In this document: positions 1 through 64,000 of the stretch, in pieces
How the letters are laid out: every line of letters starts with the position of its first letter
Position numbering within the stretch: position 1 is the first letter of the stretch
NCBI GenBank assembly: GCA_000165345.1
Contig: CM000429.1
Location: 800,001-864,000, forward strand
Length of the DNA stretch: 64,000 bases
Direction: 5' to 3'
Notes under the pieces: model-generated
Seen by the model: only the letters and a program-made list of their open reading frames with translations
Databases searched by the model: none
Told to the model about the DNA's origin: nothing
Program-made: the position numbers and the translations under genes

Positions 1-1953
1 AGAAATTCAAACATTTGAAAAAACAATTCTTTTTGATATTTGCGAATTGGAGATAATTAAGAATGGAACAATCGAAGATTTAGAGAGTGATAATAATGAA
101 AATAACGAGAATATTATTAGGGATGTGGTTCATAATTTCAAAAATCCAATAAAAAGGCTTAGATTAAAGAATATTGACCTTTCTATCGTTGATTTTTTGA
201 AACTTTTGCAATTAGATGAATTTGTTAATTTGCAAATACTTGAATTAGAGGATTGTGAATTTGAGGGTATAAAGCGAACAAAAATTCTTGAAAGCAAGAC
301 AAAAATCTCAATAAACTCAGTTAAAGAGTTTCAATGCATCAGGACAGATCCAATTTTTGCAAGGTTTTTTCCTAATTTGAAGGTAAGTTAATTAAAAAAA
401 AAGAAAACCAAAAGAATATTAATAAAATAATTGTATACACTTTTTAAATATTTTATTTTGTATAGAAAGTAATTTATGAAGCAAATTTTTCATTAGGAAA
501 TGACATTTATGATCCATTCCAGAGATATAATAATATTGAAAAAGGCATAGGCATTGAATTTTTTGAATTAAGAATACCAAATAACGAAATTTCTCAATTA
601 CAATTCTTAGAAAACTTCTTCATTGGAAGTTTTCCAAATCTGGAAAATTTAAGAGAACTTAGAATTGTAGGAAATTCTCAAGATAATAAAGATTTTAAAA
701 AAAGTTCAAGATATGAAGCTGTTAAACAATTAAGAGAAGTCAATATGAGATATTATAGGGAAAATTCTTTTTCAATGCTTAAAGTACTGGAATTAAGAAA
801 TTTATATATACCTTTAGACACATTTGATCATTTAATTTTAATGTTTTCACTTTCAAATAATAATTCAAGATATAAATTTCAAGGTTATGAAATTGAAGGT
901 AACCAGCTTTTATATAACTACCAGAAAGTTTATGCAACTTATAATTTAAAGTTTGAGGATGGATCATCTAAAAATCATCATTATAATATCAATAAATATC
1001 ATAGTATGAGTATCCAAGAGGAATCTGATTTCATGCTTAATTCAGATTACACAAACTTAGGATTCTCTCATCCTGATGATATTTCTTGCAAAAATAAAAA
1101 CGATTATGACCTTTTAGGTATGAAACTGAAAGATAAAGATAATTATAATAAAAATACAAAAGAGTCTAGTAAAATTAATGAAAATGGTTATATGAATAAT
1201 AAATTACAAAACAAATCACCTTTTCAGCATGATTCACAAGTAATGCAACCATTTCTAGATATTAAACGATGGATAATAAATATTTCTAAAACAAAGGAGA
1301 ACAACAATCAAGAAAATATAAGCAATGTACTATATTCATTAAATACTCATATTTTAATTCTAGATAATCAGTTACAAGAAATGAAGTATCAAAGTATTAC
1401 TGAGATTCACAGAAACTTAATTTCAAGAACTATTTTGGAATATTTGGTAGATCCAATCAAGACATGTTTGAGTATATCTAATTCAAGGATAGTCCTCTCT
1501 TTTGGATTTGATAATTTGATTTATTCTGGATATATGTTAGGAGTATTATTTGAATATCAAGTAACACTCAAGGAACTATCAGCATTATCATTTTTGATAC
1601 CTATAGATTTCTTTTGCCAACTTAAACTTAATAGAATTCAAGTTCTTAAAGTTTCATTATTTAAAGATAAGAATTTAGAACCTAAAGACCTTATTCAATT
1701 ATGCTCTTGGATTGAAAGATATGGAAAAAATCTCAATTATATACATATTAGAGTAACAGGATCAAGCTCTAAATGGGTACCGAAAGAAACAGAAATTACA
1801 AGGCTTATTAATTTATGGAAGAAAATGTGTCCAAAAACACTTGAGGGTAAATCTCAAGAAAAAATCAAATTTGAATGCTGTTTTACCGATCATATATTCT
1901 CAAAGATGGAAAAATTACCCAAAGACTTTGAATACGATACAGAATCTGATTAA
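1..1953 (+). CDS. Leucine-rich, LRR-like hypothetical protein; 5'-partial, two exons join(<1..382,466..1953)
   Basis: The reading frame is open from base 2 of the window; the ORF-track start at 47 is a TTG, not ATG. ORF 47..391 ends ...AAG|GTAAGTTAA, a canonical donor. The acceptor is TTTTGTATAG|AAA at 464-465, and the frame continues without stops into ORF 745..1953 (same frame, 466 mod 3 = 745 mod 3). The protein is leucine-rich with repeated L..L.L motifs. No specific family recognised. Confidence 0.55.
383..465 (+). other. Intron (83 nt, GTAAGT...TATAG) in first gene
   Basis: GTAAGT donor directly after an in-frame codon. AT-rich body, poly-T then TATAG acceptor. Removal fuses two ORFs in frame. 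Confidence 0.6.
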
Positions 1954-2159
1954 GAAATACAAACTAGCACCAGCAAAATATCAATCCATCTAAATACTAG
2001 ATAAATAACTATTATTCAGATTTAACAAGTACAAAAAACAACAACATTCTTAACATTGTTTTTTTCTCCTGAGATTCTCTTTAATATGTGAGAATATTGA
2101 TCATAAGAGAATTCAATGAAAAAATGGACAAAAAAACAATAGCAAAACAACAACAAAAA

Positions 2160-4967
2160 TCACTCCAGATCTTTGAATCTTCTTAAAAACTGTGCTTTAA
2201 TTGATCGGAGCTCTTCATCGGGTTTAAGCCCACTTAAATAATCATTAGAAATCTCAGAATCACAGCCATTATGAGAAGTCTTATGGAAAATTTCTTCAAC
2301 ATCATGCAAGTTCCTGATAAAATTCTTTCTGAAAAGCATCTCAAGATTTGCAGAGTATTTTCTAGGATGTACTCCTGAAGATGTTATAAGAATCTGATTA
2401 TTTGTAATTTTTGTAATCAACTCATGATGTTTTACTTTAAGAGCAGATATATCTTTGGTTAAATCTTTAATCTCTGATATAATTTCAAGCATATTTGGAT
2501 TATTGGCCCAGCATGAAACCTCTTGACCTCCATTTGAATGAAGATGGTTTAAAAGCTTTTTTTTATAATTATTCCAATTTCTTATTCTAGAAGGTCTTTC
2601 AGCAAGTCTATCTGGAAGATTTAAAGTCCAATTTATTGAAGGATATATCTCAGAAAGAAGTTCTAAAGTACTCTTTTTAAATTTCACTACAAGTGCATCA
2701 TATTCTTTTGAAGGTGCCCAAATAATATTCTTTGTGTCTTCTCCTTCTAAAAATGGAAACATTAATGGTATCTTTCGAATATCTTTACCACAACCTTTTG
2801 TTAGCTTTAACAACAAAACATAAACTTTATTTAAAGGCAACATTAAATTATCATATTCAGCATATAATTGTTCAAGCTCATTCTTCTTCTTTTTAAAATA
2901 TTTGAAAGAAGCAAAAAATGGTTTTCTCAACTCTTTTTCTTTTTGAAGGAGCTTTCTATATTTGAATTTGGAATGTTTTTTAATAAATCGTGATTGAATT
3001 GTTAAAGAATAATTAAAAAAATTGGATATACTTACTATTTGATTTCTGGAAGCTTTAAAGAACGGTATTGAATTAATTGAAGTAGAAAAAATGTCACTGG
3101 CCTCTTCTTCAGATGGACTACCTTTATCAGCAATATTATTATTACTTCTTGTTTTTAGTTGGTTCTTATAAGTATGGCCATTATACTTAAAATACTTTTG
3201 ACTTCTTATTTTATAATTTAATTCTTCGTCAATATAAAGTAATTCATCATCTCTTTGACGAATAAACTCTCTAACATTCTCTAAAAACCTGATTGAAAGA
3301 ATATTTTGATGAAGCTCTAAAATGAATTTTTGAATTTCATGATCAAGTAAATTATTATTATTATTATCATCATCCAAAACTTTAGTCGTTGAAGACATAA
3401 ATTCAAAAATAGTTGGTAAAGAGTATGGCTTATTTTTAAGTTTTGGAAATTCTACAAAAGCATCAGTATCAGGATTTGAAACTTTAAAATCCGGATTTGG
3501 AATAATTATATTGTTATCCCCATATGGTTTCCAATCAGTATGTGGTGTAATATCTCTGCTGACTGGAGACCAAAAATCTTTAAACATGGTAGAATTATAA
3601 AAACCACTCTTCATGCCATCATTCAGAGATTCGAATACATCACTTTTTACAAAGTCTAAAAGACCCATTTTATTAACAATAGAATTTTTATCATCTAAAT
3701 ATGAAAGAATATGCCTAAATTGAACATTTGGGTACCTTCTAATTGTTTGAACAATTTCATATTGTTGATAAGTTTCTGTAAATGAATAAAAATTAAAAAA
3801 CCAATATAAAGATTCAAGCATGGTTTTTGAATATGTTGGATCAATAATAGAATGAAATTCGTTGTTTGTATATGATGTAGTAATTACATCAATAACAATA
3901 TCTTTATCAGTTTTGGCTTTTCCTGATTGTAAACATCTATGAACAGCTCCTCTAAGATCAATCGTTTTAGAAATAGCTCCATCACCAAATATTCCAATAC
4001 CTGAAATTTCAGCTGGTTCAAGTACTAATGGAAATGCTGAGCTAGATCTAATTATTGAAGGAATTATTGATCTTGGTGCTTCTTCATTAAAATAATAACT
4101 TAAAGCTGATTTAAAATGATATGCAAGTGCATTCCATTTGGGACCTTTAAATCTCTTTCTATTTTGTAAAAGATGTCTCATAAATATAAGCATAGGGTAA
4201 GTTGAGCATAAATAATTCGGTAATTTTTTGCCTTCAGTAATGGCTCTAAAAATAAATAATGGTGCATTTTTAGATAAAGTTTTTTTACAATCATGTACAT
4301 TTTTATGTGTAAAATTATTCCATATTGAAGCTCCTTCTGTAGAAAAATGAGTTGATTGGCCAACATGATAGAATTGACTCCAAATAGTATTTAAAGTACC
4401 AATTGAAACTCCTGATGTAACATCCCATCTTAATTTAATTCCATGATATCTATATATAAAAGCAAGTCCATTTATAAGCCCAGCAGAAAATGAACCTTTT
4501 GCTCCTCCTCCACTAACTGTTAATATGTAACATTTGGATGGTGAAGAATCTTCAAATTTTTCAGAGAATTTTGGTTTCAAATTAAATAATGTTTCAGAAG
4601 GAGCACCATCAATTACTTTATAAGTTGAATTATCATTATTGACATTCAAATCAGTTTCAATTTTTCCAAGTTGGTGGTTATTTTCATAATGATATGATCC
4701 AAAATTCATTAAATTGTTTTGTTGAATTGTTGGATTAGTATTGGTATTTTTTTTAGCCGTGTGATTAGTAATTTTTGTATAATTAATATTCAAAATATCA
4801 TTACATTGGTTATTTTGTGATTTCCCTAAATTATAATTATTAGCAAATACCAAGAATGGAATAGAGTACCAAAATAAAATATATGTTATAAGTAACCTTG
4901 CTGGTAATAACTGAAAGTACAATGGTGCTTTTAAAGTAAATAGTGCATGTTTTAATATTGGAGCCAT
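2160..4967 (-). CDS. Patatin-like phospholipase (N-terminal signal anchor)
   Basis: Has the GGGAKGSF glycine-rich oxyanion motif, a GVSIG (GxSxG) nucleophile elbow and a later DGA motif, which is the patatin Ser-Asp dyad. N-terminal hydrophobic segment. The ORF-track start at 4994 is a TTG; the first in-frame ATG is at 4967 (MAPILKH...). Confidence 0.75.
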   Translation of the reverse strand: MAPILKHALFTLKAPLYFQLLPARLLITYILFWYSIPFLVFANNYNLGKSQNNQCNDILNINYTKITNHTAKKNTNTNPTIQQNNLMNFGSYHYENNHQLGKIETDLNVNNDNSTYKVIDGAPSETLFNLKPKFSEKFEDSSPSKCYILTVSGGGAKGSFSAGLINGLAFIYRYHGIKLRWDVTSGVSIGTLNTIWSQFYHVGQSTHFSTEGASIWNNFTHKNVHDCKKTLSKNAPLFIFRAITEGKKLPNYLCSTYPMLIFMRHLLQNRKRFKGPKWNALAYHFKSALSYYFNEEAPRSIIPSIIRSSSAFPLVLEPAEISGIGIFGDGAISKTIDLRGAVHRCLQSGKAKTDKDIVIDVITTSYTNNEFHSIIDPTYSKTMLESLYWFFNFYSFTETYQQYEIVQTIRRYPNVQFRHILSYLDDKNSIVNKMGLLDFVKSDVFESLNDGMKSGFYNSTMFKDFWSPVSRDITPHTDWKPYGDNNIIIPNPDFKVSNPDTDAFVEFPKLKNKPYSLPTIFEFMSSTTKVLDDDNNNNNLLDHEIQKFILELHQNILSIRFLENVREFIRQRDDELLYIDEELNYKIRSQKYFKYNGHTYKNQLKTRSNNNIADKGSPSEEEASDIFSTSINSIPFFKASRNQIVSISNFFNYSLTIQSRFIKKHSKFKYRKLLQKEKELRKPFFASFKYFKKKKNELEQLYAEYDNLMLPLNKVYVLLLKLTKGCGKDIRKIPLMFPFLEGEDTKNIIWAPSKEYDALVVKFKKSTLELLSEIYPSINWTLNLPDRLAERPSRIRNWNNYKKKLLNHLHSNGGQEVSCWANNPNMLEIISEIKDLTKDISALKVKHHELITKITNNQILITSSGVHPRKYSANLEMLFRKNFIRNLHDVEEIFHKTSHNGCDSEISNDYLSGLKPDEELRSIKAQFLRRFKDLE

Positions 4968-5283
4968 TTTAGTTAATTTTAAATAATTATTCAAACCCTT
5001 AGAAACAAGAAAAAAAAAACATCTGAACGCCTTTAAATAACTTTAAACAAAAAAGATTAAAATGATTATTGCTTTAAAGACTATCAAGTTTACTTGAAAA
5101 GTTTAAATTATTATTTTTATTATTATTATTTTTGTTAAGTACCTTTGCAACCAATTATTCAACTGGACATTTTTTTTATTAATCCGATACCTTTTTTTTA
5201 GAATTTATTTATCATTAAACATTATGTATATATATGTTATACATATATTTAAACAATATATATTAAATGCAATATATTACACA

Positions 5284-5295
5284 TTTGGCGCCAAA
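5284..5295. promoter_or_regulatory. E2F-like palindromic site TTTGGCGCCAAA in the divergent patatin/TAF7 intergenic region
   Basis: Exact TTTGGCGCCAAA, the classical E2F palindrome. A GC island in AT-rich DNA. Confidence 0.5.
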
Positions 5296-5979
5296 GTTTT
5301 GTTATTGAATAAATTACATAGAGGTTTCTCTTTTTTCAAAGTTATATAGATTTGGACAATATTAAGAAAATATGATAATATGGGAGATTACGTAGATAGT
5401 TATAATTTTTGAACGGTTTAATAGTACTAGATAAAAGGTTTGAAGATTATAATATGGATAAATAATTACGTGGTGAGATATAGGTATTAGTATTTATCAA
5501 AGATGAGGAAATATTAGGAGAGTATAGTTATTAATTTGAATGGAGATTTCTGTGATTCTTTTTTTTATTTTCCCTTTTTTTCTTCTCCAGATAATAAATA
5601 TTTCATTTCTAATTTTCAATGTGAAATCTCATACTTTTTAAAGTTATATTAATTTTCAGAATTAGTATAGTCAGAGTAATTCATAGTTTGACAATTTTAA
5701 CATTAATAAAATAAAAAATTTAGTTTAAGTGTTAATATAAATTATAAACAAATACAATATTACTAAAGTATCTTTAGTTACTTTTCTTTTTGAGCTTAGT
5801 AATAAGTTACTTAGTATATTTATATGTAAATGTGTGCAAGATAAAGAAATAAAGAGAAAGAAGATAAGGGAGAATGAAATAAAGAGGAATGAGCAAAGGA
5901 GTGGAGTGAATTATATTTATTTGTTAAGATAAAAATTCGGAAAAGAAATACTCATTTCTTTTCTTTTTTGAATTAAATA

Positions 5980-5997
5980 TTTTGGCGGGAAATTGGG
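5980..5997 (+). promoter_or_regulatory. E2F-like site TTTTGGCGGGAAATTGGG, ~180 bp upstream of TAF7
   Basis: Near-identical 18-mer recurs at 10058-10076. Confidence 0.55.
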
Positions 5998-6175
5998 TCT
6001 AATATAAAGTCAAATAAAAATATGACTAATAATTTGAGAAAAGGTAAAATAAGGAATGAATTAGAAGGAGTAAAAAGAGGATTAGGAATACTTTGTAAGG
6101 TAGGATAATTAGTTTTCAAAAGACGGAGTATAAGTAAATATATTTATATTCATACATTTATATATATAAATATAT

Positions 6176-7282
6176 ATGGGGATTTCAAAAGCAGAGAGGC
6201 AATTACAATTTGTTCCACAGAGATATTTAAGAAGAGGAATATTTTCCTCTGTAGATTTGTCGAGTTCAATATATTCAGCTCTTCCAGAATCAGTATGTGT
6301 GGTTAAGATACCAGATGCTATTTCAAAGGAAGTTAATAGCTTGTTAAGTAGAGGAGAAAAGTTTCCATTTGGAATTCAACCAACACCGTTTGAAGACTTT
6401 CGTATTTTTGACATTTATTTACTTGGACAAGATTATGTAGGAATTTTGGTAGACCTTCCATGTAATATAGAGGTTTATAAGAGTTTAGATTGTGAGAGTA
6501 TGTTTAAATCAAATAACTTAAACCAAATGCTTTACATTTACGATGCAAATTGTTTACCAAAATGGTTTATTACTTCACAAGGGGTGAATATTTCTTCAAT
6601 ATACAAGGGACCTATGAAATCTAATATGATGTATTCAGATCAAACTTTCGTCTCTTTCATTAAATATTTAAGAGAATCACTTCATTGGGAATGGCCAGCT
6701 GGTTTACTTCCAGCAAGTAGAGGAGTGAGATCTAGAAAGTACAGAAATACTGAATTATTTGATATTGGAGAAGTTATTGAAGCTGAGCAGGAACTATTAG
6801 ATAGAGTTTCAATGCCAAGCCAAGATATGGTAACTATTGATGTTATTTCTACAAAAGAAATGGATGAACAAATTCATTTATTCAAGCATGAACAAAAGAA
6901 TTCTCCTTTTCCTATTGCATCTGTTTTTGACAAGAAAAAGAAAGCAACATGTATGGGGATTATAGGAAGAGATGATGATTTAAGAAGTATGATTTCTAGA
7001 TTTAAAAGGGAAGATTCTCAAAAGAAAGGAGCAAAGCAAAATACTTTAGAATTTGACGATATTCAAAGCGATATCAGTGACGTAATTTTCCGTGAAAGTT
7101 CAGATGATGAGAATAATCCAGATAATAATTTGGAAATGGAACCTAATAATGTCAGAATATCTGAAGAAAATCTATCCAAGACAACAATCAGAGAAAATTC
7201 ATCCAACAACAAACTAGTTATATCAAACGAATTAAGTCTCAACGAAGATTGGGATTCACATGATTCTTCCAGCGATGATTAA
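6176..7282 (+). CDS. TAF7: TFIID subunit TAF7 (TAFII55)-like
   Basis: Segment GILVDLPCNIEVYKSLDCESMFKSNNLNQML matches the conserved TAF7 core (LVDLPCxxExxKTxDkktfyKtxxixQML). Later WPAGLLPASRGVRSRKYR resembles the TAF7 ...HGITxPLKNVRKRRFR motif. Acidic C-terminal tail. Confidence 0.6.
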   Translation: MGISKAERQLQFVPQRYLRRGIFSSVDLSSSIYSALPESVCVVKIPDAISKEVNSLLSRGEKFPFGIQPTPFEDFRIFDIYLLGQDYVGILVDLPCNIEVYKSLDCESMFKSNNLNQMLYIYDANCLPKWFITSQGVNISSIYKGPMKSNMMYSDQTFVSFIKYLRESLHWEWPAGLLPASRGVRSRKYRNTELFDIGEVIEAEQELLDRVSMPSQDMVTIDVISTKEMDEQIHLFKHEQKNSPFPIASVFDKKKKATCMGIIGRDDDLRSMISRFKREDSQKKGAKQNTLEFDDIQSDISDVIFRESSDDENNPDNNLEMEPNNVRISEENLSKTTIRENSSNNKLVISNELSLNEDWDSHDSSSDD

Positions 7283-7663
7283 TTTGATCTTCAAACATCA
7301 TTTGTTTCAACTTTAAACTTTAAAAACCAAAGTTATAAAATAAAGAAAAAAATAAATAAAAATTAAAAATTATTTATTGAGCGCCAAATGCATGCAAACA
7401 CGTAATTAACATTTTTTTTACATGCATGAGTTAAAGCAATTTACCTATATAAGTATAAATATATGTTTATAAAGTTGTATATATTAATTGGACAATTTTT
7501 TTTAATTAGTAGCACCAATTGATTTGCGGTAAATTATAGCAGTGGTATTAATTAGCTGGATTTTAGAATTTGTCCTATTCTTTAATTTAAGGACAGAATA
7601 CAGTATTTCATATTTTCATTTCTTCTATTCTTTTGTCTTCTCTTTCCCCTTTTCTCCTTCACT

Positions 7664-9901
7664 CTATTCTGCTTGTTTATCGTTATTGTTTTCTTCATTG
7701 TCAGCAGTTGCAGTTGCAGTTACAGCTTCAGTTGCAGTTACAGTTTCAGTTGCAGTTACAGTTTCAGTTTCAGTCACAGCCACGGTCTCATTTTCTTCTT
7801 CTATAGGATTCACAGTATTTTCTTCAACATTAGGCGGGTTTCCCACCTTTTCGATATCTAAGGAGTTTGTATTGGCTACTTCACTTTCCTGGGTCTTTTC
7901 ATCAAGCTTTACTTCAGAAGAGAGTTTTGATTCCATTCTAGAGCCAAATTCTTTGCGTAGATTCATTGAAGGAGCTGGTTTGAGGTTGGATCGATGGGAA
8001 AGAGAGCCTTTTTTTTCACCTCTTTGTATAAGACTTTGGAAGAAACCCTTAAGAGAGGGATCTCCAGAGGCGCCAGGGCTATTGGCGTTTAAGTTTGATT
8101 TTGAGGGTTTAAGCCTTTGGGAAGAGCCAGATACAGATGCTGCGGAAGAAGAGATAGCTGAGGATGAAGCACCTCCTGCTGTACCTTTGATTGAAACAGA
8201 ATCACTACTAATTGATTTGGATTCCTCAGAGTTTGAAGCAGCTGTTGGCGACAGAAGAACAGGAGCAGCTCCTGGTGAAGCAGCTTCAATGAGTGGAATT
8301 TGGGGTCTTATTTGTTCCAGAAACTCATTCAATGATGGGATCTTCTTATCGAAGGCTGTAGAAAGTCCATGAACTAATTCTAAAGCATCACTTGAATTGG
8401 ATATTTCTGAGCTGAATTTTGATTTTTGAACCATCTCCTCGTAGATATCAGACTTGACATTAGGAATAGGACTTAGGCAAAGGCGATCAATAGGTGTTCT
8501 CGGTAAGACACACAGAATTGAGTTGTTTTTGTTAACTACATCATTAACTGTCTTTAAAATTTTCCCATCCTCGTCTGTAAAAGGTGTATCGAAAAGTCTG
8601 TGAAGAATATAACTTAAAAGAAGGTCTACTCCAGAGGTTTGATGGATATCTCCAGAAGTTTGAATGCTTGTAGTGAAAAAACTGATTCCATATGAGTCTC
8701 CAAGATTCATTAGAAAGCTTAAAGCAAAAGGAATAAATGGTTGGCCAGTAGCACCATCTGTTGGAACAGAGAATCTCTGTCCAATGTCAGATTTTGATAA
8801 GACAACCCCAATTGGAATTCCCAAATTTACTTTTGGATATAGATTAGATGAAGAAGAGGTGGAGGAACTAGCAGCAGATGATGAAGCTTCAATTTCACTA
8901 AGTTTTTGAGTACGTTGTTCAATATCTTCTCCTTGAGAATCTATTGGGTCTTGTAGAGCTTTTTCTCCAGGTTCAGGTCTAGATACAGAACTTTGCTCCG
9001 CTTCTGCCACAATCTCCTCCATTCTAGTCTCAAAATAATGATTCACTTCTTGAATCATAATCCTCTGCAAATCTGGAGAAAGATTTGAGAGCTCTAAAGA
9101 CTTTGCCCAACATTCCTGAATCTGTTGAATCCATATAACCAAATCATCATTTAAAGTCCATGGTAAAGAGGAGTCCAAAACTATTAAAAACATAATGTTT
9201 GGAGACTGCATGGAAGTCAAGCCATCTCTACAATCATCATCTAAGCCACCTCCTCCTATTCCATTAGTTACTGCTAATCCAACGTCTGTTGATGATACAT
9301 TCAAACTCAAATTCTCTGAAGTATTATTTCCTGTTAAACGACTATTTTGACTGTTAAATACATCCACAAGCCTCTTCACTAGCTCATCCGACATACCACA
9401 ATGATCTATACTCCATACATCCAATGTTACATTTTTTGGTGTAGTATTTAGATCCTTATTCAACTCATCCTGATCAGAATCCTCGATAGAATCATCCTGT
9501 TCTAATTGGAAGAATCCTTGGCTAATTTTCATACTACAAAAATCTAAACCAATATATGGACTACTATCCACTTCAGATGATACTAACACACTCTTTATAT
9601 CTTTCTCCTTTCCTTTCTCGGAAATCTTTTTGAGCTCTGAAATGAGCTCAGATTTACCGCCATTAGCCCTTCCCAATACAAATAATGTGCCATGCAAATT
9701 CTCTGCATTTTTACCTTGTAAACCATTCATAAAGCTACGCAAAATTTCCTGCCATAATCCCTGTCCATCCTGCTTTCCCGTTCCAGCTCCAATATATTTT
9801 GAACCAAACTTTGAGAATGTGGAGGAAGTCGAATGGGGCATTGACAATGAATCCCCTCTTGACCCTCTAGGCAATGGTAAAGTGCTGTTTTGCTTCCTCA
9901 T
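7664..9901 (-). CDS. Cytoplasmic dynein light intermediate chain (DLIC)
   Basis: N-terminus GQGLWQEILRSF...NLHGTLFVLGRANGGKSELISEL carries the P-loop GxxxxGKS. It aligns with the DLIC N-terminal region (GQNLWSSIL...ILVFGEDGSGKTTL). A central ...LPWTLNDDLVIWIQQIQE resembles DLIC SRPWTVMESLQKW. The C-terminal low-complexity tail ends in (TVTATE)n. Confidence 0.6.
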   Translation of the reverse strand: MRKQNSTLPLPRGSRGDSLSMPHSTSSTFSKFGSKYIGAGTGKQDGQGLWQEILRSFMNGLQGKNAENLHGTLFVLGRANGGKSELISELKKISEKGKEKDIKSVLVSSEVDSSPYIGLDFCSMKISQGFFQLEQDDSIEDSDQDELNKDLNTTPKNVTLDVWSIDHCGMSDELVKRLVDVFNSQNSRLTGNNTSENLSLNVSSTDVGLAVTNGIGGGGLDDDCRDGLTSMQSPNIMFLIVLDSSLPWTLNDDLVIWIQQIQECWAKSLELSNLSPDLQRIMIQEVNHYFETRMEEIVAEAEQSSVSRPEPGEKALQDPIDSQGEDIEQRTQKLSEIEASSSAASSSTSSSSNLYPKVNLGIPIGVVLSKSDIGQRFSVPTDGATGQPFIPFALSFLMNLGDSYGISFFTTSIQTSGDIHQTSGVDLLLSYILHRLFDTPFTDEDGKILKTVNDVVNKNNSILCVLPRTPIDRLCLSPIPNVKSDIYEEMVQKSKFSSEISNSSDALELVHGLSTAFDKKIPSLNEFLEQIRPQIPLIEAASPGAAPVLLSPTAASNSEESKSISSDSVSIKGTAGGASSSAISSSAASVSGSSQRLKPSKSNLNANSPGASGDPSLKGFFQSLIQRGEKKGSLSHRSNLKPAPSMNLRKEFGSRMESKLSSEVKLDEKTQESEVANTNSLDIEKVGNPPNVEENTVNPIEEENETVAVTETETVTATETVTATEAVTATATADNEENNNDKQAE
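7704..7790. repeat. Tandem degenerate hexamer repeat (GCAGTT/ACAGTT/TCAGTT)x~14; encodes TVTATE repeats at the DLIC C-terminus
   Basis: The periodic 6-bp / 18-bp repeat is directly visible. It lies in the last codons of the minus-strand gene. Confidence 0.8.
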
Positions 9902-10057
9902 ATCCTATCAAAGTGACTCTCCTTGTTCAACTCTTTTTAGCCCTTCTCCTATTACTATATTTTTTTTCCTTCCCTGCAATTTTCTATTTTATATTCCTTG
10001 CGCACAATTTTCTAATTCTCACAGCCTATACATTTGGATAATCTTATAATGGCTCCA

Positions 10058-10076
10058 TTTTGGCGGGAAATTCGGG
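10058..10076 (+). promoter_or_regulatory. E2F-like site TTTTGGCGGGAAATTCGGG in the divergent DLIC/secreted-protein promoter
   Basis: Same extended motif as at 5980. Confidence 0.55.
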
Positions 10077-10343
10077 ATTTTTATATACGCATAATTATTG
10101 GTACCTTAATTGTAAAAAAAATACTGAAGATTAGATAAAATTGTGTAGTATATATTTGTAATTTTTGTTTAGCAGGATCAAATATTGAAGATTAATCAAT
10201 TGATGTATTAACCTATTTATTAAATAACTCAGAACATTTGTATGCAATTTATTTCAGTGTTTGTAAGAGCCCAGTTTGAAAATCCGACTTTATATTACCT
10301 AGAGCAGCCGAGTAAATATTTTAATTGGGATTAATATGTCAAT

Positions 10344-11912
10344 ATGAAAACCAGAGATATTTCCAGGTTTGCAATCTTACTACTTTTTGGAGTGTTTCTC
10401 ACTGTTTCCGAGGCTTCTGAAGGTCCTATAGAACCTTTGGGAAAAGATGACTTGAACAGGGAAGAATCTATTAGATACAATGGAAATGATAATAATTTAA
10501 TTTCTAATTCTCAAGCTGTCATATTATCTGATGGTGATATTGAGGAAGGTTCCAGCCAAACTTCCACATCTACAGATCAAGAAGGACATTCTGAAAAGGG
10601 AGAGAAACGTAAAATTAATTCGTTATTACCAAATACAGAATATTGTACAGAAGAATTAAGTAAGCTATTAGATTTTCACTCAATTATATCTTCTTCTTGT
10701 GGAGTAGATGCTTTAAAGAAAGTTGGAGGATGGTTGCACAAACATAGGAATTCTCTTCCATATTGGCCATCAATAAATATATCGCCTCCAAAAAATCGAA
10801 TAACATTTTATGGTTGTGATTGGACAATTTGTGAAAGAGAAGTTGAGAATCAGATTGATCAAAAGCTTAAGAAGCTGCATTTACCAGTTAAACAAATAGG
10901 AAATACAGTTCAATCAGATGCTCGTAATTATGATAGTGCAAAAAGAGCTATAGATATTCAGATTAGAAATGGAAATATGTCAAAGTGCGAATTAATTAAT
11001 TCTATTGGTATTTGGTGGTGTCAAAAAGCTCTTCCTCAGTTAATTACTGATAAAGAAACAGCATACCATTCGATTTTCAAAGAATTCAATATTCATTTTG
11101 ATCAGCAATCTACAGTAAGCGGAAGCACTTCTATGGGCGATATATCAAATATGGAAGACCAACAAACCAATGTAATTGTTGAAGAAGACCAAGAGTTAAA
11201 TAAGGAGGTATCAGATGTATTTACAATGGCTTCAAGCAACAATGGTAAAGTTAATAAAGATTTCTACAAATATCCAAATAGGCTAGTTTTTCTTAAAACA
11301 GCTTTAGAAGACCCTATGGAATGTTATATAATACAGCCAGAAAAAGACTATGAAGCTACTACAAATGAGCTTAGGGAAATTTTGGATAATGAAAGAAATA
11401 GACTGGAGTCAAATCTTGCTTTCGTTTTACAAATTGGAACATCAATATGGGGCTCAAATAAAGCATTTTCACCATTAGGAAAAATTACTAATTCTGTACA
11501 AAGAATTATCAGTACAATGAGAATATACACTGAAGAAATACGTAGAGACTTATTTAAGTTATTTCCACCAACAGACTCAAATTCTGAAACTGTTCCTCTT
11601 CCACCACATGAAGATCTTGTGATACTTATATCAGAGATTTGCCGTATTCAGTCAATTACAGATGCGATTTCTCTTGTTATAATTAAACTTCTCCGTAGAA
11701 ATAAGATTTCAAAGAAAGCTTCAGAAGATGCGGAACACTTATTAATGAACTGGATGTTTGCAGATATGAATATAAACAAATCCCTAATTCCTGTTACAAG
11801 ACCTGTCGTCACTAAAAAAAGCAGCCCATTATTTATAGAAAGAGCTAAAAGAATGAAAATTAACGCATCGAGGATCACCAAATTTATGAATAATATTGCT
11901 GACAAAGATTAG
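10344..11912 (+). CDS. Secreted hypothetical protein (signal peptide)
   Basis: ATG start. N-terminal MKTRDISRFAILLLFGVFLTVSEA is a typical cleavable signal peptide. No recognisable domain. Confidence 0.5.
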   Translation: MKTRDISRFAILLLFGVFLTVSEASEGPIEPLGKDDLNREESIRYNGNDNNLISNSQAVILSDGDIEEGSSQTSTSTDQEGHSEKGEKRKINSLLPNTEYCTEELSKLLDFHSIISSSCGVDALKKVGGWLHKHRNSLPYWPSINISPPKNRITFYGCDWTICEREVENQIDQKLKKLHLPVKQIGNTVQSDARNYDSAKRAIDIQIRNGNMSKCELINSIGIWWCQKALPQLITDKETAYHSIFKEFNIHFDQQSTVSGSTSMGDISNMEDQQTNVIVEEDQELNKEVSDVFTMASSNNGKVNKDFYKYPNRLVFLKTALEDPMECYIIQPEKDYEATTNELREILDNERNRLESNLAFVLQIGTSIWGSNKAFSPLGKITNSVQRIISTMRIYTEEIRRDLFKLFPPTDSNSETVPLPPHEDLVILISEICRIQSITDAISLVIIKLLRRNKISKKASEDAEHLLMNWMFADMNINKSLIPVTRPVVTKKSSPLFIERAKRMKINASRITKFMNNIADKD

Positions 11913-12673
11913 AGAATATTTACTTTGTCTTAATACTTAAGTCCTTGTATATTTTAGGTTGTTTTTATGTTTAATTAATACTCGTTATATTTTGATATTA
12001 ATTAACTTTCTTCTATTCTTTATTATTCTTCTTTTCCCATTCTTCTTTCATATTTCCAAATCAATTCTAAATTCATAGGTCAATTTTCATTGTAATTAGT
12101 ACTGAAATTGAATGTGATTCTTCCATGAACTCGAAACTAATTTCTGACAAATATTGATATTGCCACGTAATTCATATTTACATTTAGATTAGGCGGGAAA
12201 TACCTTTTCAATAATTGGTTTGCATGGCATACAAGAGAATAGAGCAGAAATAGTATAAGAGAAAAATATGGTAGAATTGGGTAATAAAATGAAATAAAAA
12301 AATAAGTAAATGAACAGAAAATATGAAATTCGGAAATTAAACAATAGTTAGTGTGAGCCTTAGAGTAGGTAAGTAGCCTGAAAATTTTGAAGATAGTATA
12401 GTACATAAGTGTTTTACATTTACAAAATTGATAACAGTAGGTTCAAAAGGAATTTTTCATAATTTGAAATATCTCATTAATTTACTACATATCAATGTAG
12501 TGGTAATATACATATAATAAACAGATTGGCGCCAAGCCTTAAATCACAATATTATAGTTATTCCCTTTGGAACTTAACTTGCATTACTCTGCTAAATATT
12601 TATTAATACTTTAATGTTATATTGGAATAAACATAGAACTTCCAAAAAATATACCTGATTATAATTTGCTCAC

Positions 12674-13732
12674 TCATTCAATATCAGAGCGGATCTGATT
12701 AGCGACATCTCTAACATTTTTGATAAACTTTTCATCCCTTGACAGCTTGTATTTCTTAGATTTATGTGAACAGCAGGATTGCCTCTTTGAAGAGGTACAT
12801 TTCCTAAGTTTCTTTAAGTTTGATTCAATTTGCTCCTCAAGTGGAGACCAAATTCTGTTAGCAATGGATTGAGATTCAATTAAAATGATTGAAAATTCAT
12901 CAGATACTTTAAAGATCCAAAATGGAAGAATCTTAATTTTCTCTAATAAAGTGTTATCAATATGTCTCAATAGGAATGAAATCTTAGAAATAGTTGCAGC
13001 TTCCTTCTTACTAGGTTTAATAGCTGGGTTTTGCGAGGAAATTGGAGCTGATAAATCTTTAGAAAATTTAATCTTCTTAAATGATGGACTTTTAATAATG
13101 CCCCAAATTAGCTTTGAAAGTTCGAGTAAATTAGAGTTATGAATTTTAGATTTCTTTAGAATCATTTTCAACAGATAAATAAAATCTGATAATCTCGCAT
13201 ACCTTACTTCAATTTTCTTGAACTTATTGCAATATAATTCAAGCTTTTTTGCAACTTTTTTTGGGAATATATTTAATTGAGAGCTTTCAGAATGATGAAA
13301 ACATCTCTGTTTAACCAGCTTCAAGGTTTTGAGAGTTGAACGTGAAGTTGAATATAAGCAATTTGCAATTTCAAAGATATCTTTATTTTTTTTAGAGTCA
13401 CTAATAAGATCGACTTTGAAATATTTACGGTTTATATATAAGCTTTCAGAAAGAGTGTAAATTGCCATTTGCACAGTAAAATCATATCCGGCCCCCTTAG
13501 GAATAGTACTTCTTGCATATTCTGATGATGAATTAAGCTTTATTAAATTTTCCTTTTCTGAGTTTGAAAGCTTTTTAGTGAAAAAGTTGTAAGTTTGTTC
13601 CAATTGTTGGCTGGAAATTCGGAGATTTACGGTATCTGACTTATTAAGATCTAAGTCCAAGGCAGATGCCAAGGCAAAGAATAGAATTTCAAAAAATAAT
13701 TTGAAAGTCAGAATTAATCTAACCTTCATCAT
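12674..13732 (-). CDS. Secreted hypothetical protein (signal peptide)
   Basis: ATG start. N-terminal MMKVRLILTFKLFFEILFFALASA signal peptide. Lys-rich, no recognisable domain. Confidence 0.5.
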   Translation of the reverse strand: MMKVRLILTFKLFFEILFFALASALDLDLNKSDTVNLRISSQQLEQTYNFFTKKLSNSEKENLIKLNSSSEYARSTIPKGAGYDFTVQMAIYTLSESLYINRKYFKVDLISDSKKNKDIFEIANCLYSTSRSTLKTLKLVKQRCFHHSESSQLNIFPKKVAKKLELYCNKFKKIEVRYARLSDFIYLLKMILKKSKIHNSNLLELSKLIWGIIKSPSFKKIKFSKDLSAPISSQNPAIKPSKKEAATISKISFLLRHIDNTLLEKIKILPFWIFKVSDEFSIILIESQSIANRIWSPLEEQIESNLKKLRKCTSSKRQSCCSHKSKKYKLSRDEKFIKNVRDVANQIRSDIE

Positions 13733-13774
13733 AAATTATTTTTCTTCTGAATTAACAAAATTACCAAGGATAAT

Positions 13775-13794
13775 GTGCGCATTTGCGCGGTAAA
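13775..13794. promoter_or_regulatory. E2F-like GTGCGCATTTGCGCGGTAAA upstream of the minus-strand secreted-protein gene
   Basis: TTTGCGCGG fits TTTSGCGCS. Confidence 0.4.
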
Positions 13795-14033
13795 CTTCAC
13801 GTTACCGTATAAACCCATTAAAATAATGAAAAGAATAATTATTATAGAATAAAGATATAAAGAAATGCAATAATTGATTTCTTTTTTTTTTAGAGTTTTC
13901 ACTTATTATTATAATTGGTTTGGACACAATTTTAGGTAATTTTGTATGGAAAATGATTGTTTTGTGTATTTTTCATATGCAAATGAATGCATATATTGGA
14001 ATTATAGTATTGCAGTGATATTAACTTTGTTAA

Positions 14034-14651
14034 TCACATTAGACTAAAGTGATTTAATGATTCAATATTAGATTTATGATCAGAGACATTTGGTTTCGAT
14101 TCATACACTGCTTGTACTGCTTTTCTTTGATATCCTGAACTTTCACCTACAATCCTAATATAATAAATCCAACTCTGATCATTTGTGAATGAGCTTGGAA
14201 AATGCATGACCAAAAGGTTTACATTCTTAAATCTAGATACTTTCAAGGCATAGTCAACAGTTCCACAGTAATCCTCAACTAAATCTAAGCTTTGAACAGG
14301 TTCTTGGTCGGAAATGGTTGAAAAGTCTAAATTTTCATCATTTATATAGAGATTCATTCTATTTGGGGACTTGCCGTTCTCTCCTCCTATAATATTTATA
14401 GAATGAATTGTACAGGGAGAAGAAAATCTCACAAAAATGATCAACTCTGGGTCATCATCCTGGGATTTACATACTTTATCTTCAGATAACCTATCTTCGT
14501 ATGGCCTAAAAATACCTCTGCATGAACCTACATTAAGCTCATTTAAAGCCATTACTTTATCCAACTCAATTTCAGAAAGTAAATCTTTTCCACTTGTTAT
14601 TACAGCTTCATGCTGGCAGCTACACCCTGCACCCCCATGCTCTCCTGGCAT
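14034..14651 (-). CDS. PITH-domain protein (PITHD1 / DUF1000 homolog)
   Basis: MPGEHGGAGCSCQHE...SCRGIFRPYEDR...LIIFVRFSSPCTIHSINIIGGENGKSPNRMNLYIN...YALKVSRFKNV...YYIRIVGE is collinear with PITHD1 (HGGGGCRC...GRGVFKPWEER...LLFNIPFTGNVKLKGIII...MRLYKN...YATKISRFSNV...FYIGLRGE). The ORF-track start at 14657 is a TTG; the real ATG is at 14651. Confidence 0.75.
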   Translation of the reverse strand: MPGEHGGAGCSCQHEAVITSGKDLLSEIELDKVMALNELNVGSCRGIFRPYEDRLSEDKVCKSQDDDPELIIFVRFSSPCTIHSINIIGGENGKSPNRMNLYINDENLDFSTISDQEPVQSLDLVEDYCGTVDYALKVSRFKNVNLLVMHFPSSFTNDQSWIYYIRIVGESSGYQRKAVQAVYESKPNVSDHKSNIESLNHFSLM

Positions 14652-14778
14652 TTTCAATTCACTGTTATATATAATTAAATTTGTTTATGTTTTTTTAAAC
14701 CTAAACTTTTTTTAGGCTCTTCTTATATACTAACTTCCCCTCACCACACTGCTGGTATTACTCGTTAAATAATGACAT

Positions 14779-14822
14779 GCGGCGCCATATTCAGGCGCCT
14801 GAGATACCGCGCCTACACGTGT
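14779..14822. promoter_or_regulatory. GC island with two GGCGCC cores and CACGTG (GCGGCGCCATATTCAGGCGCCTGAGATACCGCGCCTACACGTG) in the divergent PITH/CHD promoter
   Basis: 44 bp at >60% GC in a ~25% GC intergenic region. Repeated GGCGCC(A/T) units. Confidence 0.5.
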
Positions 14823-15337
14823 TTAAATTTTTAAAAAATTGAGAGAAAAAAAAGAAACTAGTTAAAATGATATGATAAAGTATTGGCTTCTATAAATTGG
14901 ATTAGAATACCTTAACTTCAATGATTAGTAAACTTGTAGTGTTTAGTATGTTGTGTTTATTACTTTAGAAAGAATAGAGATGCCTAGTGTAAAGTAGAAT
15001 GTGAGTAAATGTGAGGAAAGATGCAAGAAAAGTGAGCTTTGTTTCGAGTAGGAGTTAAGATTTGTATAAAGTGGATCATTAATTTCCTAATAAGCAAGCT
15101 TTAATATAGGGAAAATAGTCGCTACGGAATAGGAAGGTTGCAAATTCTATAGTTTTATTTGTAATAGTATAAAGAAAATTAAATTCTTTTATTAATCAGC
15201 GCCTATGCTAAAATATATGTTTATTTATTTAAAGACATTTGTCTAGCTTAAAAAGGCCAGAAAATTAATATTGAATAAAAGTGTACATAAATTAAGTCAA
15301 AGTCCTGATGGAAGCTTACTAGCAACTGTATTGATTA

Positions 15338-21505
<6,168 letters not shown>

Positions 21506-22077
21506 TCTTAATCTTGGCCAAGCCAAAAGTTCTAAACAAATACTCGAGCAAAAGAGAATTTTATCTTCACTTGACTAAGCAGAGCTAAAACACCAAAAGC
21601 CCCCTTATCACCATCTATAAATTCATGGAGCAGCTTAGAATTGTCAAGAAGTCATGGTTTAAGTTGGACTTTTTTGTGATTGCCAGTATATAATATTCAA
21701 TTTTCATTAAATATATCAACAAGGGGTTAAGGAGGAGAAGGAATTATCAGACCCGTATTATGATTACGGCTTGTTTCTTCAATTTATCACTTCTAAGCCA
21801 AGAAATGTGTTCAATACTGTGAGATTCTAATGCAAAATCCAATGCGAAATCCAACGCAAAATACAATGCAAAATCATCCTCCTTATTTAACCTCAAATTT
21901 TTATCGAACTCATTTTCCTCCTCTATTTATACTTTTTTTTTCAAACTCTTATAATTATTTATTTTATAAATTTATTTGTTTCTTTTAACTTTTTAATTAT
22001 CAATCTAATCCCATTCTATCCCAATTCCTTTTCTATTCCTATTTACAACATTTAATTTAATTATCCACATAAAATCA

Positions 22078-22147
22078 ATGCATGCATTAATTAATTAATT
22101 AAATTATTTTCCCACGTGTGCATTCAAAGAGAAATTGCATGTGGGGT
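22078..22147. promoter_or_regulatory. TGCATGCA (AP2-type) + CACGTGTG + TGCATGTGGGG (G-box) cluster ~330 bp upstream of the EGF-protein gene
   Basis: Motifs directly visible. Confidence 0.4.
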
Positions 22148-22466
22148 TTTATTTTCTATACCGGTATTTTATTATTCAAAAAATAAAAATAAAAGAAAAT
22201 ATTATTTTAATATTGAAAAAAAAAATTAATAATAATATAACTAGAAATTTGAACTAGGTTTTCAAAATTTAAGGTAATTCAATACTCACAAAAAATTTAT
22301 AAAACCAAAATATTTCATTTTAAAATAAAAAATAAGTTATATCTCCAAAGTTTTATTTAAATTCTGTTTAATTCAAAATACACGTAAGAAATAAAATTAA
22401 ATAAATCATTCATTTTAAGAAATACAAATTTTTATTAATATTATTATATAATGTTATATTATTAAT

Positions 22467-23258
22467 ATGTTACTCCCAAATGAAAATAACTCAAAAGAAA
22501 TAAATAATAATAGCCATATTTCTACTACTCCAAATGATAATTTAATTATTAAAGTTTCTAACCAACTTAGAAATTTGCAAAACTTACCATTTGAATCAAT
22601 TTGTGCTGGTGATCAAACAATCAATTGTGGGGAAAATGGCAAATGTATTTCTTTACCAAATGTTAATAATCAAAAGCAATTCTTATGTGTATGCAGCGAT
22701 GGATTTACTGGTCCATCTTGTAAAACTGGTAAGTTTATTGATCAATTATTTATTCTTTCTTTTAATTTAAAAAAAAAACTCAACTTAGCATGGGACGCTT
22801 GTTTAACTTCTGGGCCTACTTCTCTATGTTTAAATGGTGGAATTTGTACTAGTAAAGATACCCCACCATATTACGAATGTAAATGTACTGTTGGATTCAC
22901 TGGTATTAATTGTGAAGTTGAAAACAATGTCTGCAAAACAAATAATCCATGCCAAAATGGAGGTAAATGTTCATATATTGGAGAAAATTTACCCATTATA
23001 TGTACTTGCCTTACTGGTTACTCTGGTGATTATTGTCAAATTATTGTTAAACATGGCATTGGTGGAGCTGGGGTAAAACTTCATCCAGGACAAATTATTA
23101 TGATATGGGGATTTCTCTTATTTATCCTTGCTACTATTCTATATTGTACATTCTCAGTTGTGTATGATATAATTGTACAAATTAGAGCGAAAAAAAGAAA
23201 AGATCAACAAGAAAAAGATGATGATATGGATTCCCCATCCCAATCTGATGAAAAGTAG
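22467..23258 (+). CDS. EGF-repeat type-I membrane protein (possibly join(22467..22728,22789..23258); 5' signal-peptide exon may be missing)
   Basis: Three or more EGF-like modules (CxCxxGFTGPSC; CKCTVGFTGINCE; CTCLTGYSGDYCQ). These are followed by a TM helix IIMIWGFLLFILATILYCTF and a charged tail. No N-terminal signal peptide in the ORF as drawn. Confidence 0.6.
   Translation: MLLPNENNSKEINNNSHISTTPNDNLIIKVSNQLRNLQNLPFESICAGDQTINCGENGKCISLPNVNNQKQFLCVCSDGFTGPSCKTGKFIDQLFILSFNLKKKLNLAWDACLTSGPTSLCLNGGICTSKDTPPYYECKCTVGFTGINCEVENNVCKTNNPCQNGGKCSYIGENLPIICTCLTGYSGDYCQIIVKHGIGGAGVKLHPGQIIMIWGFLLFILATILYCTFSVVYDIIVQIRAKKRKDQQEKDDDMDSPSQSDEK
22729..22788 (+). other. Candidate in-frame 60-nt intron in the EGF-protein gene (GTAAGTT...CAACTTAG)
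   Basis: Begins with a GTAAGT donor and ends in TTAG. 85% AT. Removal shortens an atypically long 26-aa linker between EGF modules to 6 aa. Its length is a multiple of 3, so the ORF alone cannot decide. Confidence 0.45.
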
Positions 23259-23632
23259 TATTCAACGATTAATTATCACAGATTACTATTATCAATTCAA
23301 TTACAAACTAAATATTAATATTATTATTATCGTAACAAGTAGTTAAATTCGTTTTCTTATTCTATTTCAATTCCCTCTCTCTTTATCTCCTCTCTCTTCC
23401 TCTTTCTTTATTCATCCTTTTATCTCTTCCTATCGCTTTCCCTCCTCTTTTTCCCTTCCTCCTCTCTTCATCATAAAATCATTAATTCTTGGTTTCTATC
23501 CACTTAACTTTCTTCTATTCTCTTACTATTTACTTTACCATTATATTTATTTGAATTAGTCTCACTCTTAACCTCTTTCTCTATTTCTCTCCCCCTCTTT
23601 CTCTTTATCTTTCTTTCTTTCTCTCTCTTTCC

Positions 23633-23683
<51 letters not shown>

Positions 23684-24831
23684 CCCTATTTTTTCTCCTC
23701 TTTTCTTTTTTCGCTGATTAACACCCTAATAATATGTCATAATTCTCTTCTTACATTACCTAAAAATATCTTATCTTATTTTAAATACAAATACAATTTC
23801 AACAACTTTTAAATATTTTATTTAAACTATTTGTTGGTTTTAGCGTTAAAAATTCATCTTTTTCAAAAGAACGAAATCCAAACTTCTTAAACATTAATAA
23901 GTATCTATTTGATTATATTTCCTTTTCCGTTTCTTATTTATTATTTCACTTCTATAATTATTTTCATTCCCTTCTTATTATAAATTATAAACCTGTGTAA
24001 ACTGAACTTTAAAAATTAATATTAATCCATTTTTTCCTATGAATTTATCAATATATTATCCAATAATCATATCATAGAACAAAATCAAAAAATAATAATA
24101 AATAAAATAGAACTCTAATTATTAAGACATAATTATTTTCCAATATTCAAATTTCTCATATTTTTATTTAGGAAAAAAAATAATATAGAATTACCAATAA
24201 TATAATATATATATATATTTATTCATTTATTCTATCCCCTATTTTCCTCAAATATTAATTATTCATTTCTCTCTTTATATTTAATTAATAGGTTTAAAAT
24301 ATTATATATATATTACAATATTTAACTTGCTATTTCGTTATTATAATCCGATAATTATCTATACATGTTTGTGGATTTAATTGTATGTGTTATTATTATT
24401 ATTATATTCATTGCTACTCTAAAAATTAAACCTGTTCATTCTTATCCATTACAATCCTCTAATATTAAGTTCTCATATGTAAAAAAAAATATTGTGTATT
24501 TATCTTTTCTTTATTCTTTAAATCCAAATACAAAAACAAAATAAATCATTTCTACATATTTATATACCAGCCAAACTAAATATATACATATAAATATATT
24601 TGAATAAACCCTTATTAATTAAGACTTTATTTGAAATTAAATATCTTCTCCCATTTTTATTCCTTTAAAGTCTTCTTAAATATATTAAAAGAATATTGTT
24701 GTTCGATTGAGATTTTTTCAAAAAAAGAAAAAGAAAATCCTTGAATTTCAATTATTTTTATGTATATATGTATATATACATAAAAATATATATTAAAATA
24801 ATAAATAAGTATTATTATTGTTTGACCCTTT

Positions 24832-27210
24832 TTACTCAGTCTTGACATCCTTCTGATCTACACCATTAAACAAATAACATGAAAATAAAGCACTAAGTAA
24901 AATAATCAACCAATGTATTATTGTTGGTTGAGAATTACTATATCTTGATGAAGAATTTTTATTATCCGAATTATTATCTTGATTCTCATTTTTAGAATCT
25001 GATGGTGAATTATTAGCATCCTGAACATTCTTTTGAATTTGAGTATTTTCAGTATTATCAGCAATATCGTCAATATCATGCAATTGTTGCTTTAAATATA
25101 ATATCAGCATATCATTGTTTCCTAAATTTTCATAATTAATACTTTGATTATAGTAATCAACTGAATGATTTGTAACACCAGTATATTGTACAGCTGATGG
25201 AGATAAATACGAGGAGAGTGAGGATGGCGAAGTCAAGTTTTTTGGCTCCCAATGTGATTCTGAAATTGTATCATTATCTGCACTATGTCTATAATTTGGT
25301 GGATTTTTACTAGATGTACCAGAACTTAAATTAGGATTTTGATTATTAATATTATTATTATTACTGTTACCATTTTCAATATTTATATGTTTTGTATTTG
25401 AATCAAATACTACAACTTCAGATTTCATAATTGATTCTGGTGATGAAGTTGATGCATCTTTTAATAATTGTGACATCTCAGATGTAGAAGTTCTTCTTGC
25501 ATGTGCAATTTGGGGACAATTCGACTTGACAAATGAAGCTCTTGAATTTTTTACATCAATAATAACATCCTTATTAATAAAGAATGATGCACCAAGTACT
25601 AAGAATGATTTATCAGAATCAAATCCCAAACAATAAGTATTTCTGTATTTTTTGTAAAGATATTGAGCTGGCTCCCATTCAACTTTTAAACCTGGGAATC
25701 CCAAAGTAATAGTTGGGAAACGTGACATTTCATTTGGATCTCTTAATTTCCAACATCTTTCACCTTTTGATGTTTCAAGCATTATCCTTGATACTGAAGA
25801 ATCAATATCAAATTCTTGTGAAGAGAATAATGTGTTAATAGTAGAAGTAGTAGTACTAGTTGTTGTTTGATTAAAATGATTTGAAACTTCATTACTATTA
25901 TTTAACTGATTGTTACTTGATTCAATATCCTCATTAGTAAAGTTCTCAGGATGTACAGTTGAATTAAAAGTATTAACAATATCTTCAATATTATTAAGCC
26001 TTCTATATACTCTTTTTCTAAGTAATGCAGCACCAGGAATTTCACCAGGGAAAATTGAAATTTGTTTAATTCCTAACTCCAATTCATTTTGAGATGATGA
26101 TGATTTAAGACCAGTATATTCCAAAAATTTGGAGCCGGCTTCAATAAGACTTCTAAAAGTTGACTTATTTTCAGTCTCTGCAATTCTTTGATTAATAACA
26201 TTCAATATTTGAATAAAAATATGCTCAGGGAAATATGATAATGTTGTACCACTATCAATAACAAGTGGAATAGGTTTTGTATTACCAGATGATGAATCTT
26301 TATGCAAAGTTAATTTAGTTTGATAAACACTTACTTTAGTTAATTGAACATAATAATTTCCATTCAAAATAGATAAAGGAGTCCAACCAATTTTTGAATC
26401 CAAATTATTTCCTCTTGAATTTGAACGTGATTGACTATTACTAGAACTTGATAAAAATGAATATCCAAGTGCTCTTTCAAACAAATTAGATTCAGAAGTA
26501 GACCTAAATGATTTATCATTGGATCCTAAAACCCAATATTCAGAATTATAACCACCAAAAGAAATCATACCACCTTCTGAACTAAAGCATAAAGATAAAA
26601 TAGCATCTTTAGCATATTTAGATCTTTTTGTCCATGTTTGGAATAATGGTGCCCTTTCTTGAGAACTTGCAGTATAAGCTAATCCAAGAATACCAGAAGC
26701 TGCTTGAGTAAAGAATAGATTAGTTTCATGAGTAATTCCACCAAAAATGGTTGATAATCCAACAACATATGGTGAAGGCTCAGAATTAACTCCTTTTTCA
26801 TTTCTGATTGCAACAAAATCCTCAAAGTAACTTCCTGATAAACTGCTTCCTTCTAAATAATGAATAGTATAAGCACATTGCTTTTTATTATTCACACAAA
26901 CTTTGCAATAAGAATGGCATGGGACTTCCCTTTTTGTTATACTTTTAAAAGGGTCATAATATGCATCAAGGTGTGTCCCACACTGTTGACATTGAGTACT
27001 ACTGAAAGCAAGAAGGTTACTTCCTGTATCCAAAATAACACTCTGTCTCTGAGGTTCTGGAAGTCCAACAAAAATATCGGAATAATAATAGGCTGTTGAA
27101 ACAATACTACCATAAGCCTTCATTTGAATTCTTGCTTCAACCCTTGAGAAGCTACATCCAAATAGAACTGCTCCTCCCAGAGTAGCAATAAGTATTTTCA
27201 TTATATTCAT
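24832..27210 (-). CDS. Membrane-anchored pepsin-like (A1) aspartyl protease
   Basis: Signal peptide MNIMKILIATLGGAVLFGCSFS. Catalytic motifs VILDTGSNL and LVIDSGTTL. Cys-rich insert CQQCG...C...C..C...C between them, nepenthesin-like. C-terminal TM helix IIHWLIILLSALFSCYLF. Large low-complexity Asn/Ser insertions. Confidence 0.8.
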   Translation of the reverse strand: MNIMKILIATLGGAVLFGCSFSRVEARIQMKAYGSIVSTAYYYSDIFVGLPEPQRQSVILDTGSNLLAFSSTQCQQCGTHLDAYYDPFKSITKREVPCHSYCKVCVNNKKQCAYTIHYLEGSSLSGSYFEDFVAIRNEKGVNSEPSPYVVGLSTIFGGITHETNLFFTQAASGILGLAYTASSQERAPLFQTWTKRSKYAKDAILSLCFSSEGGMISFGGYNSEYWVLGSNDKSFRSTSESNLFERALGYSFLSSSSNSQSRSNSRGNNLDSKIGWTPLSILNGNYYVQLTKVSVYQTKLTLHKDSSSGNTKPIPLVIDSGTTLSYFPEHIFIQILNVINQRIAETENKSTFRSLIEAGSKFLEYTGLKSSSSQNELELGIKQISIFPGEIPGAALLRKRVYRRLNNIEDIVNTFNSTVHPENFTNEDIESSNNQLNNSNEVSNHFNQTTTSTTTSTINTLFSSQEFDIDSSVSRIMLETSKGERCWKLRDPNEMSRFPTITLGFPGLKVEWEPAQYLYKKYRNTYCLGFDSDKSFLVLGASFFINKDVIIDVKNSRASFVKSNCPQIAHARRTSTSEMSQLLKDASTSSPESIMKSEVVVFDSNTKHINIENGNSNNNNINNQNPNLSSGTSSKNPPNYRHSADNDTISESHWEPKNLTSPSSLSSYLSPSAVQYTGVTNHSVDYYNQSINYENLGNNDMLILYLKQQLHDIDDIADNTENTQIQKNVQDANNSPSDSKNENQDNNSDNKNSSSRYSNSQPTIIHWLIILLSALFSCYLFNGVDQKDVKTE

Positions 27211-27482
27211 TCTAGTTAAATCGATTCGTACCTTCTCTTGAAATTTTTTTTTTTTTGATTTATGTCAACTCAAGAAATTATTCCAATCTTCCAGCCGTAC
27301 CTCGAAACTTATTTCGAAACTTTCCCCAATATGTTTGGCAACCAGCCTCTCACTTCCTCTAATTCAAGCTTCCCTATGTAGACAGTGCACGCAATACTGT
27401 CTATTCACACCAAGATGCAACAAAGCCTTTATTGATTTTTTTTTCTTACGCCTAAACTGCAACTCTTGCCTATTCCTGCTGT

Positions 27483-27503
27483 CCAATGAGCCCGCCTGAA
27501 AAT
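27483..27503. promoter_or_regulatory. CCAAT box + inverted E2F-like GCCCGCCTGAAAA in the divergent aspartyl-protease/CDC20 region; second GCCCGCC at 27721
   Basis: CCAATGAGCCCGCCTGAAAA. Confidence 0.4.
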
Positions 27504-28589
27504 ATAAGGATTTCACAAGAGGGGAAATTCAAAAGTGGGAAAGGACTAAATTTACAGATTTTTCTCACCCCTTTGGGTTTGCTTTGTAATATCCTGACGA
27601 ATTTTGTAATTTCGCAGAAAAACTACAACTATGCAACTTTATCTTATTTTTCTTCTTAATCCTAATTTGAATTGCTTTATAATTATTCTATAATGCAAAA
27701 TTTTTTAGTTGGCCCCCACAGCCCGCCTCATACCTACCTAATAGTACTATTTGACTCGAAGCATAAATCCACGATTTTTTGCATACCGGCATTCATGCAA
27801 ATCAATTGCATGTGGCCTAACCATTTTTTTTTCTGTCCACATGAAAAAAAAAATAATATTTAAGAATGAATTGTGTATCAGAAAAAAGAAAATAATTCAA
27901 TTTCTAAACATGTAAAATTATTATCTAATTGAATTTAAACGACTAAATACAGATTTATTAATTTTTGTGTGAATAACCTAAGTAATCATTAAAAAAATAG
28001 TTGATTATATAAATATTTAATTGTTCATAATATAAATTAGAAAATTCCAAATTTATTAGCCATCTAAATATATATCTGTATATATTAATTTACTCATTTA
28101 ATAATATATTTCATTTGTAAAATATTCTTTAATTATTGAATCTTGAAATCATTGCTGTTCTAAACCCTATTGTATAGCTAAACCATGAGAAATCCTAATT
28201 TAAATTAGCATTGCATAGACGTGTACGTTAGGGACTAAAGGAAAGACATGGAAAATGGCAGTTAGACATAAGGAAAAACAAGTGACTAGTGGTCATTAGA
28301 AGAAGTTGAGCTCCAACATTAGGAAAGATGCCAGATTTTTGACGTAAAGATTAGTGGTAACAAAGCTAGAATTTGGGATTTCCGTAATGCCTTAAGAGTT
28401 GATTACACGAGATAAACATACAGAAGTTAATAATTACTAAAACAAGTTGTGAATAGATTTTTTATAAAGTTAAGAATTGAAGAAACAAATGAAAAACTGA
28501 ATTAAATGAAGAAGAAACAAAGTTAAGTGAACATTATCTAATACAAATATTCTAAATAATCTGGTGGATTTTTTTTTTCCTTATTTAAA

Positions 28590-29951
28590 ATGAATTCTTT
28601 AAGCCTTTCTCACTCATTAGGAAAGAGTTATTTATTTGAGAGATACTCCAGATTTGGGATGAGTGACTCAATTATTCAAAGAAATTTTCAAAACCCAGTT
28701 TCTGTTTATAATGAGCTCTTGGCTACAGAATTACTACCAACAACAGAAAGTGACTTTTCTGCAATGGTCAAATTGAGAGTAGGATCTCAATCTATGGGAG
28801 TCCAAGAAAGAAGAAAATTAGGAAGTAAAAAGTTATATGGCGATGAAAATGAATATTCTCGATTAAATTCATGTGAAGTATTTGATCCATTTGCAACTGT
28901 TCCCTTGAGATCAGTTTCTATGGATCCAGCATGGCTATCATCAACAAATATGGGAATGGGTCCAATCTCTAGAAAAATTCCAAAAGGGCCATTCAAAATT
29001 TTAGATGCTCCTAACTTGCAAGATGATTTCTATTTGAATTTGGTTGACTGGAGCTCCACAAATTTACTAGCTGTTGGATTAAGCTCATCAGTTTATTTAT
29101 GGAGTGCATCCACATGTAAAGTTACCAATCTATTAAATCTCCAAGATCAAGACACTGTTACTAGTGTATCATGGACACAACAAGGTAATCATCTCGCTGT
29201 TGGAACTAGACAGGGTTCTGTTCAAATTTGGGATGTTGTAGAACAGAAAAAAGTACGCACTTTAAATGGACACAGAGCAAGAATCGGTGCAATGGACTGG
29301 TGTGGGCCAATCTTGGCAACAGGAGGAAGGGATCATACTGTATTATTAAGGGATGTAAGAGAACAGGAGCATTGGTGTAGCAGATGGTTGGGGCATAAAC
29401 AGGAAGTATGCGGAGTTAAATGGAGCCCAAATGAAATGCAATTAGCTACTGGGGGTAATGATAATAAGTTGCTTATATGGTCGCAAGGATATGATACTCC
29501 TGTGTGTCAGTTCCAAGAACATACTGCTGCTGTTAAAGCATTATCTTGGAATCCCCATCAGTCCGGACTCTTAGCATCAGGTGGAGGAACTGCTGATAGA
29601 CATATTCGTATATGGAATACTGTAACTAACTCATGTGTAATGGCAGTAGACACTGGTTCACAAGTATGTAATATTGCTTGGAGTGGGAATGTTAATGAAT
29701 TAGTATCTACTCATGGGTATAGTTTAAATCAGGTTATATTATGGAAATGGCCATCTATGCAGAAAATTGCAACTTTAACTGGTCATACATACAGAGTCTT
29801 ATATTTAGCAGTTTCTCCTGATGGCCAAACTATTGTAACTGGAGCAGGAGATGAAACTTTGAGATTTTGGCAAATATTTCCAACAGGGAGGCCAAAAGGA
29901 CCGAAAAATCTAGCGGCTTTATCGGTACCTAATGCACCAGCTATGAGATAA
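28590..29951 (+). CDS. CDC20: CDC20/CDH1 (Fizzy) family APC/C coactivator, WD40 propeller
   Basis: Seven WD40 blades with family-diagnostic strings (LNLVDWSSTNLLAVGL...VYLWSA; GHRARIGAMDW; GHKQEVCGVKWSP; LATGGNDNKLLIWS; HTAAVKALSWNPHQSGLLASGGGTADRHIRIWN; GHTYRVLYLAVSPDG...DETLRFW). C-terminal ...MR tail analogous to the IR tail. Confidence 0.85.
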   Translation: MNSLSLSHSLGKSYLFERYSRFGMSDSIIQRNFQNPVSVYNELLATELLPTTESDFSAMVKLRVGSQSMGVQERRKLGSKKLYGDENEYSRLNSCEVFDPFATVPLRSVSMDPAWLSSTNMGMGPISRKIPKGPFKILDAPNLQDDFYLNLVDWSSTNLLAVGLSSSVYLWSASTCKVTNLLNLQDQDTVTSVSWTQQGNHLAVGTRQGSVQIWDVVEQKKVRTLNGHRARIGAMDWCGPILATGGRDHTVLLRDVREQEHWCSRWLGHKQEVCGVKWSPNEMQLATGGNDNKLLIWSQGYDTPVCQFQEHTAAVKALSWNPHQSGLLASGGGTADRHIRIWNTVTNSCVMAVDTGSQVCNIAWSGNVNELVSTHGYSLNQVILWKWPSMQKIATLTGHTYRVLYLAVSPDGQTIVTGAGDETLRFWQIFPTGRPKGPKNLAALSVPNAPAMR

Positions 29952-30163
29952 ACTTAATTCAATATAAATGTAGAAATATATTAATAAATTATATATGTAA
30001 TATTGTTTGCTATTATCATTCTTTTTTCTTTTAAAACAATTTATCTAATTTAGTTGGGAAATATTTTATAATAATGATGAGTTGTGTTCCATTTTAACAT
30101 TGGAAAATACAAAATGCAAAATCCTGTAATATTGTTAAATTTACTTATACAGGGCTCCTTATA

Positions 30164-32251
30164 TTATCTCTTAAGGTATTGTGCCCAGGATGACTCAATG
30201 GATTTAATACACTCAGGATTTGCAACCGTTGAAATATCTCCATAGTCATTGCAACCAGTAGCAATCTTTCTAAGAAGACGTCTTACAACTTTTCCTGATC
30301 TTGTTTTAGGGATATTCTCAACAACAATAATATGATCAGGTGTTGCCACAGGGCCGATTTGGGTCCTGACACACATCCTAAGTTCATATTCAAAAGGATG
30401 AGGACTTGAATTATTCAAGTCAAAAGTTCTATTACCAGAATCCTTTAAAACTACAAAGCAAACAAGAGCATTACCTTTAACATCATGATCAATTGCAACA
30501 GCTGCAGCTTCTGCAATGCCAAAATGGTTGGTAAGAGCATCTTCAATTTCCTTAGAGCTTAGTCTATGACCAGAAACATTAATTGTATCGTCAATTCTAC
30601 CAGTAATCCAAAGATATCCATCCTGATCTCTTAAAACACCATCCCCAGTAAAATAGTATCCGGGGAATGGTTTTGTATAAAGATCTTCATGAAGATAATG
30701 AGCTCCAAAAATACCTCTAAACATACCTGGCCATGAGTTTTTTATACAAAGAACTCCAGACCCTGGTCCATCAATTTCTTTTCCTGTATCAGGATCAAGT
30801 ATCGCAGGCTCAATACCAAAGAAGGGAAATGTTGCTGAACCAGGTTTAGTATCAAAACAACCAGGAATTGGAGCAATAACAATTCCTCCTGTCTCAGTTT
30901 GCCAATAAGTATCAACTATAGAACATCTCTCTTCACCAACAACTGAATGGTACCATCTCCATGCAGAGGGATTAATAGGCTCTCCAACTGATCCTAGAAC
31001 TCTCAATGATGATCTATCGTGTTTTTTAACAAAATCATCTCCAAGGCGTTTAAGAGTTCTGATTGCAGTTGGAGCAGCGTAAAAATGAGTAATTCTGTGT
31101 CTCTCCACCATTTCCCAGTATCTCCCAGCATTAGGATAAGTCGGTACTCCCTCAAAAATTAAAGTGGTTATACCATTACAAAGAGGAGCATATACCAAGT
31201 AAGAGTGGCCAGTAATCCAACCAATATCTCCAGCACATCCAAAAATATCCCCAGGATGAATGTTGAATAAGTACTTTTGTGTAACAGCAGCATAAAGTAA
31301 GTATCCTGCAGTAGAGTGTTGAACACCTTTTGGAGTTCCAGTACTACCTGAGGTATATAAATAAAATAGTGGATCCTCACTATCCATGTCTTCTAAAGGA
31401 CAATAAGGTTTTTCAGATCTCATTAAAGTTTCTCCATCAAAATCTCTTCCCTTGACAAATTCAATAGGTCCATTCAAGTGTCTAAAAACAATGCATGTTT
31501 TAATCTCAGGAATCTTTTCAAGAGCTTTATCAACAACATCTTTCAAGTTAATAATCTTCTTACCTCTGGATCCTTGATCTGCAGTTACTACTATTTTACA
31601 TCTAGCATTAACAAGTCTCTCAAGAAGATTCTGAGCTGCAAATCCAGCAAAAACTACCATATGTACAGCTCCTATTCTAGCGCAAGCTAACATAGTATAT
31701 ATAGTTTCAGGTATCATTGGCATATAAATACCAACAGAATCACCTTTTTTGATACCAAATCGTTTCAAAACATTGGCCATTTTACAAACGTTTCTAAACA
31801 GTTCAATATAGCTAATATGTCTAATAGATGATGGATCATCTCCTTCCCAAATTAATGCAGTAGTATTTGGTTGTATTTCAGCCCATCTATCTACGCAATT
31901 ATCGCATACATTTAACTTTCCATTCAAAAACCAAGCAAGTCTATCTTGAAGACAAGTACCAGAACTCCTTACTTTAGTAAAATCTCTTAGCCATCGAAGT
32001 TCTTTTCTAGCCATTTGGCTCCAAAAACCCTCAGGATCTCTAATACTTTGTTCGTAGAGTTCTTTATATTTATCAATCCCATCTACTCTATAAGGCTTAT
32101 CAGCAGGAGTTGGTTTTGATTTGTATGTTTCGTGAAATGGCAAGTTCTTGGAACGAGTTGCAACGGTATCCATGTTCTCAGTAAGTACTGATGAATCATT
32201 TAATTCATCATTATTGTTAGAACATGGCGATCTAGGTCTTTTATCACTCAT
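30164..32251 (-). CDS. ACS: Acetyl-CoA synthetase (AMP-forming, acetate--CoA ligase)
   Basis: Full-length collinear match to the ACS family. AMP-binding signature YTSGSTGTPKG. WQTETGG, YLWITGRIDDTINVSGHRL and the C-terminal IPKTRSGKVVRRLLRK motifs. Confidence 0.9.
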   Translation of the reverse strand: MSDKRPRSPCSNNNDELNDSSVLTENMDTVATRSKNLPFHETYKSKPTPADKPYRVDGIDKYKELYEQSIRDPEGFWSQMARKELRWLRDFTKVRSSGTCLQDRLAWFLNGKLNVCDNCVDRWAEIQPNTTALIWEGDDPSSIRHISYIELFRNVCKMANVLKRFGIKKGDSVGIYMPMIPETIYTMLACARIGAVHMVVFAGFAAQNLLERLVNARCKIVVTADQGSRGKKIINLKDVVDKALEKIPEIKTCIVFRHLNGPIEFVKGRDFDGETLMRSEKPYCPLEDMDSEDPLFYLYTSGSTGTPKGVQHSTAGYLLYAAVTQKYLFNIHPGDIFGCAGDIGWITGHSYLVYAPLCNGITTLIFEGVPTYPNAGRYWEMVERHRITHFYAAPTAIRTLKRLGDDFVKKHDRSSLRVLGSVGEPINPSAWRWYHSVVGEERCSIVDTYWQTETGGIVIAPIPGCFDTKPGSATFPFFGIEPAILDPDTGKEIDGPGSGVLCIKNSWPGMFRGIFGAHYLHEDLYTKPFPGYYFTGDGVLRDQDGYLWITGRIDDTINVSGHRLSSKEIEDALTNHFGIAEAAAVAIDHDVKGNALVCFVVLKDSGNRTFDLNNSSPHPFEYELRMCVRTQIGPVATPDHIIVVENIPKTRSGKVVRRLLRKIATGCNDYGDISTVANPECIKSIESSWAQYLKR

Positions 32252-32887
32252 TTTTTTTCAATAATTATTAATATAATATACTAATGTGAGGCAAAATCTT
32301 AAGAGTAACAAGAAGAATTCCAAATAAAACTCTATTTTACTCTTCAATCTCCCAGAAAGTAATTAAGGCAAAAGCCTTTAATATAAAATAGGAAATAAAA
32401 ACACTCTACTGAAAATAAAAAAAGATTAATATCAACCAATGTGACGCTCCTCCAGAAGAATTCGAAGATCCAATAATTCTAATATCTTGGATCCTTATTT
32501 ACTTTCGTTCTCCAGACTCTGCAATACTCCTGGAATAATAATATTCTAGGTTACTATTTATTATCAATTTGTATTAAACTGTATTTGTAATTTGCATATA
32601 TTTTGGTGATTAATATATCAAGATGCATAAATATGTGCATAAATTTTGCACCAATACATGAATCAAAATTAGCTTAAAATAGTAAAACTAATTATTTAAG
32701 TTACCAACAAAAAGTCGAACTTTATGCTCGTAAGTTAATTTCCCCCTGCTCTGCACCTCTCCCCCCCCCTTTCCTACCCCTCAACTCTATTTTACTAATA
32801 CTAACCCATTTATATTATTAATTCCTAATATTGAAATCCCCTCACAATAATAATATCATTCATAAGTAATGTCTATTCCCGCCCAAA

Positions 32888-32898
32888 TTTTGGCGGTA
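32888..32898 (+). promoter_or_regulatory. E2F-like TTTTGGCGGTA ~70 bp upstream of the PIG-M ATG
   Basis: GGCGG core in T-rich context. Confidence 0.4.
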
Positions 32899-32966
32899 TC
32901 GAACTTTTATTTATTTTAATAATTTTTTTTTTTAAGATAATTATCTGGGAAAGATAAAGAGGTGAA

Positions 32967-34547
32967 ATGTTGTCGGAAAGGACGATAGGGAAGGCATTTA
33001 GGTATGTTGTAGAGCATGTATACCTTTCTACTACATGCCTACATCTGCTAGTTTTGTCTTATGGTCTTCTCCAAGATAGATTCAATGTTTCAGTCAAGTT
33101 TACTGACATTGACTATATGGTAAGTATTATTCTACTACTCAAGTGGGATTGGTATTTTTTTTATTAAAAGTACATTTGAGTTCTCAAGACTCCCACCCCA
33201 CACTTTAATATTTTCTTTGAGCCGAGTTATTCCATATTTAGGTTTTTACGGATGCAGCCAAGGCTGTTCTTCAAGGAAAGTCTCCATATACAAGGCATAC
33301 ATATAGATATACTCCCCTATTGGCATATATTGCCTCAATTAATATCATATTCAAAATGGAAATTCTTTCTAAACTACTATTTTGTGCTGTGAATATACTT
33401 TCAGGTAAAATCCTCGAATGGCTACTTATCTTGTTGGATGTAGACAACGAAACAAAGATTAAAGGAAGCGTTACTTTGAGAAGATTTCTCATTTCCACAT
33501 GGTTACTTAATCCATTTCCTGTTGTAATTGCAGCTAGAGGAAGTGCTGATATTATTCCGTCCATTCTTGTCCTTATCACAATATACTTCTTAATGAAGGC
33601 CAAATATGACAGCTTTAATAACAAAATCAATATTATTATTTCAGCATTCTTCTTTGGTCTTTCCGTTCACTTCAAACTTTATCCTGTTATATATGGCTTT
33701 CCCTTTATCTTCTTTATCAATCCAAACTATCTCAAAAAAGACAGGTCGCTATTCTGGTATATACTCAACCTTCCAATCAAGATATTTACTACTTTGAACA
33801 TAGACCAACTCATTTTTGGATTAGTCAGTTTTTCTACAATTGTTTCATTGATCTCATTCTTCTATTATCTGTATGGTTGGGAATTCCTTTATGAAACTTA
33901 TTTATATCATGCAATCAGAAAAGATCACAGACACAATTTTTCGGTCTTCTTTTATCTTTTTTACCTCACAATGTACTCAGTGAAAGAAGTCCTCGCATCC
34001 AATTTTGTATACAAAGCTCTTCCATATATTGCTTCCATCCCCCAAATGTTTTTGGTTGCATTATCAGGAATTTCTCTTGTGAGAGAAGGTGAATGTATTA
34101 TGGCTATTTTTTGTCAGACTGTCTTATTTGTGGCTTTCAACAAAGTTTGCACATCTCAATACTTCTTATGGTGGTTTATACTATTCCCTCTTGCTCTCAG
34201 AGTATATTTGACTAATAATATTGCTCAACTAGACGAATCTAAAGGGATTATTCACTCAGCAAGTGCATCATTTACCCCGATTCTTATTTCACTAGGAGTC
34301 TGGCTAATTACTAAACTTTCATGGTTATATTTTGCATATAACATAGAAATGCTTGGACAACCATACTTTTTAAGCGTAAGTTTTTAAGGAAACTAATCCT
34401 TTTTATCATTTCTTTTTTAACTAATTCTCAACTTTTTTTTTTTAGCTCTTCCATTCAAGTATACTATTCTTGTTAGCTAATATCAGTATTGTTCTGGTTT
34501 TCTTGAAAAAGAGCAATTCATCGTCACTAAGGGTCAAATCTGAATGA
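32967..34547 (+). CDS. PIGM: GPI mannosyltransferase I (PIG-M/GPI14), three exons join(32967..33119,33242..34375,34446..34547)
   Basis: Exon 1 ends ...LLQDRFNVSVKFTDIDYM|GTAAGT. Exon 2 begins at TAG|GTT TTT ACG GAT GCA GCC, that is VFTDAAKAVLQGKSPYTRHTYRYTPLL. Together they reconstitute the PIG-M signature YTDIDYQVFTDAARFV...RATYRYTPLL. The ORF track shows only 32967..33167 and 33320..34387 (TTG start). Exon 2 ends ...WLYFAYNIEMLGQPYFLS|GTAAGT, and a TTTTTTTTTAG acceptor at 34445 leads to a hydrophobic C-terminal exon (LFHSSILFLLANISIVLVFL...), stop at 34545-34547. Confidence 0.75.
33120..33241 (+). other. PIG-M intron 1 (122 nt, GTAAGT...TTTAG)
   Basis: The donor lies immediately after the DIDYM codon. 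Homology continues exactly at the acceptor (VFTDAA). Confidence 0.8.
34376..34445 (+). other. PIG-M intron 2 (70 nt, GTAAGT...T10AG), less certain
   Basis: GTAAGTTTTTAA at the end of the ORF. A poly-T/AG acceptor follows, then a 33-codon hydrophobic exon matching the expected last TM helix of PIG-M. Confidence 0.5.
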
Positions 34548-34952
34548 ATTATTATTGAAGGTTATATGTTTCATCCTCTAATTTGAATAAATTCCGTATT
34601 CTTAATTATACTCCAGCTACCTATTGTTTCCTTATGGGTTAATTTTTGAGTACATAAGAATAATGTAAATTAAGAACTTTGATTTCCTAAGAGTTTTCTT
34701 TGGAAATTAGATTAATGATAAAGCTTTTTTATAGTTTCTTAACTTTACCTAATTAGAAGTCATTACTTTACTGTTTATATGTATTTCTTCTTTATTCCAC
34801 TGTTAATGAAGTGGATTTATTATTAATTTTTCGCTCGTTACCTATAAGAGTAACTACAAATAGATAAAAGTAGTTTATAAAAGGAAAAAAGTTTAGAATT
34901 TGATAATTATTTTTATAAGGTATGAAATAAACTGAATAAAGAATAGAGTTTA

Positions 34953-37043
34953 CTAAAATACAGTTACAGCTTTTGCCAATCCTCTTGGCTTATCTGGATT
35001 AATACCTCTTTTTATAGCCAAGTAATATGCTATAAGCTGTAATGGAATCACAGCATTTAAAGCAGTAAGAGGACCATTTGAAGGAATTAAAACTTTTTCA
35101 CAATCAATATCTTTGCATAAATTTTCATCATCTGTTATACAAATAACTCTAGCTCCTCTAGCCTTAACTTGCTGTGCAACATTCATCATTAAAGATTGAT
35201 TTTCGTCAGAAAGAATGACTAAAATAACAGGTGTTTGAGAATCCTTATCAATTAATGCAAAAGGTCCATGTTTTAGAGCTCCAGCTGAATAACCTTCAGA
35301 ATGTATATAAGATATTTCCTTAATTTTGAGAGCACCTTCAAGTGCTACAGGATAGCCATAACCTTTACCTAAAACAAAGATAGAGTTATTATCTTTAATC
35401 ATTTCAGCAATTTGTTCGCATTGATCTTTGGCTTGTAATGAAACTCCAACACTGATTGGAACTCTGTGAATTGCTTCAAGTAATTCCTGACATCTTTGGG
35501 AAATAACACTATCCCTATTTTGGGCAAACCAAGCAGCAATAAGTGATAATACAAGAACTTGAGTGGAGAAAGCTTTGGTAGAAGCAACAGCAACTTCCCT
35601 TCCAGCGTTCAAATAAACCCCACAGCCAGTAGTTCTAGCAAGCATAGAACCTACAACATTTACAACAGATATTTTGGGGATCCCAAGTTTATCTGCAATA
35701 TTGATGGCTTTAACAGTATCAGCAGTTTCCCCACTTTGTGAAATAGCTATAGCTCCAGCATGTTCACGTGGAAACCCAGTAACAAAAATCTCAGAAGCAT
35801 CTTTAGCACTTACTGTATTAAATCCGCTGATATGTTCCATCAAAAGCTGAGCAAATAGAGCTGCATGAAAACTTGTACCACATCCTAACAGAATCATATT
35901 TTGAACATTTTTCAATTCATCTAATCTTTGATCCAATCCTCCAAGTTTCACCATATTATTATAGGGAGAAATCCGACCTCCAAAGTTTAATGACCTTGCT
36001 AAAGCATGTGGTTGGTCGTAAATTTCTTTTAGTGTCCAATGGAGATATGGGGAAGGAGAAGACTCAACTTTTTCATGGTCAATGGATAATAATCTTGAAG
36101 GAGTAATCAATTTGTTAATACCTTCATGAGATAATAAAGCAATTTCACCATCTTGTAAAGCAACATACTGATTTGTATAATTTGCTAAAGCTGATGTTTC
36201 TGAAGCAATATAAATATGTCCAGATTGTACTCCAACAAGTAAAGGAGATCCATGTCTAGCAAGTATCATTAAATCTTTATAGTCTTTATGTAGAACAGCA
36301 ATTCCCCAAGTTCCTTGCAAACGAGAAAGAGCCTTTTGAACAGCATTTTGAAAATCCTCTCCATCATCTAGATAACTACCAATCAAGTTTGCAATTACCT
36401 CTGTATCTGTTTCTGATTGAAATTTGATTCCTTTTTCCATTAATTCAGACTTCAAAGAACAATAATTATCTATTGTACCATTATGTACAATACTAATTCT
36501 TTTTTTATAGTCTTGATGTGGATGAGCATTAAAGTCGGTCTTCCCTCCATGAGTAGCCCATCTTGTATGTGCAATACCAATATGGTGGTTTCCATGTAAT
36601 AGCTCAGAATCGTTCTTAAGCCTTTCAATTGAATCCCCAGATTCTTTAGATGAGTATTTGGTGGTTATTAATTCTCCTTGATCATCTATTGTACTCATTC
36701 CACATGAATCATACCCTCTATTTTGAAGTATTTCTATTCCCTGCATTAAAACCTTTTGAGCGTCACCTGAACCAATATATCCTATAATACCACAGCAGTA
36801 AGCTTTATTAGGAACGGAAAAAATGCTGTTTTTTCTTCCTGTTTTGCAAAGACTCCCAATACTTTCAGAAATCATTCCAAATATACGGCTTCCTCTCAAA
36901 AAATCAAGTTTTTGCTCATCTTTCATAGTCTTTGTTAACCTCTCAAATCTATAAAATTTAGATTTTTCATTCTTTTCCTTCAAATCATCATTAATACGGT
37001 TCACAATTGGCACCAAGAATTTGTATTTGGAACTAAAATTCAT
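34953..37043 (-). CDS. GFPT: Glutamine:fructose-6-phosphate amidotransferase (GFAT/GlmS) with ~83-aa N-terminal extension
   Basis: Class-II Gln amidotransferase domain CGIIGYIGSGDAQKVLMQGIEILQNRGYDSCGMS. Two SIS domains (GCGTSFHAALFAQ...; SQSGETADT...). The C-terminal ...KAVTVF resembles the conserved GFAT C-terminus. The nucleophile Cys is preceded by 83 residues from the ATG at 37043. Confidence 0.85.
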   Translation of the reverse strand: MNFSSKYKFLVPIVNRINDDLKEKNEKSKFYRFERLTKTMKDEQKLDFLRGSRIFGMISESIGSLCKTGRKNSIFSVPNKAYCCGIIGYIGSGDAQKVLMQGIEILQNRGYDSCGMSTIDDQGELITTKYSSKESGDSIERLKNDSELLHGNHHIGIAHTRWATHGGKTDFNAHPHQDYKKRISIVHNGTIDNYCSLKSELMEKGIKFQSETDTEVIANLIGSYLDDGEDFQNAVQKALSRLQGTWGIAVLHKDYKDLMILARHGSPLLVGVQSGHIYIASETSALANYTNQYVALQDGEIALLSHEGINKLITPSRLLSIDHEKVESSPSPYLHWTLKEIYDQPHALARSLNFGGRISPYNNMVKLGGLDQRLDELKNVQNMILLGCGTSFHAALFAQLLMEHISGFNTVSAKDASEIFVTGFPREHAGAIAISQSGETADTVKAINIADKLGIPKISVVNVVGSMLARTTGCGVYLNAGREVAVASTKAFSTQVLVLSLIAAWFAQNRDSVISQRCQELLEAIHRVPISVGVSLQAKDQCEQIAEMIKDNNSIFVLGKGYGYPVALEGALKIKEISYIHSEGYSAGALKHGPFALIDKDSQTPVILVILSDENQSLMMNVAQQVKARGARVICITDDENLCKDIDCEKVLIPSNGPLTALNAVIPLQLIAYYLAIKRGINPDKPRGLAKAVTVF

Positions 37044-37156
37044 TATCTATCAATTAAAATTTAAAACCTTTGATTCCAATTTTCTAAACCTTTTTCTCTC
37101 CTTATTTTTTGCCTTTTGAAATTATTGATACAAAAATATTTGCATAAAAAATATGC

Positions 37157-37254
37157 AATGGCGCCAACTCTCCCCACGCAATTATAACTTTGTATTGCTA
37201 ATTTTAATGTAAATTCAACAGTTAATATATGTGGGGTGAATTTGGCGGCAAATT
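37157..37254. promoter_or_regulatory. Paired E2F-like sites (AATGGCGCCAAC at 37157; GTGGGGTGAATTTGGCGGCAAATT at 37231-37254) in the divergent GFAT/ankyrin-TM promoter
   Basis: GGCGCCAA and TTTGGCGGCAAA with an adjacent G-box GTGGGG. Confidence 0.5.
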
Positions 37255-37446
37255 GTGAAGGTACCGTAAAGAATTTAAAAAAGGTAATAATGTCGATATA
37301 TTACAAGAAGTGAATACATGAAAATTATATTAATTAATTGATATAAAAAATTAGCAATTAAAATAAAACCAATTAGTTAATTTGGTGATAAATAGTATTG
37401 CGTATATTTTTTTTTAAGAGATTATAATGGATATTTGTGATTAACA

Positions 37447-40400
37447 ATGTCATTTTTCAAGCTGTGGGGAATATTGTTGCTGATTGCATCAGTGGAGGCA
37501 TTTCAAAATAGACTATTTAATGCATCAAGAATCGAGCTTCTTGAGGCAGAATATGCTCTAGACCGACTTGGGTTATGGAAGAAATTTGCAGATGGAAACC
37601 ATAGTGATTGTATGGAGTTTACTTTAAGAATTGACAGAATGTTGAATGCTGTTGCAAATGTTGATATTGGTGCAATGGAACAGTTTATTGAAATGGATGA
37701 ATATAGTTTAAAGTATCAGGATATTTGTGGTACAAAGGAAGAACATACAATATCAAGCTTATATGAAAATGCACCAGGCTGGGGAGGGGAAACCCCTCTA
37801 ACTATTTTGGCTAGAAGTTCACTGCCCAGAAGCAGCATAATGATGCAAGTTTTGTCATCTAAAGGTTTAGATTTTGTGAAATCTCAAATGAATGGTTTTA
37901 CCCCTCTCATTTTGGCAATAATTCATAGGAATTTTAGTGGAGTAAAGGTTCTTTTAAATTTAGCAGAAAGGCAGAAATATGCCTTAAATTTGAATAAAAC
38001 TGAAATTGTAAATAATTCACTAGATGATAAGAACACAAAAACTACTAATTCTGTATTTAGAAATGTTGAAATTATTAATGAAGTTGACTCTATGGGAAGA
38101 ACAGCTCTTTTTCATGCAGTACTGATGGAAGATGATGGAATGGTTGAATCTCTGTTAATGGCAGGTGCTGAACCAAATATTGCAGATTTCTCGGGAGTTA
38201 CTCCTCTTCTTCTTGCAACAAAGAAAAACCTTCTCGTCATTGTTAAGCTTTTACTTAGTAAAGGAGCTGATCAAATAATTCTCGATCCAAGAAACAGAGA
38301 CCCACTCTCTGTAGCAATCAAAAACAATCACCCAGACGTTATTTTAGCTTTGCTTGAGGACCAAACATTCCAAACAAAGTATTTGAATTTCTACCAGTCC
38401 TCAAGATATAAAGGTCAAATATTAAGACCTACATACCATATACGAAGACTTCTTGATATATTCACTGTACTTCAGTTAAAAGAGGAAGCTATTCAATCCT
38501 TATTCAAGATTGAGTTTCTTAGGAATGATACAAGTCTCTGTGATCTTAGAGATAACGAAGGAAGAACTATTGTTAACATTGCAACATTTAGAGAGATGTA
38601 TGATCTTCTTGAAGATGTCTTAGAATTCTACAAGAATGCATCTATTTATAGATACGAAGGCTATACAAGCTGTAATCCTCATATTATCGACAAATCTGGT
38701 AGAGGACCGGTTGACTATCTTTTAACAGGGACAGCTTCCATTCATAATTCATTTTATTCACTTGATAATACAATCAAAAATGTCAGGAAAATCAATAAAT
38801 ACTCTAATACATATGAAAGCATTTACAAAAATAATATCGAAATACAAGATCAAAAAAGAGAAAATCCATCCATAGAATTTAGTAAAATGCCCACCTCCTC
38901 ATTGAATTTTCTTTCAGATAGAAGAAAATTTCTTCTTACAAAACTTTTAAAGTTGTCAAATCCGCTGGATCTATCTTCATATTTATTTGAGCTTCTTAGA
39001 AAAGGTGGGAATCCAACTGTTTACACAATTAAAGCAATGGTCAATTGGTTAGGTGGATCTAAGGATCTTTTACTCCATAGAACCTCCAGAGATGGTCATA
39101 ATGCTCTAACTTTTGCTTTATCCACTGGTCAATTGACTGTTGCTAGAGAAATCCTTGATATTCTTTTGGATTCTCCAATTTCCAACCAAAATAGTTATAA
39201 AAGTGCTGTCAAATTAGCTATTAGTTACTCTGCAAGTGTCCATTCATCTTCAATAATTGCTGAAGTAGCACTTAGGAAACCGGTTATCGTTCATGAGTGG
39301 ATATGTGAGAGAAAATTTAATAGTATTATTGAAATTGAAGAAGTTAAATTTGTGCTTCAAAACCTTCCTCGTGAATTTATTGGTTTCTCAAAACATCCAG
39401 ATCTCTGTAAACCACTATATACCATCACAAAACAAATTCTAGACCCTGAAAGCCAAATAGAATCTACTGAAATTGTTGCAATTATGCTCGATACTAATGG
39501 TGGTTTACCCTTTTTGGAACGTTCAGATGTGACTATGGCACTCAAAACTGTTGGGACAAGCTTAAGTATTTCAGCCTCTTTTGGACTTAATATTATTCCA
39601 TGCTTAGAATGGACATCAACTATGTCATATACATTTACTCCTTATTTCTTTGATGTAATTAATAAGTTAGACACTACTATGACCAAATCCCCCCAAACTA
39701 GCCAAACTAATAAGACTCAGACCACGCAGGATTCTCAAGATATTTTAAAATGTATGAGACAAAACTTATCTAGAACAGAAAACGTAGAAAAAGATTCTTC
39801 AAGCGATTGTTTGAGCTCTTACAATGAATCTCCTAGTATAAAAGGACAAAATTCCTCTAATTTTGAAGAAAACCAAACTTTCAGCACTAATGGTTTAATG
39901 AAAAACAGCAAATATTCAAGTAATGAAAGAATAATATCACCAAAAATAAATAATCTAAAAAACCCTGGGAAAATTGTTATTAAATATGGCCTTGGATCTA
40001 CAATTACCTCTATTTTAATTGGACACGGAATTATGGCAGCCAAAAGAAATCAGATTTTAGATCTTGTATTTTCTTGTCCTCTTAGAGAAATAGACCCAAT
40101 TTTGAAAAATTTTCAAAGAAATGTTCTAGGAATAACACTATTAATTCTAGTTATTTGGATTCTAATCACTTCATTTGTGATCATTTTCTCTTCCAGAAGT
40201 AGATTGGACATATTTGGTTTTATTCCTAAGTATTCAACCTCGGAACCTGACAGACAAGCTTTTACAATGGCAGAATGGAAATTTTACAAACTTGTAAGTG
40301 TCCTACGTTTCATATCTTTTCTATATTGTATCGTTATTTTCATTTCAATTGGAAGAGTTAGACACTTATTATTTACATTGTTTTTCCTTTTTCTAGGCTT

Positions 40401-41670
40401 ATTTTTAAAACTCAACCAATTCCTACTACTCAAAGAAAATGATATTGTAGATATCACAACAGCTTTCATCAGAGAGGAAATGAGTGATAATGATAATACA
40501 GCACTAAACAAAGATTTAGAGGATAATGATGATGTTAATGACCACTCTCTAGGAATGGGAAATCCAATGCCTGCAGGAGGAAACGAGGAAACTAGACAAG
40601 AGGGAATACATCTTGGAACTATTGGAGAAGAAATCTCAGCAAGTCATTCAAGTGCAACATTTACTGATTCAAGAAACACTTTTCAAAGTGATATTGTTAA
40701 AAGAGAACATATTACAGCTGAACAATATGCCTTAACTACTTTATTTATAGGAATTTGTTCCTTTGTCATTGCAATTTCCTCAAACTTACAACGATTTCTC
40801 TTTTGGAATTTCAGAGAGTTTTATCGCTTTCATGAATCCTATTACTTTACAGTTAATCATACTTATATTGCAATTTCAACAGAAATTATTCTAATCTTAA
40901 ATACTTGGTCACTGACATTCAATATTCTTAAAGCTCCGGGACTAATGATTTTCATCCTAACTCAACGAATACAAGTTCTTCGTTACTTTTTACTTGCATA
41001 TCCTGATATTAATCAGAATATATTCAACTCTTTAAAACGAAACAATATTGGATTCATAAATAAGGAGGGTTCCCCTAATTCTTCTCCAGCTATGAATATG
41101 CACTTACCAGTTTCAAAAGGAGCAGTTTTTGTCCCTCCAGGAAGGTTTGATGTTGTACTTTGTCAATGGGTACGTGTTAGGTATGCAATCATGAAGAGAA
41201 TGCACAGAAGATTTACTGTTGCATCCAAGCCCTATAATGCACTTTATTTTGGTATTGGATTCATTGTATTTGTTTTTCTTTTTAACAAAAATAATATTGG
41301 ACATAATTTTCATCTTGGAATATTGAATTACCTCTTATTCGATGAGTTTGGCTTCACTCTTCTAACCGTATTTGCTTCCTACTCTATTACACTTATTGTA
41401 ATTGTCTGGCTTGCATGCACATCTAATCAGATTTCCGAGTTTCAGCATTGGAGGCTTTTTTGGGATGCATTTTCATTTATGCCTCCTTGCTCTGCTCAGC
41501 AGGTCGTTTTACAACATATAAAGCTTACACAAGATCTTGATGATGAGGATAAAAGAGTTGATCTTTGGAGTATTCCTATCACAAATTTTGTTAGAAATGT
41601 ACTACTTTTATGTATAGTAGTAGTTTGGGTACATATATCAATCATTGGGATCTTTCATATTTTAATATGA
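37447..41670 (+). CDS. Ankyrin-repeat polytopic membrane protein (TRP-channel-like architecture)
   Basis: Signal-peptide-like N-terminus (MSFFKLWGILLLIASVEA). Multiple ankyrin repeats (GFTPLILAIIHRNFSGVKVLL; GRTALFHAVLMEDDGMVESLLMAGAEPNIADFSGVTPLLLATKKNLLVIVKLLLSKGAD; GHNALTFALSTGQLTVAREIL). The C-terminal third has at least 6-8 predicted TM helices (ITLLILVIWILITSFVIIF; FISFLYCIVIFISIG; LFTLFFLFLGLFLKL; LFIGICSFVIAISS; YIAISTEIILILNTW; LYFGIGFIVFVFLF; LLTVFASYSITLIVIVWLA; LLLCIVVVWVHISIIGIF). Confidence 0.6.
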   Translation: MSFFKLWGILLLIASVEAFQNRLFNASRIELLEAEYALDRLGLWKKFADGNHSDCMEFTLRIDRMLNAVANVDIGAMEQFIEMDEYSLKYQDICGTKEEHTISSLYENAPGWGGETPLTILARSSLPRSSIMMQVLSSKGLDFVKSQMNGFTPLILAIIHRNFSGVKVLLNLAERQKYALNLNKTEIVNNSLDDKNTKTTNSVFRNVEIINEVDSMGRTALFHAVLMEDDGMVESLLMAGAEPNIADFSGVTPLLLATKKNLLVIVKLLLSKGADQIILDPRNRDPLSVAIKNNHPDVILALLEDQTFQTKYLNFYQSSRYKGQILRPTYHIRRLLDIFTVLQLKEEAIQSLFKIEFLRNDTSLCDLRDNEGRTIVNIATFREMYDLLEDVLEFYKNASIYRYEGYTSCNPHIIDKSGRGPVDYLLTGTASIHNSFYSLDNTIKNVRKINKYSNTYESIYKNNIEIQDQKRENPSIEFSKMPTSSLNFLSDRRKFLLTKLLKLSNPLDLSSYLFELLRKGGNPTVYTIKAMVNWLGGSKDLLLHRTSRDGHNALTFALSTGQLTVAREILDILLDSPISNQNSYKSAVKLAISYSASVHSSSIIAEVALRKPVIVHEWICERKFNSIIEIEEVKFVLQNLPREFIGFSKHPDLCKPLYTITKQILDPESQIESTEIVAIMLDTNGGLPFLERSDVTMALKTVGTSLSISASFGLNIIPCLEWTSTMSYTFTPYFFDVINKLDTTMTKSPQTSQTNKTQTTQDSQDILKCMRQNLSRTENVEKDSSSDCLSSYNESPSIKGQNSSNFEENQTFSTNGLMKNSKYSSNERIISPKINNLKNPGKIVIKYGLGSTITSILIGHGIMAAKRNQILDLVFSCPLREIDPILKNFQRNVLGITLLILVIWILITSFVIIFSSRSRLDIFGFIPKYSTSEPDRQAFTMAEWKFYKLVSVLRFISFLYCIVIFISIGRVRHLLFTLFFLFLGLFLKLNQFLLLKENDIVDITTAFIREEMSDNDNTALNKDLEDNDDVNDHSLGMGNPMPAGGNEETRQEGIHLGTIGEEISASHSSATFTDSRNTFQSDIVKREHITAEQYALTTLFIGICSFVIAISSNLQRFLFWNFREFYRFHESYYFTVNHTYIAISTEIILILNTWSLTFNILKAPGLMIFILTQRIQVLRYFLLAYPDINQNIFNSLKRNNIGFINKEGSPNSSPAMNMHLPVSKGAVFVPPGRFDVVLCQWVRVRYAIMKRMHRRFTVASKPYNALYFGIGFIVFVFLFNKNNIGHNFHLGILNYLLFDEFGFTLLTVFASYSITLIVIVWLACTSNQISEFQHWRLFWDAFSFMPPCSAQQVVLQHIKLTQDLDDEDKRVDLWSIPITNFVRNVLLLCIVVVWVHISIIGIFHILI

Positions 41671-41916
41671 GCAATTTGAAGAGAAATATTTTAGTCATTC
41701 AAAGTTATTTGAGACAAAGGATTATCAAATACTAATACTTTTTTTTTATTTTTCTTTTTTTTAAAAAAAAAAGACTTTAATTTTTCTCAAGAAATTTCTA
41801 GTTTCACTAATTTATATGATTTAGTATAATAAAGCTGATTTTAGTTCAAATAAGCTAAATATAAATGAATTATTGTGACTATCTATTTCTATTATGATTT
41901 AGCTAAAAAATCTCAC

Positions 41917-42651
41917 TTAGTTTCTTTTAGACAAGAAATTAAAAATATCAACCATCATTTGACTAGTTATGGTATGAACAACTCCAGGATAAGATTTATA
42001 AATAAACTTTTTAGGTTTAATAAATTCAAGTACAAAGTCTTTATTCATCAAAGACCATTGATAAAGCACCACAGGATCAGCTTCTCCATGTAAAACAATA
42101 AAATCCACATGTTCTTTTACAGATTCTCTGACATCAAAAGTGAGCTCTTCAGTTGCTATTTTACTTTCTTTACCTTCTTTAAATCCTCTCTCAGTAAGTG
42201 GAAGCCAACCTCCTACGACTATACAGGAGCCTAATGTATACTTTCTAGATGCCATAGAAATTAGAAATACTATGGCTGATCCTTGTGAAAATCCTCCGAG
42301 TGAAATCTTTTTAGGATCAATCCCTTTTTCTATTTCAAGAGAAATTAACCGAGTTATTCTAGAAACACTATTATTTATATCGTCCAAATCTTCGAGTGCA
42401 TATGGTCTTAAATCTTCCATATCAAACCATGCATTGTCAGAAAAGCCGAATCGTTTAAAAGTAATAATATCAGCAGTTGGAAGAATAATTTTAGTTTTCT
42501 TCAGCTCAGGATAGTTTTGAGCAATGTGGATAAAATCCAAATAGCTATTTGCATTATCACCCTTTCCATGTAGCCAAATTAAGACAGAATCATAGTCTTT
42601 TGGCTCATAGTAAAACCCTTGTCCATTATTTCCATCTCCTTCCTGGATCAT
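41917..42651 (-). CDS. Phospholipase/carboxylesterase family alpha/beta hydrolase (acyl-protein thioesterase/lysophospholipase-like)
   Basis: LIWLHGKGDN near the N-terminus. Nucleophile elbow GFSQGSAIV (GxSxG). VLHGEADPVV near the C-terminus. This is the canonical APT1/LYPLA arrangement, about 240 aa. Confidence 0.75.
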   Translation of the reverse strand: MIQEGDGNNGQGFYYEPKDYDSVLIWLHGKGDNANSYLDFIHIAQNYPELKKTKIILPTADIITFKRFGFSDNAWFDMEDLRPYALEDLDDINNSVSRITRLISLEIEKGIDPKKISLGGFSQGSAIVFLISMASRKYTLGSCIVVGGWLPLTERGFKEGKESKIATEELTFDVRESVKEHVDFIVLHGEADPVVLYQWSLMNKDFVLEFIKPKKFIYKSYPGVVHTITSQMMVDIFNFLSKRN

Positions 42652-42797
42652 TTTCTAGAATTAATTAAATGTAAAATAGAGCTTTTTAATTACTTCTGAT
42701 GATAGAAATTCAGAAATTTAGATTTTGCCTAACTAAATTTTCTTTTTTTCAATTTTTGACTTTTTATTTCTTGCATTAAATAAAAAGGCTATTAAAG

Positions 42798-42823
42798 AAA
42801 AGGCGCCAATATTTCGGTGGGGT
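42798..42823. promoter_or_regulatory. E2F-like AAAGGCGCCAATATTTCGGTGGGG (with G-box) in the divergent esterase/acidic-protein promoter
   Basis: GGCGCCAA + GTGGGG. Confidence 0.45.
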
Positions 42824-42975
42824 TTAATTCTGCTTTATGTAAGCAGTAAGAAAGGGAAGAACTCACATATACTAAAGGTGTTTATACATATATTTATATA
42901 TGCATATTTGCTGAACCTACTTTCAATTAACTATTCAATACAGAGTCATAAGGGAATAGTTTTGAATTGAAGATA

Positions 42976-45900
42976 ATGAAAAAGAGGCTTTTAAAGCCGG
43001 TAGAATCAGAAGAAGAGTTGGATGAGGAACTACCTCACCCTGTTGGAGAAGAAAGTAGCGACGATTTTGGTACAAAAAAAAAGCTAATTAAAAATAAGTT
43101 TGGAGCATTTAGTGAAAATGTGGACCAGATTTCTCAGAAAAAGGAGAAAAGGAGAGGTGGAACAGGAGTTCTTGGTACTTTAATAGACTCAATTAGGGAA
43201 AAAGATACCCAAAAAATGGATGATTCAGAATTTGAGAGTGTTTCAGAAAAAGATGAACAGTTTAAAACTTCCAAAGTAAAGAGATTGTCTAAAAAAAGAA
43301 AGAAGAAGGGTGCAGATTCTATTGATGTTTCCAATTTACTATGTTCTTTGGACAATACTTCTAAACAGAAATCCAAGAGTAAATCTAATAGAGATTTAGA
43401 CACTATGTTTGAATCATTCAGTATGCCTAGCTCTGATTCCGAGAGCAATTTTGGTTCTAAGATGGATGACTTTGAAAATGATGTTATAGATAGAAAGGTT
43501 GATAAAGAAATTCATGATAACACAAGTGAAGAAGATGATGAGTTTTTAAATTTGACAGAAATAGAAATGGCACTGAGAAAATGTGTAAAGAATGATTATA
43601 ATCCATCTTTAGAACTTAATGAGTGGTTACCTACTCAATGCATTGATGTGAGGTCAGAAGTTGCACATCAAATGGATGATGATGTAATAATTAACGAGAT
43701 TACTGAAAAACATGAATTTTTCTATTCTCAATGGATAGAACAAATTGGTTATCTTTCTTCTCTAACAAAAGGATTTACAAGAAATATTCAGGAATGCTTT
43801 GTTAGAGAAGGACAAATTTCATCTATTTCCAATATTAAAGAAAGTAATCCTGAACTTTTATTAGACCCAGAAGATAAAATCTTGATAACAGTACAAAACT
43901 CGGATGCATGTGTCATTTTAAACAGATTAGTTAATATAGCAAATTCCCAAGAAAAGCTAATCATTGAAATGAGTAAAGAAACTGGAATATCTAATATTGA
44001 TGAAAAGGATTCCACCATTCGACTTAAGTATGGAATTATTTCTTTAAAAGCTAGGAGTAAGCTTTGGTGGTTTTGTAGAATGGCTGAGCATTGTGGATTA
44101 GTTGGAAGAGAAGGAAATAGTATGATTAAGTACTATGTTTTGGACAAATCTAGGAAGAAAACATCTAACTCAATATTTTCTACAAATGCTGATATAATTT
44201 CCTCGATTGATCCCAGTATGGAACTTTTTAATAAAAATAACTCAGAAAGCAATATGGATGATGATAATGATATGACTGGGGATGAATGTGGAGAAAATCA
44301 TGCTGAGACAGAACAAATTAGTGAAATGGATTCAAAATGGTTGGATATTTCATCTATTAAAGTTTCAAATAAGGTTAGACCTTGGGAAAGAAGAGCTAAG
44401 AAAGTTGAAACAAAGTCCCAAAATGTTGAAGAGAGTATTGCAAATTGTTCCAAAAAGGAATTGTTTAAGTTTATGCTAAAAAATATTGGACCTAGACCTA
44501 TTTGGACAAACTCTGGTGCCATTGGAGATGTGAACAACCATAATAAATTTAATATAGAAATAGAGCCACCTACTAATTTATCACTTCGGGAGCAGGGACA
44601 AATGAAAATTAAATGGTTACAAATGAAGAATCAAGCTGAGAAACTGGCAACACATCACTTTAAGATAATGGACCCAGAAACTAAAGATCTGGATCATGAT
44701 AATCTAAAATACTGGTGTAAACTCTTTAAAGTCAATTTACTTTTCCCTCCTTGCAAATCTGATAATATAAGAAGAGTGGGTAATAATGACACCATTAATT
44801 CAAACATTCTTTTGGAAAAGAATCCAGAAATAGTAGAAGTAATGAAAGATGTGAAAAACAATCAATACGTGAATAATCAGAAAATAAGTCCCTTAAGTTA
44901 TTTTGAAAACATTACTGAAAATAAAAGAAACTCTCTACCTTTGGACGTGGAATTTATAAGTGAGTCAGATGGGGAGGCTATAGAGGAAATTGACCAAGGA
45001 TATGACCATGCCCCAGAAGTAGAAGAAAAAAAAGGGGAAGAAAAGGAGGAAGAGGGAGAAGAGGAAGTGGAAGAAGAAGAAGAACAAGAAGAAGAAGAGG
45101 AAAAGGATGAAAAAGATGTTAGAGGAGCCGATGATATGGATCAAGTTAATGCAAACCATTACAATGAGGGAGAGAACAAACTGGCCGATGTTAATGAATA
45201 TCATTCAGCTGAAGAAATTTTCGATCAAGAAATAGATGAGAAGACAGAATCTGATAAAGAGGGAAATATAAAGGAAAGGGAAGCCAATGAAAACTCAGAG
45301 GAAGAAACCAACTTGAAAATGAGAATAGAGGCACACAAAAGGCTTAAAGCAATAAGAAAGAAAAGAATGAAGCTCAAGAGAAAAATGATGGAGAGATACG
45401 GACACTTATTTGAAAATGAAGCAGAGGAAAGTGATGACGATGGGATCAAAATATTAAGGAGAGGGATTGGCGGAGATTATAGTGATGATGATGATGATGA
45501 TGATGACATAGACTGGGATGAGCTGAGCGGTTTTTCTGATTTTATTGATGATAACAATTACGAAAATGGGGAGCTTGATGGAGATGCAATTCAAGCTCAC
45601 TTGAAACATATGAAGGAAATAGAAGAAAAACAATACAGACAATTGTTCACCTTGGAGGGTATTAAGGAAAGAAAAAATAAAGTATATGGGTTTGCTGCCG
45701 GTCAGGATGATGGGATTGAAGGTGAAACTAGATTGGAGAAGAAGAAGAACGAATTACTCTTTAACTCTGCCTTTTTTGATGATGATGTTATTAGTGAGTT
45801 TTGGACAGATGAAGAGGAGTTGGACGATTATGAGGAAGAAATTGATGAGAGAAATTTGACGGAAATGCTTGGATTGAACTATGAAGAATGGCAAAATAGC

Positions 45901-46455
45901 TTACCAAAAAAAACGAATTCTTCTGATGAATCGTTGAATGAACAAAGAAAACTCAAATATAACATTTTAAAAGAATCTCTGATTAAAGAAGCTTCTGGAA
46001 GTATCAATATTCTCAAACAAAGACTCAAATCCATTCAAACTAAGCTTAGTATAGAAGAAAACATTAGTCCAAATGAAAAGAATCAATTACAAACAAAATA
46101 TATTGAATGTATGGAAAAACTAAAAAAGCTTTTACATTCAATTCATTCTGCCTGCAACAAGTGTATCTACGAAAATCCACAATTCTTTGACCATATTGAT
46201 ATATATGAGTACATTCAGAGACGTGAAGAATCCAGAAGTAAAAAAAAATTCAAGGCTAAAAACACTGAAGACAAAATCAAACAAAAATGCAAATATCAAA
46301 ACAAGTATCTCAGAGAAAATGTAAATCCGTTAAATAAGATCGGAAAGACAGGATCTGACTCAGAAGATGATATAATTAATCGAAAAAGGGTGCAAAAGAA
46401 CGGAAAGAATATAGTAAATGTTAAAGGAGGGAGGTTTAAAATCTCAAAGAAGTAA
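42976..46455 (+). CDS. Large acidic (Glu/Asp-rich) hypothetical protein, probably nuclear
   Basis: Long ORF with poly-E (EEEVEEEEEQEEEEEKDEKD), poly-D (DDDDDDDD) and Lys-rich stretches. No family recognised. The ORF-track start at 42967 is a TTG; the first ATG is at 42976. Confidence 0.55.
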   Translation: MKKRLLKPVESEEELDEELPHPVGEESSDDFGTKKKLIKNKFGAFSENVDQISQKKEKRRGGTGVLGTLIDSIREKDTQKMDDSEFESVSEKDEQFKTSKVKRLSKKRKKKGADSIDVSNLLCSLDNTSKQKSKSKSNRDLDTMFESFSMPSSDSESNFGSKMDDFENDVIDRKVDKEIHDNTSEEDDEFLNLTEIEMALRKCVKNDYNPSLELNEWLPTQCIDVRSEVAHQMDDDVIINEITEKHEFFYSQWIEQIGYLSSLTKGFTRNIQECFVREGQISSISNIKESNPELLLDPEDKILITVQNSDACVILNRLVNIANSQEKLIIEMSKETGISNIDEKDSTIRLKYGIISLKARSKLWWFCRMAEHCGLVGREGNSMIKYYVLDKSRKKTSNSIFSTNADIISSIDPSMELFNKNNSESNMDDDNDMTGDECGENHAETEQISEMDSKWLDISSIKVSNKVRPWERRAKKVETKSQNVEESIANCSKKELFKFMLKNIGPRPIWTNSGAIGDVNNHNKFNIEIEPPTNLSLREQGQMKIKWLQMKNQAEKLATHHFKIMDPETKDLDHDNLKYWCKLFKVNLLFPPCKSDNIRRVGNNDTINSNILLEKNPEIVEVMKDVKNNQYVNNQKISPLSYFENITENKRNSLPLDVEFISESDGEAIEEIDQGYDHAPEVEEKKGEEKEEEGEEEVEEEEEQEEEEEKDEKDVRGADDMDQVNANHYNEGENKLADVNEYHSAEEIFDQEIDEKTESDKEGNIKEREANENSEEETNLKMRIEAHKRLKAIRKKRMKLKRKMMERYGHLFENEAEESDDDGIKILRRGIGGDYSDDDDDDDDIDWDELSGFSDFIDDNNYENGELDGDAIQAHLKHMKEIEEKQYRQLFTLEGIKERKNKVYGFAAGQDDGIEGETRLEKKKNELLFNSAFFDDDVISEFWTDEEELDDYEEEIDERNLTEMLGLNYEEWQNSLPKKTNSSDESLNEQRKLKYNILKESLIKEASGSINILKQRLKSIQTKLSIEENISPNEKNQLQTKYIECMEKLKKLLHSIHSACNKCIYENPQFFDHIDIYEYIQRREESRSKKKFKAKNTEDKIKQKCKYQNKYLRENVNPLNKIGKTGSDSEDDIINRKRVQKNGKNIVNVKGGRFKISKK

Positions 46456-46614
46456 AACCTTCTAGGGAAACCCACTCTAATGTCTTATAAATATTAAATA
46501 GTGCTTAATGTTACTTAATTTTAAAAATCTTACTAAATCTAACATTTATTTTCTTCAATCTCTGTATTTAAACCTACCTTTTATTCCCCCGTTATTTTAA
46601 GATATTTCTAAATA

Positions 46615-46648
46615 TTTTTGGCGGTAACCCCTGTCCACATGCATGCAT
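46615..46648 (+). promoter_or_regulatory. TTTTTGGCGGTAACC + CATGCATGCA cluster in a region lacking an annotated downstream start
   Basis: E2F-like plus AP2-like motifs 75 bp upstream of the ATG at 46723. Confidence 0.4.
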
Positions 46649-47065
46649 TAATAATTATTAAAAATGAATCAAAAATGTAGAAATTAAGAGAATTTGTATG
46701 GTTGTTGGTAATATGCGGATAGATGTTTGGTGGAAGAAGAAGAGTTAATGGAGGAGCTCCAGCTCCATTATTATCAAATACAGAACAATCTACATGCCAA
46801 ATAACTAGTAAGTTAATGATAAATGTAGTCAATAAAATAATTAATAATAAATAGGTTTGGTTTACGTAGTTACATCAATTATATCATTGGTTTGTTTAAT
46901 AGTTCCAGTTTTTTTAGTAAGTAAATATACTGCTTGTTGGATATTTGAACTTTAATAATTTAGGCAACTACATGCAGTGACCATAATACATTATGGTTTG
47001 TACAGGTAAGCATAAAGAACATTTTTAAAAGTAACAAAACATTCTGATATTTATTTACTTGTATT

Positions 47066-47413
47066 TTGAAGGTTGTTTTGGGATTAGATTTTGTTTTTAT
47101 TTTTGTATTTATGTATTTGGGTTTATTACCAAATGGGACTGAAAGTGAGTTCAGCAGGTACATTGGGACAGGGGTTGTTATATTGGCGATTCAGTGTATA
47201 ATATTGGCATTTGGTATTTTTGTTTTTATCTCACTACTTTACTATTTACTTAGTAATGGAGACGAGTGTAGAAGTGAATCCATTCTTAATATCACTTTAA
47301 CTTCTATCAATTTATTACACTCAACAATAACAACTTTCACTTCAGTAAAGCTATTATTGAAACTGTTCACATCAATAGCAACCCAGTATAAGACATATGA
47401 TAAGATAGCTTAG
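47066..47413 (+). CDS. Small two-TM membrane protein ORF; probably the 3' exon of a multi-exon gene whose 5' exons lie in 46.7-47.0 kb
   Basis: The hydrophobic ORF (…LGLLPNGTESEFSRYIGTGVVILAIQCIILAFGIFVFISLLYYLL…) starts at a TTG in the track; the first internal ATG is at MYLGLL. Three GTAAG[TC] donors (46808, 46912, 47006) and several poly-T/AG acceptors lie just upstream. An E2F-like plus TGCATGCA promoter cluster sits at 46615-46648. Confidence 0.3.
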   Translation: MKVVLGLDFVFIFVFMYLGLLPNGTESEFSRYIGTGVVILAIQCIILAFGIFVFISLLYYLLSNGDECRSESILNITLTSINLLHSTITTFTSVKLLLKLFTSIATQYKTYDKIA

Positions 47414-47535
47414 TGTAGGATGTTAGAGGATAAATTAGGAATAACTAATATTTTCTAGTAAAGAATTTTCTAGTAAAGAAAAAAATAACTAAAGAGTAAA
47501 CCCCCTAATAAAAATCAGAAAAGTATGGCAGAAAC

Positions 47536-49980
47536 TTAACTTGAATTGACTTTTTTAGCAAAATTCTTCCATTTATTTTCTTGAGAACTTTTGAATTTTT
47601 GGTATTCCTTTCCTAGTCTGTTTTTTGCTTGTTTGCTATCCTCGTTAACCTTCTTCTTATATAATTTTAGATGTTCCTTTGAAAGACCTTTTCTGTCTAC
47701 CATAAAGAACCTCTTTTTTACGGGGTATCCTGCCTTATTCATCATCTCATGTAATGTAAATGCGAGCTTCCTGTGTCTGGATACAAACTTTTGGAATGTA
47801 GGTAACTTTGAAAGATAACCTGATAGTTCACTTTCTAAAATACTTCTAATAGATTTAATCTTTGGATCATAATCATTCAAAGAGAGGTATTTAAGAAGAC
47901 CATATTTGATAGTTTTGCTTCCAAGAGCATTCCTAAGGCTATTGTATTCATTAACTGCAAGATCAATTTGGGAGCTAATTCTCTCAAGCTCCTCACTGCT
48001 GTAATCTCTACTATATTTGCTTGGAAGAAGTTGCAAAATAATTCTAGTCTTTAATGCAAGGAATACAATCTTCTTTGCTGAATCAACCTTGAAGTGCAAA
48101 AGCTTAATAGACTTAACGTATTTTTGAACGAACAAAAGAGCTCTTCTCTTGGCAGCTGTATTGTGGAATTTAAATATGTCAGAAACTTCCTTTATTGTAA
48201 CTTCTCTTGCTTTCTTCATAATATTTAACATTTCAATAGTTTTAGCTTCGACCTTGGCGATACGCTTGAGTACTCTATCTGTTTGGATGAAGTATCTTTG
48301 ATATGGACATGGGGCAGCACATCCAATAGAGACTTGGAACATATCAACAAGAGGAAGAAGTATACCTCTAAGTTGATTAGCAGAATCTTCATTTCTAAAT
48401 GTCTCGGCGTGTAATAATGGAGAGTTGTCTGATTGCGGACTGTTTTGTGTTCTTTCCATAAATTCTTCATGAGAAAACTCATCAGCTCCTACAGATGGTT
48501 CCTTTTCTTCAAGAAGAGATCTATTAAATGAGTTTTCTTCTTCTTGCTCAGGGGCAATTTCAGAACCTGAGTCGCTTGGATCAGAACTTCTTTCAGCTTC
48601 ATTTAAAGTTTGTTGTGGGTCATCAGTTTCATTTTCATTTTCATTTTCTGATTCAGATTCGGTACCAATAATAGGACTTTCTAACTTAGGAGATGTTGAA
48701 GCTTCATTATTTTCAGAATGTTGGGATTCTTTTACTGCATCATTGTCAATACTGCTAACAGATGAAGGAATGGTAACAATCTGAGGTTCAACTTGACCTT
48801 TCACTTCTTCATCAGATGACTGCTCTTCTTGACTAACCTGATTACCTGCAGAAATTGTATTTTCAGATGGAACTACGGCAGTTTTTTCTTTCTCAGATAC
48901 AGTGTTCTCCGAAAGATTACTCATTTCATCTTCAACAGACTTGCTAGATCTCGATTTCTCTGAAAATGGAGGTTTATATAGGTCTGAATCTTCAACTTCC
49001 TCGGATTTTTCCAAAATAATTCCTTCTGATTCTTCCTCAGTGAGGGGTTCTGGTTCTTTGAGAGATTTATCCAAGCTACTTCTAGATTCCTCTACAGTAG
49101 CGTCTTTCTTTGAGGATTCAAAATTTGATGTAATTGGTATAGTGGTTGATCTTTCTCTCTCATTTTCTCTTGGCAGACTTAACTCTTTTGGGACGAATGT
49201 CAACTCATCATATTGTTGGTCTTCCTGGATAGAAGATATTGACTGTTCTTTTTCTCCACTTCTAGAAGTTTCATCGTATTTCAATGTAGGAGATTCAATT
49301 CTTTCTGATTCATATTCACCGGCAAAGCTCTCAGAAGATTTTCTGTTTTTTCCTTTAGCACTTTCATGTATCTTTCTTTGCTTTCTCAAAAGAGCTAACG
49401 CATCTTCTACTGTGTAATTCGGATCTTCCAAAAGCATTATTGACTCTTCCTGGTTCTTTGGACTGTACTCTGACTGGAATTTTTCTTCATGTTCATCCAA
49501 TAATTTCTCGTAATCAGTACTAGATTTTGATTTCTCAACTAATGGTGAGATTGAACCCTCTGATGCTTTGGAAATTGAATACTCAGAAAGTGCTGGGAAA
49601 GTAGGGCTTGCGCTTCTGTCCTGCTTTTCATCCAAATTCTCAGTAAAAAGACCAGATTTCTCCTCCAAGACAGATTGATCACTTTTTGAGGCATCAACGA
49701 AAGAAGGTACATTTCTAGAACTTGCACTTTTGGATGACTCCAATATTGAAGAATCAGATGTCTTTTCAATAGGTGCATCATTCAAAGAACCATCGATCAT
49801 AGTTCGTTCAGGAAATAAAGGAGAACTACTAGATTCCGCACTATTATCCTTGGATTGTTCACTCAAATCATATTTGCTTAATGATACCGTACCTTCAGGC
49901 AATAATGAACTTTCTGAATGAACACCCAAGAAAATGAGGAAAAACCCCAAAATAAATATTTGAAGCTTTCCCGAGATCAT
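47536..49980 (-). CDS. Secreted Ser/Glu-rich low-complexity hypothetical protein
   Basis: Signal peptide MISGKLQIFILGFFLIFLGVHSES; the track start at 49992 is a TTG and the ATG is at 49980. Long acidic Ser/Glu-rich region. The C-terminal ~300 aa are basic and ordered (…CAAPCPYQRYF…). Confidence 0.55.
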   Translation of the reverse strand: MISGKLQIFILGFFLIFLGVHSESSLLPEGTVSLSKYDLSEQSKDNSAESSSSPLFPERTMIDGSLNDAPIEKTSDSSILESSKSASSRNVPSFVDASKSDQSVLEEKSGLFTENLDEKQDRSASPTFPALSEYSISKASEGSISPLVEKSKSSTDYEKLLDEHEEKFQSEYSPKNQEESIMLLEDPNYTVEDALALLRKQRKIHESAKGKNRKSSESFAGEYESERIESPTLKYDETSRSGEKEQSISSIQEDQQYDELTFVPKELSLPRENERERSTTIPITSNFESSKKDATVEESRSSLDKSLKEPEPLTEEESEGIILEKSEEVEDSDLYKPPFSEKSRSSKSVEDEMSNLSENTVSEKEKTAVVPSENTISAGNQVSQEEQSSDEEVKGQVEPQIVTIPSSVSSIDNDAVKESQHSENNEASTSPKLESPIIGTESESENENENETDDPQQTLNEAERSSDPSDSGSEIAPEQEEENSFNRSLLEEKEPSVGADEFSHEEFMERTQNSPQSDNSPLLHAETFRNEDSANQLRGILLPLVDMFQVSIGCAAPCPYQRYFIQTDRVLKRIAKVEAKTIEMLNIMKKAREVTIKEVSDIFKFHNTAAKRRALLFVQKYVKSIKLLHFKVDSAKKIVFLALKTRIILQLLPSKYSRDYSSEELERISSQIDLAVNEYNSLRNALGSKTIKYGLLKYLSLNDYDPKIKSIRSILESELSGYLSKLPTFQKFVSRHRKLAFTLHEMMNKAGYPVKKRFFMVDRKGLSKEHLKLYKKKVNEDSKQAKNRLGKEYQKFKSSQENKWKNFAKKVNSS

Positions 49981-50081
49981 TTTAACTCCCAAAAAAAAGC
50001 TCTACAAATTTTCTTTAACTGAAACATAAAAAGAAATAAACATAAGTAGACTTATAATTTATTTGTAGATCTAGATTTATG

Positions 50082-50092
50082 TTTGCGCGGGC
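50082..50092 (-). promoter_or_regulatory. E2F-like TTTGCGCGGGC ~100 bp upstream of the 818-aa secreted-protein gene (minus strand)
   Basis: Lies in a 175-bp intergenic spacer. Confidence 0.4.
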
Positions 50093-50155
50093 TTTCCATG
50101 CAATAAATTTTTATAAAACCGAGAATAAGAAAAAGAGGGAAACAGCAAAGCTTCA

Positions 50156-53100
50156 TTAAATTTTGAGTTTTTTGGTTATAGGTTTTTGTTTTTTGTTTTT
50201 TGTTTTGTTTTTTGATTCCCACCTTACATTCCCACAGCTTGAAGTGTTTGAAGATAACCCTCGTTTGTCAAGCAACGCTTTAATAGCAGTGGTTGCATGC
50301 ACTCTGTCTATATTCAATTGCTCTTTTAGGAGTTTCCTATTAAATTTTTTGCTAAATATAGGTACTTGATTGGAGAGATAGCCCTTTATAGCATGGTATC
50401 TATTAATATCATCTCTAGTTCCTCCATGTGCTGAAAGGTGGTCTTTAGCAGAAACCTTAAAATCGAATAACTCTAGGATTTGGCTAACCGCCCTTTTCAA
50501 ACTGCCATTTCTAGCAATAAAGTTTATGTATTTCTCATTTCTCCTATAAAAGTCATCCTTCATGATTCCAAGACATTCATTTATTGTAATGTTTCTGCAG
50601 AAAAATCTTACATTATGGTTATAATTATTCTTAAATTCTCTTAGATTATTGTCAAATCGTTCAGACAAGTCCTTTATGGGCTTATAGGGCAAAATTGTAC
50701 TAAAACTCTTTCTTAACAACTCTCTAATCTCCTCTAAATTCCTTCTTAAATTCAAAAATGAATCCAAACTTGCTATTAAGCTAATTGAATAGTTGAAGAT
50801 TGCCTGATAAACATAAAACTCTTCTCTTGAGTAGAAATAAGATAGCTTGTTTTTTTTTGATAGAGAAAAACCTTTAATCTGGTTACCTGTAAATATTAGT
50901 GCTTCTCCTGCAATAGCAGACCAAATCTCCACTGTTTCCAGAAATTCGTGATAAGAATCTTTTATCACATCTATATCACTAGCAGGTATTTTGAAGTCAT
51001 CAGATACTTTCTTATATATATCTGTTATATTCATTGCTAGTTTTTCAAGAGATTTTTCTATAAACTCTGGATCTTTATATTCGTCTGGAATTCTTTGATC
51101 TTCTAAATCCACCTCTGAAAGGGGATGAGGCTCATCGCTATCTGGAGTCTTCATATTGGCATACATTTCAAGATGTTTCTTCGATACAATATCATTAATT
51201 TCATCATTTTGCGGAAGAGAAATAGGAACTTCAAGACCTTTATGTTTATTTAAACCAATATCTTTGGACATAATGGATGAGCCCTTTGGAATTGTAGTAT
51301 TTGTAACAACTGGCGGACGGGCAGAATTTTCTTCAGACAATTCTTCACTGAATTCTTCTGAATTTTCACTAAATTGACTGTTTTTTTCCTTGTCAATAAC
51401 CCCTGCATTAAAGTTCTGGTTTGTTTTGCCTACTAAAGTTGCAGGTTTAGCATTTCTAGGCATTATTTTGAGGTTTCTTTTAATTTGTTCGTCAACAAGA
51501 TCCAGATTTGAGAATTCATTTTCATTTGTTCCTTCTTTATTTATATCGGCAAATTGCTTGAGATGTTTTCTAATTAATAGATCTGCCTCATCAAATTGAT
51601 CTGATTCTTTTTTTTTCTCTTTTACTGGGCTTTCTTCATGATGATGCTTGAAAACTTGACTTACCTCGAACCCATCAATAGAATTTTCTTCATCATTATC
51701 AGTCATAACTCCGTAAACCTTATTTTGCCCAAATAAAATGGATCCAAAGTATGCGGAGATGCATTCTTCAACTTCTTTTGATGAAATTGGCATATTAAGT
51801 ATTGAGGAGCATTGCACAGAAGAAAGAGTTTCTAATCCCTTTAATGCTGCCTTTATTAGAACATCTTGAAAACCCGAAGTTGTTCTAGTTGCAATAAGAT
51901 TTCGTTGTATCCAAACATATCCACCTTCATTTTTATCATGAGATTTAATAGCAGAGTTAAAGTCAAGCTCAACATAAGTTGATTCTTTCTTTTTTGAATT
52001 GGAAGTTATATCATGTTTCTTATAAGAATCAGAAAGCTCGTCAAATGACCCTTGGTGGAAAATTGGAATACTCTTCATAACTCCGTCAATATTTTGTGCC
52101 TTCCATTTCTTAATAATTCGATCTTCAAAAACTATGGCCTTCGATCTGGTATTCAATTTAAGGTTAAGCGTAGGGATTCCAAAGGCAATGTTTTTCTCTG
52201 AGATTTTGTTGGACTTGACTGCGTTGAGTAAGTCAGTAAATACTGAACTAACGTCTTGTAAAAGTGCTTTTTGAGTTTTTACCTTCTTACCAAGAGGATA
52301 TTTTGCACTAAGAATATTTGTTTCTTTCTGATCGAATTTTTCTCCATACCCTCCATTATTATTCCTCAAATGACGATCTCTGTAATCTAAATATTGGTTA
52401 TACTCATCCTCACTAGCAAATTCAAATTCATCATTATATTCTTCCTCAAAGTCCTCGTCTTCTTCGGGAGAATGCTCATTTTCGAAATCAGCTTCAATAT
52501 TGTTTGTAATTTCTTCCTTCTCTCTATAGTTCTTAGCGTCTTCTTCCAGCTCTGTATTGCCTTGCATGTATTCAAGAGAAGTAATAGGGATTTCTAATGG
52601 TTGATGACCAGGGGGTGGACCAATTGTTCCCTCAGAAGCTTGTTCTAAAACTCTTTCTTCTGAGAGAGGATTTGACAAGTTATTATTTTCAATTTGAGTT
52701 TCTTGGTCCTCATTATTGTTCTCAAGTTCGGGAGAGGAAACTGAAGGTTGAGTCTCAATTTGTGAAACAGGTGGGCTTTGAATTGTAATTTCTTCTTCTT
52801 CGTTAAGTCTGCTCGCAATATCAATATCTCCAATATCTTCATTTAGCTCATGCTTGGCATCTATGTTTGAAAGAGTCTCATTGTTTAATGCTTGATAATC
52901 CTCAGTAGATACAGAAGCTTCAGAATCCAAATCTAATGAATCTTTTCCAATCTTATTAATCTGAGAAACTCTGATGTCTGAGAAATTTGGCATCGCTGAA
53001 GAAAATTGTGGATGAGCATTTGCACCAGTTGTGACTAATAAAGTTTCAGGAAGTTCATTTGAAACTTCCGGAAAAGCAGCTGAATTAGAAGTAGATGATT

Positions 53101-53974
53101 GCTTTAGGTCACCTTCTGGGAAAGGAGGAGTTTTTGAGTAATCACTGTCAAAGAACCTCTGATCTTTGAACTCTTCAAATTCAGATTCACTTAGAATTAG
53201 CGATGGCTTTTGAGTGGTAACTGGCTTGTCTTCTGCATTAATGACTTTCTCTTTAAGATTTGTAAGCTCAGCAGAAGATTCAACAAAAGGAATAGAAGAA
53301 GAGGGAAGAGTTTTACTGATTTCTTTCTCAATTGGAGTTCTTTCTTTTTCTTGAACAATATTATGAGAATGCTTTTTCTCACTGAGAGCTTGTTTTCTTT
53401 TAATTGTAGATTCAACAACACCATGCATTTTCAGAGCTGCAACAATCACCTTATCAGTGAAAGGATTAAATTTATTTCCATATTTGCGATTAATATTCTC
53501 GATAAACTTTGTTATAACAGGTGAATCTAACATATCTGGCCCACATAAAAATACTGAAAATCTAATATCATTAATAATTCTAAGAGCTTTAGGATATTTA
53601 TTCATTCTCCCCATAATATCGGTCCAAGCACTATTTTCTGGAGGAATCACATTTGAAATTTGAAGCCTAAGCCTTGCTGGAGATGTTAAAATGACCTTTC
53701 TAACAATCTCTAATTTAAACTCATCAAGGGTATATGGAATTCCATTTTTCTTTACTGGCCAGGGACCATCAATTGCTTTAATTAACAAATCAGCGTACAA
53801 ATATGCTCCTTTAGTAATAAATGGAGTTGAAGTTACATAATATTGGTTACCCTTTCTCCCACAAAGAATTATATCAAGCTGGTCTATTGCATTAACAATG
53901 CTATTCTGCAAAATAAAAAATGCATAAAAAACAAAGACAGCAAACTTGCTGAGTTTAGACAAGTTACAGATCAT
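50156..53974 (-). CDS. Large secreted hypothetical protein (1272 aa)
   Basis: Signal peptide MICNLSKLSKFAVFVFYAFFILQNSIVNA. Structured N- and C-terminal domains flank an acidic low-complexity middle. No family recognised. Confidence 0.55.
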   Translation of the reverse strand: MICNLSKLSKFAVFVFYAFFILQNSIVNAIDQLDIILCGRKGNQYYVTSTPFITKGAYLYADLLIKAIDGPWPVKKNGIPYTLDEFKLEIVRKVILTSPARLRLQISNVIPPENSAWTDIMGRMNKYPKALRIINDIRFSVFLCGPDMLDSPVITKFIENINRKYGNKFNPFTDKVIVAALKMHGVVESTIKRKQALSEKKHSHNIVQEKERTPIEKEISKTLPSSSIPFVESSAELTNLKEKVINAEDKPVTTQKPSLILSESEFEEFKDQRFFDSDYSKTPPFPEGDLKQSSTSNSAAFPEVSNELPETLLVTTGANAHPQFSSAMPNFSDIRVSQINKIGKDSLDLDSEASVSTEDYQALNNETLSNIDAKHELNEDIGDIDIASRLNEEEEITIQSPPVSQIETQPSVSSPELENNNEDQETQIENNNLSNPLSEERVLEQASEGTIGPPPGHQPLEIPITSLEYMQGNTELEEDAKNYREKEEITNNIEADFENEHSPEEDEDFEEEYNDEFEFASEDEYNQYLDYRDRHLRNNNGGYGEKFDQKETNILSAKYPLGKKVKTQKALLQDVSSVFTDLLNAVKSNKISEKNIAFGIPTLNLKLNTRSKAIVFEDRIIKKWKAQNIDGVMKSIPIFHQGSFDELSDSYKKHDITSNSKKKESTYVELDFNSAIKSHDKNEGGYVWIQRNLIATRTTSGFQDVLIKAALKGLETLSSVQCSSILNMPISSKEVEECISAYFGSILFGQNKVYGVMTDNDEENSIDGFEVSQVFKHHHEESPVKEKKKESDQFDEADLLIRKHLKQFADINKEGTNENEFSNLDLVDEQIKRNLKIMPRNAKPATLVGKTNQNFNAGVIDKEKNSQFSENSEEFSEELSEENSARPPVVTNTTIPKGSSIMSKDIGLNKHKGLEVPISLPQNDEINDIVSKKHLEMYANMKTPDSDEPHPLSEVDLEDQRIPDEYKDPEFIEKSLEKLAMNITDIYKKVSDDFKIPASDIDVIKDSYHEFLETVEIWSAIAGEALIFTGNQIKGFSLSKKNKLSYFYSREEFYVYQAIFNYSISLIASLDSFLNLRRNLEEIRELLRKSFSTILPYKPIKDLSERFDNNLREFKNNYNHNVRFFCRNITINECLGIMKDDFYRRNEKYINFIARNGSLKRAVSQILELFDFKVSAKDHLSAHGGTRDDINRYHAIKGYLSNQVPIFSKKFNRKLLKEQLNIDRVHATTAIKALLDKRGLSSNTSSCGNVRWESKNKTKNKKQKPITKKLKI

Positions 53975-54079
53975 TAATTCTTGTCAATAGAAGCATTTAC
54001 CGTCTAATTTCGTTTTTTTCTGTACTTTTTTTCGCCCTAGCTCTTAATCTAAATTTTTTTTCTCACAATTAGATCTACA

Positions 54080-54099
54080 CTGGCGCCTTGGCGGGAATT
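54080..54099. promoter_or_regulatory. Tandem E2F-like sites CTGGCGCCTTGGCGGGAATT in the divergent promoter (1272-aa secreted gene / 190-aa gene)
   Basis: GGCGCC immediately followed by GGCGGGAA. Confidence 0.5.
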
Positions 54100-54755
54100 A
54101 AGAGATCAATATTCATATTTATAATTCAAAGGTCAAAAAGCAAAGATAATTACTTTAAATTTCATTATTTTCTTAAATATAAATTATTTATTCGGATTCC
54201 CCCTGAGATTTAGACGATTATTTGTACTTATACACTCCACAAGTTGATAGTGAATCTAAACGCCTCTATTTAACAGTGCAAAGCTCGATAGTCACATAAA
54301 TTCAAACTTAATTGATTAAATATAAAGCCAAAGTTCTAGTTCTGTTCAGCATTGATTTATTATGCATTATAACTATAATTCTAAACGCTTCCTTTTGTTT
54401 CGAAACATTTTATTTCTGTAAAAGGAAAGTTAACTTTATTTGTGGAAAGTTAATTCTTGTTTTATTCTTGAATGAATTCGAACAGAATATAAGTTATTAG
54501 TTATATCTGACTCTTTGAAAACATTAATAAACAAGAATTCATAAAAATTATTCCAAATTTGTGTGTGCACACATATTTAAAGTAAATATGTGCAATCTTT
54601 GTGTTCATGGAAGCTTAATAGTAACTATTTAAAATTTATGTTTTTATGAATTCAAAAATCAATACAAAGTAATTGTATTTTTAAACCATATATCAGATAT
54701 GGTGTAATATAGAATAGTAATTAAACTAAGAATTACCAAAAAAAATATATGTACA

Positions 54756-55328
54756 ATGTTTTCGTGCTTTAGGTCATGCAGTGAATCACCATTCTGTCTT
54801 CTTTTTGGGTTTAAGGAGGAGAAATCAAACAACTATGGGACAGATAGATCACAGAGAGCACTGAGCTCTAAGATGTCAGAAGCCTCCGATGTGAAGGAAA
54901 AGAAAAAGAAACAAAAACAACTGTTCAATAGGAGAACAGCTGATGAAATTCTCACTATTTGCAGATCTTGGGAAAACTACATACATCCTAGGGCAAAGGA
55001 TTTCTGGAAGTCGTCGGAACAAGTATATGAAATTTTATCTAATATAGCGAGTAACATTGACCGCAGTGACGATCCAATCACAAGCGGAGAGGAACAATGC
55101 GTAAGATGGCATGGAGAATTAGAAGCAGAAGATGGGGCGCCAGTTATCAGGATACTCAAGCCTGGGGAAACTGATGAATGCCAAACCTATGTAAATAGAA
55201 TATTAGCATTTCTATACGCGGACGATGAGAGTTTCCTGGAACTACAGAAAAAGCCGCCTGTAGCATTCAAGAATGTCTGCGAGGATCCTATTTGTATTAA
55301 TTTGACACATATCTCTTTAGAAGAATAA
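54756..55328 (+). CDS. Hypothetical protein (190 aa; alternative start at the ATG at 54873)
   Basis: Single ORF with ATG start. A Lys-rich patch is followed by a globular region (…ILTICRSWENYIHPRAKDFWKSSEQVYEIL…). No family recognised. Confidence 0.45.
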   Translation: MFSCFRSCSESPFCLLFGFKEEKSNNYGTDRSQRALSSKMSEASDVKEKKKKQKQLFNRRTADEILTICRSWENYIHPRAKDFWKSSEQVYEILSNIASNIDRSDDPITSGEEQCVRWHGELEAEDGAPVIRILKPGETDECQTYVNRILAFLYADDESFLELQKKPPVAFKNVCEDPICINLTHISLEE

Positions 55329-55340
55329 TATTAGTTGGAT

Positions 55341-55380
55341 TAATTGCGCCAAATTAATTCTAAATAGTTGGCGCTTAAAC
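55341..55380. promoter_or_regulatory. Two E2F-like sites (AATTGCGCCAAATT ... AGTTGGCGCTTAAAC) upstream of the 912-aa secreted-protein gene
   Basis: TTGCGCCAAA and TTGGCGCTTAAA are 12 bp apart. Confidence 0.45.
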
Positions 55381-55665
55381 GTAGACGAGTATCGCGTAAG
55401 ATTTTTATTATCTTATGCGCAATACCGGGGAGAAATATTTTTATATTTAGTGCCATTTAATTAAAATAAACAACACATTTAGGGGGGGAATAGTTAATTT
55501 ACGTAAGAAAGTTTCTATTTAATTTGTTACATTAATTGTTAAAGTTTTACTAAATCTTGTCTTAATAATTCTTTGATTGGTAATAATTTTAGACAATACA
55601 GACATTAACTTCTCATTAACCGTATTCTTCAGAAAATTTGGTTTTATTAATATTGGTTAATTGAG

Positions 55666-58404
55666 ATGAAGTTTTCTAAGTACTCTAAGATTTCCCTTGG
55701 TTTGTTAGCCGGTGCATTTGCAACAGCTACTTCCGTATTTAGTCATCCAGTATACATTTCAGAATGGGCTTCTGAAATTAGAAGCATTGTAGCTAGTAAA
55801 AATCTTAAAATCGAGGCCCCTGAACAACTCGAACAAGTACTTCTCAGTGGAATTAACTTTGATAGTTTTGATGCCTCTTGCTCTGCATTATTACAGAAAG
55901 TTATCAAAGAGATAAGTTTTGATTCAACACCCTTAAACTTGGAATCCGCTTTGGACATCTGTGCTGTAATCAACCCATGGAATTCCATGGAATGTAGTGG
56001 TATTACTGGAGTTACAGCTTCATATGCCAGATCTCTTCAAGAGTTTGTTCGCATTAGAGATAGCTCAAAAGGTGATTTAAGAGCTGCTTGTTTGGTTGCA
56101 TCCGCGATTGCACCAGGAAGACCATTCGCTCCTTTAATTAAGGGTTCTATTAAATCAAAGTGCCAAGAAGTTTGCTCGGGACCTCTTTCAAAGTCAATCT
56201 CCGCAATTGACCCATCATTCTGTAGTTTGTCTATTGACTTGTGCAATTCAGTTGACTTCTCCCTATATGCCGCTTTCAGTTCCTTCAACGAGAGAGAGCT
56301 TGGTATTGCAGTCGCAGTGTCAGTACTGTTATCTGAGGGAAGTGCCGGACTTAGAACATCTTTCCGCGAGGGATGCAGATTCGTCCACTTCCTTAAGAAC
56401 AAGGGATCATTACCAACTGCATCATCAGAGGTCTCAGAGTCTGACTTATTATCAAATATTTCGGAGTTCTATAGATCCAAACTCGTTGAATCTGGTTTGT
56501 TGCCTGCAACCGACTCTAATTTAAGATCAGGCGATGCAGTCTTCTTAAAAGTTTTGAACTCACAGGTTGCTAGAGCAATCATAACTGTCCTTGAAGCACA
56601 AATCCCAAAGAAGCAAGCTGATGTCAGACCAAAGAAACCTACAATAGCCAGCACCCACATCACCTCTTCTGAGGTTTCACCATTATCTGAAGCTTCAGAT
56701 TCATTATCCACCGAAGTCAAGATACAGTCTTTCACTGAGACTGGACAGACTTCTACCTCTCCAGTTTTAGAATCATGGTTTGAAACCATTAAGCAATCAA
56801 TCAAGAAAGGTACAAAGGACATTGATAGAGAGTTCGATGATGCCCTTAATAAAGCAATTGCGCGTTTCGATCCCTCTTCAGTGTATTTCTCATGTGTCTC
56901 TGAATTGAAGAGATTCAGTTTGGGTTCTCATAGAAGAATAACTGAAGCATGCCGCAAGATTGATCCATTCTCCCACGTTAAGTGTCAGAAGCTTAACCAT
57001 TTTGAACTTATGGCCATGATCAAACTGAGAGAGGAACTCGAGAAGCATGGAAGAGATATTGTTGTCGATCTCAGGGACTTGTGCACTGTTGCTTCCAAGA
57101 TGTCTATGGAATCTTTCCTTAGAACAAGAGATGAGGAGCTTTCTAGCATGTGCATTAGAACACTTAAAAAGAGTAGCTTCAAGAGTAAGTATCCCATTTC
57201 TGAAAGAGGAATTAAGAAGGCATGTATCAAGTTTGATTACTTCAGAACCTCTTCTTGTGGTAATTTAGTGTCTAACTACCCAGAAAAAGTCAACTTCGTC
57301 TTATCTCTTGCAAGTAACATGTTTGACAAGAGAACTGACAAGGAGCGTCTCCAGATTATTAGAGAATCTGAATTCAGCACTCCTTCTTATGCTGATATTT
57401 GTAATTCAGTTGAAAGAGTTCCAGTTGAAACTGTTGAAGAGTGCATATTCGAACTCAGAGACTCACTATCTAAGTTCAAATCCATTGCATCTTTACTCAA
57501 CATTGAGGGTGCATGCATTGCTTCATTAGAGGAAACTCCATTCGGTCGTTACCCACATTACCCACATTACCCACCTTACCCGGATACTCAGTTTGACCGC
57601 TATCCACAATCAATTTACCCAGGTCACTTACACCGCCCTGTGATCCCAAAGAAGTCTGTTAGAAGATTCTATAAGGATATCGAGTTCCAACCACAATTTC
57701 CCTCTCAACATTGGCTCAGAACAGAGCTCCCAGACATTTTGGAACAACGTGCACCTTTCTTAGAACAGGAATATTCTGAATCCAGAAAGGGTTACTACAA
57801 GGATCAAGAAGGCAGGCCTGTATATCATGATGGTTACAGATACAGACTTAATGGCAATTGGTACGTCAAGCTTGGCGAAATGTGGTATATCGACAATTCC
57901 TCCTCTTTGGATTTTATCAAAATTTCACCAGGCGACCCAAGACACAGTAATTACCCGCTTTCTTTCTATGAGAAATCTCCATCTGATCCTAAGGGCCCAT
58001 TAAGGAGAAAATCTTTTGCAACATACCTTTCTCCACAATCATCTTATTACTATCCTGGAAGTAGCAATTATCTTTATACACTCTATGGTAAGCGTCCAGG
58101 TCAAGGATATTATCCTACAGGTGCTCACCATCCATTCTACAGTAAATGTGAAAAGTGTCACAATTGGATCCCATATGGACACGCACATGAACATGATGCA
58201 GTACAAATGAAAAAGTCTCTTTCTCGCTTCGAAGAGAAGCTCCCATCAACGAAAGATGAATCTGCGATTGGAGGCGGCTACGTTACAGTTACTAATGAAT
58301 ATGATGGAGATGGGAAACTTATTGTTAAGACAGTGGAGAAAACTGCGTTACCTGAAGCAAATCCACCCCAAGGCAAGCGCGAGGTTGGCGTTCAAGTTGG
58401 ATAA
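55666..58404 (+). CDS. Secreted hypothetical protein with Pro/Tyr-rich C-terminal region
   Basis: Signal peptide MKFSKYSKISLGLLAGAFATATSVFS. About 20 Cys scattered through the N-terminal two-thirds. The C-terminus carries YPHYPHYPPYP and multiple Y/P/G-rich short repeats. Confidence 0.55.
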   Translation: MKFSKYSKISLGLLAGAFATATSVFSHPVYISEWASEIRSIVASKNLKIEAPEQLEQVLLSGINFDSFDASCSALLQKVIKEISFDSTPLNLESALDICAVINPWNSMECSGITGVTASYARSLQEFVRIRDSSKGDLRAACLVASAIAPGRPFAPLIKGSIKSKCQEVCSGPLSKSISAIDPSFCSLSIDLCNSVDFSLYAAFSSFNERELGIAVAVSVLLSEGSAGLRTSFREGCRFVHFLKNKGSLPTASSEVSESDLLSNISEFYRSKLVESGLLPATDSNLRSGDAVFLKVLNSQVARAIITVLEAQIPKKQADVRPKKPTIASTHITSSEVSPLSEASDSLSTEVKIQSFTETGQTSTSPVLESWFETIKQSIKKGTKDIDREFDDALNKAIARFDPSSVYFSCVSELKRFSLGSHRRITEACRKIDPFSHVKCQKLNHFELMAMIKLREELEKHGRDIVVDLRDLCTVASKMSMESFLRTRDEELSSMCIRTLKKSSFKSKYPISERGIKKACIKFDYFRTSSCGNLVSNYPEKVNFVLSLASNMFDKRTDKERLQIIRESEFSTPSYADICNSVERVPVETVEECIFELRDSLSKFKSIASLLNIEGACIASLEETPFGRYPHYPHYPPYPDTQFDRYPQSIYPGHLHRPVIPKKSVRRFYKDIEFQPQFPSQHWLRTELPDILEQRAPFLEQEYSESRKGYYKDQEGRPVYHDGYRYRLNGNWYVKLGEMWYIDNSSSLDFIKISPGDPRHSNYPLSFYEKSPSDPKGPLRRKSFATYLSPQSSYYYPGSSNYLYTLYGKRPGQGYYPTGAHHPFYSKCEKCHNWIPYGHAHEHDAVQMKKSLSRFEEKLPSTKDESAIGGGYVTVTNEYDGDGKLIVKTVEKTALPEANPPQGKREVGVQVG

Positions 58405-59105
58405 ATTACTAACGAATTGCTGCTTCGTCAGAAACTAGAGTATCCTATAACTATTGTTTGGCACTCGGCAGTTCGAATAGCCGAATTATTATTTTACCTA
58501 CTTTAAGATCGATTTTAACTTTAGATTGACCTTCTAAGAACAGAGCTAGTTGGCACTACCAAGATGCCGATAATTAGCGGCTTAAATGTATTTAAGTTTC
58601 TGACATTGATTTAATTCATATCGTTTGAGTTTCTATTAATTTATTTCAAATTCTGTTTATGTTGGACCCTGCTCACCCATACTAAATAATATTGCTACAC
58701 TTAATGTTTCTTTTCAAAATTTAGATCATTGTGAACGTCTGGTCGGTGGACTGGCCAATTGATCTGTTTTAAAGGCTGAAGTTCTTAAATGTACATTTAG
58801 AGAAAGAATACGTGTAAGTGGACCAACCGCGCGACACGATAATCAGGCGCCTATTTGGCAATAATATAATTATCGTCCCTGCGACGATGGCATAATAAAT
58901 TAATCTATTCTAACACAATAATTGTCAAAAACTACCCACATAGTTTGCCGGGCATTTGAGCCCACGGATTTTTTTTTTTAGCAATTTTTTATTTGAAATT
59001 TACATCATAATTAAATCACTCGAGTTTCGGGTTTGTGTGATTGATTGTGAGGGCAAGTGGATTGAGAGACAATTATTAGGAGTGTAATGCAGAGGAGAAG
59101 GGACG

Positions 59106-62093
59106 ATGGAAACAAAAATGAACAACTTAGAAATAGAAAATTGTAAATCAAATGAAAGCAAAAGTTTAGAATGTGAAACGAGTAAAGGCAATCCGCCAGC
59201 TCCGACGAAAATTGTAATCCCAAAGTCTATGATCATTTTTGTTTCAGCAGCAACAGCAATTTCCATGTTTGTATTAGCATTTCATGTAATTCCAACTTTA
59301 GTTGTGAACAAATACTTACTTTTTGAACAAAAAGGGCTTCCACTAAGGACTGATCATAGAATTTTTTCATTCATGAAGCAATCTATAAATACTAAGCCAA
59401 ATAACTTTCGAGGAAATAATGGCTCACCTTCAAATGCATTAGAATTAGAATTTCTAAAATATGGAAGCTCAGAAAGCATTCAATCGTTCAGTAAGAATAG
59501 AAAATTATCGGAGGCGATTCTAAACAATACAAACTCTAGTTTATATACTCATGAAAATAATACTACATATATTTCAGGTAGCCCTACCCTAAATTTTAAT
59601 TCTGATATTAATTCTGTGCCTAATTTAGGATCAACAGAAACAAACTCTAAATTTAATTCAAATTATGTGTGCCATAAATTCGTTTCTATCAGTAAAAGTG
59701 ACTCTACTACTATTGAAAATGAATTTACTCATAACACTAAATGCAAAATTCACTACATTCTAGCAAGGCCTCTTCCAAAGGAATTGAATAAATTAGATTT
59801 GGCAACTATAAATGCTTTTAACCATTTAAGTGAGGCATCTCAGTCGGTTAAAATGATCACTGAAATCCTTGAAAATAAAAAAAAAGATGAGGGACTATTG
59901 ATCTTAATGGCATCAAGAATGAATTACGAACCAGATTGGAAATCATCTTTGGAACGTATTCATACAAATTGGGAATTTAATACAAATGTTTCACAAATTA
60001 TTCTGACTTCCTGGACGATCTCTAAGTCATTTTTCCCTGGACGTCATTATACTCCTGCATTGGATTTTGGTTTCATGATTTTAAATATTCCACAAGAAAG
60101 TGACGATGAATTAACTTCTATGAAGATAAGAGCTTCACTTGATGTTGTAAAGTCGTTTATTTCTAATTTAAATCTTATAATTGATGGAACTCTATCAAAG
60201 TTATTTTCAGGCCCAAACTATAGTATTTTAACAGAGAATAGTTTGACTCAGGATTTATTTACAAATTGGACCTATTTCGATAATTCATTTAGTTTCTTAA
60301 GTAACTATTTTAATAAAAATCAGTCAATGTTACTAGAGGATTATCTGACATCAGCAGCATTAGATGTTTCTAGGTTAATTGAACAATTACCATTGACAAT
60401 TGTAGACTCGGTCATTTTAGCAAAGGATAACTTGGATAATTTATATAAGGGAAACCCAACAGAGCTACGCTATACTAATCCGAATGAGACTCAAGTTGTA
60501 ATTATACCACCAGTAGAACGAAAGAAAATCGCAAAATATAATTATGAAGAAAAGTTTAGAAGAATATGCATCTATCAGGCACATACTGAACAGAGGTCTA
60601 TTCTTAGATCGACACCATCCAGAGCTTCAATGGCTGAGTATGCAAGATATCATGGGTATTCTTACTTCTTATTTGATGGATCATTTTATGATTCTATCCC
60701 AAAACCAGTGATTACAGATTGGTCTAAACAAGGTTTTTATATGAAAATATTTTCAGGTCTTAAGTTACTCTTTTGGAATTTAGATAAAATTGGGGATATT
60801 TTTGGAAAAATTATAAATGATCCAGAAACTAATCTCATGTCAGAAAAGTTCTATTCCGAGTTCTTGGAAAGTGTAATGCCTGACTATTTAAATGTTGATT
60901 GGGATGCACGCCATAATGCAAGGATTGGAAGTACTGGTAAGATTGACTCAAAAGGTTCATCTGGGAAGGAGGGAATTCAAATAACTCCTTCAAATATTAA
61001 GGCTAATGTATGTGACTATATTGTTTGGTTTGATTTAGATATCGTAATTACAAATAAGTTCTTTTCTATTGAAAGAATATTAGATTCAAATACTCCAGAA
61101 TACAATAACAAACCACCTGAAATATTTAGAAATATATACAAGGATGCAGGAGAAGTCGTTTTCTTGGCTGCAAGAGATTCTGAATGGAGAAATAGAAATT
61201 CTTTTGTCAACAGTGGCTTCTTCATTTTGTCTAGGTCAAGAGCTTCTTTACAAACTTTATTCCATACGCTTGCATTGGACCCTGTTAAGTCTCAAGAAGT
61301 CGTGCTAAATGGACGATTTTGGCCTGAACAATCCACTATGGCTCATGCAACGCTTAGTATATTCAACCATTCATTCTCATCTCCAAATCAGACTTACCCC
61401 TTCCTAGACACTAAAATTGACACAGTTAATGATATTAAGAAAAAATTGGTTGGCTCCACCCCCATTATGCTTACTGCCTACTTAGAAGAGATAGATAGAT
61501 ATACACATTCTGTATTAGCAAGCCAAAGGTTTGCTAATGGTTTTATTCATATCTCCCCAGATGCTTATGGAGATGGTCCATGGCATCCTGGTGACTTATT
61601 CGTTCATGCTGCCGGACAGTATAGTCCATTCAGAGACAATGTATTATCTGGACTGCTTTACTCTATCAACACTGTTGGTTTTACTTATGATGAAATTAAC
61701 TACTTTAAAAACTACTGCTATAACTCTTTAGACTTTGTTTACAGAGGTTTGGATAGACTTATTGAAGGGCTGACTCATGAATTTATTGAGTTTGAGAAAG
61801 CAAGGCTAAATGATCCAACTCAACAATTAGAAAACATTAACAATGTTGATTTGACTTTTCACTTTGTGAAAAAACTTATGGCTGTAAAAACTAGGCCTAG
61901 TTCGAAAGATGTTCTCACTCACCCAAACCAAACGAGCTATGAGAAAATTCACTTTTTAAGATGTAACTATTCATTATCTATGGCTACTAAATGGTCTATT
62001 GCTGAAGCATTTGTGTTGGGTGGTATTTCTGTATTTGGTGTTGCTATTATTGCTTTTATTTTTAAATTTGCAAGGTTTTATTCTATTAAGTGA
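59106..62093 (+). CDS. Type-II membrane glycosyltransferase, GT34 (Mnn10/GMA12/XXT)-like catalytic domain
   Basis: N-terminal signal anchor (IIFVSAATAISMFVLAFHVIPTLVV). A second hydrophobic helix lies at the C-terminus. The catalytic region has YIVWFDLDIVITN (the W-[FLM]-D-[LS]-D-x-[LVI] DxD signature of the GT34 family) followed by ...FVNSGFFILSR (compare NAGVFLIRN in GT34). Confidence 0.45.
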   Translation: METKMNNLEIENCKSNESKSLECETSKGNPPAPTKIVIPKSMIIFVSAATAISMFVLAFHVIPTLVVNKYLLFEQKGLPLRTDHRIFSFMKQSINTKPNNFRGNNGSPSNALELEFLKYGSSESIQSFSKNRKLSEAILNNTNSSLYTHENNTTYISGSPTLNFNSDINSVPNLGSTETNSKFNSNYVCHKFVSISKSDSTTIENEFTHNTKCKIHYILARPLPKELNKLDLATINAFNHLSEASQSVKMITEILENKKKDEGLLILMASRMNYEPDWKSSLERIHTNWEFNTNVSQIILTSWTISKSFFPGRHYTPALDFGFMILNIPQESDDELTSMKIRASLDVVKSFISNLNLIIDGTLSKLFSGPNYSILTENSLTQDLFTNWTYFDNSFSFLSNYFNKNQSMLLEDYLTSAALDVSRLIEQLPLTIVDSVILAKDNLDNLYKGNPTELRYTNPNETQVVIIPPVERKKIAKYNYEEKFRRICIYQAHTEQRSILRSTPSRASMAEYARYHGYSYFLFDGSFYDSIPKPVITDWSKQGFYMKIFSGLKLLFWNLDKIGDIFGKIINDPETNLMSEKFYSEFLESVMPDYLNVDWDARHNARIGSTGKIDSKGSSGKEGIQITPSNIKANVCDYIVWFDLDIVITNKFFSIERILDSNTPEYNNKPPEIFRNIYKDAGEVVFLAARDSEWRNRNSFVNSGFFILSRSRASLQTLFHTLALDPVKSQEVVLNGRFWPEQSTMAHATLSIFNHSFSSPNQTYPFLDTKIDTVNDIKKKLVGSTPIMLTAYLEEIDRYTHSVLASQRFANGFIHISPDAYGDGPWHPGDLFVHAAGQYSPFRDNVLSGLLYSINTVGFTYDEINYFKNYCYNSLDFVYRGLDRLIEGLTHEFIEFEKARLNDPTQQLENINNVDLTFHFVKKLMAVKTRPSSKDVLTHPNQTSYEKIHFLRCNYSLSMATKWSIAEAFVLGGISVFGVAIIAFIFKFARFYSIK

Positions 62094-62445
62094 ATCATTT
62101 TACGATGAAATATTTGTATTTAGAATTAGAAAATAGCATTGCCAAATTTTATCGCATAAAGCCATCAATGGCTAATTAATTAGATTATGTACTATCAATT
62201 TTTATATTTTTGATTTTTTTTTTTAATTTCAAATTTTCTATTAGAAATAATAAAAAGTATATATTTTTAACAAAACTAACATTTGTTTTATTCCAACTTT
62301 GAAGCTTAATTTTCTTTATTTAAATTTTAGATTTAAACTTAAAATGAATTTGTATTCGCACAATTTATTCGAGCAATAGAAAAATTCTATTACTAAAAGA
62401 GAAAATTTTATTTCTTGTAGTTTTTAATAGATTTTTTTTTTAAAT

Positions 62446-62757
62446 ATGAAAGTTTTTTATTTAACTAAAATTTTATTTTTGATTCTTATACTAGGCGTAT
62501 TTGTAAAGTCTGAAAACTTTAGATCGGCACAAGAACTAGAGGAAAACACTTCTAATTCTGAAGAAGAAAATCAAAATTCTCCAAAAAACTTCGTTTCAAA
62601 TACTATAAGCGAATATTATAATCACGTTTCAAGTGCAGCTACAAATAAATTCAACGAGGAGACCCAGAAACTCAAAAGCAGATTCAAAGATATGATTCAG
62701 TCTGCAGGGGAAAGTATTAAAAACTTTATCACAGAGAAAGTAAATTTAATTCAATAA
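62446..62757 (+). CDS. Small secreted protein (103 aa)
   Basis: ATG start with signal peptide MKVFYLTKILFLILILGVFVKS. Short acidic mature peptide. Could also be spurious. Confidence 0.35.
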   Translation: MKVFYLTKILFLILILGVFVKSENFRSAQELEENTSNSEEENQNSPKNFVSNTISEYYNHVSSAATNKFNEETQKLKSRFKDMIQSAGESIKNFITEKVNLIQ

Positions 62758-63287
62758 ATTTGTTTTAATGACCTTGGAAATTTCTTAATCTTGGTCAATA
62801 TGTTTCTTTTAGAATAACTCAAAGAGTGAATGCATCCAAACAATTATAATACAGGCTTAAGACTTCTAAATTTGTATGGATTAGTTAAAAAATGGTCACG
62901 AGTTTGTGTTTAACAAACGGTAACATTTCAAACAAGGAAAATTGCAGTGTTAATTGAACATTAATCTGTGGTATGAACTATAAGGAATCCTAACAAGTAT
63001 ATAAGATGGCCTCTGAAAATTTCAAAAGTTTTAAAGAATGAGATAGAGCTGTTTTGAAAAACTTGATAATAATCGGTTAAATTTTTAAATTTTTTTTTTC
63101 AATTCTTTTTTTACTAGCTATTTTTTTTGTAATTAATAAGGCGCGCTCTAAGCTTTTCTTTTTTTTTTTTTTTTTTTTTGCAAGTCGAGTTTAGACAAAA
63201 TATATGAAGATTTTTCTTAAACCATTCAAGAAAATATTGGTGTAAAACGTTGTAATTTTTTTTACTAAATAATTTTTTAATTTAATA

Positions 63288-64000
63288 TGGCTGATATTAT
63301 ATTTAAGAGCAATGAATCGATTAGAAGTTTAAATTCGAAGAATTCAAATAGAGAAGATTTTATTGAAAATGATAGCATGTTAGATGAAAGTGCCTTGCTT
63401 GTTGATTTGAAACCGAAAGAAGAACCTTTTACTGAATTCGAATGCAAGAGGTTTAGTTTTATTTCCAAAGAAGAGAAATCTGGAAAATTATTATTAAAAA
63501 CTTGTCAACCATGTCAGAATTTGGAAGTGAGTAACACTACCGATAAGACTGCGCTAGAATTACCCTCAGTTTATCTTAGGGACTATATGTATTTGAAACT
63601 AAATAATGGAATTAAAGTTATCCTAATTAGTGATGCGATAGATATGGAAATGGGAATAGGAATTCAATATCCAGTAAGCTTAATTGAAGGATGTAATGAT
63701 CTTGGTGGGGTAAGGCTTATTTCAAATGTTCTAATTAGAGGCCTTAAGGATTATTTCAGAGAGGTAGCACTTATTAAATCATATTTTTTACACAACTCAA
63801 GGGTTTCAATAAATTTTTCGACAAATGAGAATATATTACAAATATTGAAATATTTTTCAGAAGTTTTTGTTAATTTTGAAATATCCATTGAAAAATTTGT
63901 AGAAGCGTATAAATTGACAATTGATCAATTTAAATCAAGACAAGATGCTCAATATACTCAAATAGTTAGAAAATTGTTTGAGATTGCTCATCCAAATAGT
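63288..64000 (+). CDS. Insulinase-like (peptidase M16 family) protein, 3'-partial, probably non-catalytic
   Basis: The ORF is open from the ATG at 63288 to the window end; it is absent from the ORF track because it has no stop. YLRDYMYLKLNNGIKVILISD matches the M16 N-terminal consensus (…L.NGL.V.LISD). The position of the HxxEH zinc motif reads GVRLISNVLIRGL, so the His and Glu residues are replaced. Confidence 0.5.

Follow-up and report, generated by a model that had tools for sequence, protein, structure and literature searches.

What are the short GC-rich sequences that punctuate the AT-rich intergenic DNA of Cryptosporidium parvum, and which protein reads them? The question is raised by a 64-kb stretch from the right arm of chromosome 1 of C. 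parvum Iowa II (the whole stretch is called the window here), which lies at about 795–859 kb in the coordinates of CP029780.1. The initial annotation had rightly assigned this DNA to Cryptosporidium: its GFAT is 100% identical to that of C. parvum Iowa II, and its proteins have exact matches in assemblies of C. parvum chromosome 1. It had also described a promoter grammar of E2F-like boxes, G-boxes and TGCATGCA (AP2_1) sites, an interpretation that is supported by the analysis reported here, but whose G-box and TGCATGCA parts are overstated for the window. The boxes follow the consensus TTTSSCGC, [C/G]GCGC[G/C] or GGCGGG and form short GC/CpG islands. They are almost wholly confined to the regions at gene 5' ends, and are kept at orthologous positions while the flanking DNA diverges. 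We regard them, with good confidence, as conserved E2F-type cis-regulatory promoter elements of Cryptosporidium.

Gene boundaries were taken from open reading frames and database gene calls, giving 8 divergent, 7 tandem, and 8 convergent intergenic regions (IGRs), the divergent and tandem ones together being the 5' IGRs (n = 15). Divergent IGRs measure 324–1379 bp each and 5.9 kb in total, and coding DNA 49.7 kb. A strict E2F-like core was defined as SGCGCS or GGCGGG, and expected counts were obtained from 500 dinucleotide-preserving shuffles of the same regions. The window holds 25 strict cores. Thirteen lie in divergent IGRs, where 0.41 are expected and none of the 500 shuffles reaches 13, and 3 in tandem IGRs (0.43 expected), so that cores are over-represented in 5' IGRs as a whole (16 versus 0.83). 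Divergent IGRs have 2.2 of them per kb and coding DNA 0.14, an approximately 15-fold difference. The excess in coding DNA (7 cores versus 2.2 expected) was discarded as a signal, 3 of the 7 being overlapping matches in a single (CG)n run; counted by runs, coding DNA holds 16 sites versus 17.7 expected. Unseeded EM motif discovery in the 5' IGRs returned poly-T and low-information compositional models only, and k-mer ranking and scans with published consensus sequences were therefore used instead. When the k-mers of 5' intergenic DNA are ranked without bias, GGCGCC, TGGCGC, TTGGCG, and GGCGGG come first among those that are not homopolymers, and 7 of the 8 exact matches to the published consensus DTTGSCGCCH or TTTGGCGGGAAV in the window lie in divergent IGRs. 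Scans of the 64-kb window for tRNA and Rfam families were empty.

The distribution of the boxes among region classes is equally uneven (Table 1). CpG-containing S-runs of at least 6 bases occur in 8/8 divergent and 6/7 tandem IGRs, that is in 14 of the 15 5' IGRs, versus 1/8 convergent IGRs (Fisher p = 2.5e-4). An equal density in coding and 3' intergenic DNA, which the initial annotation had named as refuting the grammar, is thus not observed. As had been claimed for every divergent pair, all 8 divergent IGRs carry at least one strict core between the two start codons, which is what is expected of an element shared by a bidirectional promoter. The boxes are also constrained in position: 19 of 22 sites lie 80–300 bp from the nearest downstream ATG (11.2 expected, P = 6e-4). 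The sole 5' IGR lacking an E2F-like core is upstream of the EGF-domain gene at 22467, whose promoter, judged from its motifs, looks like an AP2-type one.

Table 1. E2F-like boxes and associated motifs in the window (positions are those of the window; an empty cell means that no value was reported).
Position	Strand	Sequence and type	Location	Remarks
5284..5295		TTTGGCGCCAAA, palindromic E2F-like box	Divergent IGR patatin(-)-TAF7(+), 322 bp to left ATG	Exact match to motif 3 DTTGSCGCCH, both strands
5980..5997	+	TTTTGGCGGGAAATTGGG, E2F-like box	189 bp upstream of TAF7 ATG (6176)	Exact match to motif 4 TTTGGCGGGAAV; orthologous C. canis IGR has TCCCGCCAAAA and TTTTGGCGCC
7378..7404		TGAGCGCCAAATGCATGCAAACACGTA, E2F half-site + AP2_1 + ACGTG	3'-3' IGR, TAF7 versus 745-aa gene	C. 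canis GCATGCGTTTGGCGCCAAATG; C. felis CCTTGGCGCCCCATGCAAT
10058..10075	+	TTTTGGCGGGAAATTCGG, E2F-like box	Divergent IGR 9902-10343, 163 and 279 bp from ATGs	TTTTCCCGCCAAAA at equivalent place in C. canis ortholog
12189..12200	+	TTAGGCGGGAAA	3'-3' IGR 11913-12673	
12525..12535		ATTGGCGCCAA	3'-3' IGR 11913-12673	
13782..13794		TTTGCGCGGTAAA, relaxed E2F-like box	~50 bp upstream of ATG 13732 (352-aa gene, - strand)	
14779..14822		Cluster GCGGCGCC / TCAGGCGCCTGA / CCGCGCC, then CACGTG	Divergent IGR PITH(-)-CHD1(+), 132-159 bp from PITH ATG	
22078..22146	+	ATGCATGCAT ... CACGTG ... GTGGGG	Upstream of EGF-domain gene at 22467	
27488..27498	-	TTCAGGCGGGC	283 bp upstream of CpASP2 ATG (27210)	TTCAGGCGGG kept in C. 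ubiquitum, C. felis, C. bovis
27714..27727		CCCCAC-A-GCCCGCC, G-box abutting E2F-like core		
32876..32900		TTCCCGCCCAAATTTTGGCGGTA, double E2F-like box	~70-90 bp upstream of mannosyltransferase ATG (32967)	AGGCGGGAAAA in C. ubiquitum; AGGCGCCAAG in C. felis
37157..37177		AATGGCGCCAACTCTCCCCAC, G-box-N4-TTGGCGCC composite on GFAT strand	119 bp upstream of GFAT ATG	
37231..37252	+	GTGGGGTGAATTTGGCGGCAAA, second G-box + E2F composite	Bidirectional region 37044-37446, ~200 bp from both ATGs	C. ubiquitum version TTTGCCGCCAAAACACACCCC
42802..42822		GGCGCCAATATTTCGGTGGGG, E2F + G-box composite	Divergent IGR 42652-42975, 153 and 171 bp from ATGs	CCCCAC..TTGGCGCC in C. ubiquitum and C. felis
46615..46648	+	TTTTTGGCGGTAAC then ATGCATGCAT	75-108 bp upstream of ATG, gene 46723-47413	
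50082..50092		TTTGCGCGGGC	108 bp upstream of ATG 49980 (814-aa gene, - strand)	
54080..54099		CTGGCGCCTTGGCGGGAATT, tandem E2F-like pair	110-118 bp upstream of ATG 53974	
55341..55380		TTGCGCCAAA + TTGGCGCTTAAA, relaxed half-site boxes	~290-320 bp upstream of ATG 55666	
58827..58851		CCGCGCG + TCAGGCGCCTA	257-275 bp upstream of ATG 59106	TACGTGT precedes
63138..63146		AAGGCGCGC	138 bp upstream of ATG 63281	

Every sequence quoted in the initial annotation is present at its position, those at 27490 and 27721 reading GGCGGGC on the reverse strand, and the two 18-mers at 5980 and 10058, described as near-identical, agree at 17 of 18 positions. The cluster at 14779–14822, made up of GCGGCGCC, CAGGCGCCTG, and CCGCGCC, is present, 14822 being its end and not a separate site. 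The sites at 7389, 12192, and 12526 had been placed among 5' regions and actually lie in annotated 3'-3' regions, and the 46.6-kb locus, proposed as an unannotated transcription unit, corresponds to a small intron-containing gene that existing annotation includes.

The sites recur in other species. C. ubiquitum, C. felis, and C. canis all have E2F-like sites in the syntenic 5' regions. The signal is fainter in C. bovis, C. andersoni, and one further Cryptosporidium species; among the distant species, strict cores are present in only 1 of 4 5' IGRs of C. bovis and 1 of 5 of C. andersoni. Over 7 syntenic loci in 6 other species, the site count is 18 in 5' IGRs (3.4 expected) and 14 in coding DNA (20.7 expected). 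Between C. parvum and C. ubiquitum, 92% of core positions are identical versus 72% of the rest of the 5' IGR (p = 0.003). The sites are thereby conserved between orthologs, as sites under purifying selection should be, and this conservation of position spans species of 28–48% GC. In the second syntenic block of C. canis and C. felis, sites are as numerous in convergent IGRs as in 5' IGRs.

The other two motifs of the proposed grammar are less widespread: the statement that it occupies almost every 5' region holds for the E2F box (14/15) and has to be limited to it, since the G-box is found in merely 4/15 5' IGRs and GCATGC/TGCATGCA in 2/15. The G-box, G[T/C]GGGG, is nevertheless enriched in 5' IGRs (5 copies versus 0.64 expected; 8 versus 6.3 in coding DNA), and 4 of these 5 copies lie 1–9 nt from an E2F core (P about 1e-4), which concerns 3 of the 8 divergent promoters. 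The GTGGGG motifs reported as partners of E2F boxes form such composites at 37231 and 42817, whereas the one at 22141 pairs with TGCATGCA. Upstream of GFAT, alignment shows the block GTGGGG-N4-TTGGCGC to be kept in C. parvum, C. ubiquitum, C. bovis, and C. felis, and the composite is echoed at three further promoters. No enrichment of AP2_1 sites was found in the 5' IGRs of the window: GCATGC occurs twice (0.64 expected), a count reached by 66 of 500 shuffles, is absent from divergent IGRs, and is present 7 times in coding DNA (5 expected). Of the 7 copies of TGCATGCA, 4 are coding and 1 is in a 3'-3' IGR.

How would such boxes work? C. parvum has two annotated E2F and two annotated DP genes, namely cgd1_1560, cgd6_1430, cgd7_3650, and cgd8_1850, none of them encoded within the window, and Cryptosporidium is reported to be the sole apicomplexan genus to have retained these factors. 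From the resemblance of the boxes to known sites and from the literature, the E2F/DP winged-helix heterodimers of the parasite would bind the boxes, and their binding would mark a nucleosome-free promoter core immediately ahead of where transcription begins. Since the core is a palindrome or nearly so, a single box or box cluster could serve both genes of a divergent pair. The G-box, to which the ApiAP2 protein cgd8_810 binds in vitro and which its Plasmodium counterpart binds too, is probably a second, stage-specific input where it lies 1–9 nt from the E2F core, and AP2_1 sites probably another such input, less often. It is the same hexamer as the general apicomplexan G-box; here it differs in rarely standing alone, 4 of the 5 copies abutting an E2F core, and in the fixed 4-nt spacer at GFAT in four species.

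The canonical E2F site of animals and plants is TTTSSCGC, as in the Arabidopsis sites TTTCCCGCC and TTTGGCGGG, and the box most often takes the forms TTTGGCGGGAAA, TTTGGCGCCAAA, and TTTGGCGGCAAA, all of them textbook E2F sites. Roughly a third of the boxes share both the core and the T/A flanks with these sites, and they are likewise promoter-proximal; among 21 cores, T-run/A-run flanks are found on both sides in about 7, on one side in about 6, and on neither in about 8, and the window holds 6 exact matches to TTTSSCGCS. The difference lies in the genes concerned: E2F sites tag the genes of a cell-cycle regulon in animals and plants, whereas the Cryptosporidium boxes precede most genes, here in 14 of 15 5' regions and with unrelated functions. 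The boxes might be conserved promoter elements of which all, or a subclass, are read by a C2H2 zinc-finger, Myb, or AP2 protein whose targets would be GC cores containing CpG, for example TCAGGCGSS or AGGCGCCT. These last forms lack the canonical flanks and could belong to another factor; TCAGGCG occurs 4 times in 5' IGRs versus once in 50 kb of genes, and TTCAGGCGGG is kept in 4 species. No direct E2F/DP binding in Cryptosporidium was found in the literature searched, which leaves room for such a factor. However, the commonest forms are those of E2F, surveys of C. parvum AP2 domains by PBM did not recover the motif, and Tomtom assigns the motifs of ATAC peaks to E2F1 and E2F6, so that a different reader, for the boxes as a class or for part of them, appears unlikely.

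Two further explanations do without sequence-specific activation of the adjacent genes. The boxes could mainly be chromatin or boundary elements, acting for instance as insulators between transcription units, as marks of replication origins, or by excluding nucleosomes. In sporozoites they overlap open chromatin (Xiao et al. 2025, bioRxiv 10.1101/2025.01.17.633476), they are found between units of either orientation, including two 3'-3' IGRs and the internal spacers of polycistrons, and the expression clusters that bear the motif peak at any sampled time point. A general boundary element would not, however, be predicted to be missing from 7 of the 8 convergent IGRs; it is poly(dA:dT) runs, and not E2F-like boxes, that are common to all IGR classes, and the constrained 80–300 bp distance to the ATG fits a promoter element. 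We consider this explanation very improbable. Still less credit can be given to a compositional artefact, in which GC hexamers are merely conspicuous in AT-rich DNA and follow local GC content. The 5' IGRs are slightly richer in GC (26–27%) than the convergent ones (23%), and the sites were initially chosen by eye, relaxed matches included. Yet coding DNA is richer still (34%) with a core density about 15-fold lower, and the artefact is refuted by the shuffles (0.4–0.8 cores versus 13–16 observed), by conservation at orthologous positions across the whole GC range of the genus members compared, by the identity difference between cores and flanks, and by the constrained distance to the ATG.

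Boxes in 3'-3' regions call for a reading of their own. Those at 7.38 kb and 12.2/12.5 kb are common to C. parvum, C. canis, and C. felis, the orthologs of IGR 11913-12673 in the latter two also bearing E2F-like boxes; in C. andersoni this IGR is just 127 bp long and lacks one. TGCATGCA abuts the site at 7378-7396 and, for the 12.2/12.5 kb region, is found solely in the C. felis ortholog; TGCATGC lies near the 3'-3' E2F sites in most species. No gene is annotated at IGR 11913-12673 in CP029780.1 or CM109961.1, the 89/101-aa ORF at 12.2 kb was dismissed as low-complexity, and tblastn of both regions against C. canis, C. felis, and C. andersoni revealed no meaningful conserved ORF. Most likely these boxes promote the transcription of unannotated non-coding RNAs, mostly antisense, and the regions are probably lncRNA promoters. 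In the 100 bp preceding 396 C. parvum lncRNAs, E2F and AP2_1 rank first among the motifs (Li et al. 2021, PMC7840661), and the regions resemble these lncRNAs in motif pair and in their 3'-3' location, where antisense lncRNAs start; the difference is that no lncRNA could be matched to the two places among the sequences listed. The supplements of the published lncRNA study list none of the gene IDs cgd1_36xx/37xx, and 12 sequence probes for the 3'-3' sites found no match among the lncRNA sequences listed there. The motif string TGAGCGCCAAA is listed for Cp_lnc_6 and Cp_lnc_21, and Cp_lnc_6 was rejected as a match, its second site not being in the window, while no place was found for Cp_lnc_21. 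Taken jointly, the fixed spacing of GTGGGG-N4-TTGGCGC at GFAT and the marking of unannotated non-coding units by conserved, ORF-less 3'-3' boxes, neither of which was found in the literature searched, make up a tentative and somewhat doubtful proposal. If it is true, the GFAT composite would imply that the G-box ApiAP2 protein and E2F/DP bind cooperatively or competitively, on one face of the DNA, and the boxes would mark conserved, still unannotated non-coding transcription units in two 3'-3' regions.

The E2F-type promoter code itself has been described before (Bankier 2003, as cited; Oberstaller 2013/2014; Li 2021; Xiao 2025). According to Oberstaller et al. (2013, PMC3734150), Bankier et al. 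(2003) were the first to note E2F-like motifs, on chromosome 6, and the motifs over-represented upstream of C. parvum genes include DTTGSCGCCH (motif 3), TTTGGCGGGAAV (motif 4), the G-box, and BGCATGCAH, a set that the motifs of the window match, as had been proposed. Organism, sequences (8 exact matches), upstream location, and over-representation are the same and nothing essential differs, the window being a local instance of that result; the main text of that paper does not describe the ATG-distance constraint, the 8/8 divergent coverage, the cross-species footprint, or the tight G-box adjacency. In sporozoite ATAC-seq, one E2F box per open-chromatin peak is likewise found at transcript 5' ends, and the motif also occurs in polycistron spacers (Xiao et al. 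2025, bioRxiv 10.1101/2025.01.17.633476); that study differs in finding no AP2 motifs in sporozoite open chromatin, whereas here G-boxes adjoin E2F cores in 3/8 divergent promoters. With a code published since 2003–2013, the present finding is correct and ordinary, and brings no biology that the published motif studies do not already contain. What it adds is an independent 64-kb sample with cross-species footprints, confirming E2F-type boxes as a near-universal promoter mark of Cryptosporidium, in keeping with the published view that this genus leans on its retained E2F/DP and other apicomplexans on ApiAP2 proteins.

The boxes are also useful for annotation, as for the two candidate non-coding transcription units, the gap at 391-744, and the start of C. 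felis GFAT. The start codon of the latter is flagged by the boxes as probably mis-called. The gap at 391-744 bears no box because it is an intron.

E2F-like boxes, candidate Cryptosporidium promoter elements, are over-represented in the 5' intergenic regions (IGRs) of the window, lie at a constrained distance from start codons, and are conserved in other Cryptosporidium species. The window has a GC content of 32%, with densely packed long ORFs, mostly devoid of introns. Its taxonomic assignment to Cryptosporidium, made at first from sequence alone, is confirmed by the GFAT protein, which is 100% identical to that of C. parvum Iowa II, and by exact matches of window proteins on the chromosome 1 records CP029780.1, CP141118.1, and CP044422.1. 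A gene map built from ATG-ORFs, then corrected by database gene calls, comprises 24 genes and 8 divergent, 7 tandem, and 8 convergent (3'-3') IGRs. As the two ORFs of the 715-aa product are annotated as one, the gap between them (391-744) is an intron and not an IGR, a status with which the absence of any E2F-like box there fits.

Strict cores ([CG]GCGC[CG] or GGCGGG) were counted per region class on both strands of the whole window. They number 13 in 5.9 kb of divergent IGRs (2.19 per kb), 3 in 4.3 kb of tandem IGRs (0.70 per kb, with 391-744 counted as tandem), 2 in 4.1 kb of convergent IGRs (0.49 per kb), and 7 in 49.7 kb of coding sequence (0.14 per kb); the equal density in coding and 3' intergenic DNA that the initial annotation had named as contrary to its proposal is not what these counts give. 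Dinucleotide-preserving shuffles predict 0.41 cores for the divergent IGRs and 0.83 for the 5' IGRs taken together, and none of 500 equalled the observed counts in either set. An unbiased ranking of k-mers in 5' IGR DNA is headed, beside poly-A/T, by GGCGCC, TGGCGC, AGGCGC, TTGGCG, and GGCGGG, and seven of the eight exact matches to the published consensus strings DTTGSCGCCH and TTTGGCGGGAAV in the window fall in divergent IGRs. Under a relaxed definition (a G/C run of at least 6 bases with a CpG inside), which also takes in the relaxed sites proposed initially, a site is present in 8/8 divergent, 6/7 tandem, and 1/8 convergent IGRs (Fisher p = 2.5e-4), whereas genes carry 16 against 17.7 expected, that is, no excess. 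Each divergent pair therefore does have a site between its start codons, as had been claimed. The string quoted at every listed coordinate is present, although 14822 is merely the end of a cluster and not a separate site. Those at 27490 and 27721 both read GGCGGGC on the reverse strand, and the near-identical 18-mers at 5980 and 10058 differ by one base. The 46.6 kb site, taken as a pointer to a transcription unit, is indeed followed by a small gene, but one already annotated.

Features of the window, with positions and context
Feature	Position	Context or remark
Strict core GGCGGGAAA	12192	convergent IGR 11913-12673
Strict core TTGGCGCCAA	12528	convergent IGR 11913-12673
Relaxed site fused to TGCATGCA	7378-7396	convergent IGR 7283-7663
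Variant box TCAGGCG(C/G)(C/G)	14791-14802, 27488-27498, 58843-58852	without canonical E2F T/A flanks
ACGTG-containing element	7398, 12164, 14815, 22113, 22380, 28219, 58809	
715-aa product	ORFs 1-390 and 745-1953, joined	NCBI annotations of CP029780.1 and CM109961.1
Mannosyltransferase gene	start 32967	contains intron; database gene call
Small intron-containing gene	46723-47413	already annotated; preceded by the 46.6 kb site

For 19 of the 22 sites in 5' IGRs, the nearest downstream ATG is 80-300 bp away (median 155 bp), whereas uniform placement in the same IGRs would put 11.2 sites there (P = 6e-4). The boxes thus avoid the distal ends of long IGRs and the first ~80 bp before the ATG, presumably the 5' UTR. 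In the 1.38-kb divergent IGR 27211-28589, both boxes lie toward the aspartyl protease gene CpASP2, whose ATG is 283 and 514 bp away, and 865-1096 bp from the ATG of the opposite CDC20-like WD40 gene, an asymmetry that recurs in the other species. The WD40 gene may use a different promoter or have an intron or a long 5' UTR.

The grammar claimed for nearly all 5' IGRs holds for the E2F-like box but not for its companions. The G-box (GTGGGG) has 5 copies in 5' IGRs versus 0.64 expected, in just 4 of 15, and GCATGC is not enriched in the window (2 copies in 5' IGRs, none of them divergent; 7 in coding sequence versus 5 expected). An E2F core is 1-9 nt away from four of the five G-box copies (P about 1e-4), so that the G-box acts like one component of a composite element. 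In the sole 5' IGR that lacks an E2F-like core, 21506-22466 in front of an EGF-domain gene, TGCATGCA, CACGTG, and GTGGGG are present instead. An ACGTG-containing element (ACACGT/ACGTGT, TACGTG, CACGTG), absent from the initial annotation, has a density in IGRs ~25 times that in genes. An E2F box or TGCATGCA is often present no more than 30 nt away, and the element is also seen as TTACGTGGGG in the cross-species alignment upstream of GFAT.

Seven syntenic loci of ~20 kb, anchored on GFAT and the PITH protein, were fetched: two from C. felis and one each from C. ubiquitum, C. bovis, C. canis, C. andersoni, and a further Cryptosporidium species. All of them keep the gene order and orientation. 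The GC content of the loci is 28-33% in C. bovis, C. andersoni, C. parvum, and C. ubiquitum but much higher in C. felis (40%) and C. canis (48%), which gives these motifs a higher chance background in the latter two. The pooled counts are 18 strict cores in 17.8 kb of 5' IGRs versus 3.4 expected, 10 in 12.2 kb of convergent IGRs versus 1.8, and 14 in 118 kb of coding sequence versus 20.7. In the first syntenic block, 12 cores are in divergent IGRs, none in convergent IGRs, and 2 in coding sequence. Of five C. parvum cores, four have a strict core as their counterpart at the corresponding place in C. ubiquitum, three of them with the identical hexamer, and identity between these species is 92% at core positions versus 72% in the remaining 5' IGR (p = 0.003). 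Conservation occurs as islands in the alignments: ACGTGGGG-N4-TTGGCGCC..TGCAT upstream of GFAT is aligned in C. parvum, C. ubiquitum, and C. bovis, with the same block in C. felis, CCCCAC..TTGGCGCC upstream of the abhydrolase gene is kept in three species, and TTCAGGCGGG upstream of CpASP2 in four. In C. bovis and C. andersoni the signal is faint, with strict cores present in 1 of 4 and 1 of 5 5' IGRs, respectively.

C. parvum genes include two E2F and two DP (literature). E2F/DP heterodimers would sit on the boxes at a nucleosome-free promoter core, the palindromic core would work for both genes of a divergent pair, and adjoining G-box or TGCATGCA sites would add ApiAP2 input. About a third of the cores, among them notably those of the TCAGGCGSS type, lack T/A flanks, and hence a second factor, other than E2F/DP, may read some of the boxes. 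This variant has 4 copies in 5' IGRs and one in 50 kb of genes; at 14791 it takes the form of the palindrome TCAGGCGCCTGA.

Both strict cores found in convergent IGRs fall in a single one, and the relaxed site near 7.38 kb in another. At both places E2F-like boxes are also present in C. canis and C. felis, within the orthologous IGRs, most of them adjoining GCATGC; C. andersoni has none in either, the 12-kb-site IGR being just 127 bp there. Neither place (7.38 kb, 12.2/12.5 kb) has a conserved ORF, an annotated gene in two NCBI assemblies, or a match to a published lncRNA among the supplement sequences listed. In the 100 bp preceding 396 lncRNAs, most of them antisense and starting close to the 3' ends of coding genes, E2F/DP1 and ApiAP2_1 are reported as the two leading motifs (Li et al. 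2021, PMC7840661), and candidate lncRNA promoters would be the most economical explanation of these boxes.

The interpretation put forward initially is upheld, and the finding is already known, as the motif set is the published one for Cryptosporidium promoters (Bankier 2003, as cited; Mullapudi 2007; Oberstaller 2013, PMC3734150; Oberstaller 2014; Li 2021, PMC7840661; Xiao 2025, bioRxiv 10.1101/2025.01.17.633476). Four modest additions, based on about 64 kb and seven syntenic loci, were not found in the papers examined: the distance window relative to the ATG, the footprints across species, the close spacing of G-box and E2F core, and the conserved boxes in two 3'-3' IGRs.

The 3'-3' IGR 23259-24831 is unusually long for this compact genome (1.57 kb, 22% GC), and scans of it gave no E2F-like box, G-box, GCATGC, tRNA, or Rfam match. 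A CGCGCGCGCGGG run at 17222-17233, in the CHD1-like helicase coding region, accounts for 3/7 of the coding strict-core matches, and a (CG)n run of greater length is present in C. canis, in a 3'-3' IGR of its syntenic locus (L020, about 1744-1760). The C. felis GFAT is annotated as 728 aa, whereas the C. parvum and C. ubiquitum proteins have 696 aa, and its annotated ATG falls within AATGTGGGGATCTTGGCGCC (locus L013, 10001-10020), which is the G-box-N4-E2F block conserved in the promoter; the annotation probably sets the start ~32 codons too far upstream. Finally, the divergent, tandem, and convergent IGRs alike contain A or T homopolymer runs of at least 8 bases at 2.0-2.8 per kb, as compared with 0.28 per kb in genes, and poly(dA:dT) is a feature of intergenic DNA generally, with no 5' specificity.

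What the first reader, a model, noticed from the sequence alone, without database searches (positions are those of the whole stretch)
36780..37043. GFAT carries an ~83-residue N-terminal extension in front of its N-terminal-nucleophile cysteine
Class-II glutamine amidotransferases such as GlmS/GFAT normally begin Met-Cys, and the Cys must be residue 1 of the mature enzyme. Here the catalytic CGIIGYIG motif is preceded by 83 in-frame residues (MNFSSKYKFLVPIVNRINDDLKEKNEK...SVPNKAYC). There is no Met adjacent to the Cys. I could not find any GT/AG combination that would create an ATG-TGT junction. Either the extension is a propeptide or targeting peptide that must be proteolytically removed, which is known for PurF-type amidotransferases but not for GFAT, or translation starts unconventionally.
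Basis: partly seen in the sequence, partly recalled or inferred. Interest (0 to 1): 0.55.

Follow-up and report, generated by a model that had tools for sequence, protein, structure and literature searches.

The report
Cleavable leader on Cryptosporidium glucosamine-phosphate synthase
The Cryptosporidium parvum enzyme that starts amino-sugar synthesis is made with an 83-residue disposable leader in front of the cysteine that must become its first residue, and nearly all protist relatives of this bacterial-type enzyme share such a leader, which no paper I could search discusses.

Summary
ORF 34953-37043 (-) is C. parvum cgd1_3730, a 696-aa glucosamine-6-phosphate synthase of the bacterial GlmS type. 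Cys84 aligns with Cys1 of mature E. coli GlmS. It is preceded by 83 in-frame residues, with a TAG two codons upstream of the ATG and no splice acceptor before the TGT.

The extension is real coding sequence. It stays open in more than 10 Cryptosporidium species, only Met1 is conserved as a start, and dN/dS is 0.25 against 0.04 for the enzyme body. AlphaFold2 does not fold it, and it has no homologues of its own.

It is not peculiar to this gene. Of 117 close homologues, 105 carry 5-254 residues before the Cys, and all those with an organism name are eukaryotic. These leaders end in a conserved A/V(-3), D/E/H(-2), C/A/N/T(-1) motif. Most look like mitochondrial presequences, and published fractionation and BioID data place the Toxoplasma and Plasmodium orthologues with mitochondria.

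Best reading: a cleavable presequence that must be cut at Cys83|Cys84, probably autocatalytically as in PurF-type enzymes. Neither the cleavage nor the location in Cryptosporidium has been tested. An unconventional start or a mis-annotated start is not supported. This is a new variant of a known kind, of moderate interest.

The parts
34953..37043 (-). [quoted passage not shown] The stop codon is 34953-34955.
   Evidence: ORF list. 100% identical to C. parvum Iowa II XP_628184.1. Pfam GATase_6/7 plus two SIS domains. Gene id from PMC5838249 supplement.
36795..37043 (-). N-terminal extension, residues 1-83, read here as a presequence or pro-region.
   Evidence: It has no Pfam hit and pLDDT below 50 in AlphaFold2. 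It finds no homologue on its own among 1.84 billion representatives. Omega is 0.25 against 0.04 for residues 84-696. It is open in all Cryptosporidium species examined.
36990..37043 (-). Conserved N-terminal segment MNFSSKYKFLVPIVNRIN, residues 1-18. It has 3 basic and 0 acidic residues and resembles a targeting signal.
   Evidence: The pattern M..x.KYxFLxPIxxRI is the only conserved block inside the extension across Cryptosporidium species. Charge count.
36792..36806 (-). Predicted processing site K80-A81-Y82-C83 | C84, with the scissile bond between codons 83 and 84.
   Evidence: K-A/V-x-C-C-G-I is conserved in all Cryptosporidium species. Family-wide, position -3 is A 68, V 17; -2 is E 28, D 28, H 13; -1 is C 47, A 29, N 16, T 8, out of 105. 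Cys84 aligns with Cys1 of mature GlmS.
36084..36794 (-). Class II (N-terminal-nucleophile) glutaminase domain, residues 84 to about 320.
   Evidence: Pfam GATase_6/7. Aligns with the E. coli GlmS glutaminase domain 1XFF residues 1-221. High pLDDT.
34956..36056 (-). Isomerase (synthase) domain with two SIS repeats, residues about 330-696.
   Evidence: Pfam SIS, two stretches, E 8e-46. Aligns with isomerase-domain structures 1MOQ and 2POC.
37047..37049 (-). In-frame TAG two codons upstream of the start codon. It closes the reading frame.
   Evidence: Read directly from the sequence.
37044..37446 (.). The 403-bp divergent intergenic region shared with the ankyrin-repeat gene at 37447-41670 (+). 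It contains an E2F-like TTTGGCGG at 37241-37248 and GGCGCC at 37160-37165.
   Evidence: Sequence. Motif scan found 9 matches against 1.1 expected in the window. That this region is the promoter is an inference.

Best explanation
The 249 bases before the catalytic-cysteine codon are genuine coding sequence. C. parvum cgd1_3730 is translated from the ATG at 37043 as a 696-residue precursor of a bacterial-type (GlmS-like) glucosamine-6-phosphate synthase. Residues 1-83 are an unstructured, fast-evolving presequence, not a domain.

This is the Cryptosporidium version of a leader that almost every eukaryotic member of this GlmS-like clade carries. In most lineages the leader looks like a mitochondrial bipartite presequence: a basic, acid-free N-region followed by a hydrophobic stretch. 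It always ends in a short conserved motif directly in front of the Cys: A/V at -3, D/E/H at -2, C/A/N/T at -1. Cryptosporidium has lost the hydrophobic stretch but kept the basic N-terminal segment and the K-A-x-C|C motif.

Class II amidotransferases use the free alpha-amino group of Cys1 as well as its thiol. The leader must therefore be cut exactly between Cys83 and Cys84 to give an active 613-residue enzyme. I infer that this final cut is autocatalytic, an N-terminal-nucleophile self-processing step as in PurF/GPRAT enzymes of the same MEROPS family C44. I infer that the remainder of the leader is a relic, or a still-working version, of an organelle-targeting signal.

Shown: the reading frame, its conservation and constraint, its family-wide occurrence, the motif, and an intact glutaminase site. 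Inferred: removal of the leader, where it is cut, self-cleavage, and the mitochondrial ancestry of the leader.
For: Translation and constraint:
- The frame is open, with an upstream in-frame TAG, and the chance of a stop-free run this long is below 0.001.
- Met1 and the leader are present in C. parvum, hominis, meleagridis, chipmunk genotype, ubiquitum, canis, felis, bovis and one further species, while the internal Mets are not conserved.
- Omega is 0.25 for the leader against 0.04 for the enzyme body, at dS about 0.9.

Not a domain:
- pLDDT is below 50 for residues 1-83 and about 90 or more elsewhere.
- There is no Pfam match and no homologue of the leader alone.

Family-wide occurrence:
- 105 of 117 homologues have an extension. 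Twelve start Met-Cys; the two of these that carry an organism name are Patescibacteria MAGs.
- The -3/-2/-1 motif is strongly conserved, while positions -4 to -8 are not.
- The motif persists whether or not a hydrophobic stretch lies nearby: A at -3 in 26 of 40 with one and 35 of 57 without. This points to a requirement of the enzyme itself rather than of a membrane peptidase.

Need for a free Cys1:
- Cys84 aligns with Cys1 of mature E. coli GlmS, and the glutaminase residues are invariant.
- The N-terminal cysteine is crucial for GlmS catalysis, and deleting or replacing it abolishes complementation (PMC11822699).

Precedent for the proposed architecture:
- Arabidopsis GPRAT2 has a chloroplast transit peptide followed by a propeptide that is removed autocatalytically, even in E. 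coli, exposing Cys87 (PMC7056826).
- GFAT and PPAT belong to the same MEROPS family C44 (PMC9140057; PMC8621943).

Mitochondrial ancestry of the leader:
- Family N-regions have a median of 5 basic and 0 acidic residues in the first 25, and a net charge of +7.
- 40 of 101 have a 17-residue hydrophobic window ending a median of 8.5 residues before the Cys.
- The Toxoplasma GFAT hyperLOPIT profile correlates r 0.76-0.85 with TOM40, porin, ATP-B and cytochrome c1, and -0.71 with cytosolic GAPDH1.
- Toxoplasma GFAT was captured by ApiCox35-BioID together with cytochrome c (PMC12292971).
- P. falciparum GFPT sits beside DHODH and HSP60 on the hyperLOPIT t-SNE map; PF3D7_0616800, which I recall to be malate:quinone oxidoreductase, lies there too.
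- Oomycete GFAT is predicted to be mitochondrial.
Against: - There is no direct evidence that the C. parvum protein is cleaved at all, or where. I could reach no N-terminal proteomics, no transcript 5' end and no localisation data for cgd1_3730. The C. parvum hyperLOPIT paper is not held, and the 2026 sporozoite proteome has no held supplements.
- Self-processing has never been shown for any GlmS/GFAT.
- From my own knowledge, the known PurF propeptides are about 11 residues, end in E-E, and lack the A-x-small motif.
- A/V at -3 and a small residue at -1, about 5-12 residues after a hydrophobic stretch, is also what type-I signal-peptidase-like enzymes recognise. By my recollection this includes the mitochondrial inner membrane peptidase, with Asn or Ala at -1. 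Peptidase cleavage therefore remains a serious alternative.
- The Toxoplasma fractionation is mixed in one of three experiments, where it looks ER-like (r 0.85 with SERCA). One paper labels the protein 'Plastid'.
- The held files did not include the published class assignment for either orthologue.
Confidence: 0.6

Rival explanations
1. The leader is a working mitosome-import signal. It is removed by an organellar processing peptidase, either an inner-membrane-peptidase or signal-peptidase-type enzyme or MPP, and not by the enzyme itself. GFAT would then become active only after import.
For: The (-3,-1) small-residue pattern with a hydrophobic stretch just upstream occurs in many relatives. 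Family N-regions are basic and acid-free, and the first 18 residues of the C. parvum leader are too. The Toxoplasma and Plasmodium orthologues co-fractionate with mitochondria, and there is a BioID hit. Toxoplasma, Besnoitia and Hammondia have Arg at -2, which is MPP-like by my own knowledge.
Against: C. parvum has no hydrophobic core: the best 17-residue Kyte-Doolittle mean is 0.55. By my own knowledge, type-I signal-peptidase-like enzymes need such a core. The motif is equally conserved in lineages without a nearby hydrophobic stretch. Most relatives have D or E at -2, which is unlike MPP sites. After residue 18 the C. parvum leader is rich in both K and E, which is atypical for a matrix presequence. 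The mitosome is highly reduced (PMC11601642), and I could not test whether an S26 peptidase exists in the genome.
Confidence: 0.2
2. The extension is translated but never removed. The protein works as an N-terminally blocked enzyme, for example using ammonia, or the leader acts as a permanent regulatory or anchoring tail.
For: No cleavage has been demonstrated. The leader is under some purifying selection (omega 0.25) and has a conserved N-terminal block, which could reflect a function in the mature protein.
Against: The whole glutaminase catalytic apparatus is invariant, which makes no sense for a glutaminase-dead enzyme. The N-terminal Cys is essential for GlmS (PMC11822699). The best-conserved leader positions are the three directly before the Cys, as expected for a cleavage site. 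The leader is predicted to be disordered. The pathway enzyme is strongly fitness-conferring in Toxoplasma, with a score of -4.57.
Confidence: 0.07
3. The annotated start is wrong. The true N-terminus would be created by an unannotated intron, an internal or non-AUG start, or a sequencing error, so that the protein really begins Met-Cys.
For: Only the general expectation that GlmS/GFAT begins Met-Cys. An old C. hominis TU502 model (XP_667116.1, 597 aa) starts elsewhere.
Against: No AG precedes the TGT or the TGC. The in-frame codon before Cys84 is TGC, which is not a near-cognate start. The TU502 model begins at Met100, downstream of the catalytic Cys, and so lacks it, which marks it as an artefact. 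The same architecture, with no Met at -1, recurs in 105 homologues, including transcriptome-derived ORFs. The leader shows codon-level constraint.
Confidence: 0.03

Closest known systems
Bacterial GlmS (E. coli glucosamine-6-phosphate synthase; PDB 2J6H, 1JXA, 4AMV)
   Same: The two proteins are collinear over the whole mature length: residues 84-695 against 1-607, E about 1e-113. Both have a class II glutaminase domain followed by two SIS repeats, with identical catalytic signatures.
   Different: GlmS is translated as Met-Cys and only the Met is removed. The C. parvum protein has 83 residues in front of the Cys.
PurF/GPRAT-type amidophosphoribosyltransferases with propeptides (B. subtilis PurF; Arabidopsis GPRAT2), MEROPS family C44
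   Same: They share the glutaminase fold and the N-terminal Cys nucleophile. The Cys is unmasked by removing a leader. In the plant enzyme an organelle transit peptide is followed by an autocatalytically removed propeptide (PMC7056826). GFAT is filed in the same MEROPS family.
   Different: The acceptor domain is a different one. By my own knowledge the PurF propeptide is short, about 11 residues, and has a different end sequence. Self-cleavage has been demonstrated there and has not been tested here.
Bipartite mitochondrial intermembrane-space presequences (cytochrome b2 or c1 type) cut by the inner membrane peptidase. This comparison rests on my own knowledge.
   Same: In many relatives there is a basic acid-free N-region, then a hydrophobic stretch, then small residues at -3 and -1, including Asn or Ala at -1.
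   Different: The C. parvum leader lacks the hydrophobic stretch. The motif is kept where no hydrophobic stretch is near. No localisation data exist for C. parvum.
Canonical eukaryotic GFAT1/2 (human GFPT1, PDB 6R4E)
   Same: They catalyse the same reaction and have the same two-domain logic. The isomerase domains align well (residues 275-695, E about 1e-101).
   Different: By my own knowledge the human type starts Met-Cys (MCGIFAY). It aligns with the C. parvum protein in two pieces only, whereas E. coli GlmS aligns in one.
Oomycete GFAT PITG_02122, predicted mitochondrial (bioRxiv 10.64898/2026.07.27.741032)
   Same: It is a GFAT reported to carry a predicted mitochondrial targeting peptide.
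   Different: That report is a prediction. It does not discuss the consequence for the N-terminal nucleophile. It states that non-stramenopile GFATs are cytoplasmic, which the apicomplexan data here contradict.

Membership tests
GlmS/GFAT, glutamine:fructose-6-phosphate amidotransferase (EC 2.6.1.16) | Class II (N-terminal-nucleophile) glutaminase domain with its catalytic signature residues | tested here: met
   Pfam GATase_6 (4e-22) and GATase_7 (1e-16). C84, R109, R161, W162, T164, H165, N188, G189 and D213 are invariant in 118 sequences.
GlmS/GFAT, glutamine:fructose-6-phosphate amidotransferase (EC 2.6.1.16) | C-terminal isomerase domain made of two SIS repeats | tested here: met
   Pfam SIS, two stretches, 8e-46. 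Aligns with 1MOQ, 2POC and 2ZJ3.
GlmS/GFAT, glutamine:fructose-6-phosphate amidotransferase (EC 2.6.1.16) | Full-length collinearity with a solved GlmS | tested here: met
   Residues 84-695 align with 1-607 of 2J6H and 1JXA in a single stretch, E about 1e-113. The AlphaFold2 model has pTM 0.82.
GlmS/GFAT, glutamine:fructose-6-phosphate amidotransferase (EC 2.6.1.16) | The catalytic Cys is encoded directly after the initiator Met | tested here: not met
   The Cys is residue 84, with no adjacent Met and no usable splice acceptor. The mature enzyme can still satisfy the requirement for an N-terminal Cys, but only after proteolysis.
GlmS/GFAT, glutamine:fructose-6-phosphate amidotransferase (EC 2.6.1.16) | Glutamine-dependent GlcN-6-P synthesis | not testable with these tools
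   This needs an enzyme assay or complementation of an E. coli glmS nagB double mutant.
Self-processing class II amidotransferase precursors (MEROPS C44, PurF/GPRAT type) | The propeptide ends immediately before the nucleophilic Cys of a class II glutaminase fold | tested here: met
   A conserved three-residue motif precedes the Cys across the clade.
Self-processing class II amidotransferase precursors (MEROPS C44, PurF/GPRAT type) | Short propeptide of about 11 residues | tested here: inconclusive
   The leader has 83 residues. It could be composite, a targeting part plus a short pro-part, as in Arabidopsis GPRAT2, but no boundary is visible in the sequence.
Self-processing class II amidotransferase precursors (MEROPS C44, PurF/GPRAT type) | Cleavage is autocatalytic and depends on the Cys | not testable with these tools
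   This needs recombinant precursor, with and without a C84A substitution, analysed by mass spectrometry.
Mitochondrial bipartite presequence cleaved by a type-I signal-peptidase-like enzyme | Basic, acid-free amphipathic N-terminal region | tested here: inconclusive
   In C. parvum residues 1-18 have 3 basic and 0 acidic residues, but residues 19-50 are rich in both K and E. The family median is 5 basic and 0 acidic in the first 25. No dedicated predictor was available.
Mitochondrial bipartite presequence cleaved by a type-I signal-peptidase-like enzyme | Hydrophobic sorting core a few residues upstream of the cleavage site | tested here: not met
   The best 17-residue Kyte-Doolittle mean in C. 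parvum is 0.55, and the other Cryptosporidium species reach at most 1.32. The feature is met in 40 of 101 relatives, at 1.6 or above and ending a median of 8.5 residues before the Cys.
Mitochondrial bipartite presequence cleaved by a type-I signal-peptidase-like enzyme | Small or aliphatic residue at -3 and small residue at -1 | tested here: met
   A81 and C83 in C. parvum. In the family, -3 is A, V, S or T in 98 of 105, and -1 is C, A, N, T or S in 102 of 105.
Mitochondrial bipartite presequence cleaved by a type-I signal-peptidase-like enzyme | Organellar localisation of the protein | not testable with these tools
   No data on C. parvum could be reached. The Toxoplasma and Plasmodium orthologues fractionate with mitochondrial markers.
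ER signal peptide | N-terminal hydrophobic core of about 7-15 residues within the first 30 or so residues | tested here: not met
   The only hydrophobic run is FLVPIV, 6 residues with a Pro in it. No 17-residue window exceeds a Kyte-Doolittle mean of 0.55.

The most novel reading that the evidence does not exclude
The leader is a functional import signal. C. parvum GFAT would then be a mitosome enzyme, in the intermembrane space or the matrix, whose catalytic cysteine is unmasked only on import. More broadly, the first committed step of hexosamine synthesis would be mitochondrial in apicomplexans and many other protists, with enzyme activation coupled to presequence removal. Amino-sugar synthesis would then be one of the few metabolic reasons for Cryptosporidium to keep its relict mitochondrion.
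Probability: 0.15. Interest if true: 0.8.

Novelty: new variant of a known kind. Interest (0 to 1): 0.5.

Why it matters
GFAT is the entry point to UDP-GlcNAc and UDP-GalNAc. Cryptosporidium needs these for its mucin-type O-glycans, N-glycans, GPI anchors and oocyst wall. This statement is my own knowledge. The orthologue is strongly fitness-conferring in Toxoplasma, with a score of -4.57.

If the active enzyme exists only after the leader is removed, several things follow.
- Recombinant constructs for drug screening or crystallography must begin at Cys84. Full-length or N-tagged constructs will be dead unless they self-process.
- The processing step is itself a parasite-specific vulnerability, because host GFAT needs only Met removal.
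- GlmS/GFAT would join PurF and glutamate synthase as a third class II amidotransferase lineage that uses a propeptide.
- The published fractionation data for Toxoplasma and Plasmodium would imply an unrecognised mitochondrial location for the first hexosamine step in a large part of eukaryotic diversity. This contradicts the current assumption that it is cytosolic outside stramenopiles.

All of this can be tested with one recombinant protein and one tagged parasite line.

Tried and rejected
- Splicing to create an ATG-TGT junction is rejected. No AG lies before the TGT or the TGC. The acceptor-like AAAG four codons upstream would still not place a Met next to the Cys.
- A non-AUG start at codon 83 is rejected. 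TGC differs from AUG at all three positions.
- The internal Mets, Met40 and Met57, are rejected as the true start. They are replaced by L, or by T and V, in sister species, and neither is adjacent to the Cys.
- An ER signal peptide or transmembrane anchor in C. parvum is rejected. There is no adequate hydrophobic window.
- The idea that the leader is an extra domain is rejected. It has no Pfam hit, no confident fold, and zero hits for the leader alone in 1.84 billion representatives.
- Literature on a GFAT propeptide or leader: ten full-text searches found no paper that discusses one.
- C. parvum localisation or peptide evidence could not be obtained. The Guerin 2023 hyperLOPIT paper is not held. 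The 2026 sporozoite proteome does not mention the enzyme and has no held supplements.
- The published hyperLOPIT class labels for TGME49_231350 and PF3D7_1025100 were not in the held, truncated files. I used correlation of the raw Toxoplasma profile with 18 named proteins, and t-SNE neighbourhood for Plasmodium. This is indicative only.
- I could not test whether Cryptosporidium encodes an inner-membrane-peptidase (S26) homologue. No tool searches a eukaryotic genome by family.
Full report
**1. What is there**

The minus-strand ORF 34953..37043 encodes 696 residues. It is 100% identical to 'glucosamine-fructose-6-phosphate aminotransferase' of Cryptosporidium parvum Iowa II, XP_628184.1. The gene is cgd1_3730 (PMC5838249 supplement). 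Pfam finds a class II glutaminase domain (GATase_6/7) and two SIS repeats, and nothing in residues 1-83.

Residues 84-695 align in one collinear stretch with residues 1-607 of mature E. coli GlmS (2J6H, 1JXA; E about 1e-113). Human GFAT1 aligns less well and only in two pieces. The protein is therefore a bacterial-type GlmS, and Cys84 (TGT, 36794-36792) corresponds to the N-terminal nucleophile Cys1.

An in-frame TAG lies two codons upstream of the ATG. No Met is adjacent to the Cys. The dinucleotides before the TGT and before the preceding TGC are GC and AC, so no splice acceptor can create an ATG-TGT junction.

**2. Is the extension real coding sequence?**

- At this composition (31% G+C) only 0.0003-0.0009 of shuffled sequences leave 82 codons free of stops.
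- The frame is open from a conserved Met1 in C. parvum (two alleles), C. hominis, C. meleagridis, the chipmunk genotype, C. ubiquitum, C. canis, C. felis, C. bovis and one further species. Leader lengths range from 60 to 115 residues.
- Met40 and Met57 of C. parvum are not conserved, so they are not alternative starts.
- Between C. parvum and C. ubiquitum, with DNA from locus L001, dN/dS is 0.25 for codons 1-83 and 0.04 for codons 84-696, at dS about 0.8-1.0. The leader is translated and constrained, but much less than the enzyme body.
- Conserved blocks are the N-terminal M..x.KYxFLxPIxxRI, a central RFERL, and K-A/V-x-C immediately before CGI.
- AlphaFold2, run with a 118-sequence alignment, gives pLDDT below 50 for residues 1-83 and about 90 or more for the rest, with pTM 0.82.
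- The leader alone finds no homologue in 1.84 billion cluster representatives.

The extension is an unstructured, fast-evolving leader and not a domain.

**3. It is a family trait, not a peculiarity of this gene**

Among the 120 best homologues, the catalytic Cys could be located in 117. Of these, 105 carry residues in front of it, ranging from 5 to 254 and typically 40-100, with no Met at -1. Those with an organism name are all from eukaryotes, apart from a bee record discussed below:

- Apicomplexa: Eimeria, Cyclospora, Toxoplasma, Besnoitia, Hammondia, Plasmodium, Hepatocystis, Cardiosporidium and gregarines.
- Chromera.
- Dictyostelids.
- Spongospora and Cercozoa.
- MMETSP and EukProt transcriptomes.

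The 12 sequences that start Met-Cys are 607-621 residues long. The two that carry a name are Patescibacteria MAGs.

Positions -8 to -4 are variable. The last three positions are conserved (counts out of 105):

| Position | Residues |
|---|---|
| -3 | A 68, V 17, S 8, T 5 |
| -2 | E 28, D 28, H 13 |
| -1 | C 47, A 29, N 16, T 8 |

C. parvum has A81-Y82-C83; a second C. parvum allele has H82.

Upstream of the motif, most leaders look like mitochondrial presequences:

- The first 25 residues have a median of 5 basic and 0 acidic residues.
- The first acidic residue is at a median position of 35.
- The median net charge is +7.
- 40 of 101 have a 17-residue window with a Kyte-Doolittle mean of 1.6 or above, ending a median of 8.5 residues before the Cys and starting a median of 58 residues from the N-terminus.

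Cryptosporidium retains the acid-free basic start (3 basic and 0 acidic residues in positions 1-18) and the end motif. It has lost the hydrophobic stretch, with a best window of 0.55.

**4. Where the orthologues are**

I found no paper that discusses the leader. Published datasets do bear on it.

- *Toxoplasma fractionation.* In the Toxoplasma hyperLOPIT data (PMC7670262), the 30-fraction profile of TGME49_231350 correlates with mitochondrial proteins as follows: TOM40 r = 0.85, porin 0.82, SDHA 0.78, ATP-B 0.77, cytochrome c1 0.76. In two of the three experiments r is 0.92-0.99. It anticorrelates with cytosolic GAPDH1 (-0.71) and TCP-1 (-0.58). In the third experiment there is an ER-like admixture, r 0.85 with SERCA.
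- *Toxoplasma BioID.* TgGFAT was captured by BioID with the complex IV subunit ApiCox35, alongside cytochrome c. That table labels it 'Plastid' (PMC12292971).
- *Plasmodium fractionation.* In the P. falciparum schizont hyperLOPIT map (PMC13369866), GFPT lies at (-31, -80). Nearby are DHODH, classified as mitochondrion, at (-24, -75), HSP60 at (-21, -75), and PF3D7_0616800, which I recall to be malate:quinone oxidoreductase, at (-24, -80). PF3D7_1015900, which I recall to be enolase, lies far away at (2, 97).
- *Oomycete prediction.* A July 2026 preprint predicts Phytophthora GFAT to be mitochondrial and states that it is cytoplasmic in all non-stramenopiles.
- *Babesia annotation.* A Babesia microti protease survey lists GFAT in MEROPS C44 with catalytic 'C40', which implies a 39-residue leader, without comment.

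These data are indirect. The published class labels were not in the held files. Together they make a cytosolic location unlikely for the coccidian orthologue, and they fit a mitochondrial-type presequence. Nothing comparable could be reached for C. parvum.

**5. How it most likely works**

Class II amidotransferases use the thiol and the free alpha-amino group of Cys1. This is established enzymology. PMC11822699 describes the N-terminal cysteine as crucial for GlmS and shows that deleting or replacing it abolishes complementation. The entire glutaminase signature is invariant in the leader-bearing clade, so the enzymes are expected to be glutamine-dependent. They must therefore lose the leader exactly at the -1|Cys bond, which is Cys83|Cys84 in C. 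parvum.

Two mechanisms fit.

*(a) Self-processing.* This is the hallmark of N-terminal-nucleophile folds. It is documented for the sister enzyme family. [quoted passage not shown]' In Arabidopsis GPRAT2 a chloroplast transit peptide is followed by such a propeptide, which is removed even in E. coli to expose Cys87 (PMC7056826). GFAT and PPAT share MEROPS family C44.

*(b) Cleavage by an organellar type-I signal-peptidase-like enzyme.* The small residues at -3 and -1 after a hydrophobic stretch fit this. So does the frequent Asn or Ala at -1, which I recall as the preferences of mitochondrial Imp1 and Imp2.

The discriminating observation available here is that the -3/-2/-1 motif is just as conserved in the 57 sequences with no hydrophobic stretch within 30 residues as in the 40 that have one: A at -3 in 35 of 57 against 26 of 40. 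The first group includes Cryptosporidium, Plasmodium, the Toxoplasma group and dictyostelids. A membrane peptidase needs that stretch; the enzyme's own active site does not.

I therefore favour a composite leader. It would have a variable targeting part, which in Cryptosporidium is degenerate along with its relict mitochondrion, and a short pro-motif that the enzyme removes itself.

My estimates are:

| Statement | Probability |
|---|---|
| The leader is translated | about 0.95 |
| The leader is removed | about 0.85 |
| The last cut is autocatalytic | about 0.45 |
| The last cut is made by a peptidase | about 0.3 |
| The leader descends from a mitochondrial presequence | about 0.6 |

**6. Rejected readings**

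- An unconventional or mis-annotated start is contradicted by the conservation, the codon-level constraint and the family-wide pattern. The old 597-aa C. hominis TU502 model starts at Met100 and lacks the catalytic Cys, so it is an artefact.
- A permanently retained leader is contradicted by the intact glutaminase site and by the fact that the best-conserved leader positions are those at the junction.
- An ER signal peptide or membrane anchor is not present in C. parvum.

**7. Comparison and novelty**

The gene model is public and the enzyme family is ordinary. What is not in the literature I could search is that GlmS-type GFATs of a large part of protist diversity are made as precursors whose nucleophile is unmasked by leader removal. 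This would be a third class II amidotransferase lineage, after PurF and, from my own knowledge, glutamate synthase. The apicomplexan orthologues also behave as mitochondrial proteins. I rate this a new variant of a known kind. Interest is moderate (0.5): it is unexpected for GFAT specialists, directly testable, and relevant to using the enzyme as a drug target. It remains a sequence-level inference for Cryptosporidium itself.

Noticed in passing
window 5284-5295, 5981-5988, 7381-7388, 10059-10066, 32889-32896, 37241-37248, 46617-46624, 55346-55353: The E2F-like motif TTTGGCG[C/G] occurs 9 times against 1.1 expected (0 of 100 shuffles reach 9). By comparison with the long-ORF map, all sites fall between ORFs, including the divergent GFAT/ankyrin intergenic region. 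It is probably a Cryptosporidium promoter element.
   Followed up: partly
window 36798-36800 (codon 82): Position -2 of the predicted cleavage site is polymorphic within C. parvum. It is Tyr in the window and Iowa II (P0001), and His in other C. parvum records (P0122) and in most other species. C. hominis has Val instead of Ala at -3.
   Followed up: no
protein P0125 (C. hominis TU502 XP_667116.1, 597 aa): This older gene model begins at the residue equivalent to Met100 (MQGIEILQNRGYDS...). It therefore lacks both the leader and the catalytic cysteine, which makes it an annotation artefact that would predict a dead enzyme.
   Followed up: partly
protein P0078 (record named Hylaeus volcanicus, a bee; 648 aa): This GlmS-type GFAT has a 34-residue leader ending MAKC|CGIVGYIG, the apicomplexan-style C-C junction, yet it sits in an insect assembly on a 2.76-Mb contig. 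It may be a parasite contaminant or a gene transfer.
   Followed up: no
protein P0023 (Chromera velia, 1160 aa): The Chromera orthologue has an 89-residue leader with a clear hydrophobic stretch. It is about 460 residues longer than the others and has an additional PF13230 hit, so it may be a fusion or a long insertion.
   Followed up: no
window 37447-41670 (+) and 33320-34387 (+); locus L001: The neighbours are conserved in C. ubiquitum. Upstream and divergent is a protein of about 1400 aa with ankyrin repeats and, by eye, a long hydrophobic C-terminal half. Downstream and convergent is a PF05007 mannosyltransferase gene, which I take to be PIG-M-like.
   Followed up: no
Toxoplasma orthologue TGME49_231350 (literature): It is labelled 'Plastid' in PMC12292971 Table 2. 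Its hyperLOPIT profile anticorrelates with the apicoplast marker CPN60 (r -0.41) and tracks mitochondrial markers. The Sarcocystidae leaders are 224-254 residues long and have Arg at -2.
   Followed up: partly

What the first reader, a model, noticed from the sequence alone, without database searches (positions are those of the whole stretch)
46600..47413. Probable unannotated multi-exon small membrane-protein gene in an apparently empty convergent spacer
The 1.08-kb gap between two convergent genes contains an E2F-like + TGCATGCA promoter cluster (46615-46648). An ATG follows at 46723, then three GTAAG[TC] donors within 200 bp (46808, 46912, 47006) and several poly-T/AG acceptors (about 46847, 46900, 46963, 47070). 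A 115-codon hydrophobic ORF (47066-47413) has no ATG at its 5' end. Candidate exons translate without stops: 46723-46807; 46850-46911, giving SLVYVVTSIISLVCLIVPVFL, which looks like a TM helix; and 46964-47005. I could not find a phase-consistent chain into the last ORF, so the exact model is unresolved. Three consensus donors in 200 bp of AT-rich DNA is well above chance.
Basis: partly seen in the sequence, partly recalled or inferred. Interest (0 to 1): 0.5.

Follow-up and report, generated by a model that had tools for sequence, protein, structure and literature searches.

The report
Known four-exon Cryptosporidium membrane-protein gene (cgd1_3770)
The "empty" spacer holds a real four-exon gene for a 176-residue membrane protein, but it is the already catalogued Cryptosporidium parvum gene cgd1_3770, whose function nobody has studied.

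Summary
The window is C. parvum chromosome 1. Its 176-aa product is identical, residue for residue, to deposited C. parvum proteins QOY43244.1 (IOWA-ATCC) and WRK30777.1 (cpbgf_1003770). The 2004 Iowa II model (cgd1_3770, XP_628188.1) is a 100-aa single-exon truncation, and 136-aa and 171-aa models also circulate.

Six Cryptosporidium species keep exon lengths of 85/62/42/342 nt while intron lengths vary. Substitutions concentrate at third codon positions. One species has no intron 3, so its genome reads straight across the predicted exon 3-exon 4 junction. A 176-aa homolog from a Siedleckia (blastogregarine) transcriptome aligns end to end, including an exon-1-encoded GGxPAPLL motif.

Published data show the transcript in the top quartile in oocysts and at zero 2-6 h after infection. 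The protein is predicted to have four membrane helices and matches no Pfam, NCBIfam or PDB sequence family. I infer, at low confidence, a non-enzymatic tetraspan scaffold or accessory subunit of the sporozoite/oocyst stage.

The parts
46617..46628 (+). E2F-like upstream motif TTTGGCGGTAAC, about 100 nt before the ATG
   Evidence: Sequence read. It matches 11 of 12 positions of the published C. parvum motif 4, TTTGGCGGGAAV (PMC3734150). TTTGGCGG occurs 5 times in the window against 0.48 expected. It is conserved at the same offset in C. ubiquitum, L002 and L003.
46640..46647 (+). AP2_1 motif TGCATGCA, about 80 nt before the ATG
   Evidence: 7 occurrences against 0.84 expected. The block TCCACATGCATGCATTA is conserved in L002 and L003, with one G-to-A change in C. 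ubiquitum. It is the published ApiAP2 (cgd2_3490) binding site (PMC3734150).
46723..46807 (+). Exon 1 (85 nt), encoding MFGGRRRVNGGAPAPLLSNTEQSTCQIT plus the first base of Ser29
   Evidence: Length is identical in six species. Codon-position differences are 20/14/48. It encodes the GGxPAPLL motif, which is invariant in Siedleckia and in a marine-sample homolog.
46808..46854 (+). Intron 1 (47 nt, GTAAGT...TAG, 15% GC)
   Evidence: Length is 47-97 nt in the orthologs and identity is 0.53-0.71, against 0.86-0.88 for exon 1. Reading through it hits a stop codon.
46855..46916 (+). Exon 2 (62 nt), encoding membrane helix 1 (S)LVYVVTSIISLVCLIVPVFL
   Evidence: Codon-position differences are 29/3/42.
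46917..46963 (+). Intron 2 (47 nt, GTAAGT...TAG, 23% GC)
   Evidence: Length is 46-57 nt in the orthologs and identity is 0.49-0.60.
46964..47005 (+). Exon 3 (42 nt), encoding ATTCSDHNTLWFVQ, which includes the invariant Cys53
47006..47071 (+). Intron 3 (66 nt, GTAAGC...AAG, 21% GC)
   Evidence: It is absent in L003, where TGGTTTGTGCAG|GTAGTCTTGGGA is contiguous genomic DNA encoding WFVQ|VVLG. That confirms this junction.
47072..47413 (+). Exon 4 (342 nt including the TAG stop at 47411-47413), encoding membrane helices 2-4
   Evidence: The published cgd1_3770 qRT-PCR primers map at 47144-47387. Codon-position differences are 110/68/264.
47416..47505 (+). Probable 3' UTR / shared terminator region. 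It holds two conserved blocks, TAGGATGTTAGAGGATAAATTAGG (47416-47439) and AGAGTAAACCCCC (47493-47505).
   Evidence: Alignment of the 3' flanks. The first block is conserved in C. ubiquitum and L002. The second is also conserved in L003. The function is inferred only.
42967..46455 (+). Upstream neighbour cgd1_3760 (coordinates are ORF limits; the true start was not determined)
   Evidence: The cgd1_3760 primers map at 44931-45139. An ortholog of about 1,150 aa lies upstream in C. ubiquitum, L002, L003 and C. xiaoi.
47536..49992 (-). Convergent downstream neighbour cgd1_3780 (coordinates are ORF limits). Its stop lies 122 nt from the cgd1_3770 stop.
   Evidence: The cgd1_3780 primers map at 49831-49953. 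A syntenic minus-strand gene is present in all five orthologous loci.

Best explanation
Window 46617-47505 is the C. parvum chromosome 1 gene cgd1_3770 (CPATCC_0035490 / cpbgf_1003770).

Shown:
- A plus-strand gene of four exons (85, 62, 42 and 342 nt) is separated by three short AT-rich GT-AG introns.
- It encodes a 176-aa protein that is conserved across the genus.

Inferred from the sequence and a moderate-confidence model:
- The protein is a four-helix (tetraspan) integral membrane protein with both ends in the cytosol.
- The N-terminal tail is basic and carries an invariant GGxPAPLL motif.
- A Cys sits in each short exoplasmic loop (C53 and C129).
- Helix 4 is unusually polar and almost invariant.

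Inferred from published motif work and expression tables:
- Transcription starts in the 267-nt spacer after cgd1_3760, from a compact promoter with an E2F-like box and a TGCATGCA ApiAP2 site.
- The mRNA accumulates late and is stored in oocysts/sporozoites. It is absent during early intracellular growth.

Most likely mode of action (inference, low confidence): a non-enzymatic tetraspan that organises or accompanies other membrane proteins in the sporozoite/oocyst stage. Small tetraspans such as MS4A proteins, sarcospan and the MARVEL proteins work this way. The cytosolic PAPLL tail would serve as a sorting or partner-binding site.
For: Gene model:
- The open 531-nt chain has GT-AG introns.
- Its product is identical to QOY43244.1 and WRK30777.1.
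- Exon lengths are identical in six species, while intron lengths vary and are not multiples of three.
- Exon identity is 0.76-0.88 against 0.49-0.71 for introns.
- Third-position bias holds in exons 1-3 alone (69/24/112) and in exon 4 (110/68/264).
- Intron 3 is absent in L003, so the junction is contiguous there.
- The Siedleckia nematoides transcript-derived protein P0017 is also 176 aa and is colinear from residue 5 to 173. E is 4e-5 against 1.84 billion proteins.
- A second distant homolog, P0021, shares GGGPAPLL.
- Baptista et al. 2022 state that all introns of the IOWA-ATCC annotation have RNA-seq support (PMC8744675).

Expression:
- In the oocyst microarray, cgd1_3770 is in the top quartile (signal 79.0), while cgd1_3760 reads 0.29 (PMC3542205 Table S1).
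- By qRT-PCR it is 0 at 2 h and 6 h, and 1e-8 to 4.5e-7 at 12-72 h (PMC3305300).

Promoter:
- Both motifs are enriched in the window.
- Both are conserved at -100 and -80 in four species.
- Both are published C. parvum upstream motifs.

Topology:
- Three strong hydrophobic segments plus a fourth helix; the basic residues lie at the N and C termini.
- The AF2 model has four helices, pLDDT 66 and pTM 0.52.
Against: Gene model:
- I could not inspect any splice-junction reads directly.
- Other public annotations give 100, 136 and 171 aa, so minor isoforms cannot be excluded.

Function:
- Nothing here tests function.
- No Pfam, NCBIfam or PDB sequence match was found.
- Helix 4 is only weakly hydrophobic in C. 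parvum (maximum Kyte-Doolittle 1.21), so a three-TM topology is possible.
- No protein-level evidence was found.
- qRT-PCR levels in culture are 100-1000 times below those of the neighbouring genes.
- The promoter block is not conserved in C. xiaoi or C. serpentis.
Confidence: 0.95

Rival explanations
1. Only the last exon is coding, as in the original single-exon 100-aa cgd1_3770 model that starts at MYLGLLPNG. The upstream 'exons' would then be 5' UTR or promoter that happens to be open.
For: This model is deposited for Iowa II (XP_628188.1), C. hominis UdeA01 (CUV04332.1) and C. bovis (P0020). The published expression assays probe only exon 4.
Against: Exons 1-3 show coding-type third-position bias (69/24/112) and fixed lengths in six species. 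The exon 3-4 junction is contiguous in L003. Transcript-derived Siedleckia and marine homologs align with the exon-1 and exon-2 residues, including GGxPAPLL and Cys53. The 100-aa product would begin in the middle of membrane helix 2.
Confidence: 0.02
2. The main product is one of the other annotated splice forms. The 136-aa form joins exon 1 to an AG 16 nt inside exon 4. The 171-aa form uses an acceptor 15 nt inside exon 2.
For: Both are deposited (CPCDC_1g3770 and CHM_1g3770; CPHLJ_1g3770). Both keep the reading frame, and the AGs they need are present in C. parvum.
Against: The alternative AG is present in only 2 of 6 species for the 171-aa form and 3 of 6 for the 136-aa form. The 136-aa form removes helix 1, the invariant Cys53 and part of helix 2, all of which are under purifying selection. 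Nine independent annotations across the species give 176 aa.
Confidence: 0.03
3. The gene is the same, but the protein oligomerises into a channel or pore rather than acting as a scaffold. The conserved polar helix 4 (ILNITLTSINLLHSTITTFTS) would line the pore.
Against: The matches are to a generic four-helix bundle at 6-13% identity, from a model with pLDDT 66. Helix 4 is not polar in the Siedleckia or marine homologs. No channel family signature was found.
Confidence: 0.15
4. There is no gene. The donor cluster and open frames are a chance feature of AT-rich intergenic DNA.
For: GTAAG is common in AT-rich DNA, with 83 copies across both strands of the window.
Against: This is the only such cluster in the window, with 0.22 expected. 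All the conservation, homology and expression evidence above also argues against it.
Confidence: 0.005

Closest known systems
cgd1_3770 and its orthologs: C. parvum CPATCC_0035490 / cpbgf_1003770, C. hominis ChUKH1_11785, C. tyzzeri CTYZ_00003975, C. ubiquitum cubi_00372, C. meleagridis CmeUKMEL1_01570, C. xiaoi RS030_91502 and C. serpentis ACR3K2_36290
   Same: The protein is identical to the two C. parvum entries and 55-98% identical to the other species. Length (176 aa), four-exon structure and position between the cgd1_3760 and cgd1_3780 orthologs are all the same.
   Different: Nothing differs; this is that gene. The Iowa II reference model (100 aa) and the 136-aa and 171-aa models differ from the structure that the comparative evidence supports.
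Siedleckia nematoides (blastogregarine) transcript protein GHVU01137094.1.p1, and an unnamed 177-aa protein from run ERR1719215
   Same: Same length and the same four-helix layout. The GGxPAPLL tail, loop-1 Cys, G111, E132 and C-terminal QxK are invariant.
   Different: Only 21-24% identical. Helix 4 is hydrophobic rather than polar. Siedleckia begins MGNC, a possible acylation site that Cryptosporidium lacks. Nothing is known about the function of either protein.
Small animal tetraspans: MS4A family (CD20, FceRI-beta), sarcospan, and MARVEL proteins (synaptophysin, synaptogyrin)
   Different: No detectable sequence similarity (no Pfam match at E<=1), and 7-11% identity in the structural alignments. 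The fold match is no better than to designed helical bundles. The exoplasmic loops here are much shorter, at about 7-10 residues.
Cryptosporidium spliceosomal introns as described in the re-annotations (Isaza 2015; Baptista 2022)
   Same: GT-AG boundaries, short length and 15-23% GC. The published values are a mean of 84-99 nt and 22% GC.
   Different: Three introns in a 691-nt gene is unusual for C. parvum. About 89% of its genes have no intron, and intron-containing genes average 2.6 exons. The introns here, at 47-66 nt, are shorter than the mean.

Membership tests
cgd1_3770 orthogroup (Cryptosporidium 176-aa transmembrane protein) | Protein sequence identity with deposited members | tested here: met
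   The spliced product is found by exact look-up as QOY43244.1 / WRK30777.1. It is 98% identical to C. tyzzeri, 86% to C. ubiquitum, 65% to C. xiaoi and 55% to C. serpentis.
cgd1_3770 orthogroup (Cryptosporidium 176-aa transmembrane protein) | Syntenic position between the cgd1_3760 and cgd1_3780 orthologs | tested here: met
   Published primers for cgd1_3760, 3770 and 3780 map to the three window genes. The same plus/plus/minus arrangement is seen in L001, L002, L003 and L005. L004 has the downstream neighbour, and its contig ends upstream.
cgd1_3770 orthogroup (Cryptosporidium 176-aa transmembrane protein) | Four exons of 85/62/42/342 nt | tested here: met
   L003 has exons 3 and 4 fused (intron 3 absent), with the same coding length.
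Spliceosomal GT-AG introns | GT donor, AG acceptor, and removal restores one open frame | tested here: met
   Reading through the introns meets stop codons.
Spliceosomal GT-AG introns | Junctions observed in RNA | not testable with these tools
   No read data were available. Indirect support comes from two sources. The IOWA-ATCC annotation carrying this exact model is stated to have 100% RNA-seq-supported introns (PMC8744675). The exon 3-4 junction is contiguous in L003.
MS4A / CD20-like family (Pfam PF04103) | Significant match to the family profile | tested here: not met
   No Pfam match at E<=1 for any of nine family members, apart from a sub-threshold DUF7027 hit.
MS4A / CD20-like family (Pfam PF04103) | Four-TM fold with cytosolic termini | tested here: inconclusive
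MARVEL domain (Pfam PF01284) | Significant match to the family profile | tested here: not met
Tetraspanin (Pfam PF00335) | Large second extracellular loop with a CCG motif | tested here: not met
   The loop between helices 3 and 4 is about 7-10 residues (SNGDECRSES) and has a single Cys and no CCG. There is no Pfam match.
DUF7027 (Pfam PF22954) | Score above the gathering cut-off (27 bits) | tested here: not met
   The best score is 12.4 bits at E 0.15, and only 3 of 9 members give any hit.
C. parvum E2F-like / AP2_1 regulated promoters (Oberstaller 2013) | Motifs TTTGGCGGGAAV and BGCATGCAH in the upstream region | tested here: met
   TTTGGCGGTAAC lies at -106 and ATGCATGCAT at -84. Both are conserved in four species.
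C. parvum E2F-like / AP2_1 regulated promoters (Oberstaller 2013) | Motifs bound by, and required for, the transcription factors | not testable with these tools
   This needs reporter mutagenesis or ChIP / CUT&RUN.

The most novel reading that the evidence does not exclude
cgd1_3770 would be the Cryptosporidium member of an undescribed tetraspan family about 176 aa long. The family would predate the split between Cryptosporidium and the blastogregarines. An invariant cytosolic GGxPAPLL tail, one Cys in each exoplasmic loop and a C-terminal QxK would define it. Its role would be specific to the transmissive (oocyst/sporozoite) stage, for example sorting a partner protein to, or gating, a sporozoite membrane compartment. 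It would not be merely a lineage-restricted copy of a known tetraspan family.
Probability: 0.3. Interest if true: 0.35.

Novelty: already known. Interest (0 to 1): 0.15.

Why it matters
The gene itself is not a discovery. It has been in databases for years, and current C. parvum annotations already carry the exact model.

The modest value lies elsewhere:
- It shows that sequence reading alone located a real, intron-rich small gene, which is rare in a genome where about 89% of genes have no introns.
- Public records still hold four incompatible models for this gene (100, 136, 171 and 176 aa). The comparative evidence here clearly favours 176 aa.
- The protein belongs to an uncharacterised family that extends to a blastogregarine and a marine sequence and has a strikingly invariant N-terminal motif.
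- Its mRNA is abundant in oocysts, so it is a cheap candidate for tagging or knockout by groups studying sporozoite membranes.

Tried and rejected
Searches that found nothing significant:
- Pfam, NCBIfam and PDB sequence searches.
- Rfam and tRNA scans of the whole window, which gave no RNA gene that could explain the region.
- Full-text literature searches for cgd1_3770 and six ortholog locus tags: no paper mentions them in the main text.
- Supplement searches of the lncRNA, AP2-F and oocyst/intracellular RNA-seq papers: no hit. The CDPK5, 2026 sporozoite proteome and polycistron papers have no supplements held as text.

Structure:
- The first prediction, from seven near-identical sequences, was unusable (pLDDT 49).
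- A more diverse alignment gave pLDDT 66.
- The AlphaFold-database fold library was unavailable.

Tool refusals and misses:
- The look-up of encoding contigs holds no genomic locus for the Siedleckia protein, because it comes from a transcriptome.

Considered and rejected:
- Minus-strand ORFs 46608-46832 and 46960-47163 are not coding. The substitution pattern follows the plus-strand frame.
- P0016, a 2,393-aa protein with ten short hits, looks like a low-complexity artefact.
- My first check of the 136-aa model used the wrong acceptor position. I corrected it by reading the printed exon-4 starts: the AG is at positions 15-16.

Full report
**1. What is in the sequence**

- GGCGG is at 46620, inside TTTGGCGGTAAC. 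TGCATGCA is at 46640.
- ATG is at 46723.
- GTAAG donors are at 46808, 46917 and 47006.
- The 115-codon ORF 47066-47413 is listed.
- The flanking ORFs end at 46455 (plus strand) and 47536 (minus strand), which leaves a 1,080-nt gap.
- This is the only place in the 64-kb window, on either strand, with three GTAAG within 204 nt. The Poisson expectation is 0.22 such clusters per window.
- TGCATGCA (7 found, 0.84 expected) and TTTGGCGG (5 found, 0.48 expected) are both strongly enriched in the window.

**2.

A phase-consistent chain exists:

| Feature | Coordinates | Length |
|---|---|---|
| Exon 1 | 46723-46807 | 85 nt |
| Intron 1 | 46808-46854 | 47 nt |
| Exon 2 | 46855-46916 | 62 nt |
| Intron 2 | 46917-46963 | 47 nt |
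| Exon 3 | 46964-47005 | 42 nt |
| Intron 3 | 47006-47071 | 66 nt |
| Exon 4 (with stop) | 47072-47413 | 342 nt |

All three introns are GT-AG and 15-23% GC. The exons total 531 nt, giving 176 codons plus a stop. Reading through any intron runs into stop codons.

**3. It is already annotated**

- A protein search returned Cryptosporidium proteins only.
- An exact-sequence look-up found my 176-aa product in NCBI as QOY43244.1 (CPATCC_000013 / CPATCC_0035490, C. parvum IOWA-ATCC) and WRK30777.1 (cpbgf_1003770).
- The same cluster holds 176-aa proteins from C. hominis, C. meleagridis, C. tyzzeri and chipmunk genotype I. C. ubiquitum, C. xiaoi and C. serpentis also have 176-aa orthologs.
- The 2004 Iowa II entry (EAK88284.1 / XP_628188.1 / Q5CS79) is a 100-aa truncation that starts at an internal Met of exon 4. 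Deposited 136-aa and 171-aa models use other acceptors.
- The published qRT-PCR primers for cgd1_3720, 3740, 3760, 3770, 3780 and 3800 all map in the window, in order. The cgd1_3770 pair lies at 47144-47387 in exon 4.

The window is therefore C. parvum chromosome 1. The "empty spacer" is cgd1_3770.

**4. Independent support for the 176-aa model**

I fetched five orthologous loci: C. ubiquitum (L001), two unnamed Cryptosporidium assemblies (L002, L003), C. serpentis (L004) and C. xiaoi (L005). I reconstructed or solved the exon chains for each.

- All five give 176 aa with exon lengths 85/62/42/342.
- Intron lengths vary: 47-97 nt, 46-57 nt and 0-72 nt. They are not constrained to multiples of three.
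- Against C. parvum, exon identity is 0.76-0.88 and intron identity is 0.49-0.71.
- Differences by codon position are 69/24/112 in exons 1-3 and 110/68/264 in exon 4. These pairwise counts share branches of the tree, so the chi-square value is only indicative.
- L003 has no intron 3. Its genome reads TGGTTTGTGCAG|GTAGTCTTGGGA, encoding WFVQ|VVLG, which is exactly the predicted exon 3-exon 4 join.
- The acceptors needed by the 171-aa and 136-aa models are present in only 2 of 6 and 3 of 6 species.
- Baptista et al. 2022 state that the introns of the IOWA-ATCC annotation, which carries this model, are 100% RNA-seq supported (PMC8744675). I could not inspect reads myself.

**5. Reach of the family**

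An exhaustive profile search of 1.84 billion representative proteins found two kinds of hit:

- Cryptosporidium proteins.
- One distant full-length match, P0017 (E 4e-5). It comes from the Siedleckia nematoides (blastogregarine) transcriptome and is also 176 aa, with 22-24% identity.

A further profile search added P0021, a 177-aa protein from an unspliced 900-nt contig of run ERR1719215.

Positions invariant in all six aligned sequences are G10, G11, P13-A14-P15-L16-L17, C53, V65, F70, F76, G111, E132, Q168 and K170. The GGxPAPLL motif is encoded by exon 1 and C53 by exon 3, so this result alone rules out the single-exon model.

**6. What the protein looks like**

- No Pfam, NCBIfam or PDB sequence match was found. 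The only hit is DUF7027 at E 0.15-0.66, far below its cut-off.
- Hydropathy gives three strong membrane segments and a weaker, polar fourth helix. Basic residues concentrate in the N-terminal tail and the C-terminal tail.
- That pattern fits an N-in/C-in four-helix topology with C53 and C129 in the two exoplasmic loops. This is an inference.
- AlphaFold2 with the diverse alignment gives four helices (19-48, 56-81, 87-123, 130-172), with pLDDT 66 and pTM 0.52.
- The fold class is therefore "tetraspan", and no family can be assigned.

**7. Expression and promoter**

- In Zhang et al. 2012 (Agilent oocyst array, cRNA labelling, probes on the 100-aa model), cgd1_3770 is in L4, the top quartile, with signal 79.0. 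Neighbour cgd1_3760 is unexpressed at 0.29 (PMC3542205).
- In Mauzy et al. 2012, qRT-PCR gives 0 at 2 h and 6 h, and 1e-8 to 4.5e-7 from 12 to 72 h. That is far below the neighbouring genes (PMC3305300).
- The upstream block TTTTGGCGG[T/C]AA...TCCACAT[G/A]CATGCATTA lies at about -100 to -80 in C. parvum, C. ubiquitum, L002 and L003. It is not present in C. xiaoi or C. serpentis.
- Both elements are published over-represented C. parvum upstream motifs. TGCATGCA is the binding site of ApiAP2 cgd2_3490, the ortholog of the Plasmodium sporozoite regulator, which peaks at 72 h (PMC3734150).
- A late-transcribed mRNA stored in oocysts/sporozoites is the simplest reading. This is an inference.

**8. 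Mechanism and rivals**

- Best supported (inference, low confidence): a non-enzymatic tetraspan that organises or accompanies other membrane proteins in the transmissive stage. The invariant PAPLL tail would act as a sorting or docking site.
- Main functional rival: an oligomeric channel lined by the conserved polar helix 4.
- Structural rivals: the 100-aa, 136-aa and 171-aa models. The conservation data disfavour all three.
- "No gene" is excluded.

**9. Verdict**

- Its interpretation is right about the kind of gene and wrong about it being unannotated.
- Novelty: already known.
- Residual interest: the inconsistent public models, the intron-rich structure in an intron-poor genome (about 89% of genes lack introns; PMC4637869), and an uncharacterised family with a sharply conserved motif.

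Noticed in passing
L003:2947-3330 (compare window 47006-47071): One Cryptosporidium assembly (Logan SRR31860986, with GC-richer coding sequence) lacks intron 3 of this gene entirely but keeps introns 1 and 2. This is a clean presence/absence polymorphism for an intron within the genus. The direction (loss or gain) was not resolved, although C. serpentis and C. xiaoi both have the intron, which suggests loss.
   Followed up: partly
window 47416-47439 and 47493-47505: Two blocks lie in the 122-nt spacer between the convergent stops of cgd1_3770 and cgd1_3780: TAGGATGTTAGAGGATAAATTAGG and AGAGTAAACCCCC. They are better conserved across 3-4 species than the introns are. They may be 3'-UTR or polyadenylation/termination elements shared by the two genes.
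   Followed up: partly
window 47451-47480: A perfect 15-nt tandem duplication (TTTTCTAGTAAAGAA, two copies) sits in the 3' spacer of C. parvum. C. ubiquitum and L002 have a single copy-like stretch.
   Followed up: no
window 46723-47413; proteins P0003, P0010, P0012, P0013, P0014, P0020: Public databases hold four incompatible protein models for this one gene (100, 136, 171 and 176 aa), spread across C. parvum, C. hominis and C. bovis assemblies. The RefSeq Iowa II entry is still the 100-aa truncation.
   Followed up: yes
P0017 (Siedleckia nematoides) N terminus: The blastogregarine homolog begins MGNC, which looks like an N-myristoylation/palmitoylation signal. The Cryptosporidium proteins begin MFGG or MVLG and lack it.
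   Followed up: no
window 45455-45520: The upstream gene cgd1_3760 contains a run of GAT codons (poly-Asp) inside a generally acidic, Glu/Asp/Lys-rich region. It has no Pfam domain. The neighbouring 818-aa cgd1_3780 also has none.
   Followed up: no
window 7389, 18677, 22079, 41412, 50294, 57510 (TGCATGCA); 5981, 10059, 32889, 37241 (TTTGGCGG): Every other copy of the two promoter motifs in the window is an exact match, at counts roughly ten times the shuffled expectation. They probably mark other promoters. I did not check their positions relative to gene starts.
   Followed up: no
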